DNA from: Candidatus Sulfobium sp.
GTDB taxonomy: Bacteria > Nitrospirota > Thermodesulfovibrionia > Thermodesulfovibrionales > UBA6898
Direction: 5' to 3'
Length of the DNA stretch: 35,640 bases
Assembly: GCA_037380845.1 (NCBI GenBank)
Contig: JARRRI010000010.1
Coordinates: 38,826-74,465, forward strand
In this document: piece by piece, positions 1-35,640 of the stretch
Layout: each line of letters starts with the position of its first letter
How positions within the stretch are numbered: the first letter of the stretch is position 1
Made by a program: the position numbers and the translations under genes
The notes under the pieces: model-generated
What the model was told of the DNA's origin: nothing
Seen by the model: the letters and a program-made list of their open reading frames with translations, nothing else
Database searches by the model: none

Positions 1-2
1 AG

Positions 3-1307
3 GTCAAGGGCTCGGAACATCCCGTAGTGACAAACCTGTTCGGCTCTTTTCAAAGGATGTCTCTCGCCCTGGAGGTAAATGACCTCGATGAAGTGGCGCG
101 CAGAATAGAGGACCTTCTGAATCAGGCCCCGCCCAAAAACCTGATGGAGAAGCTTTCCCTCCTCCCCAGACTTCTCGAATTTTCGAAGTTTTTCCCCCGG
201 CGGGTAAAGAACGCGCCATGCCAGGAAGTAGTGGAACAGACAGACCCTGACCTGGGTAAATTACCTGTTATCAAATGCTGGCCCCACGACGGACAACCCG
301 GAGACGAGGGCCGTTTCATTACCCTGCCCATGGTGTTCACTAAAGACCCGGAGACAGGCCGTCCGAACTGCGGGATGTACCGTATTCACGTGTACGATAA
401 AAAGACTACCGGGATGCACTGGCACATACACAAGGACGGCGCCCGCCACTACGAAAAATATGCGAAGCGTGCTGAACGCATGCCCGCTGCAATCGCTGTA
501 GGAAGCGACCCGGCCGTCATGTATGCATCCAGTGCTCCTCTTCCGGAGGCCGTTGATGAGATGGTGTTTGCCGGTTTCCTGAGAAGGTCGCCTGTGGAGA
601 TGGTGAAGTGTGTGACCTCGGAAATAGAAGTGCCGGCCAACAGCGAACTTGTGATCGAGGGCTATCTGGATCCCGGCGAGACGAGGACCGAGGGCCCCTT
701 CGGCGATCATACGGGGTTTTATTCTCCTGCAGAGCCCTACCCGGTCTTCCACGTCACATGCATAACCCGCCGGAAAGACATGATATACCCCGCGACCCTC
801 GTCGGCAAACCTCCAATGGAAGACTGTTACATGGGAAAAGCTACTGAGAGGATTTTCCTGCCGCTTATACGCATGGATTTCCCGGAGATCAGGGACATCA
901 ACCTTCCCATGGAAGGGGTCTTTCACAACTTCGCGATCATCTCGATCAAAAAGAGCTATCCCGGCCATGCGAAGAAGATTATCCACGGCCTGTGGGGCAA
1001 GGGACAGATGATGTTCGCGAAACTGCTCATCGTCGTGGACGACGACGTGGACGTCCAGGACCTCTCTTATACGGCATGGCGGGTGCTGAACAACGTGGAC
1101 TGGAAAAGAGACACAGTATTTGCGGACGGCCCGCTGGATGCACTTGATCATGCCGCCAACTGGCCCCGCTATGGATCGAAGATGGGTATAGACGCGACCC
1201 GCAAGTCGCGGGAAGAGGGGATGGAAAGAGACTGGCCGGAAGAGCTCTTCATGTCGGAGGAGATCAGGAAACTGGTCGATTCACGATGGAAGGAATATGG
1301 CTTTTAG
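3..1307 (+). CDS. UbiD-family prenyl-FMN-dependent decarboxylase (menaquinone futalosine-pathway MqnL-like), 5'-truncated by the window edge
   Basis: Frame is open from base 3 (VKGSEHPVVTNLFGS). UbiD motifs NCGMYR, EGPFGDHTGFY, GKPPMED, IVVDDDVD, SKMGIDAT. Confidence 0.9.
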   Translation, partial: VKGSEHPVVTNLFGSFQRMSLALEVNDLDEVARRIEDLLNQAPPKNLMEKLSLLPRLLEFSKFFPRRVKNAPCQEVVEQTDPDLGKLPVIKCWPHDGQPGDEGRFITLPMVFTKDPETGRPNCGMYRIHVYDKKTTGMHWHIHKDGARHYEKYAKRAERMPAAIAVGSDPAVMYASSAPLPEAVDEMVFAGFLRRSPVEMVKCVTSEIEVPANSELVIEGYLDPGETRTEGPFGDHTGFYSPAEPYPVFHVTCITRRKDMIYPATLVGKPPMEDCYMGKATERIFLPLIRMDFPEIRDINLPMEGVFHNFAIISIKKSYPGHAKKIIHGLWGKGQMMFAKLLIVVDDDVDVQDLSYTAWRVLNNVDWKRDTVFADGPLDALDHAANWPRYGSKMGIDATRKSREEGMERDWPEELFMSEEIRKLVDSRWKEYGF

Positions 1308-1704
1308 GACGGCCGATCGTGCGCGCCTGAAAAATTTCTTCATCCGGTGGCTTATCAACACCATAGCAATTATGGTGGCGGTCGAACTCGTCCCCGGGAT
1401 CGTTTACAGCGGGGGCTGGTGGGGCATACTGATCGTGGGAGCCATATTCGGACTGGTTAATGCTTACATAAAGCCGTTCATACAGCTTTTTACGCTGCCC
1501 TTCCTGGTCCTGACCCTCGGCCTCTTTACGTTCATCATAAACGCCATGATGCTGGGCATCACGTCCTGGCTCTCCAGTCTGTTCAGTCTCGGGTTCTCTG
1601 TAGCGGGGTTCAAACCGGCTTTTCTGGGGGCGCTCATAGTGAGCTTTATAAGCATGTTCCTGACATGCCTGACGCCGCCCGAGAAAAAGGGATTTTATCT
1701 GTAA
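1297..1704 (+). CDS. 4-TM membrane protein, YvlD/DUF360 (phage holin superfamily IV-like)
   Basis: Four hydrophobic segments and the motif GLVNAYIKP..TLP..LTLGLF.FIINA. Overlaps the ubiD-family stop. Confidence 0.85.
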   Translation: MAFRTADRARLKNFFIRWLINTIAIMVAVELVPGIVYSGGWWGILIVGAIFGLVNAYIKPFIQLFTLPFLVLTLGLFTFIINAMMLGITSWLSSLFSLGFSVAGFKPAFLGALIVSFISMFLTCLTPPEKKGFYL

Positions 1705-1714
1705 TGACCGTCAA

Positions 1715-2623
1715 TTACGGCGGGCATTTCGCGCAGACCGATGTGAAAAGGGCGGTGCTGAGGTACCTGTCACCCCTGTCCGGCAGTATTACCACTATTC
1801 TGCCTTTTTTCATCTGACCGGCTATCTTCAGCGCCCCGAAAAGGGCGGCACCGCTGCTCATCCCCGCGAATATACCTTCCTTCACGGCAAGCATCCTGGT
1901 CGTTTCAAAGGCGTCGTCGTCGTTTACGTTTATCTTTTCATCGAGTGCGGACTGGTCGTATATCCCCGGCACGATCGATTCCTTCATATTCTTGAGGCCC
2001 TGGACCCTGTGGCCCAAGATCGGTTCCACGCCTACAATCCTTATTTTCCTGTCGAACTCCTTGATCCTTCTTCCGGCCCCCATCAAGGTACCTGTCGTAC
2101 CCATACCGGCGACAAACACGTCCATATCACCGCCCGTCTGCTCGATTACTTCCCTGCCGGTCGTTTCGTAATGAGCTTTAATGTTGGCAGGGTTGTCGAA
2201 CTGGTTGGGCATGAAATACCCCTCCGGCGACTCCTCCATCATCCTGTGGGCGAGCTTTATGGCTCCGTCGGTTCCTTCCTTCCCGGGACTCAAAACAACC
2301 TCGGCCCCGAAAGCCTCCAGCACCTTCCTGCGTTCAAGGCTTACACATTCCGGCATGACGAGTCTCACCCTGTAACCCTTTGCGGCCCCGACCATGGCCA
2401 GTCCTATCCCCGTATTGCCGGATGTCGCTTCGAGGATGGCGTCGCCTCTCTTCAAGCGCCCTGACTCCTCCGCATCCTTTACCATATAGAACGCGATCCT
2501 GTCCTTGACCGAGCCGCCGGGGTTATTGCCTTCGAGCTTGGCAAAGACGGTGACCGCGGGATTCCGGTTCACGGCCTCCAGCTTGACCAAAGGTGTATTT
2601 CCGATGCAATCCAGAATTCCCAT
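1715..2623 (-). CDS. cysM: Cysteine synthase (CysM/CysK family, PLP-dependent)
   Basis: IGNTPLV, KLEGNNPGGSVKDR (PLP lysine), TSGNTG, GMGTTGT, PDRGDRYLS. Start set at ATG 2623 (MGILDC) behind a GGAG RBS. Confidence 0.88.
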   Translation of the reverse strand: MGILDCIGNTPLVKLEAVNRNPAVTVFAKLEGNNPGGSVKDRIAFYMVKDAEESGRLKRGDAILEATSGNTGIGLAMVGAAKGYRVRLVMPECVSLERRKVLEAFGAEVVLSPGKEGTDGAIKLAHRMMEESPEGYFMPNQFDNPANIKAHYETTGREVIEQTGGDMDVFVAGMGTTGTLMGAGRRIKEFDRKIRIVGVEPILGHRVQGLKNMKESIVPGIYDQSALDEKINVNDDDAFETTRMLAVKEGIFAGMSSGAALFGALKIAGQMKKGRIVVILPDRGDRYLSTALFTSVCAKCPP

Positions 2624-2766
2624 TTGCGTTCTCCAGAAAGAATTAGGTGTGATGAAATATAACAGATTTGGAGCGTTATTTAAAAGAGATACCGACAACG
2701 TGCCTGCCGTTGAACTTCCCATCAGTTGGTGATAGTCTTATATAAAAAGATTCGAAGGAGGCTGCA

Positions 2767-2964
2767 ATGTTCCATGAAGACGACGATAACAGGGCCACCG
2801 TGCTCATCTCTTTTCTGATAGGCGGCATCGTCGGTGCCGGTATGGCACTCCTTTTCGCTCCACAGTCGGGAAAAAGGACCAGGGGTAAAATAGTCGACCT
2901 GGCCGAAGACGCCAGAGACTACGCATCCGATTATACAAGGAAGCTCAAGAAGCAGATTTCCTGA
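2767..2964 (+). CDS. YtxH domain-containing small membrane protein
   Basis: FLIGGIVGAGMALLFAPQSGKRTR signature. AAGGAGG RBS. Confidence 0.85.
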   Translation: MFHEDDDNRATVLISFLIGGIVGAGMALLFAPQSGKRTRGKIVDLAEDARDYASDYTRKLKKQIS

Positions 2965-3000
2965 TCGCCGACGATGTGCCCCGGGGGGACCGGAGGCGCA

Positions 3001-3510
3001 TCATTTGCGCTTGAGCCGGATCTTTATATACGCTTTCTTCCTGAGGTCTGCGAGGGTCTTTCTGAGCCGCTCATTAAGTTTCTTTTCGGTGAGGTAATTC
3101 TCGATCTCACCCCTCACTTGTTCGTATTCCTTCCCTTTGAACCGGTCCCGGTTCTTTTCATAAAACGCCTCTGTTTCCTGCTCGCCGACAGTAATGAAAG
3201 CCCTCACCTTGAGATCGATATATTGTTTAACCATGTCATCTTCAGTCGGGGCGACTATCCGATATTTCCTCGCCTCATCCAGGAGGAGTATCCTGTTGAT
3301 CATCGTATTGACAACGTCCTTTTCAGTAGCACCAGGGACTACTTTCAGTGTATCGCGGTATTGGACCTGAAATTCACTCAGGGTTATGGCCTGATTGTTA
3401 ACGAAGGCCACTACCCTGTCGAATATTTCGGCCTGCGATGACCGGCCCGCCAGAACAAAAAAGATGCAGAAAAAAAGCAGGGTTTTTATCAATGCTGTCC
3501 TGTTCCTCAT
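3001..3510 (-). CDS. SurA N-terminal-domain-like periplasmic chaperone
   Basis: Signal peptide, then EIFDRVVAFVNNQAITLSE; C-terminal LRKKAYIKI. No PPIase domain visible. Start 3510 or 3531. Confidence 0.75.
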   Translation of the reverse strand: MRNRTALIKTLLFFCIFFVLAGRSSQAEIFDRVVAFVNNQAITLSEFQVQYRDTLKVVPGATEKDVVNTMINRILLLDEARKYRIVAPTEDDMVKQYIDLKVRAFITVGEQETEAFYEKNRDRFKGKEYEQVRGEIENYLTEKKLNERLRKTLADLRKKAYIKIRLKRK

Positions 3511-3586
3511 TTCCCTTTGTTTTTCTTCCATTTCTCGGCGGTCTCAAGAGCCTGAACCAGGGATCGTAACACAGCATTTCTCATAT

Positions 3587-6289
3587 TCAGAAAGCATGCC
3601 CGATACTGAAATGCAGTTCGCCGTCGCTTTCCCCCGGTTCTTTATTCAGTTTGAAACCGTAGTCTATCCTGATCGGACCAACAGGAGTGGCGTACCGCAG
3701 CCCCAGGCCGGCCGTATATTTAAGATCGGTGGGGTCGATGTCCCCGGCCTTCACCCACACATTCCCCATGTCAAAAAAAGGCACCAAGCCGACGTTCCTG
3801 CCGACATCGGTTCTGAACTCGACATTCCCCACCATAAAGGCGTTGCCCCCCGTCGGGTTTCCGTCGGCACCTTTGGGTCCCAGGGTGTCCTGGGCATAAC
3901 CCCTTACAGTTGACCCTCCCCCGAGAAAAAACCTTTCAACGATCGGCAGCTGACTGGTCTTTCCGTAACTGTAGGCCACCCCTCCCCTGAAGGCCAGGGC
4001 CAGCGTCACCCTGCTGCCCAGTTTGTGGAAGTTGCTCCCGTAAACCTCGAGTTTCGTAAAATTGGTTTCGGAAAAGAAGAGCAGGGAGGCCGTCTTGACC
4101 GAAATCCCGGCGAGAAAGCCCTTTCGGGGATTAAAAGGGTTGTCCCTGGTGTCATATATCAGTGCCGGCTTGATGCTGCCGATCGCCAGGGTACCTGTGT
4201 CCTCCCTTGACAACACGACGTCAGGCTTCACATCCGAAGTTCTCACGAGAGAGAACTCATAATAGAGGTTGCCCTTCAGGTTCTCGCCCAGTTTTTTCTC
4301 CACCCCGGCGGTAAGCGTATAACGCCTCAATTTGTAAAGTGTCTCTTTGTTGTCCAGATTAAACTCTCTCTTGTTTTGATACAGGAAAAACACCCTGAGA
4401 GGAAGCGGTCTTTCCAGAAACCATGGTTCGTTGTACTGAAGGATAAACCTTTTTTCGAGTGAACTGATCTCGGTCCTCAATAATATCTGCCTGTCCATCC
4501 CCCAGAGGTTCTTGTATCCTATTTGCAGGTAACCCCTGAATTTCTCGTATTCCGCATATCCGGCACCGAATTCCACCGATCCGGCGTTTCCTTCCGTCAC
4601 CCTTATCAATACATCCTTCCGGTCTCCGGGGGCGACCACAGTCTCTACCTGGACATCGGAGAAGAGGCCCAGCCTGTAAAGTTTCTGTCTTTCTTCGGCC
4701 AGGAGACGCTGATCAAACGGCTGGCCCTCCTTATATACAAGTCCTCTCCTGAACACTTCGTACCGTGTCTTCCTGTTGCCGAGGATAATCGTCTTTCCAA
4801 AAAAAGACTCTGTTCCCCGGGCGATCTGAAAAGTGACCGATGCCTTATAGTCAAGAATACTCCTTTTAACGTCCACGTTGACATTTGCATAACCCCGGCC
4901 GCCGTAGTATTGAATAATCCTGGACCTTGCATCGGATATATCGACCTCATTATAAGGGTCCCCGGCCTTGATGCCGGCAATCCCGAGGAGCTTCTCCCCC
5001 AAGCCGGGACTGACCCCCGCAACATCTACGGACGCTATCTCCGTCCTCTTCCCTTCCGTAACGTCGATGATTATCCGGGCGGTCCCTTTCGCCTTGTCAA
5101 TATCGACATCTATGTCACCGACCTTCGCTTCAAGATAACCAAGCGCGCCATAAAACTCCCTGAGGGAATCTCTTTCCCTGTCGAGCGCGTCCGGATCATA
5201 GGCATCTCCGGCTTTCACGGGTGATACGTCCTGAAGCCTTTCCTGCGGCAGGCTGACATGACGGAAGGCCACCGATTCCACCTCGATTTTTTCTCCTTCG
5301 AAAATGAAAAAGGATATCTTTATACGCCGTTCGTCGGAAGTGATGACCGGCGCTATCCTGGCAAAAGGATACCCCTTCTTATGGTAAAGAGAAACCATCC
5401 GGTCAACGGCCTCTCCGATCACCTCATCCCCCGCGTCCCCGAGTTCGAAAAAAGGCAGCTGTTCTTCAAGAGAGCCGGTGGAAACGGCGCTGTTCCCCCT
5501 GAAACTCGTTTCCAGAAGCTTTCCCGGCTTAACGTCAATCCTTAATGTACCCTGCTCGTAGGAATATGGTCCCGCCACCGGCCTGTAGTACCCTCTTTTC
5601 TTCAAAAAGGACTTTATCCTGCCGAGTTCATTATCGACTCTGGCCCGCCTGAAAATATCGCCGGCAGACAGGCCCATGGCGTCCTCAATTTCACCGGCCA
5701 GTTTCCTGTCAGCGGGGGGCGGGGTCATCCTGATGGATATCTTCCCGATTATAAGCGGCTTTCCAGTGTTCACCGTCAGCCTTAAGTCTACCCGGTAAGG
5801 TACGCCCGTCTTTACGGCCTCCGATTTCACTGTCGCCTCAGGAAAGCCGTAAGTCCCCAGAGCCCTGGTCAATTCCTTTGTTGCGGACTGAAGCAGGTCG
5901 TACCTCATAACGTGACCCCCTTTTAGAGGAAAGAGGTCTCTTATAACCTTTTTCGACAGTTGATAGTCGCCCACGACATCTATATTCCGAATGAATTCTC
6001 TCTCCCTGACCCTCACTTCGACCGTGGGGGTCTCGCCGTCGGGAACCCTTACAGTAATATCTTCAAATTTCCCTTTGAGGAAGGCGGTCTTTATGGCGTT
6101 GCTGACTATCTCCCTGCTGACCTCACTCCCCCTCCTGATTCCGAACATGTCGAGGAATTCCTCGCGGCCCATGGAATAAAGCCCCTTTATCTCCACCCCG
6201 CCCGCGGTAACCGCCCCGCACGGGGACGGGTACGCAGCAAAAAATAAGACACAGACCAGAACCAGAACAGTATACGTATGTCTCAACAC
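3587..6289 (-). CDS. Omp85-family outer membrane assembly factor (BamA/TamA-like) with multiple POTRA domains
   Basis: Repeated POTRA-like segments (xYxxxGY), YDTRDNPFNPRKG, RFFLGGGSTVRGY, TPVGPIRIDYG, C-terminal SIGHAF. Confidence 0.9.
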   Translation of the reverse strand: MLRHTYTVLVLVCVLFFAAYPSPCGAVTAGGVEIKGLYSMGREEFLDMFGIRRGSEVSREIVSNAIKTAFLKGKFEDITVRVPDGETPTVEVRVREREFIRNIDVVGDYQLSKKVIRDLFPLKGGHVMRYDLLQSATKELTRALGTYGFPEATVKSEAVKTGVPYRVDLRLTVNTGKPLIIGKISIRMTPPPADRKLAGEIEDAMGLSAGDIFRRARVDNELGRIKSFLKKRGYYRPVAGPYSYEQGTLRIDVKPGKLLETSFRGNSAVSTGSLEEQLPFFELGDAGDEVIGEAVDRMVSLYHKKGYPFARIAPVITSDERRIKISFFIFEGEKIEVESVAFRHVSLPQERLQDVSPVKAGDAYDPDALDRERDSLREFYGALGYLEAKVGDIDVDIDKAKGTARIIIDVTEGKRTEIASVDVAGVSPGLGEKLLGIAGIKAGDPYNEVDISDARSRIIQYYGGRGYANVNVDVKRSILDYKASVTFQIARGTESFFGKTIILGNRKTRYEVFRRGLVYKEGQPFDQRLLAEERQKLYRLGLFSDVQVETVVAPGDRKDVLIRVTEGNAGSVEFGAGYAEYEKFRGYLQIGYKNLWGMDRQILLRTEISSLEKRFILQYNEPWFLERPLPLRVFFLYQNKREFNLDNKETLYKLRRYTLTAGVEKKLGENLKGNLYYEFSLVRTSDVKPDVVLSREDTGTLAIGSIKPALIYDTRDNPFNPRKGFLAGISVKTASLLFFSETNFTKLEVYGSNFHKLGSRVTLALAFRGGVAYSYGKTSQLPIVERFFLGGGSTVRGYAQDTLGPKGADGNPTGGNAFMVGNVEFRTDVGRNVGLVPFFDMGNVWVKAGDIDPTDLKYTAGLGLRYATPVGPIRIDYGFKLNKEPGESDGELHFSIGHAF

Positions 6290-6438
6290 GATACCTTTCG
6301 ACAGACCTCGGCTTTACCGGAGTTTCGAACAATGCGGCAACTATCCGCAAAAGTCCCGCCTTACATTATACAGAATACGTGCTCTGGCCATAAACCGGAC
6401 AGTTCTTACTTTCCGGTTGCTTACCAAAAAATTCAGAA

Positions 6439-6607
6439 AGCGCGGAAGAGGCGGCGAAAAAACGTCTTGTAGCGACACCCTTTCAGCCCTATATAGTGGT
6501 TGCCAGCCTTTTTCTGAGAGTCAGCGGATCGTTGAGTCCTCATTTATGTGGAAGATAAATAGAATCATGTCGTCATTACAAGACTTTTTCGGTGTCCCTT
6601 CCGCGCT
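6439..6607. repeat. ~170-bp intergenic element with ~40-bp imperfect terminal inverted repeats, copy A
   Basis: AGCGCGGAAGAGGCGGCGAAAAAACGTCTTGTA...TACAAGACTTTTTCGGTGTCCCTTCCGCGCT. Aligns end to end with 22533..22704. Confidence 0.85.
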
Positions 6608-6712
6608 GTTTTCAAAGTTGGAGTCTACGCCCTTGTTGCGCAGAGGAACGCGACCTCAGGAGATATATTCGGGTTATCCCCGGCAGCACCAGAAGGGATT
6701 TCAGGATGAATA

Positions 6713-9700
6713 CTATTTGAATTCAAACCTGAAGCGTACATCGCCGCCCACGATCCCTCTCTCATCCCTCACCCCCACCAGAGACATCTTTCTGCTGACG
6801 AAATACTCAAGCTTCATTATCTGCTCCTCGGAGGACCCGACCGGAGACGCATAGGTAACGAACACCTTGTCCCCCAGCAGCCGCTTTGAGACAGTCACCC
6901 TCGGTTCGACGGTCCCCGTGTTCTTCGAAACGTAAGGGTCTATCTGGAACCTGTCGAGGCCTGTTATGGTCTTCATCCTCTCCTCCAGCACGTCCTGCAG
7001 TTTTCCGGTCACGAAGGAAGTTGCTTCACTGGCGCCGATCCCGCCTTCCAGCCCTTTCAGTTCACCCCCCGTCTGACCGACAGCCAGCAGCGCGACTATA
7101 TCCATATCCTTCAGAGAAGGGTCCTCCGAGGAAAGCGACACATTGAACCGGTCCAGCTGTCCTTCCAGGTTCATTTTGATCTTGTATCCCTTGACATCCG
7201 TCTCCGCGGCTATGGACAGAAACGGGTTCAGCCTTTCCGTGCCGGAAAAATCGGCGCTGGCATGCGTGATCCTGAACTCGTTGTTCCGGAAGTATACCGT
7301 ACCCTCACTGCTTTCGATCCTCCCCAGCAGGACCGGGCGGTATATCGTGCCCCTGAGGACGACATCGGCACTCACGTCGGCACGCGCGACGTTATTGTCG
7401 ACACGTATACTGTTCCTGCCGGTTATCCTTATGTTGAGTTCCGTCTTCTCCATGTCTGAAATTTCGGCCTTGTATCTCTCGGGCCCCTTTGTCTTCAGGA
7501 GCCAGCTTTTCCACTCCACCCTCCCCTTGTACCGCGCGCGGTTGACCCTGATGTCGCCGGAGACCATTCGCGAGGCAGGCGTACCGTTCAAAAGCAGCGT
7601 CCCTCCCACATTCACACTGAAGTCGTTCGAAAAGGACATGGCGATGTTGTCCAGCCCGGCTTCCACGTAAAACCGCCTGGCGGCAAATCTCTTCAGGTAA
7701 ACAACGCCTGAGAGGTTTACGTCCCCGCCCCCGATCTTTCCGGAGAGTTTCTGCAATACTATCCTGTCGTTGTCCATATAAACATATCCGTTCAGAGAGC
7801 TGAAACGGTAAGGATAGTCCTTCAGGGCAAACGACCCATCCTCTATATTGACACCCCCGTTGATCTGAGGCGCTTCCCAGTCACCCGTAATTGAAAGGAC
7901 AAAATCCGCATCACCTTTCAGCAGTCCTATCCTGCCCGAAAGACTCCTGAATGGAGCGAGGTCCGAATTTCCCTCGAAGACGACGTTATACTTTTTCCCC
8001 AGAACAACGTTTCCGGCTATGGACAGGGAGGTGTTTCCGCTCCTGAGCGAAATGTCCTTCATCTCGAGGTTGCGGTCATCCAACCGGAGCGATATCTCCT
8101 TTTCCCCGGTAAAACTCCGTCCGTACATGGAAAGAGATATCTGTCTGACAACGGCAGACGCGGAGACGTGAGATCTGTCGCCGTGAAGTGAAGCGGCGCC
8201 GCTGAGATTCAGAACGAAATCCTCCGGAACGTCCTTCAGAAAAGCCCCCACCAGCGAATCGTACCTTCCGGGCAGGATCTCCACTGAGGCGTCCCACGGC
8301 AATTCCTTTTCCAGTCCTGCCCTGACGGTGATGTGTACCTTCCTGTCCAGCACCACGGCCCGCAACGAAACCTTTCCGTCGCTTATCCTGGCGGAGACGG
8401 TCCCCCCTCCAACAGGCTTGTCCTCCAGAGATCCCCCGACTACACCGGCCTCCAGAGAAATGAAGGGGCGGCCGATCGTGCCATGTCCTTTACTCTTAAG
8501 GCTGAAAACCACGTCCCCATTCATCTTTTTTCCGATAAAATCGCTAAGCACCACCTTGTCGGAAGAAGCTTTGTAAGCAAAATTCCCGAGGTTGTCTATC
8601 CTGCCGTCCATTGTAAGGACCGAACTTCCCCGTCTGATCCTCATATTTTCAAAACGGAGTTGCCGGTCCCTATACTCCCAGTCAAACAGGACCGAATCAG
8701 TGCTTATGCCGTAAATCCGGGCGTGCTCGACAGAGCCGTCCCCCGAGATAAGGGGCTTTTTTGCCTTACCCCTTATCCTGACATCTGCACTCAGCCCGCC
8801 CGTTCCTCTGAAGCCGGGATAAAAAATCTTCGCGAACTGCCCGAGGTCCGCGTTCTTCACGACGGCTTTTAAACTGTATTCGGGCATGGAAAGATCGAAG
8901 AGCTCTTTAGCGCCGCTGAAGGAGATGCTGCCCTCCAGGCCCAGTGAACCGCCGTCTGTCCTTACGCTCAGAGCACCGATCTTCAGCAGATCCTTTGCAT
9001 AAGTGAAGTCGGCGTCGAGGGCATGCGCCGCATATCCCCTCATAACGGGTTTTTGTATCCTTACATGTCCCTTTATGACCGGATCTTCGAATTTGCCGGT
9101 TATCCTTCCGGAAAACTTCCCGCTTCCCGTAAGCAGCCGGTAATATGGGATGGTGACATCGGTTATGTCCGAGGTCACAAGCCTTCCATCAAAACTCAGC
9201 GTCCGGTTCTTTATGTCGGCCAGCCCCCGAGCAGAAATAACAGAATGGCCTGTGCCAAGTTTAAGGTCCTCAAGTGAAAGCACCTTGTCCTGCATCGCAT
9301 ACCTTCCGGTGATGCTGTTTATCCTTTCCAGCATGTTCTGCCCGTCGCCGGCACCGGTGTATTTGAAATGGCCCTGGGGGTTGAACTTCGCCCCCTCTGT
9401 AACCAGAGTGCCGGTGACTTTGCCCTGCTGTATTCCGGGGTCCCATCCGATCAGCTTGAATACCGGTTTGCTGTCCAGCCCGGAAAAACCGGCCGCGATC
9501 GTATAATAATTCACGACCGGAAGGTGTATGGAAGCTGACACCCTTGCCGTGCCGCCGTAGATCCCGCCCAGTCCGTCCGTGAATTTCATTACACCGTCCG
9601 CATACCGCACTTTGCTGGTCAGGGAATCTACCGCCACGTTGAAAACGTTCCCCTTTTTCAGGGTCATGGTGCCCGCCGCCCTGATATTTCTGAGAGGTCC

Positions 9701-10624
9701 CTCGATCCTCCCTTTTATGTCGACGAGTCCCTCGATCTTTTCCTTTACCTTCAGAAGTTCCATAAGAGTCTGGATATAAAAGTTTCCGTCGAGCTTCAGG
9801 TCCACGGAAATGTCCCCGTCCCCGAGAGCGACAGTCCCGGCGGCCGTTATCCCGCCGTCGCCCCGCCTGTCAAGTCTGAAGATCTTCTTTAGAGAAGAGA
9901 ACATGAGGTTTATGTTCGTCTCCAGCCTCCCCTTTCGCCCGCCGTACTCTCCCGAGCTTCTGACCGTAGAACCCAGGGAGTTGACCTCCAACCTTCTGAT
10001 CCGGACCCTGTCTCCGTTTAAAGTTAAAAGGACGTCTGCACTGCCGCCTATCTCGGGCCACCCGCCCTTCCTGACGACAGCGTTCCCGACGGAAGCCCTG
10101 ACGCGCCGGGTTTTTCCGAGGATGATCTCTCCGTTGAACCCCTTGGCCTCAGCCGAAATGTCACTCTCCCGATCACGGAAATCCGCAGTGCCGTTCTGTA
10201 TTTCCACAGACAAAACATCGACCCTGAGAGTCCCCTTCTTTTTTGAAACAGCATAGTTGCGTATATTCCCGGCTATCTCTCTGACCTCAGCGTCGTCCGT
10301 AACAACCTCAGGGTCCTTTATCACAAGCCTTCGGATATCCGCCCGCCGGGCGATGAATCCCGAAAGGTCGATATAGGCCTTCGCCCCCCTGATCGAGAGT
10401 ATCCTCTTTCCGTCACGGCCGGACATCGTCAGACCGTCCGCCTCGACAAAGAGGGGAAAAAGGTTTACGTAAATCCTGCGGGCCGTCACTTTCGTTCCCG
10501 TGGCCGCTTCGATCTCGGGGAGCATTATCCCTTTCATAAGACTGGAGACATGCCCTCCCCGGAGAAAGACCGCCGCAATAACCGCCAGGAGAGCGAGAGA
10601 AACAAGAAGGACCCGTTTTTTCAT
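6713..10624 (-). CDS. tamB: TamB/AsmA-like translocation and assembly module protein
   Basis: ~1300 aa: N-terminal anchor, long Gly-rich beta-taco repeats, DUF490-like C-terminus (LRGTIYRPVLLGRI...NPFLSIAAET...RFRFEFK). ATG at 10624 overlaps the glnD stop (ATGA). Confidence 0.85.
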   Translation of the reverse strand: MKKRVLLVSLALLAVIAAVFLRGGHVSSLMKGIMLPEIEAATGTKVTARRIYVNLFPLFVEADGLTMSGRDGKRILSIRGAKAYIDLSGFIARRADIRRLVIKDPEVVTDDAEVREIAGNIRNYAVSKKKGTLRVDVLSVEIQNGTADFRDRESDISAEAKGFNGEIILGKTRRVRASVGNAVVRKGGWPEIGGSADVLLTLNGDRVRIRRLEVNSLGSTVRSSGEYGGRKGRLETNINLMFSSLKKIFRLDRRGDGGITAAGTVALGDGDISVDLKLDGNFYIQTLMELLKVKEKIEGLVDIKGRIEGPLRNIRAAGTMTLKKGNVFNVAVDSLTSKVRYADGVMKFTDGLGGIYGGTARVSASIHLPVVNYYTIAAGFSGLDSKPVFKLIGWDPGIQQGKVTGTLVTEGAKFNPQGHFKYTGAGDGQNMLERINSITGRYAMQDKVLSLEDLKLGTGHSVISARGLADIKNRTLSFDGRLVTSDITDVTIPYYRLLTGSGKFSGRITGKFEDPVIKGHVRIQKPVMRGYAAHALDADFTYAKDLLKIGALSVRTDGGSLGLEGSISFSGAKELFDLSMPEYSLKAVVKNADLGQFAKIFYPGFRGTGGLSADVRIRGKAKKPLISGDGSVEHARIYGISTDSVLFDWEYRDRQLRFENMRIRRGSSVLTMDGRIDNLGNFAYKASSDKVVLSDFIGKKMNGDVVFSLKSKGHGTIGRPFISLEAGVVGGSLEDKPVGGGTVSARISDGKVSLRAVVLDRKVHITVRAGLEKELPWDASVEILPGRYDSLVGAFLKDVPEDFVLNLSGAASLHGDRSHVSASAVVRQISLSMYGRSFTGEKEISLRLDDRNLEMKDISLRSGNTSLSIAGNVVLGKKYNVVFEGNSDLAPFRSLSGRIGLLKGDADFVLSITGDWEAPQINGGVNIEDGSFALKDYPYRFSSLNGYVYMDNDRIVLQKLSGKIGGGDVNLSGVVYLKRFAARRFYVEAGLDNIAMSFSNDFSVNVGGTLLLNGTPASRMVSGDIRVNRARYKGRVEWKSWLLKTKGPERYKAEISDMEKTELNIRITGRNSIRVDNNVARADVSADVVLRGTIYRPVLLGRIESSEGTVYFRNNEFRITHASADFSGTERLNPFLSIAAETDVKGYKIKMNLEGQLDRFNVSLSSEDPSLKDMDIVALLAVGQTGGELKGLEGGIGASEATSFVTGKLQDVLEERMKTITGLDRFQIDPYVSKNTGTVEPRVTVSKRLLGDKVFVTYASPVGSSEEQIMKLEYFVSRKMSLVGVRDERGIVGGDVRFRFEFK

Positions 10625-13122
10625 TTTTTCAGCACCTCCCACAGGTCGGCCAGCAGCTCCTGAGCGGCCCTGAGGCCGATCTTGCGCTTTTCAGACTGGA
10701 CATAGAAGATGTCCTGGGCCAGTCCGGTCTCCGTGTTGATCCTCGCGGACACAATATCTATCCCGATTTTGTACATCACGCTTGAGATATCGTATAACAG
10801 CCCGAGCCTGTCGGGCGAAAAAATCTCCAGAAGAGTGAATTCCTCCGACGCCTCGTTGTCCAGCTCTATGAAGACGTCAAAGGGACATACGGCCGTAGCG
10901 CTCCTGCTGGTAACTGACAGGGGCCTCCCCCCGACTATCGCCGCCCTCAGCCCTTCCTCGACCTCATTCTCGAAACCGTCCCACCAGAGCTTTTTCCAGT
11001 TGGAGGCAGATATCTTGTCTATCACGATTCCGCTGCTCGCCGTAAATATCCGTCCTCTCACTATGTTTACTCCCTTGGACGAAAGAAGACCGACTATCTT
11101 TGAAAAGAGTCCCGGACAGTCCCTGGCGCTGACGGACAGCTCCGCCACCGAATCGGTGCCGGCGTCTATGCGCAGGGCAAAACCCGTCTCCGACGCCTTC
11201 CGCACGAGTGCATAGTCGGCGATTATCCTGTCGCCGGGAGTCGAGAGCAGATACCGGTCAGGCAAGTCCTCTACGAAAGAGGCAAGCGCCCCCGCTTCGA
11301 TGCCGGGATAAGTCCGGTTAAGGCGCTCTATATATTCCGACCTGTCTTCTTTCACCCCCGTCAGGTATTCAAGAGTGTTGTCGTACAATTCCCGGAGAAG
11401 GTATGCCTTCCAGGAATCCCAGAAACCCGGATTTACAGCAGACATGTCGGCATAAGTGATCAGATAGAGCGCCCGGAGGTTCTCGGAGTCTCCGACCTCA
11501 TCCGCGAAGGCGGCGATCACCCCGGTGTCGCTTGCTTCCCTTGTCAGTGCAACCCGGGCCATCAGAACATGGTTTCTTACCAGGAGTTCTATTCTCGCCC
11601 TCTTTTCCCCATCGAGGTTGAATCTTTCCATGACATTTTTCAGTCGCTTATACCCTTCCTCTTCATGGTGCCTGCCGGCGCCCTTGCCGATATCGTGAAA
11701 CAGAAGCACCATGAACAGGATGTCGACATTCTCCATTCCGTTGATCATCAAGCGGAGGTCCCCGAGCCTCCCGTATTTGGTATTCCTGAGTTCCTCAAGA
11801 TGCCTGACAGCCATGAGGGTATGCTCGTCTACCGTATACATATGATAAGGTTCGCGCACGACGAGCAGCCGCAACGCGCCGAATTCGGGCAGAAACCTGC
11901 CGAGCACACCCGTTTCGTTCATCTCGGCCAGCGTATCATAAACTCTTTCTCCCCGCAGTATATCGAGAAAACGCCGCACCAGTTCAGGGGAGCTCCTGGT
12001 AGCTCTGTTTATCCTGACGAGACTCGTACGGATCTTCTCTTTCAGCGCATCACTGAACGTCCGGCCGGTCTTTGCGCGAAGATAGAAACCCTCCATGATT
12101 TCGGCGGCGTCCAGCCCGGAGGGACCGCCCTTCGTGGAAATCAGCCTGCCGCCCGACACGGCAAAGGCCCCTGAAACCTTTCTGACCAGAAAATCCCGTC
12201 TGGCTCTTACGTACGGCCTGCTGCACATAACCATGATCTTCTTCGTCAATTCCCTGATGATTTTGCTCTTGAGGTAGTAGTATCGCAGCAGTCTTTCATA
12301 CGCCATGAATTTATGCGAGTCGTGGAACCCGAGAAGGATCGCGACGTTCTTCTGGTATTCAAACGAGAGGACATCGTTCTTCCGTCCGCTTTCGAGATGG
12401 AGACAGTACCTCGCCCTTAGGAGGAAATCGCGGGCTCCGGCGAGACGCCGTGACTCGTAAGAGTCAAGAAGGCAGAGGAAACCCTGGAAGTCCGCAACCT
12501 TCATCGCCACTTTAGACAGCCAGTAGGCCGTATGAATGTCCCTCAGTCCCCCTTCACCCTCTTTCAGGTGCGGCTCCAGGAGGTAAGGGGACTCGCCCGA
12601 ATCCAGGTGTCTCTTCTCCATCTCCCTCAGTTTGTCACGGACGAAGTCCTTCCGTTTCTTGTAGGCGATAACCGGGTAGACCTTTTCCCGGAAGTCGCTG
12701 TAAAGCCTCCTGTCACCGGCTATGTAGCGGGATTCGAGGAGAGAGGTCCTTGTCCTCACGTCCCTGAAGGCCTCTTCAATGCATTCCGCGGCTGTCCTGA
12801 AGGAATGGCTTATGTCGAGCCCCGTATCCCACAGCCCGTAAAGTACGGCCTCCGCTTTTTCCGTGCACTCGCGGCGGGAGGCGAGAAACATGATGTCGAT
12901 ATCGGAAAACGGGGCGAGTTCTCCTCTTCCATAACCCCCGACGGCAAGAAGCGCCGTATCTTCCCCGCTCTCAACCGGCCCGAATATATCCCGGAGGAGG
13001 GTATCTATCGTACGCGTATATCTTTCGACAAGGAGACCTCCCGTGAGCCCCTCACGAACCCAGCCCTCTATATCCCTTAATATCTCTTCCTTCATAACTA
13101 AGCAGCACGATTTCGCGGACAT
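10621..13122 (-). CDS. glnD: [Protein-PII] uridylyltransferase/uridylyl-removing enzyme
   Basis: AVGGYGRGELAPFSDIDI nucleotidyltransferase motif, EPHLKEGEGGLRDIH, HD domain (YTVDEH, LFHDIGK), two ACT domains (DCPGLF, DRLGLL). Start 13122 or 13095. Confidence 0.93.
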   Translation of the reverse strand: MSAKSCCLVMKEEILRDIEGWVREGLTGGLLVERYTRTIDTLLRDIFGPVESGEDTALLAVGGYGRGELAPFSDIDIMFLASRRECTEKAEAVLYGLWDTGLDISHSFRTAAECIEEAFRDVRTRTSLLESRYIAGDRRLYSDFREKVYPVIAYKKRKDFVRDKLREMEKRHLDSGESPYLLEPHLKEGEGGLRDIHTAYWLSKVAMKVADFQGFLCLLDSYESRRLAGARDFLLRARYCLHLESGRKNDVLSFEYQKNVAILLGFHDSHKFMAYERLLRYYYLKSKIIRELTKKIMVMCSRPYVRARRDFLVRKVSGAFAVSGGRLISTKGGPSGLDAAEIMEGFYLRAKTGRTFSDALKEKIRTSLVRINRATRSSPELVRRFLDILRGERVYDTLAEMNETGVLGRFLPEFGALRLLVVREPYHMYTVDEHTLMAVRHLEELRNTKYGRLGDLRLMINGMENVDILFMVLLFHDIGKGAGRHHEEEGYKRLKNVMERFNLDGEKRARIELLVRNHVLMARVALTREASDTGVIAAFADEVGDSENLRALYLITYADMSAVNPGFWDSWKAYLLRELYDNTLEYLTGVKEDRSEYIERLNRTYPGIEAGALASFVEDLPDRYLLSTPGDRIIADYALVRKASETGFALRIDAGTDSVAELSVSARDCPGLFSKIVGLLSSKGVNIVRGRIFTASSGIVIDKISASNWKKLWWDGFENEVEEGLRAAIVGGRPLSVTSRSATAVCPFDVFIELDNEASEEFTLLEIFSPDRLGLLYDISSVMYKIGIDIVSARINTETGLAQDIFYVQSEKRKIGLRAAQELLADLWEVLKK

Positions 13123-13398
13123 TCCCCGTCGTAAAAGGGCCTTTTCCGCGCTGGGGCGCCGGTCGGGGAAAAAAGGAGATCGGCAAGAAAATATAATAAA
13201 ATCAGTATGTTTTCCACTGTCTCTACGGCAGGAACGCTAAGTAAGACATTGTTAAATATACCATAAATCGATCCGGACTTTTAAGAACCGCGGACTGGAG
13301 ATTTTTCTCGGCATAGTCGTCCCGAGGAGCGGGCCTGCTGAAAAGGCCCTCTACTCCCCCTCCCTTTTTCTTTCTGCATAGGTGATAATATAATCCTT

Positions 13399-14970
13399 AT
13401 GTCTCTCAAGAAAAACATCATTCTCAGCTTTCTCATAAGCTCCGTTATCATCGCCATCCTGGCCGTCGCGTCATACGTGAATTTCATCGAAATCAGAAAA
13501 GAGATCCGCTACCTCGAGCTTTCGGATACGGTCAGGAGCAAATCTCTCCAGTTGAGAAGACACGAAAAAAACTATTTTCTTTACATGGATGCGGAAGAGA
13601 TCCGGGGAGTTTACATCTATCTGAAGGAACTCAGGGACATCATCCGGGAGGGAAGCCCTATCGACAGCAGGGGCAAGTTGCAGGAGCTGAAATCCATTAT
13701 CGGCGAATATGAGCAACGGTTTAACCGGATTGAGAACTATATAGCGGAGTTTCATAAGGAATTCAACAGCCTCAGACCTTACCGACCGCCGAATGCGATC
13801 TTTTCCCCGCTGATCGAATCGACCTTTCTCGAGCGGCCCATGGTCAACGCCAGGCTGCTGGAAAAACTGTTTTCCCTGCCGGTTGACGCGCCGATCATCA
13901 GGCACCTCCGTGAACTCAACGATGAGATCGGGGCACTCAGAAAGAACGGGGAAAATATACTCGCCGTCTCGAAGGAGCTGGACAAGTCCGCGAGGGAAAA
14001 GGTCGAACACGCCATCGGTGTACTGCAGCTCGCTACCCTGGTCCTCCTTCCCCTCTTCTTTATCGTCGGTCTCGTCACCCTGTTCCTTAACAGCCACAGC
14101 GTTGTAAGACGGCTCAGGATACTGACGGATGCCGTAAGGAAGACAGGAAAGGGCAATTTCTCGTCTCTGGCGGTGCCCGAAAAGCGCGATGAAGTCGGCG
14201 TACTCATCACGGCATTCAATGCAATGGAGCGCGACCTCGTGCTGCGTGAAGAGGAATTGAAAAACAAAAATGAAGAACTGCTCCAGAGCAGGAAACTGGC
14301 CTCCCTCGGGACCCTCGCCTCCGGGGTCGCCCACGAACTCAACAACCCTCTTAACAATATATACATATCCGCCCAGATACTCGAAAAAGAAGCCAGGGAC
14401 ACATGCTCTCCCCAGGTTAAGGAGATCATGGAGGATATTGTGAGCCAGACCATCCGGGTGAAGAGGATCGTCGGGGACCTGCTTGAATTTGCACGGGGTC
14501 GAGAGCCCCGGATCGCTGAAGTCGGACTTAACGACCTCCTCCGGAGGGCTTATAAACTGGTCTGCGTGACCGCCGCAACGGAAGGAATAAACTTCAGTCT
14601 CGACGTCGACCCCGAGAATCTGGCCGTCAATGCCGACCCCGAGCAGCTGGAGAGGGTTTTCATCAACCTTTTCAGCAATGCGGTCGATGCCATGTCGGGA
14701 CGCGGCGATCTCAAAGTCGATGCCCGCAGTCACGAAGATGTCTCCATAATAAAGGTCTCGGACAGCGGAAATGGAATGTCCGCGGAGGCCGTGGAAAAGA
14801 TATTCGAGCCGTTCTATACTACAAAAGACAAAGGTACCGGACTCGGTCTTGCCATCGTATTCAACATAATTACCAGGCACGGGGGCGACATCAAAGTCGA
14901 AAGCAGGGAGGGGCGGGGGACGTCTTTCACCATTACCCTGCCTTCCGGACGGATCACACATGAATCTTAA
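13399..14970 (+). CDS. Membrane sensor histidine kinase (2 TM, HAMP, HisKA, HATPase; NtrB/AtoS type)
   Basis: GVAHELNNPL H-box, NLFSNAVDA, DSGNGM, FEPFYTTK, GTGLGL. Confidence 0.93.
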   Translation: MSLKKNIILSFLISSVIIAILAVASYVNFIEIRKEIRYLELSDTVRSKSLQLRRHEKNYFLYMDAEEIRGVYIYLKELRDIIREGSPIDSRGKLQELKSIIGEYEQRFNRIENYIAEFHKEFNSLRPYRPPNAIFSPLIESTFLERPMVNARLLEKLFSLPVDAPIIRHLRELNDEIGALRKNGENILAVSKELDKSAREKVEHAIGVLQLATLVLLPLFFIVGLVTLFLNSHSVVRRLRILTDAVRKTGKGNFSSLAVPEKRDEVGVLITAFNAMERDLVLREEELKNKNEELLQSRKLASLGTLASGVAHELNNPLNNIYISAQILEKEARDTCSPQVKEIMEDIVSQTIRVKRIVGDLLEFARGREPRIAEVGLNDLLRRAYKLVCVTAATEGINFSLDVDPENLAVNADPEQLERVFINLFSNAVDAMSGRGDLKVDARSHEDVSIIKVSDSGNGMSAEAVEKIFEPFYTTKDKGTGLGLAIVFNIITRHGGDIKVESREGRGTSFTITLPSGRITHES

Positions 14971-16297
14971 GGTACTTGTTGCAGAAGACGAGGAAATCAC
15001 TCTGAAACACCTTCTTAATACCCTGACTAAAGAGGGGTACCAGGTGACAGGTGCCGGAGACGGCCGTGCTGCCCTGGAAGAGATCTCCCGGGACCATTTC
15101 GACGTCCTCATAACGGACATAAAGATGCCGGTGATAAACGGGATCGAGTTGCTGGGCAAGGCAAAAGAGAAAGACCCGGAGATCGAGGTGCTGGTGATTA
15201 CCGGGTTCGGCAGCATAGGCTCTGCGGTCGAGGCGATGAAGAAAGGGGCCTATGAATATATTACAAAGCCCTTCGACCTTGACGAGCTCATCCTGAAGGT
15301 CCGGAATATTCGGGAAAAGAAGCTCTTGATGAAGGAAAATACCGCACTGAGGGCTTATCTGGACAGGGACAGAAAAGTCTCCGTTGTGGCCAAGAGCAGG
15401 AGTATGCAGAAGATACTGAACATCATCGAGAGCATAAGCGATTCCGACTGCAATGTGCTTTTAACGGGAGAAAGCGGGGTAGGCAAGAGTCTTCTCGCCA
15501 AGATAATCCATTTCACGAGCAGAAGGCAGAATATGCCTTTCCTCTCGATCAACTGCGCCACCCTGACCGAGGAGCTTCTGGCAAGCGAACTTTTCGGCCA
15601 TGAAAAGGGCGCCTTCACCGGGGCCGTGAAAACAAAACAGGGACTTCTGGAGATAGCGGATACAGGCACTCTGTTCCTTGACGAGATAGCCGAGATGTCT
15701 CCGAATCTGCAGGCGAAGCTCCTTAAGGCCATTGAAGAAGGCGAATTTTTCAGGGTGGGGGGTACGAGGCCGATAAAGGTCGATGTGAGGTTTCTGGCTG
15801 CGACGAACCAGCACGTAGGGAATATACTGTCCGAAGGGAAGCTGAGGGAGGACCTTTATTACAGGCTCAACGTCATGGAGATATTTATTCCGCCTCTGCG
15901 GGACCGCAAAGGGGACATTGAACCTCTCAGCACCTATCTCCTGCAGAAGCACCTGCCGAAGGCGAACAAGAGGATAACCGGTTTCACGAGACAGGCCATG
16001 GATGTCCTGATGAATTATAGCTTCCCGGGAAATGTGCGTGAGCTCGAAAACATCATTGAGAGGGCCGTCATTCTCGAAAAAGATACGCTCATCACTCCCG
16101 AGAGCCTTCCCGAAAGCCTCAAAATCTTTCATATCCAGACAATAGAACCGGATCAGATCCCCATCAAAACGCTGGAGGAGGTCAACAAGGAATACGCTCA
16201 CAAGGTCGTGGAGATGTTCGGGGGCAACAAGAGCAAGGCTGCAGAACTCCTGGGTATATCCAGAACAAGCCTCTGGAGAATTCTGAAGGAACAATAA
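14960..16297 (+). CDS. Sigma54-dependent response regulator (REC-AAA+-Fis HTH), intact
   Basis: TDIKMP receiver, GESGVGKS, SELFGHEKGAFTGA, LFLDEI, AATN, REDLYYRLNV, PGNVREL, NKSKAAELLGISRTSLW. Confidence 0.95.
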   Translation: MNLKVLVAEDEEITLKHLLNTLTKEGYQVTGAGDGRAALEEISRDHFDVLITDIKMPVINGIELLGKAKEKDPEIEVLVITGFGSIGSAVEAMKKGAYEYITKPFDLDELILKVRNIREKKLLMKENTALRAYLDRDRKVSVVAKSRSMQKILNIIESISDSDCNVLLTGESGVGKSLLAKIIHFTSRRQNMPFLSINCATLTEELLASELFGHEKGAFTGAVKTKQGLLEIADTGTLFLDEIAEMSPNLQAKLLKAIEEGEFFRVGGTRPIKVDVRFLAATNQHVGNILSEGKLREDLYYRLNVMEIFIPPLRDRKGDIEPLSTYLLQKHLPKANKRITGFTRQAMDVLMNYSFPGNVRELENIIERAVILEKDTLITPESLPESLKIFHIQTIEPDQIPIKTLEEVNKEYAHKVVEMFGGNKSKAAELLGISRTSLWRILKEQ

Positions 16298-16410
16298 GGA
16301 ACAGTGAAGATTCCAGCCGCAGAAAACGCAGGCGTTTTCAGCTTTGCCGGATCCCTGGTGACAACTGAAACGTCAGGAAACCACCTGTCACGATACAGGG
16401 TTGGTGTTCG

Positions 16411-17739
16411 ATGAATTTCAGAATCCTGATCGCGGAAGATGAAGACATAACCAGAAAGCACCTCCTTTATGCGCTCAAGCGAGAGGGCTATGAGACCGTT
16501 GGCGTCAGTAACGGGAGGGAGGCTTTGGACTACATCGAAAAAGAACGCTTCGACGTCCTCATCACCGATATCAGGATGCCGGAGATGAGCGGCATCGAAC
16601 TCCTCGAAAAAGTCCGGGAGAAATATTACGGGGTGGAAGTCATGATTATCACGGGGTACGGCAGCATAGACTCTGCCGTCGACGCAATGAAAAAAGGCGC
16701 ATACGAATACATAACCAAACCCTTTAACCTGGACGAACTCCTCGCAAAGGTGAAAAACATCCACGAAAGAAGCGTACTGAAAAGGGAGAATGTCGCCTTC
16801 AGGAACTTTTACGGAATGAACAGGGGGACCTCCGTCGTTGCCCGAAGCCAGGCCATGCGTAATATAATCGAAACGGTCGAACACATGAGCGATTCGGACT
16901 GCAACGTCTTTCTGGGCGGAGAAAGAGGCGTGGGCAAAGGCCTGATCGCAAAAATGATCCATTTCACGAGCAGGAGGCGGAACTTGCCGTTTATCTCACT
17001 TAACTGTTCGACCATTCCCCCCCATCTCCTTGCCGAAGAACTTTTCGGAGCGGAGACGGGGGCGGGTACGGCCGGTTTCAAAGTAAGGCAGGGGCTGGTC
17101 GAGGTGGCGAATTCGGGCTCCCTCTTTCTGGACGAGATAAGCGCCCTCCCCCCCGGGGTTCAGACCGGCCTGCTGCGGACGATAGAAGATGGCGAGTTTT
17201 TGAGGACCGGGGGCGTAAAGCCCGTCAAGGTGGATGTCCGCTTCATCACATCCTCGGCCAGGGACGTGAAAAAAGCGGCAGGCAACGCATTTCTGGAGGA
17301 CCTTTTTTACAAGCTCAACGTAATGGAAGTCTTCGTTGCGCCGCTTCGGGAACGGAGGGAAGACATCGAACCGCTCAGCATTTTTTTCCTGCAGCGGCAT
17401 TGCGGGAAATCGTGTAAACAGATAAACGGGTTCACGAAGGAGTCAATAGATATCCTGTTGAACTACAGTTATCCGGGCAACGCGAGGGAACTCTCGAACA
17501 TCATTGAAAGGTCGGTAATCCTAGAAACGGGAGACGTTATCACTCCTTCCAGTCTGCCGAGAAGCATAAGAATGTTCCGGATCGATACCTTCCAGCCTGA
17601 CAGAGTGCTTACCCTTGAAGAGTTGACCAGGGAGTATGCCGAAAAAATACTTATCACCGTGGAAGGCGACAAGGCCAGAGCAGCATCCCTGCTGGGAATA
17701 ACGGAAATAGATCTGCGGAGAATGCTGAAGAAGAAATAA
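16411..17739 (+). CDS. NtrC-family response regulator paralog with degenerate sigma54-activation motifs
   Basis: Colinear paralog of the upstream gene. Receiver intact, but GAFTGA is replaced by GAGTAG and REDLYYRL by LEDLFYKL. Confidence 0.9.
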   Translation: MNFRILIAEDEDITRKHLLYALKREGYETVGVSNGREALDYIEKERFDVLITDIRMPEMSGIELLEKVREKYYGVEVMIITGYGSIDSAVDAMKKGAYEYITKPFNLDELLAKVKNIHERSVLKRENVAFRNFYGMNRGTSVVARSQAMRNIIETVEHMSDSDCNVFLGGERGVGKGLIAKMIHFTSRRRNLPFISLNCSTIPPHLLAEELFGAETGAGTAGFKVRQGLVEVANSGSLFLDEISALPPGVQTGLLRTIEDGEFLRTGGVKPVKVDVRFITSSARDVKKAAGNAFLEDLFYKLNVMEVFVAPLRERREDIEPLSIFFLQRHCGKSCKQINGFTKESIDILLNYSYPGNARELSNIIERSVILETGDVITPSSLPRSIRMFRIDTFQPDRVLTLEELTREYAEKILITVEGDKARAASLLGITEIDLRRMLKKK

Positions 17740-17785
17740 TCGATTCTCCTCTTTTCCTTGCAATTATTATGCTGCTCGCCCGGAA

Positions 17786-17802
17786 TGTTCCAATATGAAA
17801 CA
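17786..17802. promoter_or_regulatory. Candidate enhancer (UAS) site 1 for the sigma54 activator
   Basis: TGTTCCAATATGAAACA, an imperfect palindrome matching TGTTCAGATTTGAAACG at 17942. Confidence 0.5.
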
Positions 17803-17941
17803 GATTGTATTCCCTGCATTTCCCCAAAGACGCTGTCTTCAATCAGGTCCGATGACCTCATGAAAAGCAGTCCAGTCGGGGATTGCCGAGCTTTTTTGGA
17901 GGCCGCTCCTCGGGAGGAGCGGATACCCATGTGTTCACATC

Positions 17942-17958
17942 TGTTCAGATTTGAAACG
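17942..17958. promoter_or_regulatory. Candidate enhancer (UAS) site 2
   Basis: TGTTCAGATTTGAAACG shares TGTTCnnATnTGAAAC with site 1 and lies upstream of the IHF site and the -24/-12 promoter. Confidence 0.5.
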
Positions 17959-17993
17959 TTTCGCCAGCCGTAGGAACTCCTTTTTCTCTTGTA

Positions 17994-18006
17994 AATCAAC
18001 CGGTTA
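17994..18006 (+). promoter_or_regulatory. IHF binding site
   Basis: AATCAACCGGTTA matches WATCAANNNNTTR exactly and sits just upstream of the -24 element. Confidence 0.7.
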
Positions 18007-18011
18007 TGACA

Positions 18012-18027
18012 TGGCACGTCCGTTGCT
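18012..18027 (+). promoter_or_regulatory. Sigma54 (-24/-12) promoter of the USP/TauE operon
   Basis: TGGCAC-GTCCG-TTGCT is a perfect TGGCAC-N5-TTGCW match, 44 bp before the USP ATG. Confidence 0.9.
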
Positions 18028-18071
18028 ATCCTTATGTTGTCTGAAATCGCAACAGTGAGGAAGAAGATGAT

Positions 18072-18491
18072 ATGAAAGGCTACAGAAAAATTCTCATCGC
18101 AGTAAACGGATCGAAGGACACCCTGACTCAGGGCCTGAGGCTCGCTCACAATGAAAAGTGCTGGGTCACCGTAGTAAAGGTCCTGCCTCCCTACGACGGC
18201 GACCTGGAGTTAGTCGGAATAAAGAATCTGGATGATGTCCTGAATGGTGACGCGGGGAAGGAGCTACAGGAAATAAGGAAGGTAGCCGACTCGGAAAGGA
18301 GCCTGGTCAAGACCCGCCTGGAGAGAGGACAGATCCATGAAAAGATCGTCGAGGTTGCGGAGGACGAAAGATGCGACCTTATAGTAATGGGCGCCCACAA
18401 AAAAACGCTGCTTGAGAGGATCTTCAGTCCGCGGATAGTGGAAAGGGTTATCAGCCGGGCACCCTGCCCCGTACTGGTAGTCGGAACATAA
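18072..18491 (+). CDS. Universal stress protein (single USP domain)
   Basis: YRKILIAVNGS, DLIVMGAH, RAPCPVLVV. Confidence 0.92.
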   Translation: MKGYRKILIAVNGSKDTLTQGLRLAHNEKCWVTVVKVLPPYDGDLELVGIKNLDDVLNGDAGKELQEIRKVADSERSLVKTRLERGQIHEKIVEVAEDERCDLIVMGAHKKTLLERIFSPRIVERVISRAPCPVLVVGT

Positions 18492-18564
18492 CAGGGGACC
18501 GTCCCTCTGCCGATTTGTCTTACATGCGATTTGGCGATAAGGGACGGTTCAGTTAGGAGAAGGG

Positions 18565-19056
18565 ATGAAGGGAAAACAGCTTTTGTTCGTTACTTATCAT
18601 GATGAAAACTTTGATGAGGGGCTTTCCTATGCCGTGGATCTCGCAAAGACAATGGGCGACACCGTCGGGATATTGATGATTTACAAGAGAAAGGTAATGG
18701 AAAAGTTCGAGGACACGATGACAGCGGTAACCTTTGCGGAATCGAACGACCTCAGAACAGCTAGGGAAATGATAAGTGACGATTACAGGAAACGCCAGGA
18801 AGATTTCGACAACAAGCTATCCCTTATAAAGGATAGTTGCAGGAAGGCCGGTGTGTCCGTGGATATAAGCACGGCCGCTACCGAGGTCGTCTCGGCAATT
18901 AAAAATATTCTCAGGCAGAATACCAGGATCGATATGGTATTGCTCAGCCCGAGCATAACGAACGACAGCAATATAAACTCAAAGACTCTCAATAAGCTTG
19001 TAAAAACGGCCTCAAGGCCGATTGTTACAATGGCCAAACAGGCAGGTTCTGCCTGA
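18565..19056 (+). CDS. Hypothetical protein, possibly a divergent USP-like fold
   Basis: RBS AGGAGAAGG. Pattern LLFVT...GLSYAVDLAK...IDMVLL...LVKTASRPIVT echoes USP topology. Confidence 0.7.
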   Translation: MKGKQLLFVTYHDENFDEGLSYAVDLAKTMGDTVGILMIYKRKVMEKFEDTMTAVTFAESNDLRTAREMISDDYRKRQEDFDNKLSLIKDSCRKAGVSVDISTAATEVVSAIKNILRQNTRIDMVLLSPSITNDSNINSKTLNKLVKTASRPIVTMAKQAGSA

Positions 19057-19079
19057 ATAGAAAAAAGGAGGAGGTTTAG

Positions 19080-19997
19080 ATGCATCTTTATTTACCTGTA
19101 GCACTAACCAGTATGAACATCCTTGTTCCGGTCGGTCTGGGATTGGCGGTGGGGCTTCTCTCAGGCCTGTTCGGGGTTGGAGGCGGCTTTCTTCTCACGC
19201 CTCTCCTGATCATGTTCGGTATCCCCTCGACGGTGGCGGCGGCTACCGACTCCAACCAGATAGTGGCGGCTTCAACATCGGGAACATACGCGCACTGGAA
19301 GATAGGAAACGTCGATTTCAAGATGGGTCTCCTGCTGCTCGCCGGCGGCTTCATCGGCGGTCTCGTAGGCGTCCAGGGCATCAAGATACTGAGGGCGATG
19401 GGCAATGCCGACTTTGTCATCAAGATAACCTATGTGCTGATGCTCGGTATCGTCGGCGGCTACATGTTCATAGAAAGTCTTCAGAGCCTGAAGAAAAAGA
19501 AGACGGAGGAAGTCAAACCCAAAAAAGAGTCGGCTTTCGGGAAATTCCTGAATTCCCTTCCCCTTCAGACGCATTTTGAAAAGTCCGGCGTGACGCATTC
19601 GGCCTTCGTGCCGATCGTATTCGGCGGCTTCGTCGGGATACTGGCTGCGGTTATGGGTGTCGGCGGCGGATTCCTTATGGTGCCGGTAATGGTGTACATC
19701 CTGAGGATGCCCATGCACGTGGTCGTCGGCACCAGTCTCTTCCAGATACTGTTCAACTGTATAGAAGTGACTTTTCTGCAGGCCTATACCAACCATACGG
19801 TGGACTTTATCCTGGCCGTCCTTCTCCTCATCGGCTCGACCGTAGGTGCCCAGGTCGGCACGGTGTTCGGCAGGAAGCTCAAGGGCGACCAGCTGAAGAT
19901 AATACTTGCCGGCATCGTACTGGTGGTGACCGTAAAAATGGTCTTCGATCTCACGATAACGCCTGACCTTCTCCTGGGCCAGGCCGGAGGACACTAA
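19080..19997 (+). CDS. Sulfite exporter TauE/SafE (TSUP) family membrane protein
   Basis: Two GVGGGF motifs (GLFGVGGGFLLTP, MGVGGGFLMVP), about 8 TM segments, AGGAGGAGG RBS. Confidence 0.93.
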   Translation: MHLYLPVALTSMNILVPVGLGLAVGLLSGLFGVGGGFLLTPLLIMFGIPSTVAAATDSNQIVAASTSGTYAHWKIGNVDFKMGLLLLAGGFIGGLVGVQGIKILRAMGNADFVIKITYVLMLGIVGGYMFIESLQSLKKKKTEEVKPKKESAFGKFLNSLPLQTHFEKSGVTHSAFVPIVFGGFVGILAAVMGVGGGFLMVPVMVYILRMPMHVVVGTSLFQILFNCIEVTFLQAYTNHTVDFILAVLLLIGSTVGAQVGTVFGRKLKGDQLKIILAGIVLVVTVKMVFDLTITPDLLLGQAGGH

Positions 19998-19998
19998 T

Positions 19999-20790
19999 AT
20001 GAACAGACTGCGTTATACATTGCAGCTTGCGCTCATGACGGTTGTGATCAGCGCCGGTCTTCTGTCAGTATCCCAGGGAGAACTGTCCGCGGAGTTGACG
20101 ACCAAGGCAAATCACGACCACATCAATATAGACTTTTTCTACCATGGCGGTTCCGTAAGCATACGGGGAGTATCTGACCCCGGCACGGACCTCGTCATAA
20201 AGATAACTTCCGAGCACGGACACCATACCCTCCGGCAGAAGGGAAAAGTCGGGGTCCTCTGGATGAACGTCGGAACGCTTAAATTTGAGCATGTGCCGTC
20301 CGTCTATTTTCTTCAGAGCACCAGGAGCCTCGATGATATCCTGCCTGCCGCGGAACAGCTCAAGTACGGCCTGGGGTACAAGGCGCTGGCCGAGGAGAGT
20401 GAGGTCACCCCGTTGAAGGACCCGTCCCAGAAAGGACAATGGTTCAAGGAATTCCTGAGGTACAAGGAGGCGTCGAAGGTCTACTCCGTGGAGTCCGGGA
20501 AGATTTCTCTCACCCGGAAAGGAGGAAAGCAGAACTATTATATCATGATGGACTGGCCCTATCAGGCCGCCCCCGGCGATTACCTTGTTACCGTGTATGC
20601 CGTCAAGGACAGGAAAGTCGTCGAACAGGCCCACGCCAAAGTGGTAGTGCAGCAGGTGGGCGTAATCAAGAGCCTCTCAGGTATGGCCAAGAACAACGGT
20701 GCCTTTTACGGATTCATATCCGTGCTCGTAGCACTGGGTGCCGGCTTCGGCGTCGGTCTGATATTCAGGAAAGGCGGGGGGGCCCACTGA
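19999..20790 (+). CDS. TIGR02186-like conserved membrane-anchored protein (TSUP partner)
   Basis: Signal peptide, I.IDFFYHG, KGKVGVLWMN, PGDYLVTVYA, C-terminal TM helix. Follows the TSUP gene as in known pairs. Confidence 0.75.
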   Translation: MNRLRYTLQLALMTVVISAGLLSVSQGELSAELTTKANHDHINIDFFYHGGSVSIRGVSDPGTDLVIKITSEHGHHTLRQKGKVGVLWMNVGTLKFEHVPSVYFLQSTRSLDDILPAAEQLKYGLGYKALAEESEVTPLKDPSQKGQWFKEFLRYKEASKVYSVESGKISLTRKGGKQNYYIMMDWPYQAAPGDYLVTVYAVKDRKVVEQAHAKVVVQQVGVIKSLSGMAKNNGAFYGFISVLVALGAGFGVGLIFRKGGGAH

Positions 20791-20792
20791 TC

Positions 20793-21650
20793 ATGTATGA
20801 AAACATAGTGGTGGGTTTCGATAATACTGAATCCAGCAAGGCGGCCGTCATCGAGGTCTCTAACTGGATAAAGAGGCACGGAGGGAAATTCGTCCTTGTC
20901 CACGCCGTTTACTTCGACGAGGAAGAATTCGGCAACGCCCCCGAGCAGTTGGCAAAACGCCTCGAATTCGGCAAGAATGTCTGCTACCAGGCAAAAGAGA
21001 AGGTCGTCTCGGAATTCGGTATAGAGGCGGACGCGCTGGTCTGTGAAGGTGAGCCGCCCGACGTGGTTGCCAACATTGCCAGGGAGAAAAAGGCCGACCT
21101 CATCGCGATGGGGACTTACGGCAGGAAAGGCCTGAAGAGACTCCTGATGGGAAGCGTCACCTCGGCTGTAATCGTCCATTCGCCCTGCGACGTGCTGGTC
21201 GTAAAAAAGCCCTGTACGGAATGCACCGGATCTTATTCTTCCGTACTTCTTCCCTTTGACGGCTCCGACTTCAGCAAAAATGCTCTGAAAAGGGCATGTC
21301 AACTGTCGAAGGTCGACGGCTGCACGGTGACGGTCCTCTATGTCATTCCGCGCTATGAGGAAATGATAGGGTTTTTCCGGACCGAGTCGATCAGGAAGAG
21401 TCTTATGCGGGAGGCCGACAAGGTCGTAGATGCCGCAAAAGAGATCGCCTCGGGCGAGGGGATCTCCGTCAAGACCGAGATCCGGGAGGGCGCTACCGGA
21501 GATGAGATAGTAAAGGCGGCGGAGAGTCTTAAGAACGATCTTATAATGATGGGAACATACGGATGGCGGGGGGTCAACAAGGCGATCATGGGAAGCACCA
21601 CCGAAAGGGTAATCATGCACGCCTCCTGCCCCATACTCGCGGTCAAATAG
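20793..21650 (+). CDS. Universal stress protein (tandem USP domains)
   Basis: Starts MYENIVVGFD; two domains with DLIAMGTYGRKG..MGSVT and DLIMMGTYGWRG..MGSTT. The ORF-track start at 20439 is an overextension. Confidence 0.92.
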   Translation: MYENIVVGFDNTESSKAAVIEVSNWIKRHGGKFVLVHAVYFDEEEFGNAPEQLAKRLEFGKNVCYQAKEKVVSEFGIEADALVCEGEPPDVVANIAREKKADLIAMGTYGRKGLKRLLMGSVTSAVIVHSPCDVLVVKKPCTECTGSYSSVLLPFDGSDFSKNALKRACQLSKVDGCTVTVLYVIPRYEEMIGFFRTESIRKSLMREADKVVDAAKEIASGEGISVKTEIREGATGDEIVKAAESLKNDLIMMGTYGWRGVNKAIMGSTTERVIMHASCPILAVK

Positions 21651-21677
21651 TATTCTTCTGAAAATATAACAGTCTTC

Positions 21678-21714
21678 GGCCCCGGACGGCCCAAAGCCTT
21701 CCGGGGCCTTTTTT
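21678..21714 (+). terminator. Rho-independent terminator of the USP/TauE operon
   Basis: GGCCCCGGA.GGC-CCAAA-GCC.TCCGGGGCC followed by a T-tract. Confidence 0.85.
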
Positions 21715-21768
21715 ATGCCGATCCCTGAAAGCTGAATGCGCAGGAGTGAAGCCGGTCGTTATCTTTGC

Positions 21769-22503
21769 CTACTGCCTGTATTTGTGATACGCCCCGGCCC
21801 TGGAGGTCTTCTCCGTAATATACTTCACATGGTCGTCCAGAAGCCTTGAAAGCTCTGCGACCAGCGCTTCTTGTGGTTTAATCCTCTCAAGTTTGGAGAG
21901 GCTCCATTCGAGCAGGGTGCCGTGAAGTCTTATCATTCCCGGAGATATCTTCAGGGACGACTCGTTCTCCCCGGAACATTCCCGGCAGAGAACAGTGCCG
22001 TGGGACAGGTAGAATTCGCTTCCCGCCTTTCCGCACCTGCCGCAGCCGTCGAGGCCGGGCAGATATCCGACGATCGAAAGCAGTCTCACCTTATAGTAGA
22101 GCGGCAGGAGCCGGGCGCCGCAGTCGGCTTCCAGTGCCCGCAGTGTGTTTATCAGCAGGACATACACCTCGCCGTTGGCGTCCCTTTCCGCCATGAAGTT
22201 CAGCGTCAGTTCCACCATCTCCGCAGCCGGCAGGAAACACTTAAGCGAATTTCTCAGGGAACTGAACGGATGGATAATATCCGACTGGGTAAGCCTCGGC
22301 AGGGCCGCGTCCTCCTTGCCCCAGAAGGCGATCTTCGAATGTGTCAGGGGCTCAAGGCTGCTGCCGAACCTGCTTTTGGTCTTCCGCGGACTCTTGGCGA
22401 AGGTCTTTATGATGCCGTGGGTTTCGGTAAGATAGGTGACTATGAGATCAGCTTCGCCGAAAGGGATGGTTTTTAAGACAATGCCTTCTGTCCTCTGAAG
22501 CAT
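21769..22503 (-). CDS. recO: DNA repair protein RecO
   Basis: TEGIVLKTIPFGEADLIV, SRFGSSLEP, Zn motif CGRC...CREC; near era. Confidence 0.93.
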   Translation of the reverse strand: MLQRTEGIVLKTIPFGEADLIVTYLTETHGIIKTFAKSPRKTKSRFGSSLEPLTHSKIAFWGKEDAALPRLTQSDIIHPFSSLRNSLKCFLPAAEMVELTLNFMAERDANGEVYVLLINTLRALEADCGARLLPLYYKVRLLSIVGYLPGLDGCGRCGKAGSEFYLSHGTVLCRECSGENESSLKISPGMIRLHGTLLEWSLSKLERIKPQEALVAELSRLLDDHVKYITEKTSRAGAYHKYRQ

Positions 22504-22532
22504 TTACTTTTCAGTCGCAACAAAATACCGGC

Positions 22533-22704
22533 AGGGCCCGGGAGTGGCGCCGAAAAATGTCTTGCAGCGACACCATCCGGCCCTGTAAAGAGGCCCACCG
22601 GCCGTTTTTTGAAAGCCATGATACGTTTATGTCTGCATTCATGTGAAAGATAGATAGGATCACGTCGTCATTGCCAGACTTGTTCGGTGTTCCTGCCGGG
22701 CCTT
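22533..22704. repeat. ~170-bp intergenic element with terminal inverted repeats, copy B
   Basis: GGCCCGGGAGTGGCGCCGAAAAATGTCTTGCA...TGCCAGACTTGTTCGGTGTTCCTGCCGGGCC. Homologous to 6439..6607, same orientation. Confidence 0.85.
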
Positions 22705-22715
22705 TCAGAACAGGA

Positions 22716-23168
22716 TTACATGATGTTGCCGAAATCTTCGGGCTTGAGGTTCTTCAGCCATTCGTCAAGCTCATCGGCCGTCCTCGTGCCCATGATACTC
22801 TCTTCCACGAAAATCGGGGCGTTCACCCTCAGGGCCACGGCAACCGCGTCGCTGGGCCTTGAATCTATAAGCGTCTCCTTCTTGCCGTCATTAAGATGAA
22901 TGAGAGCGTAATAAGTATTGTCGATTATCTCGGTCACCACGATCCTGGTAATCTTGACCTTCAGTCCGTCGATCACATTCTTCACGAGATCGTGAGTCAG
23001 GGGTCTTGGAGTTGCGACCTTCCCGAGGGCCAGCGCGATTGAATCCGCTTCGGGCTTTCCGATCCATATCGGCAACGTACCGGGGCCGTCCAGCTCCCTT
23101 AAAAGGAGGATATACATATTGCTCCGGGGATCGAAAAGCAGCCCCTCGACCTTCATCTCCACAAACAT
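22716..23168 (-). CDS. Bifunctional nuclease family protein (DUF151)
   Basis: LPIWIG..EA, PRPLTHDL, DSRPSDAVAVALR, LKPEDF. Confidence 0.92.
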   Translation of the reverse strand: MFVEMKVEGLLFDPRSNMYILLLRELDGPGTLPIWIGKPEADSIALALGKVATPRPLTHDLVKNVIDGLKVKITRIVVTEIIDNTYYALIHLNDGKKETLIDSRPSDAVAVALRVNAPIFVEESIMGTRTADELDEWLKNLKPEDFGNIM

Positions 23169-23171
23169 CTG

Positions 23172-24056
23172 TCAGAACCCCATTTCGTTCAATGCCTTAT
23201 GGTCGTCACGCCACCCTTTCCTCACCTTTACCCACAACTGCAGAAATACCTTCGCATCGAGGAGTTTTTCGATATCCAGCCGGGCCTGCGTGCCTATCGC
23301 CTTCAGTTTTTTCCCCTTGTCTCCTATTATTATACCCTTTTGACCTTCCCTTTCAACATAAATATTCGCGTCTATCATCACCATGCCGTCTTCTCTTTCG
23401 GCCCAGTTCCGGACTTCAACCGCGACTGAATAGGGTATCTCATCGGAGGTCTTTGCCATAATCTTTTCCCTGACAATCTCCGCCGCCATGAACCTCTCTA
23501 TCTGATCGGTAACAAGGTCTTCCGGATAATATTTCGGCCCCTCGGGCAGATATTCGCGGACCTTCCGGAGGAATATATCGAGACCGTCCCTTTTCAGCGC
23601 TGAAACCGGTATGACCTCCGTGAAGGGGAAAAGGTCCTTGTAGATGCCGATTACGCGGAGGATTTCCTGCCGCTGCACCAGGTCTATCTTGTTAATCAGG
23701 AGGAATGTCGGCTTCCCGGTCCCTTCCAGGGCCTGAAAAACAATCCTGTCTTTCTCGACATGAGGCCCCGGTTCGGTCACGAAAACGACCAGGTCTATTT
23801 CTTTCAATACCTCCCTGGCAGACCTGACCATGGCCCTTCCAAGGAGATTCCTCGGTTCATGGATTCCGGGGGTATCGATGAAGATGATCTGGGCGTCAGA
23901 GGAAGTCTTTATCCCCAGTATCCTGTTCCTGGTGGTCTGGGGTCTCCTGGTAACGATGGCGATCTTCTGTCCGAGAACGGCATTCAGAAGAGTGGACTTG
24001 CCGACATTCGGCCGGCCGACAAGGGAGACGTATCCGGAATGGAAAACCTCAGACAC
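23172..24056 (-). CDS. era: GTPase Era
   Basis: GRPNVGKSTL, PQTTR, DTPG, NKID, KH domain QKGIIIG...LQLWVKV. Confidence 0.96.
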   Translation of the reverse strand: MSEVFHSGYVSLVGRPNVGKSTLLNAVLGQKIAIVTRRPQTTRNRILGIKTSSDAQIIFIDTPGIHEPRNLLGRAMVRSAREVLKEIDLVVFVTEPGPHVEKDRIVFQALEGTGKPTFLLINKIDLVQRQEILRVIGIYKDLFPFTEVIPVSALKRDGLDIFLRKVREYLPEGPKYYPEDLVTDQIERFMAAEIVREKIMAKTSDEIPYSVAVEVRNWAEREDGMVMIDANIYVEREGQKGIIIGDKGKKLKAIGTQARLDIEKLLDAKVFLQLWVKVRKGWRDDHKALNEMGF

Positions 24057-25256
24057 TCAGCCTCCGGTCTGCAGCCTGGCCAATGCGTCTTTAATCCTTT
24101 CCACTCCCCTCGAAATATCTTCCATGGAGGTCGCATAGGAAAGCCTTATATAGTCGTCATCACCGAACGCGGCACCCGGCACGACGGCCACCTCCGCCTC
24201 CTCGAGCAGATAGAGGGCAAGGTCCGAAGAGGAGGAGATCACTCCGCTGCCGGACTTCCTGCCGTAAACCTTTGAAGTGTTCGGGAAGGCGTAGAAAGCA
24301 CCCGAAGGCATCGAACAGCTGATCCCCTCGATACCGTTGAGCGCCCCGACAAGAAAGCGTCTCCGCTCATCGAACCTGTTCCGCATCATTTCCACGAAGT
24401 CCTGCGGTCCGGTAAGGGCCTCCACGGCCGCCTTCTGTACGATTGAGGCCGGGTTCGAAGTCGACTGACTCTGGATATTGGTCATTGCCTTGACAACATC
24501 GGCAGGCCCCGCCGCATAGCCTATCCTCCAGCCGGTCATCGCATGGGATTTTGACAGGCCGTTTACTACGATCGTCCTCTCCTGAACCTCCGCGCCGAGC
24601 GAGGCTATGCTTATGTGTTCTGCGCCGTCATAAATGAGCTTTTCATAGATCTCATCGGATATGACATAAAAGTTATGTTTCACCGCGAGTTCCGCTATCC
24701 CTTCGAGGGCCTTTCTGTCGTATATCATACCTGTCGGGTTGGAGGGAGAGTTCAGTATCAGCGCTTTCGTTTTTGCGGTTATGTTTTTTTCAAGCGCCTG
24801 CGGGCTGACCGTGAAAGAGTTTCTTTCCTCGGTCTTCACAAAAACCGGCGTGGCATCATTGAGCATCACCTGGTCCGGATATGAGACCCAGTATGGAGAA
24901 GGTATGATTACTTCGTCGCCGGGACCGTAAAGGGCCTCCGCTATGTTATAAAGACTGTGCTTGGCCCCGCAGGAAGCTATTATCTCTTCCCTCTTGTAGG
25001 AAAGCCCGTTGTCTTTCTTCAGTTTGTCTATTATCGCATCCTTGAGAGCGTCTATCCCGCCCACCGCCGTATACTTCGTAAAACCCTCCTTCATGGCCCT
25101 GACCGCCGCCTCCTTTATGTTGTCGGGCGTATCGAAGTCAGGTTCGCCGACGCCGAAGCTTATGACGTCCCGGCCGGATGCCTTCATCGCTTTTGCCTTC
25201 GAATCTATGGCGAGCGTGGGCGACGGTTTGATCTTTGCTGCTCTCTCGGAAAGCAT
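24057..25256 (-). CDS. aspC: Class I PLP-dependent (aspartate) aminotransferase
   Basis: GEPDFDTP, PYWVSY, NSPSNPTG, SDEIY, SKSHAMTGWRIG, RLSYA. Confidence 0.9.
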   Translation of the reverse strand: MLSERAAKIKPSPTLAIDSKAKAMKASGRDVISFGVGEPDFDTPDNIKEAAVRAMKEGFTKYTAVGGIDALKDAIIDKLKKDNGLSYKREEIIASCGAKHSLYNIAEALYGPGDEVIIPSPYWVSYPDQVMLNDATPVFVKTEERNSFTVSPQALEKNITAKTKALILNSPSNPTGMIYDRKALEGIAELAVKHNFYVISDEIYEKLIYDGAEHISIASLGAEVQERTIVVNGLSKSHAMTGWRIGYAAGPADVVKAMTNIQSQSTSNPASIVQKAAVEALTGPQDFVEMMRNRFDERRRFLVGALNGIEGISCSMPSGAFYAFPNTSKVYGRKSGSGVISSSSDLALYLLEEAEVAVVPGAAFGDDDYIRLSYATSMEDISRGVERIKDALARLQTGG

Positions 25257-25422
25257 GATTAACAGTCTCCTTGGGGTTTTTTCGATATATTAACACATCA
25301 GGATTGTTTTAAACAGACACTATGTATCCTGAAATAAAGAGGGCAAGTTCCTCGGAGCAAAGCGAGAATGAGCGAAAATACTGTGTCCTTTCGCTTCTGC
25401 CACATTTCATGAATAATCTGGT

Positions 25423-25917
25423 CTAATCGATTTTCTTATACGCCTTCTTTCCTGCACCGCAGACCGGGCATTTGTCGGGCGCTTCTTTTTCCGCAGTGTG
25501 ACCGCAGATCTGGCAGACATAATAATCCACGTCCGCGTTCTTGCCGATATCCTCCAGGGCCTTCTTATACAGGTCCGCGTGGATCTTTTCGACCTCGTTC
25601 GCGAAGGTGAAACTCCTGAGGGCGCCCTTGCTTCCCTCCTCTTCCGCGTCCCTGATCATCTGCGGGTACATCTTCTGGAACTCGAACACCTCGCCGTTGA
25701 TTGCCTCGTTAAGGTTTTCGGACGTGCCCTTGATGCCGCCCAGTTCTTTCAGATGGTTGTGCGCGTGGACCGTCTCGGCATCGGCTGCGGCCCGAAACAG
25801 TTTCGCAATCTGCCCGTAACCTTCCTGCTCCGCCTTCTTCGCAAAAGCCAGATATTTCCTGTTAGCCTGCGATTCCCCTGCGAAGGCATCCTTAAGGTTT
25901 TTTTCAGTCTTCGGCAT
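25423..25917 (-). CDS. rbr: Rubrerythrin
   Basis: AFAGESQANRKY, EtvH and EkiH diiron motifs, C-terminal rubredoxin-like CQICG...CPVC. Confidence 0.93.
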   Translation of the reverse strand: MPKTEKNLKDAFAGESQANRKYLAFAKKAEQEGYGQIAKLFRAAADAETVHAHNHLKELGGIKGTSENLNEAINGEVFEFQKMYPQMIRDAEEEGSKGALRSFTFANEVEKIHADLYKKALEDIGKNADVDYYVCQICGHTAEKEAPDKCPVCGAGKKAYKKID

Positions 25918-26009
25918 TCTTTCTCCTCCTTGAAAAATAATCTCTGATTAAGGGACATAAGGTCTCATGAGACTTATAGGCCCTACAAAAAAGCGGCAAT
26001 TGTTTTCTT

Positions 26010-26621
26010 TTACTGCATTGCCTGGTGAACCTTGCCTACCAGATCCGCCGACGGCTTTAGGGTCTTGTCACCGGGCTGCTGCCATCCTACAGGGCATGCC
26101 TCGTCGCCGTGTTCTCCCAAATATATGTTGGCGCTCACCTTTCTCAGCAGTTCTTCGATATTCCTGCCCAGGTTATAAAAGTTGACTTCGGAGTTAAGAA
26201 GCTTTCCTTCGGGATTGATTATGAATGTTCCTCTCAATGCCAGACCCGTCTCGTCGTCGTACACGCCGAACAGGCGGGAGATTTTGCCCGTAGGGTCCGA
26301 CCCCATCGTGTATTTCACCTTCTCCAGCATCTTCTCTTCCCTCTGCCATGCGAGATGGACGAATTTGGTATCAGTGCTGACGGTAACAATCTCGGCGCCC
26401 GCCTCGCTGAACTTCTGATGCTGCTCTGCCAGAGCAGCAAACTCGGTCGCTCAGACAAAGGTAAAGTCCGCGGGATAAAAGAAGAGGACAGTCCATTTTC
26501 CGCTTTCTCTCAACGCCTGCAGACTCACCTCCCCGAAATCGCCCTTCCCGGGCTCATACGTTTCAAGTTTAAAATCAGGGACGTTCTCTCCGGTTCTCAG
26601 GCCGCAACAGTGCTCGCCCAT
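26010..26621 (-). CDS. prxU: Selenocysteine-containing AhpC/Prx1-type peroxiredoxin (203 aa, Sec at codon 57)
   Basis: AGGAGG RBS and ATG at 26621. Reads MGEHCCG...FFYPADFTFV-TGA-ATEFAAL, in frame with the 26010..26330 ORF (ALRGTFII, EACPVGW). TGA (26451-26453) is at the peroxidatic Cys of FYPxDFTFVCPTE. Confidence 0.93.
26419..26439 (-). promoter_or_regulatory. Bacterial SECIS element
   Basis: UGCUGCUCU-GGC-AGAGCAGCA perfect hairpin starting 11 nt after the UGA, with a G-containing apical loop. Confidence 0.8.
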
Positions 26622-26662
26622 TCCAGACCTCCTTCCTTTTTTCTAACATCTTACCATCAAAA

Positions 26663-26686
26663 TGGCCGCTCTCAAATAAGCGGCCA
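26663..26686 (-). terminator. Candidate terminator between the Zn-ribbon ORF and the peroxiredoxin
   Basis: Minus strand TGGCCGCT-8nt-AGCGGCCA then TTTT, followed by an extended -10-like TGGTAAGAT for the peroxiredoxin. Confidence 0.5.
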
Positions 26687-26727
26687 CCCAAAGAATACCG
26701 GACAGATGATCGCGCGACCGTATGGTT

Positions 26728-26910
26728 TCAGTGGACAGTAGACTCTCTCCTGAAAAACCTGTGTCCGCAATTCAAACATCTGGTCTCGTATTCATCAGTC
26801 CACAACTCCATGTCAAAACCGCATTTCGGACATGTGATGACTTCCCGTAAAACCGGGGGATTCACACTCCTCGCTTTTTTTCCCTTATGACTAACGCCTT
26901 TATCTTTCAT
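26728..26910 (-). CDS. Small Cys4 (Zn-ribbon/rubredoxin-like) protein
   Basis: 60 aa with CPKC...CLNC. ATG immediately follows the perR TGA, with an AAGGAG RBS. Confidence 0.75.
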   Translation of the reverse strand: MKDKGVSHKGKKARSVNPPVLREVITCPKCGFDMELWTDEYETRCLNCGHRFFRRESTVH

Positions 26911-27375
26911 TCAATCTCCTTCCTTTCGGGCGGCACGGGAACTTCGCTTAACCGCCGACCGGCTCCCGGCGCCGGCTTCTCCCCTGCATTCCGGACACAA
27001 CCCGTAAAACTCGATATGATTTCCCGTAATTTCAAAGTCTCTTCTTTCGCCTGTCGGCACACTCAGGCTGAAATCGACACGGACATCCACTATCCTTCTG
27101 CAGCCGGTGCATATGAGGTGATGGTGCGGTCCGGTGTCGGGATCGAAACGCTTTTTGCCGGGATCCACGGTCAGTTCCCGCACTTCGCCTCTGAGCCTCA
27201 GTGCCTCAAGCGTGTTATATACCGTAGCAAGAGACATCGTCGGGAACTTCTTCGACACGGCGGTGTATATCTCCTCCGCCGAGGGATGGCTGTCATTCCC
27301 TTCGAGGTAATCAAGTATCGCCAGCCTCTGAGGAGTAAGCTTAAACCCCATGCCTTTGTATCTTTCCATAATCAT
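26911..27375 (-). CDS. perR: Fur-family peroxide sensor (PerR-like)
   Basis: LTPQRLAIL, HPSAEEIY, SLATVYNTL, RFD...HHHLICTGC..IVD (PerR-type Asp ligand), CPEC; peroxide-defence neighbours. Start 27375, 27369 or 27393. Confidence 0.8.
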   Translation of the reverse strand: MIMERYKGMGFKLTPQRLAILDYLEGNDSHPSAEEIYTAVSKKFPTMSLATVYNTLEALRLRGEVRELTVDPGKKRFDPDTGPHHHLICTGCRRIVDVRVDFSLSVPTGERRDFEITGNHIEFYGLCPECRGEAGAGSRSAVKRSSRAARKEGD

Positions 27376-27403
27376 TCCCTGGTCCCTCACCACGACCTGC
27401 TAT

Positions 27404-27439
27404 CTAGAATCATTTTAACATAATAAATCTTGTTGTCAA
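27404..27439 (-). promoter_or_regulatory. Sigma70 promoter of perR overlapped by a Per box
   Basis: Minus strand TTGACA-N16-TAAAAT with an extended TG. CTAGAATCATTTTAA (27404-27418) resembles the Per box TTATAATnATTATAA. Confidence 0.7.
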
Positions 27440-27446
27440 GTAATTC

Positions 27447-28811
27447 TTATAGCCGATTCCGTGCCACAGGCAGGTCAATCTCAACTATGAGACCTCCTGC
27501 GTCATCGTTTGACGCCCTGACCCTGCCGCCGTGCGCACGCACGGCCCTCTCAGTGATAGCAAGGCCAAGTCCGGTACCTCCCGTCAAACGGTCTCGCGAG
27601 TCGGCGACCCGATAAAACGGTTCGAAGATCCTCTTGAGGTCCGCCTCCGGCACGCCGTGCCCATGGTCGCGGACACGTATGCGGGCATATGACCCGCCAT
27701 CTTCTACATGCCTTGAGAGACCCACATCAACGGATGTGCCTTCCCCGGTATACCGGACCGCGTTCCGGACAACATTCTCTATGGCCCTGCGAAGCAGCTC
27801 TTCCGATCCTTCGACCTTTATATCCTCGTTCGCCTCCACTTTTACCTCGCGATTGCATGCGTGCGCCTCGAAGTTTGCATCATCTGCAATGTCCAGAAGA
27901 AGACCCGTCAGGTCAACGGCTCCCCGCTCAATTCTCTCATCTCCGGTCTCCAGCGTTGTGACGGCCAGCAGCTGTCCGATAAGGTCGTTAAGCCTCTCCG
28001 CTTCCCGCCCTATGCGACCCAGGGCATTGCCCGCTTCGGGAGAAGAGCTCCGGTGCGCCATTTCCAAAGCAAGGTTCAGGCGGGTCAGGGGCGATCTCAA
28101 TTCATGGGAGATGTCTCTGAGCAGCTTCCGCTGGGCGTTAACCAGCTTTTCTATACGGCCGGCCATCCTGTCGAAGTCGCGCCCCAGACCGGCGATCTCA
28201 TCTCCACGGTTGCCTAAAACAGGTGCCACACGAGTCGTTAAGTCACCATCTGCGAACCTGCGGGCCGCCTTCTGCAGCTGGAGTATCGGACCCGTCAGGG
28301 ACCGCGCCAGGAGGTAACAGACGATTCCGGCGATCATAAACGTCGCCAGCAGGCGAAAGACAATACGACGCGGATCGAGTATCAGCGCCATCGGGGAAGG
28401 ATGTGGCAAGGCCGCAAGAATTACATAATTTCCCGCCAGCGGAAGTGCATACCACGTCGCCCTTCTGCCCGGGCGGTGACGGGGCTCCCCGGTAATCAGG
28501 GCCATTTCCACCAGCCTCTTTACCCGCGGGGGCAGGACATGCCCGGAAAGCGGGCCATCATTCCCCCTAAAAAGAAAGACGGGAAACCGTATCCGCCGTT
28601 CAACGCGGCGTCTCCGTTCTTCCAGGGCCCGGGGTCCGTCTGCCTCATATGTCGCGATCAACACCTTGCCTGCCCTGGCGATCTGTTTTTCGTGGCGCGC
28701 CAGAAGGGCGGCCCTCGGATCGGTGGTAAGGGCAACTACAACGCCGATCGCGCCTATCAGGGTCATGGCCAGCCAAAACCAGAGGAATATTCTTGCGAAC
28801 AGACTTTTCAC
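27447..28811 (-). CDS. CpxA-like sensor histidine kinase
   Basis: SLFARIFLWFW N-terminus, HAMP, DISHELRSPLTRL, ENVVRNA, RIFEPFYRV, GGTGLGLAI. Confidence 0.9.
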   Translation of the reverse strand: MKSLFARIFLWFWLAMTLIGAIGVVVALTTDPRAALLARHEKQIARAGKVLIATYEADGPRALEERRRRVERRIRFPVFLFRGNDGPLSGHVLPPRVKRLVEMALITGEPRHRPGRRATWYALPLAGNYVILAALPHPSPMALILDPRRIVFRLLATFMIAGIVCYLLARSLTGPILQLQKAARRFADGDLTTRVAPVLGNRGDEIAGLGRDFDRMAGRIEKLVNAQRKLLRDISHELRSPLTRLNLALEMAHRSSSPEAGNALGRIGREAERLNDLIGQLLAVTTLETGDERIERGAVDLTGLLLDIADDANFEAHACNREVKVEANEDIKVEGSEELLRRAIENVVRNAVRYTGEGTSVDVGLSRHVEDGGSYARIRVRDHGHGVPEADLKRIFEPFYRVADSRDRLTGGTGLGLAITERAVRAHGGRVRASNDDAGGLIVEIDLPVARNRL

Positions 28812-28838
28812 AACCCGGACCGTCTCAAAACAACCATT

Positions 28839-29594
28839 CTACCCATTCCGGTCTTTGTTCATCCCCGGGGAGTGAACGTACAAATATCCGACGCTCCGGA
28901 CCGTCTTTATGCGGTCCGTGCCCCCCGACCCGTGGCCGAGTTTCCTGCGAAGACTGCTCACATGAACGTCTATGCTTCGGTCGTAAGGGGAGAGGTCGCG
29001 CCCCAGAATCTTCCTGCTGAGGTCCCTGCGTGTGACCACCTTCCCGACCATGCGCAACAACTCTTCCAGAAGGCTGAACTCGACCGCGGTCAGCTCCAGC
29101 TCTCTGCCGGACCTTTTGACGGTCCGGCTGGCGGGGTCCAGTTCAACGTCACCTTCCACGAGAGGCGCCAGACCCTCATCCTGCTCACTGTCCGGAACCA
29201 TCCTGCGCTGTATGGCACGGATACGTGCAACAAGTTCGCGCGGATTGAACGGCTTAGGCAGGTAATCGTCGGCACCCATTTCAAGCCCTACGATCCGGTC
29301 CACGTCGTCACCACGGGCCGTCAGCATCAACACCGGACTCCTTGACTTCTCGCGAATATGTCGCAGCACCTCAAAGCCGCTCATCCCCGGCAGCATAACA
29401 TCCAGAACAACGAGGCCATGCTCCCCGGCAAGCGACCGCTCGATCCCCCTTCCCGCTTCAGAAACCGTTTCGACCTCGAACCCTTCCATTCCCAGGTATT
29501 CGAAAAGCAGTTCACACAACTCCCGGTCGTCGTCGATAACAAGTATCCTGTGCGGCCGTCTGCTCTTGCCTCCTGAGAGTTCAGTATTATCCAC
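28839..29594 (-). CDS. CpxR-like OmpR-family response regulator
   Basis: LVIDDD, LDVMLP, MLTARG, KPFNPREL, DRSIDVHVSSLRRKL, KTVRSVGY. Confidence 0.92.
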   Translation of the reverse strand: MDNTELSGGKSRRPHRILVIDDDRELCELLFEYLGMEGFEVETVSEAGRGIERSLAGEHGLVVLDVMLPGMSGFEVLRHIREKSRSPVLMLTARGDDVDRIVGLEMGADDYLPKPFNPRELVARIRAIQRRMVPDSEQDEGLAPLVEGDVELDPASRTVKRSGRELELTAVEFSLLEELLRMVGKVVTRRDLSRKILGRDLSPYDRSIDVHVSSLRRKLGHGSGGTDRIKTVRSVGYLYVHSPGMNKDRNG

Positions 29595-29702
29595 TGATCC
29601 TCATTACCGGAGCGAAAGTTCTGCTCGATTTCCCCTTAATTCATGTTCATTCACGGTTTCCACGCTCTTCAATATTCTACCCTGAAAAGACCATCCCACG
29701 CT

Positions 29703-29717
29703 GTAAAGAATTGTAAA
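29703..29717 (+). promoter_or_regulatory. CpxR binding box
   Basis: GTAAA-GAATT-GTAAA is an exact GTAAA-N5-GTAAA match, between the divergent cpxR-like and spy/cpxP-like genes. Confidence 0.75.
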
Positions 29718-29894
29718 GGGCCGGTGATGACGCTTAACATATCTTTTCCATTCTTGACCGCCCCTTAACCCACACTTAAAGAGAACTGATGTACTATAAA
29801 TCCATGGATCGATCCATGAAAGGCAGCGACAAAGCCGGGAAAGGTAGCCGGTCGAAAAGTCGAGCAAACATCGAAGAAAGAAAGGAGAACCACA

Positions 29895-30287
29895 ATGAAA
29901 CATGCAGAGGTAATGCCGGGAAAGAAGGTCTTATCGCCGGGTGCGATGCTGCTGGCCGTCTTCGCACTGATTGTCTTCGCTTCACTTGATCTCTACGCGC
30001 CGCCTGTCCAGGCGGCAGGCCTTCGCGGGATGAAAAGATCACCCGAACAGATAACAGCCAGGTTGAAAGACCGGCTCAATCTCACGGCTGAGCAAACAAA
30101 GCAAATCGAGCCCATTATCAGGGAAAGTATGGCCAAACGCCGGGAACTGGTGAAAGAAATGCAGCAGCTCAGGCAATCCACCGATACCAGGATCAACGCG
30201 GTACTGACAAAAAAACAGGCCATAGAGTTTCAGAAGATCAGGGACAGACGCCGGGCAAGGATGTGGAAGCGGGCCGGCCACAGATAA
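29895..30287 (+). CDS. Spy/CpxP-like periplasmic protein (LTxxQ motifs)
   Basis: Signal peptide, LNLTAEQ and VLTKKQ motifs, AAGGAG RBS, divergent from the cpxRA-like genes. Confidence 0.8.
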   Translation: MKHAEVMPGKKVLSPGAMLLAVFALIVFASLDLYAPPVQAAGLRGMKRSPEQITARLKDRLNLTAEQTKQIEPIIRESMAKRRELVKEMQQLRQSTDTRINAVLTKKQAIEFQKIRDRRRARMWKRAGHR

Positions 30288-30558
30288 AATAAGAGGTATC
30301 CGGCTGTGCACGAAGACACAATGGAGGCTGATAACAACCTCCATCGTGTCCGGCCGGAACGTCTTCAGAGTCGATTGCCGGAAGAGGACTTCCAAGGCAA
30401 CTGTCTGTCATTTCAGCCGCCCTGTCCAGGCTGAAGAAGAATGTTTGCGGGTCCTTCCACATTCGTTAATCCGCTTTTACTGTTGACGAAAAGGTCTCTT
30501 CGTGCAAATAATAACTCGTCTCTGTCGAGGGAGAAAATATAATTACAGGAGGCTTCAA

Positions 30559-31254
30559 ATGTCTGATCGGACGTCAGCTCGGTGGTTAAACATCTTTCTG
30601 CTCTTCACGGTCTTGTCAACAGCAATGGTTGTCAGCGGCTGCGGAGGAGGCAAGCCTGAAGCGGTATGGAATGTGGCCGGCAGCTGGTACGTGTACCATG
30701 ATGCTGCCGGTACGCCGGGGGAACAGGGTCCGGACCTTTTTACCTTCACGCAGTCCGACAACGACCTCTCCGGAACAACGGGAGAGGGCGAAATCTTCAC
30801 CGGCAGCGTAAGCGGTACGGATGTCAGTTTCTCATGGACCGGAAGCGACGGCACTTCCTATACTTACAACGGAACGGCGAGTAACGGCAACATGACCGGT
30901 ACGTGGAGCAGCAACACCGGGCAGTCCGGCACCTGGCACGCCATAATAAACCTGGACCCCATCGTCACCGATCTGGGCGGCAACTGGAATATCTACACAA
31001 CGACGGACTCAACGGAACAGGGACCGGATGTCTTTGCTTTGATGCAGTCGGGCAACAGCATCTCGGGGACAGCGAAGGAAGGTGAACCACTCAAGGGAAG
31101 TATCGGCAACAGATACATCCTTTTCTCCTGGACCGACAGCAGCGGAACCACTTATGTCTATATCGGGACTGTTACCGGCAGCTCCGACATGTCAGGCACA
31201 TGGACGACCCCCGGAGGCCAATCAGGGACCTGGCGGGCAACAAAGATCGGCTGA
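30559..31254 (+). CDS. Lipoprotein with two tandem ~90-aa Gly/Thr/Ser/Trp-rich beta-repeat domains
   Basis: AGGAGG RBS, lipobox VVSG-C. Each repeat reads G.W...EQGPD.F...QS.N..SGT...GS....FSWT.S.GT.Y.Y.GT....M.GTW....GQSGTW.A. Confidence 0.8.
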   Translation: MSDRTSARWLNIFLLFTVLSTAMVVSGCGGGKPEAVWNVAGSWYVYHDAAGTPGEQGPDLFTFTQSDNDLSGTTGEGEIFTGSVSGTDVSFSWTGSDGTSYTYNGTASNGNMTGTWSSNTGQSGTWHAIINLDPIVTDLGGNWNIYTTTDSTEQGPDVFALMQSGNSISGTAKEGEPLKGSIGNRYILFSWTDSSGTTYVYIGTVTGSSDMSGTWTTPGGQSGTWRATKIG

Positions 31255-31276
31255 CACTTACAAAGCCTTCCGGAAG

Positions 31277-31324
31277 CCCTCCCCTCTGTCCCCTCCCCTC
31301 TCAGGGAGGGGGCGCGGGTGAGGG
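31277..31324. repeat. REP-like GC-rich palindromic element between convergent genes
   Basis: CCCTCCCCTCTGTCCCCTCCC-CTCTCA-GGGAGGGGGCGCGGGTGAGGG nested inverted repeat. Confidence 0.55.
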
Positions 31325-31363
31325 ACACCCGGTTCAATATCTGTTCCGGGTCCCGGTGTCGGT

Positions 31364-32011
31364 TCACCCCTTCCCGGACCTCTCCTTCAGCCAGGAGATC
31401 CATCCCGGTATGCCCTCGCCCGTCTTGCAGGAGACTTCGAAGATCTTGATCTGAGGGTTCAGGGAAAGTGTGTCTTTCCTGATCTTGCCGATATCCGCAT
31501 CAACATAAGTTGCGAGGTCTACTTTATTGAGTATGAGCGCCGAGGACTCCTGGAACATCAGGGGATACTTCAGTGGTTTGTCGTGGCCTTCGGCAATGCT
31601 CAACACCATCACCTTCATGTCTTCGCCCACCTTGAACTCCGCCGGACAGACCAGGTTGCCGACATTTTCTATGAATACGACATCCAGCTCATCCAGGGGA
31701 AGGTCGCCCAGGACCTCGGACACCATGTTCGAATCCAGATGACAGGCGCCTCCGGTGTTGATCTGCACGACGGGGACGCCCAACTCGTTCACCCTCTCGG
31801 CGTCATCGCTCCCGGCGATGTCGCCTTCTATTACCCCTACTCGAAGGCCCCCTTTCTGCGCTATCGTCCTCTCCAGGAGCGAAGTTTTGCCTGCACCCGG
31901 CCCGCTCATAAGATTTATCACGAATACCCCGGCACGATCGAATATTTTCCGGTTCTCGATTGCTATTCTGTCGTTGGCCTCGAGTATCCTGCTTACCACC
32001 TTCACCTTCAT
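31364..32011 (-). CDS. hypB: Hydrogenase nickel incorporation GTPase HypB
   Basis: NLMSGPGAGKTSLL, IEGD, TGGACHLD, ENVGNLVCPA, DKPLKYP, NKVD. Confidence 0.95.
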   Translation of the reverse strand: MKVKVVSRILEANDRIAIENRKIFDRAGVFVINLMSGPGAGKTSLLERTIAQKGGLRVGVIEGDIAGSDDAERVNELGVPVVQINTGGACHLDSNMVSEVLGDLPLDELDVVFIENVGNLVCPAEFKVGEDMKVMVLSIAEGHDKPLKYPLMFQESSALILNKVDLATYVDADIGKIRKDTLSLNPQIKIFEVSCKTGEGIPGWISWLKERSGKG

Positions 32012-32355
32012 CAGGAAACCTCCATATCAATAATATCCATTTCGCGGCCGGCTGTAATGGTAAAGGAGCCGCCTCCGCATAACGGGCAACTGAGCACGTA
32101 TTCTTGATCGACCGTGAACTCTTTCCGGCAGTCACTGCACCTGCCCGAGACCGGCACTTCCTCTATCTGCAACACCGCGTTCCGGGCAATAGAACCCTCC
32201 TTTATGGCATCGAAGGCAAAAAGAAGGGCGTCCGGCATGACGCCCGATGCCCTTCCGACTTTCACATTTATCGAATCTATCCTTCCGTATCCGCTCTTAT
32301 TGCACTCCCCGGCGGCTATTTCAAGCAGACTGAGGGCTATGGATGCTTCATGCAT
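32011..32355 (-). CDS. hypA: Hydrogenase nickel metallochaperone HypA
   Basis: Canonical N-terminal MHE at 32355, CSDC...CPLC, GREM. TGATG overlap with hypB. Confidence 0.95.
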   Translation of the reverse strand: MHEASIALSLLEIAAGECNKSGYGRIDSINVKVGRASGVMPDALLFAFDAIKEGSIARNAVLQIEEVPVSGRCSDCRKEFTVDQEYVLSCPLCGGGSFTITAGREMDIIDMEVS

Positions 32356-32665
32356 TCGGTTCTTTGGAAAGCCTCTCCTTCTCCTTATCGTAAGCATCCC
32401 TGCCCGCTTCGACGGCCGACTTCACGAGAGACTTCCTCTCGTCGTAATACTCCTTTCCCTTATCCACATAGGATGTTACCTTGTTCTTCGTCTGGTCCAC
32501 ATATCCCGAAGCCTTGTCCTTCACGTCATCAGCCATATCCTTTATCTTCTGTCTCGTCTCGGTCCCCGCCTGGGGCGCAAGCAGGAGTGCCAGACCCGCC
32601 CCGACGACGCCGCCCAACAGAAACGACAGAAACATCGACCCTGAACTGTAGCCCTCATCTCTCAT
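32348..32665 (-). CDS. YtxH domain-containing protein
   Basis: FLLGGVVGAGLALLLAPQAGTETRQKI followed by an amphipathic repeat. Confidence 0.88.
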   Translation of the reverse strand: MRDEGYSSGSMFLSFLLGGVVGAGLALLLAPQAGTETRQKIKDMADDVKDKASGYVDQTKNKVTSYVDKGKEYYDERKSLVKSAVEAGRDAYDKEKERLSKEPNA

Positions 32666-33045
32666 TTTCCGTCTCCTTTTCCTAAAAGATTGGTTAATAA
32701 AAATTGCAGTCCTGCGACTACACCGGCCTTTAAACTGAGCGCCCTGACCGTAGTGGAAGTACCGAAGGCGCCTGCCAGGTCATTCACCGCCCGCACCGTC
32801 TTTCCGACTTCCCTGACGGAAGCGGAAAACTCCCTGACATCCTCCACAACCCCCTTCGCATTGTCCGATATTTCCCGGACGTTCCCCGCAAAGCCCTGCA
32901 CGTCTTTAAGCACCGGGTCCACCTTCTCCTCGACAGTCTTCCTCAGCGATATGATCATCCTCAAAACCTGCAAAAGCAGAAGGACCAGCATAACGTCGAT
33001 TACGAGCGACGAAACTCCTATAACGATAAGCCAGACATCCATCAT
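32662..33045 (-). CDS. DUF948 (YtxG-like) membrane-anchored coiled-coil protein
   Basis: N-terminal TM plus amphipathic helix; ATGA overlap with the YtxH gene; GGAGGGAG RBS and TATAAT upstream. Confidence 0.7.
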   Translation of the reverse strand: MMDVWLIVIGVSSLVIDVMLVLLLLQVLRMIISLRKTVEEKVDPVLKDVQGFAGNVREISDNAKGVVEDVREFSASVREVGKTVRAVNDLAGAFGTSTTVRALSLKAGVVAGLQFLLTNLLGKGDGK

Positions 33046-33163
33046 CCTCTCTCCCTCCGTGAATTATATCACAATATTTTCACAAACCGAATCATGCCAG
33101 GTTACCTTGATTTTAGTGCCTTAGACCCAACAAGTAAAGAATTTTATGTTATTCTTTAACTCT

Positions 33164-34276
33164 ATGAATGACCGCATTTTTACCAAACGGACACTGGCAC
33201 TGGCAGCCCGCGCCCGGGGAAAGACAAGTCCGAATCCCATGGTAGGGGCTCTTCTGGTCAAAAGTGGCCGGATCATTTCGGAGGGCTATCACAAGAGGGC
33301 CGGGACCCCCCATGCCGAAGCAGTCGCCATAGACGCTGCGGGAGACAGGGCGAGAGGTGCGACACTCTATGTCAGCCTTGAACCCTGCTGTCACGAAGAC
33401 AAGCGGACTCCGCCGTGCACACAGAAGATCATCTCCTCCGGAATCAGGAAAGTGGTAACAGCCATGGAAGACCCGAACCCCAAGGTATCGGGGAGAGGGA
33501 TCGCTGAGTTGAGGAAAGCCGGTATAACCGTAGTCTCCGGGATTTTAAGGGAGGAAGCGGAAAAACTCAATGAGTATTATATAAAACATATCACCACCGG
33601 CACGCCCTTTGTGGTGCTTAAAGTGGCGATGACACTCGACGGGAAAATAGCGACGCCCGAAGGGGAGTCAAAATGGATCACCGGCGATAAGGCCAGGCGA
33701 CTGGTCCACAGACTGCGTGGAGAGGTCGACGGAATCCTAACCGCCATCGGGACGGTAAAGGCCGACAATCCCCGCTTGACCTGCAGGACCGGCCGCGGCA
33801 AAAGCCCGTTGCGCATAGTTATAGATCCTGAGCTTCAGATCGCTCCGGATTCCTGCGTGCTTGAGTCCCCACCCGATACCATCGTTGTGACCAAAAGGCC
33901 CGGTGGCCATCCGACTGCAAAAGACGCCAAAAAATATAGACTCCGCGAAAAGAACGTTCAAATAGTGGAATACGAAGGTGAAAAAGTCGACCTTCCGCTT
34001 TTGATGAAACAACTCGGCAGGAAAGGGATCATCTCAGTGCTCGTCGAGGGAGGTTCGTCCCTGAACAGCTACTGTCTGGAAAGCGGCATAGTGGACAAAC
34101 TGATGTTTTTCATCGCCCCCAAGATCATCGGCGGCAGGGCGTCCTTCACCGCCGTCGGTGGAACGGCCTTCCGCAGACTAAGTGAGGCGCACATGATAAG
34201 AGACATGAAAACAAGAAGGGTCGGAGATGATATCCTGATAGAGGGATACCTTAACCGCAAAGGGCACAGCGCATAG
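33164..34276 (+). CDS. ribD: Riboflavin biosynthesis deaminase/reductase RibD
   Basis: TSPNPMVG, HAE, LEPCCH...TPPC, TLDGKIAT, SKWITG, VEGGS, APKIIGG. Start 33164 or 33146. Confidence 0.95.
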   Translation: MNDRIFTKRTLALAARARGKTSPNPMVGALLVKSGRIISEGYHKRAGTPHAEAVAIDAAGDRARGATLYVSLEPCCHEDKRTPPCTQKIISSGIRKVVTAMEDPNPKVSGRGIAELRKAGITVVSGILREEAEKLNEYYIKHITTGTPFVVLKVAMTLDGKIATPEGESKWITGDKARRLVHRLRGEVDGILTAIGTVKADNPRLTCRTGRGKSPLRIVIDPELQIAPDSCVLESPPDTIVVTKRPGGHPTAKDAKKYRLREKNVQIVEYEGEKVDLPLLMKQLGRKGIISVLVEGGSSLNSYCLESGIVDKLMFFIAPKIIGGRASFTAVGGTAFRRLSEAHMIRDMKTRRVGDDILIEGYLNRKGHSA

Positions 34277-34396
34277 AGTCCGGGACATGACCACGCAACG
34301 TGTTCCCGGCGAAGCTTAGGGCTGAAGTTTTGCTTTCTTTATTGTAACTACTCAGGTATCATATCCGCCGAAGATGATTGATTTCTCGGCACTATT

Positions 34397-34481
34397 CATA
34401 ACCCCTCCCAGCCTCCCCTTAAGTTAAGGGTCCCGAAAGCTTTCGGGATTAAGATAAGAGGGGGTGGAGGGAGAGTTATGA
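34397..34481. repeat. Composite palindromic REP-like element between convergent genes
   Basis: Outer IR TCATAACCCCTCCC/GGGAGAGTTATGA encloses CCCTTAAGTTAAGGG and the perfect 18-bp palindrome TCCCGAAAGCTTTCGGGA (34431-34448). Confidence 0.65.
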
Positions 34482-34551
34482 TTCCATACATGGGTAGTTA
34501 CTGTCTTTTGCCGTTTCCAGCGCCTTGCTCTTTGCGCTATGCCCTATGCTG

Positions 34552-35130
34552 TTATGCGAGTCTGGGTTTAGCCAGGGTTTCCAGTACCCTTAGTTCAAGG
34601 AACCGCTTCGAGGCAGACGACTTAAGCACCATTACAGTATCCGCGCCCTGGCCTGTACCCGCCACGGCGACGACCTCTTCTCCTTCAGGGACCAGACCGG
34701 CGTCGGCAGCCATCATTACGATTTCGCAACAAACTTTGGCACCCTCGCCGAACCTTCTCAGCGACTGGGCAATAATCATGGCAGGATAGATCCCGCTGAA
34801 TTTCGACGAAAGGGACGTCTCGATCGAATGGGTAAGGATGGTCCCGGTGTAAACCCTGGCGCCGTTTTCCCTTATCTTCAGAAGAGTCTCTTCCGGCACC
34901 TCGAAGGTGTTGGGCCCCTTGAACCCCGCCGAATGGGTCACCACTGCAAGGTTCACCCCGCTGCCTTTTAGAGAATCGGAGAACAGGAGCCCCGTTGATC
35001 CGGTAGTGGATGCCACTACTACATGACGGTAGCCGGCCTCCTTCAAGGCCTCCAGCGCGACATCGAGGCACGCGGCAGTGTTGTCCCTGCCGGGATTGTC
35101 AAAATATATTGTCTTCCTGACCGTCGCCAT
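34552..35130 (-). CDS. Pyruvate-kinase C-terminal-like alpha/beta domain protein (MTH1675/DUF1867-like)
   Basis: YFDNPGRDNT, VVVASTTGSTG, VVTH..GF, LRRFGEGAKVCCEI..MAADAG, AGTGQGADT. Confidence 0.8.
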   Translation of the reverse strand: MATVRKTIYFDNPGRDNTAACLDVALEALKEAGYRHVVVASTTGSTGLLFSDSLKGSGVNLAVVTHSAGFKGPNTFEVPEETLLKIRENGARVYTGTILTHSIETSLSSKFSGIYPAMIIAQSLRRFGEGAKVCCEIVMMAADAGLVPEGEEVVAVAGTGQGADTVMVLKSSASKRFLELRVLETLAKPRLA

Positions 35131-35180
35131 AAATTTTCTTTCCTCCGATCAAAATTTTTTCATATCTGGTAGAATTATAC

Positions 35181-35639
35181 ATGACCGCCGGGTCCAGAAT
35201 AAATATCGTCTCCTCAACACCCAGTGAGTTCAGCAGCAATATCACGGTAAATGATGTCGTATATCACGTCCAGACGGAAGATACCGGCAGAAAAACCTCC
35301 CGGATCGTCTCCAGGATTTACCGGCAGGGGGAGGTAGTTTTCACCAAGAAGTCCGATTATGCACACCTCCTGAAGCTGAAGGGGGCTGAGGAAAAGATCA
35401 GGAGTCTCATGGAAAGCCAGCACAGGGCATCAATAGATGCGTTCCTGAAAGAACATACAGTCGAAGAGAAGAAAATAACAGACTATCTGGAGGAGATCAG
35501 GCAGCACCTCCGGAAGGGCGACAACCCTTCAGCCCTGGAATCGGTCAGGCATGCACTTGAGGAATTCCCTTCCGACCTTTTTCTTTTGTCATACTACGGT
35601 TATCTGACGGCGACGGTCGAAAAAAACACCGGGAGGGAA
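35181..35639 (+). CDS. Hypothetical protein, probably TPR-containing, 3'-truncated by the window edge
   Basis: Open frame MTAGSRIN...YHVQTED...ALEEFPSDLFLLSYYGYL runs to the window end; it is absent from the ORF track because it has no stop. Confidence 0.7.
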   Translation, partial: MTAGSRINIVSSTPSEFSSNITVNDVVYHVQTEDTGRKTSRIVSRIYRQGEVVFTKKSDYAHLLKLKGAEEKIRSLMESQHRASIDAFLKEHTVEEKKITDYLEEIRQHLRKGDNPSALESVRHALEEFPSDLFLLSYYGYLTATVEKNTGRE

Positions 35640-35640
35640 T

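Follow-up and report, generated by a model that had tools for sequence, protein, structure and literature searches.

The analysed window, a 35.6-kb stretch of Candidatus Sulfobium DNA, contains two copies of one element on the same strand, with a mean column identity of 81% over 224 alignment columns. Copy A lies in the spacer between a TamB-family gene (6713-10642, minus strand) and an Omp85/POTRA gene (3587-6289, minus strand), and copy B makes up the whole spacer between a DUF151 (bifunctional-nuclease-domain) gene (22716-23168, minus strand) and recO (21769-22503, minus strand), gene names being those given by Pfam. The neighbourhood of recO and copy B is a cluster that also holds era and the DUF151 gene. 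Within the 35.6-kb window the core motifs were restricted to copies A and B, with chance expectations of 0.27 and 0.00 matches, and a relaxed profile search of the window gave no third copy. The first-pass annotation had described the same element twice in the same orientation, and both copies were found on one strand at the places it gave. The extents it assigned were too short, the conserved paired element being about 30 nt longer on the 5' side and 11-16 nt longer on the 3' side. Boundaries were set from alignments of 30 copies, which gave a length of about 212 nt. The features of the two copies are as follows.

6409-6623, plus strand: copy A, whole element, about 215 nt (profile match 6409-6625, E 1.2e-54)
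6439-6477, plus strand: copy A, 5' arm of the closing stem (minimum-free-energy fold; consensus 34-pair stem)
6569-6607, plus strand: copy A, 3' arm of the closing stem, interrupted by a 3-nt bulge (CAU) (fold; consensus stem)
6456-6479, plus strand: copy A, hyper-conserved 5' inner-stem block, GAAAAAACGTCTTGTAGCGACACC (divergence from subfamily consensus)
6563-6595, plus strand: copy A, conserved 3' inner-stem block, including the genome-scan pattern (alignment; pattern)
6405-6408, unstranded: copy A, left flanking 4-mer CTTA, candidate target-site duplication in decayed form (read from the sequence)
6624-6627, unstranded: copy A, right flanking 4-mer TCTA, partner of CTTA (read from the sequence)
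22507-22715, plus strand: copy B, whole element, about 209 nt (profile match 22505-22712, E 8.3e-56; alignments)
22534-22571, plus strand: copy B, 5' arm of the closing stem (fold; consensus stem)
22664-22703, plus strand: copy B, 3' arm of the closing stem (fold; consensus stem)
22552-22574, plus strand: copy B, hyper-conserved 5' inner-stem block (alignment; divergence from subfamily consensus)
22658-22690, plus strand: copy B, conserved 3' inner-stem block (pattern; alignment)
22503-22506, unstranded: copy B, left flanking 4-mer TTTA, which reads TAAA on the gene strand and abuts the recO ATG (read from the sequence)
22715-22718, unstranded: copy B, right flanking 4-mer ATTA, or TTAC one base on (read from the sequence)

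The right flanking 4-mer of copy B includes the stop codon TAA of the DUF151 gene (22716-22718, minus strand), as read from the sequence and the end of the open reading frame. The profile match to copy B ends 3 nt from the stop codon of this upstream gene and starts 1 nt from the recO start, and its site was probably once a TAA-ATG junction between the two genes.

Copy number, ends and target sites

A genome scan with an exact pattern in the 3' inner arm returned 31 loci, of which 30 contained the element; these were spread across five Nitrospirota MAGs, with 17 in one Ca. Sulfobium MAG. A profile search was then run on the resulting loci and the window and gave 46 matches, or 44 copies or fragments (30 loci plus the window) once two weak secondary matches had been dropped as artefacts. 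Of the 44, 30 are nearly complete and 14 truncated; the scan pattern is missing from 12, and at least 26 copies or fragments lie within 282 kb of one Ca. Sulfobium MAG. By Pfam, the genes neighbouring the dispersed copies are unrelated to one another. Instead of an RNA gene in two copies, the element is a dispersed repeat. Our literature search found no description of such a repeat family in uncultivated sulfate-reducing Nitrospirota, and nothing specific to this combination of features.

The element is non-coding. On the minus strand, 13 of 25 copies have 50 or more codons without a stop, but these fall into two different frames; variable sites are distributed 31/35/35 over the three codon positions, and codon differences comprise 71 synonymous and 204 non-synonymous changes.

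Alignment of the copies placed the ends at CC(C/T)T...AGGG. These form terminal inverted repeats (TIRs), CCTTACAGTTGCAAA... and ...TTTGCAAC.TCAGGG being inverse complements, which are degenerate in many copies; the 5' end occurs as CCTTAC, CCCTAT and CCCTCA, and the 3' end reads CCCTGA in reverse complement. The termini are the least conserved part of the element, with 27-31% divergence from the subfamily consensus. Since the element is longer than first described, the sequences earlier taken for IS5/IS1182-like ends (GGCGCCGAAAAA.GTC and GACTTTTTCGGTGTC) are internal to it.

Target-site duplication was evaluated in 11 of the 30 full copies, the other 19 being left out for decayed ends or as the duplicate of an ortholog. 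A perfect 4-bp direct repeat flanked 6 of these 11 copies with confidently placed ends, compared to 9.1% of mismatched left/right pairings (p=1.7e-4) and 0 of 11 in the inverted-repeat control. The repeats (TAAG, GTAA/TAAA, TAAA, TTTA, TCAT and TTAT) are variable and T/A-rich, which points to insertion into T/A-rich 4-mers instead of the palindromes that had been suggested as targets. The remaining five copies were imperfect. Copy A is among them, scored as a miss in the automatic test because its right end was misplaced; by eye, its flanks CTTA/TCTA agree at 2-3 of 4 positions, and those of copy B (TTTA/ATTA) at 3 of 4.

A candidate empty site was found in the spacer between orthologous divergent genes of three MAGs, which measures 304 nt (L015) and 303 nt (L016) with the element and 95 nt (L024) without it. 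The difference equals the element length in this one case, whose junction is not alignable base for base because coding DNA of the species is just 66-73% identical. The earlier suggestion of a non-autonomous miniature transposable element (MITE) is supported by the many dispersed copies, the variable 4-bp duplications, the lack of coding capacity and this orthologous spacer without the element, its junction unaligned.

Pairing, conservation and orientation of the hairpin

Each window copy forms a long hairpin with a closing stem of about 37 bp. RNA folding gave -65.6 kcal/mol (z -5.4) for the plus strand of copy A vs -53.0 (z -3.4) for its minus strand, and -70.7 (z -4.0) vs -59.1 (z -2.4) for copy B. 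Across the family, RNA parameters gave the plus strand the better fold in 28 of 30 copies (mean -74.0 vs -66.1 kcal/mol), and DNA parameters did so in 27 of 30.

Pairing in the 34-pair consensus stem is maintained through substitution: 96.0% of 1012 stem cells pair, compared to 88.8% in shuffled alignments, none of 500 of which reached 96.0%, and double changes affect 17 of the 34 pairs, where shuffles gave 6.7 and slid controls 4-9. The compensatory change noted earlier from the two window copies therefore extends to the whole family. Its first example, GCGCGG/CCGCGC vs GCCCGG/CCGGGC, is real (alignment columns 49/228); in the second the TA-to-CG exchange holds, and the copy B helix also carries one T·C mismatch. 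The orthologous copies at L015 and L016 differ by one T-A to C-G double change. No consensus structure was found in the apical 100 nt.

The stem cells comprise 839 Watson-Crick pairs, 133 G·U, 15 A·C and 25 others, and base composition is balanced. Copies A and B show 3 vs 1 and 4 vs 1 G·U vs A·C cells, and the G·U asymmetry first read from these two copies, favouring the plus strand antisense to the flanking genes, holds across the family. Stem changes private to single copies show no such asymmetry (G·U 10, A·C 11) and therefore give no sign of plus-strand selection after insertion.

Conservation is concentrated in the inner stem. The 5' inner-stem block diverges by 3.1% and 1.2% from the subfamily consensus and the apical region by 18% and 12%. 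Compared to the apical, outer-stem and terminal parts of these copies, conservation of the inner stem is 6-10 times better. The 5' inner stem played no part in finding the copies; conservation of the 3' inner arm is partly a search artefact, because most copies were found through the exact pattern there. A plain TIR-bound MITE would show the opposite, with termini better conserved than the inner stem.

Orientation was scored at 40 independent sites: 25 lie between co-directional genes with the better-folding strand antisense, 4 between co-directional genes with it sense, 5 between divergent and 6 between convergent genes (p=1.0e-4). The better-folding strand is thus antisense at 25 of 29 co-directional sites, and strong matches alone gave 17 antisense vs 4 sense (p=0.007). 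Pfam confirmed 38 of 49 flanking open reading frames (ORFs) as real genes. One 17-kb locus holds antisense copies in both absolute orientations, and orientation is tied to local transcription, not to a fixed replication direction. In antisense contexts, the median distance to the stop codon upstream is 6 nt (n=21), and that to the next start is 54.5 nt (n=16).

Probable mobilisation and alternative explanations

We consider it probable (about 0.8) that both hairpins are copies of a ~212-nt non-coding MITE of Ca. Sulfobium and related Nitrospirota. Its cutting and pasting into T/A-rich 4-mers, with duplication of 4 bp, would be the work of a DDE/DDD transposase whose gene lies at another place in the genome. 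Such 4-mers are common at stop codons and tight gene junctions. Nearly the whole element forms a single long hairpin, whose 34-bp closing stem has kept its pairing through many double substitutions and through G·U intermediates on one strand. The strand asymmetry is a property of the propagating source lineages rather than of decay after insertion. Selection would filter the surviving sites, so that copies persist in short spacers and, inside operons, almost only with the weaker-folding strand in the mRNA, probably because of a polar or destabilising effect of the stronger plus-strand hairpin there. For the near-invariant inner stem, the simplest reading is a putative subterminal transposase-binding site, and the stem may also serve a host factor or act at the RNA level. 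Cut-and-paste of double-stranded DNA alone does not account for the strand-specific G·U pairing or the orientation bias.

Pfam identified no transposase among the 92 ORFs checked (30 in the window, 13 at locus L025 and 49 flanking copies), and among the 468 predicted proteins none recurred within its MAG at an identity of 70% or higher. IS1380 elements end in CC and duplicate 4-5 bp. The present element has the 5'-CC(C) terminus of the IS1380/piggyBac superfamily and its T/A-rich, TTAA-like 4-bp duplication (TAAG, TAAA, TTTA, TCAT, TTAT and GTAA/TAAA). According to the accessible text of PMC10813416, piggyBac duplicates the 4-bp TTAA with variants TAAA, TTAG and GTAA, its TIRs start with CCCTT or CCCTC, and IS1380 transposases are prokaryotic relatives of piggyBac that serve as outgroup. 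MITEs of this superfamily are alike in the T/A-rich 4-bp duplication and in termini starting with CC(C/T)T and finishing with AGGG, but the target of the present element is looser than strict TTAA. Going by this signature of ends and duplication, the mobilising enzyme is most likely of the IS1380/piggyBac type; this is a lead and, because neither a transposase nor an autonomous partner was found, one of resemblance.

Exaptation of the MITE is the foremost alternative and, in our judgement, unlikely. Here the hairpin, above all its invariant inner stem and CAU bulge, would be kept because it serves the host or the element as a strand-specific RNA or as a protein-binding module. It might stop antisense transcription, provide an intercistronic site of RNase processing or of stabilisation, or offer a regulator a palindrome to bind. 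It would fit the 6-10-fold better conservation of a 5' inner stem that was not used in the search, the antisense bias that follows local transcription (25 vs 4) with both absolute orientations in one 17-kb locus, the closeness of antisense copies to upstream stop codons (medians of 6 nt and, to the next start, 54.5 nt), and the double change between the L015 and L016 orthologs. However, the private stem changes are symmetric (10 vs 11), the plus strand carries no conserved promoter, the apical part has no consensus structure, 14 of 44 copies are truncated, and inner-stem conservation is equally explicable by constraint on the source element, such as a transposase-binding site.

Far less probable is a mobile hairpin of single-stranded DNA, either a RAYT-moved REPIN or an IS200/IS605 palindrome-associated element, with the plus-strand hairpin as substrate of an HUH/tyrosine transposase. 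Better plus-strand folding with DNA parameters too (27/30 copies) and an excess of G·T-type over A·C pairs (133 vs 15) inherited from source lineages would be expected of such a strand-specific substrate. Yet variable 4-bp direct repeats flank the element, and to our knowledge neither the REPIN/RAYT nor the IS200/IS605 families make any; moreover, its orientation is set by local genes rather than by a fixed replication direction, and neither RAYT nor TnpA occurs among the 92 ORFs checked. IS200/IS605 palindrome-associated elements carry a separate subterminal hairpin at each end and are not known to have TIRs or a duplication; this assignment was rejected for an element with a single hairpin over its whole length and 4-bp duplications. 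The ends of the present element also lack the GTAG or CGTC tag, and a hairpin running through all of its ~212 nt sets it apart from the 20-40-bp REP units, as both tags and units are described in the accessible text of PMC3733652.

The first-pass annotation's other suggestion, a stand-alone structured RNA gene (6S-like or regulatory) on the plus strand, considered here as multiplied by gene duplication, is largely refuted: the strong one-strand fold, the significant covariation in the closing stem and the 6S-like size (~170-210 nt) and long-hairpin shape would suit it, but Rfam gave no match for the whole window at gathering score and, for both copies at E<=10, one chance snoRNA match and no 6S family, no conserved promoter or terminator was found, the apical 100 nt lack a consensus structure, at least 26 copies or fragments crowd 282 kb of one MAG, duplications and truncations (14/44) are present, and copy B wholly occupies a gene junction, 1-3 nt from both genes.

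Relation to known repeats and meaning for the family

The element is a further bacterial MITE that matches no Rfam family, an ordinary kind of repeat with an unusual orientation bias. ERIC/IRU repeats of enterobacteria are multicopy intergenic imperfect palindromes of 100-200 nt, co-transcribed with neighbouring genes, whose hairpin is kept by compensatory changes and whose reported effects on mRNA depend on orientation. The present family is alike in being an intergenic multicopy imperfect palindrome with compensatory hairpin changes; it differs in its unrelated phylum, its clear 4-bp duplications, its much longer closing stem and its strong preference for the antisense orientation within operons. 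Correia elements of Neisseria and the RUP and BOX repeats of pneumococci are small non-autonomous TIR elements that form RNA hairpins in intergenic regions, often within transcription units, and the present element is likewise small, non-autonomous, TIR-bearing, hairpin-forming and located in intergenic spacers. Correia elements have a TA duplication, IHF sites and promoter-like ends, none of which was found here.

6S RNA (RF00013 and related families) shares the ~170-210 nt size and the long closing stem around a less ordered middle, whereas the present element occurs in dozens of copies with duplications and truncations and has no Rfam match at E<=10 and no promoter; it was rejected as a candidate on the absent Rfam match, the 17 pattern matches in one MAG, where a 6S gene would be present in one or two copies with its own promoter and terminator, and the absence of a conserved promoter or terminator. 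REPINs and REPs, as far as the accessible text of PMC3116915, PMC3337134 and PMC3733652 describes them, are also hairpin-forming, non-autonomous, extragenic and abundant, with arm pairing maintained; REP units measure 20-40 bp and bear GTAG or CGTC tags (PMC3733652), unlike the ~212-nt element with 4-bp duplications and without those tags. This class was rejected on the absent tags, the duplications and the lack of RAYT among the 92 ORFs checked.

The MITE assignment guards against annotating a transposon relic as a new non-coding RNA or 6S homologue, and provides uncultivated sulfate-reducing Nitrospirota with a repeat family that now has boundaries, a profile and a target. Copy B split a probable tight stop-start junction upstream of recO, and the coupling of these genes may be affected. 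If the IS1380/piggyBac link is true, that superfamily would include a bacterial MITE whose conserved subterminal repeat is unusually long. It is doubtful that the inner stem and CAU bulge are a functional module spread by the MITE to dozens of operon junctions in Sulfobium-like Nitrospirota; if they were, the module would be a plus-strand structure, of RNA or DNA, by which transcripts running against the operon are blocked or processed, or alternatively a common binding site tying many unrelated operons to one protein, and the antisense bias (25/29), the stop-codon proximity and the low inner-stem divergence would be marks of exaptation, not of tolerance. The family forms a clean natural data set: one hairpin element at about 40 independent sites, strongly filtered by orientation in operons and marked by strand-specific pairing. 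It allows testing which orientation of a long hairpin operons tolerate, and why.

Window copies and family extent

The first-pass annotation had described two same-orientation copies of a hairpin element, interpreted either as a structured ncRNA or as a non-autonomous MITE. Two such stretches were recovered at the places it had indicated (81% mean column identity over 224 columns), with conservation and pairing exceeding its coordinates: the element starts at approximately CCTTACAGTTGCAAA.AAAT and ends at approximately TTTTGCAAC.TCAGGG. The termini previously likened to those of IS5/IS1182 elements are internal to the element and not its ends. The core motifs occur at only two sites within the window (chance expectation 0.27 and 0.00 matches), and a relaxed profile search revealed no third window copy, returning palindromic self-hits only. 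Folded as RNA, copies A and B each form one long hairpin, with the + strand at -65.6 kcal/mol (z -5.4) vs -53.0 (z -3.4) for the - strand in copy A and at -70.7 kcal/mol (z -4.0) vs -59.1 (z -2.4) in copy B.

Window copies of the element (extent from conservation and pairing) and flanking genes (from Pfam)
3587-6289, -, Omp85/POTRA gene, flanking copy A
6409-6623, +, copy A
6713-10642, -, TamB gene, flanking copy A
21769-22503, -, RecO gene, flanking copy B
22507-22715, +, copy B
22716-23168, -, bifunctional-nuclease-domain (DUF151) gene, flanking copy B, with Era beyond

The DUF151-recO spacer (22503-22718 with the flanking 4-mers) is occupied entirely by copy B, whose profile match lies 3 nt off the DUF151 stop codon and 1 nt off the recO ATG. 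The 4-mers beside copy B take in the TAA stop of the DUF151 gene and adjoin the recO ATG, so a closely coupled stop-start junction downstream of era was probably broken up by the insertion; the site before insertion was probably a TAA-ATG junction. No obvious Shine-Dalgarno sequence now precedes recO, directly before which copy B inserted. On the gene strand, copy B carries a sigma-70-like promoter match (22618-22647, -; TTCACA, 18 nt, TATCAT); none was present at the equivalent region of copy A, so this match is not a family feature.

Elsewhere in the window, two adjacent sigma-54-dependent response regulators (14960-16297 and 16411-17739), just downstream of a HAMP histidine kinase (13399-14970), are paralogues with 55% amino-acid identity, which accounts for the window's longest direct repeats, D1/D2 (15847-16079 and 17295-17527). 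A 106-aa ORF adjoining a rubrerythrin gene (26010-26330, -) matched the AhpC/TSA profile over its C-terminal third alone (positions 81-121 of 124), with a further match to the 1-Cys peroxiredoxin C-terminal domain, and may be a truncated peroxiredoxin gene or have a mis-placed start.

A genome scan with a degenerate pattern from the 3' arm, in which 10-kb flanks were taken with each locus, yielded 31 loci.

Pattern-scan loci by source
Ca. Sulfobium MAG Spart_219: 17
Four other Nitrospirota MAGs: 5, 5, 2 and 1
Rhodoferax contig: 1

The Rhodoferax locus was a chance pattern match with no profile match. A profile built on 26 full copies and searched in the scan loci and the window gave 46 matches, of which 44 were kept after dropping two weak secondary matches treated as artefacts; 30 of these copies or fragments span at least 170 model positions, 14 are truncated, and 12 of the 44 do not contain the scan pattern. 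Spart_219 contributed 26 copies or fragments within 282 kb, 9 of them extra matches in flanks. These flank matches amount to ~30 per Mb, which by rough extrapolation from biased loci would put the total for a genome at around a hundred copies or fragments. Full copies showed a mean pairwise identity of 69% (range 44-98%), the sole near-identical pair being orthologous; the copies are old. The element had no match in plasmid and phage collections, and literature searches for an earlier description of this repeat family gave nothing specific.

One scan locus, L025, contains a hot spot (4076-13000) where a 17-kb stretch carries six copies or fragments, and ordinary genes (IF3, TPR protein, phosphatase) lie between them. 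A 150-nt 5' fragment there (4076-4226) nearly duplicates the beginning of a full copy (5025-5245), which points to local duplication or recombination between copies. The ORF coordinates common to loci L010 and L011 are a coincidence, the sequences being 25% identical.

Hairpin pairing, strand asymmetry and coding potential

RNAalifold analysis of the 30 full copies predicted a 34-pair closing stem. Standard pairs made up 96.0% of its 1012 stem cells, compared with 88.8% after shuffling (0/500 shuffles reached 96.0%) and 43-52% in slid controls. The compensatory changes first seen between the two window copies hold family-wide: 17 of the 34 pairs changed on both sides, vs 6.7 in shuffled alignments and 4-9 in slid controls. 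The outer stem half drifts by compensatory change, as at columns 50/227 (CG 15, GC 9, AU 2, UA 1), and orthologous copies from two species (L015 9845-10056 and L016 367-576) are separated by one inner-stem double change, T-A to C-G. Between these two copies the 5' terminal region is ~28% different and the flanking DNA 8-9%.

No robust consensus fold was found for the apical 100 nt; a conserved apical structure was rejected because RNAalifold, run on the middle 106 columns, returned no more than a 3-bp helix (-2.3 kcal/mol) and the subfamily folds disagreed. A small apical stem-loop (alignment A2 columns 114-131; copy A 6493-6507), consisting of CCNG, a U-rich loop and CNGG, has variants that look compensatory by eye (CCGG/CCGG, CCTG/CAGG, CCAG/CTG), with no support from the consensus fold.

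The excess of G-U pairs on the + strand, originally noted in the window, is present across the family. The stem cells comprised 839 Watson-Crick, 133 G·U, 15 A·C and 25 other combinations, with G·U exceeding A·C in 30/30 copies; five stem columns are mostly G·U or split among G·U, G-C and A-U, and none is mostly A·C. The + strand folded better in 28/30 copies with RNA parameters (mean -74.0 vs -66.1 kcal/mol; consensus fold score -46.2 vs -16.6) and in 27/30 with DNA parameters, so the asymmetry cannot separate RNA from single-stranded DNA. A composition artefact was discounted, as G and U are not enriched on the + strand (A.269, C.242, G.235, T.254).

A coding function for the - strand was rejected: the candidate small protein (MILFIFH...) is not confined to one frame (two are used), ends early in 12 copies, and shows neither codon periodicity nor a Shine-Dalgarno sequence. 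A - strand frame was open for at least 50 codons in 13/25 copies, variable sites were distributed 31/35/35 by codon position, and codon differences were 71 synonymous vs 204 non-synonymous. Rfam searches, proposed at first pass, matched no family, giving no matches for the whole window at gathering score and, for both copies at E<=10, only a chance SNORD110 snoRNA match (17 bits vs a cut-off of 64). The reading of the element as an ncRNA is unsupported.

Orientation relative to transcription and signs of transposition

Genes around the copies were called with a codon-usage caller that reproduces the window's Pfam-supported genes, and Pfam confirmed 38 of the 49 immediate neighbours. Removing two weak secondary matches, three orthologous duplicates and one contig-edge case from the 46 matches left 40 independent sites.

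Gene context of the element at the 40 independent sites
Co-directional genes, + strand antisense: 25
Co-directional genes, + strand sense: 4
Divergent genes: 5
Convergent genes: 6

The better-folding + strand, described earlier as antisense to the genes flanking the window copies, therefore runs antisense at 25 vs 4 co-directional sites family-wide (p=1.0e-4; strong matches alone 17 vs 4, p=0.007). Where the + strand is antisense, the median distance from the profile match to the upstream stop codon is 6 nt (n=21), and that to the next start is 54.5 nt (n=16). A terminator as the cause of the bias found little support: the 8 nt that follow the stem contain similar numbers of U on either strand (3.6 vs 3.4). 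A replication-linked orientation was rejected: GC skew goes with gene direction, and antisense copies in L025 occur in both absolute orientations, each following the local genes, which indicates that the bias tracks transcription and not replication.

Among sense copies of full length the U count is lower (2 of 8; three copies at two independent sites, plus one doubtful case), which is only a hint of a terminator effect. Sense copies have lost the U-tract or, in one truncated copy, the 5' arm, and are too few for counting. One sense copy is located between the prfA (RF-1) and prmC genes of two MAGs (L031 9967-10175 and L007 9093-9300), with GGTGATGAAA in place of the post-stem U-run.

Target-site duplication was assessed in 11 copies with both ends confidently placed and orthologous duplicates excluded; the remaining 19 full copies have decayed ends or are ortholog duplicates. 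Perfect 4-bp direct repeats directly outside the ends (slip of 1 nt allowed) were found in 6/11 copies, compared with 9.1% for left flanks combined with right flanks from other copies (p=1.7e-4) and 0/11 in an inverted-repeat control. The duplicated 4-mers (TAAG, GTAA/TAAA, TAAA, TTTA, TCAT, TTAT) are T/A-rich and lend no support to the suggestion that palindromes are targeted. The flanking 4-mers of the window copies agree at 2-3 of 4 positions (CTTA/TCTA; TTTA/ATTA). An orthologous divergent-gene spacer, one gene of which encodes a YchF-type GTPase, is 304 and 303 nt long in two MAGs that carry the element there and 95 nt long in Spart_219, where it is absent, a difference equal to the element length, at 66-73% coding identity and with a junction unalignable base for base. 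Dispersed copies, 4-bp duplications, the non-coding character of the element and, as a single candidate empty site, the orthologous spacer lacking it support the MITE alternative.

No transposase was detected among the 30 window ORFs, the 13 ORFs of L025 or the 49 immediate neighbours of copies, and no protein was repeated within one MAG at >=70% identity among 468 predicted proteins. A candidate autonomous element in L025, with 5' and 3' parts 1.5 kb apart enclosing the IF3 and TPR protein genes, was rejected: its 5' part repeats a portion of a neighbouring copy almost exactly.

IS1380 elements have ends in CC and duplications of 4-5 bp. The signature of our element, ends CC(C/T)T...AGGG with a 4-bp T/A-rich duplication, matches that described for piggyBac elements: TTAA duplications, with TAAA, TTAG and GTAA among the variants, TIRs starting CCCTT and CCCTC, and IS1380 transposases as the prokaryotic outgroup (PMC10813416). 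By this resemblance, and with no partner element found, an IS1380/piggyBac-type origin is a lead.

Uneven conservation and the source elements

Divergence was measured from the subfamily consensus in subfamilies of 17 and 8 copies.

Divergence by region (17 copies; 8 copies)
5' inner stem, not used in finding copies: 3.1%; 1.2%
Apical region: 18%; 12%
5' outer stem: 18%; 9%
Termini, inflated by alignment error: 31-35%; 27%

Hardly any variation is seen in a subterminal 23-30-bp block with a CAU bulge, and the least conserved part is what a simple TIR-binding transposase would need. Selection after insertion would be another explanation for the inner-stem conservation. The simplest reading is that this invariance would reflect a constraint on source elements, e.g. 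a subterminal transposase-binding repeat; piggyBac has terminal plus internal repeats.

Pair states private to a single copy are evenly divided between G·U (10) and A·C (11), and we saw no evidence for upkeep of the strand asymmetry after insertion. Known transcription- or replication-linked C-to-T biases would act opposite to it. In our reading, the asymmetry arose in propagating source lineages and was then inherited by the copies of what is an old MITE family of Sulfobium-like Nitrospirota.
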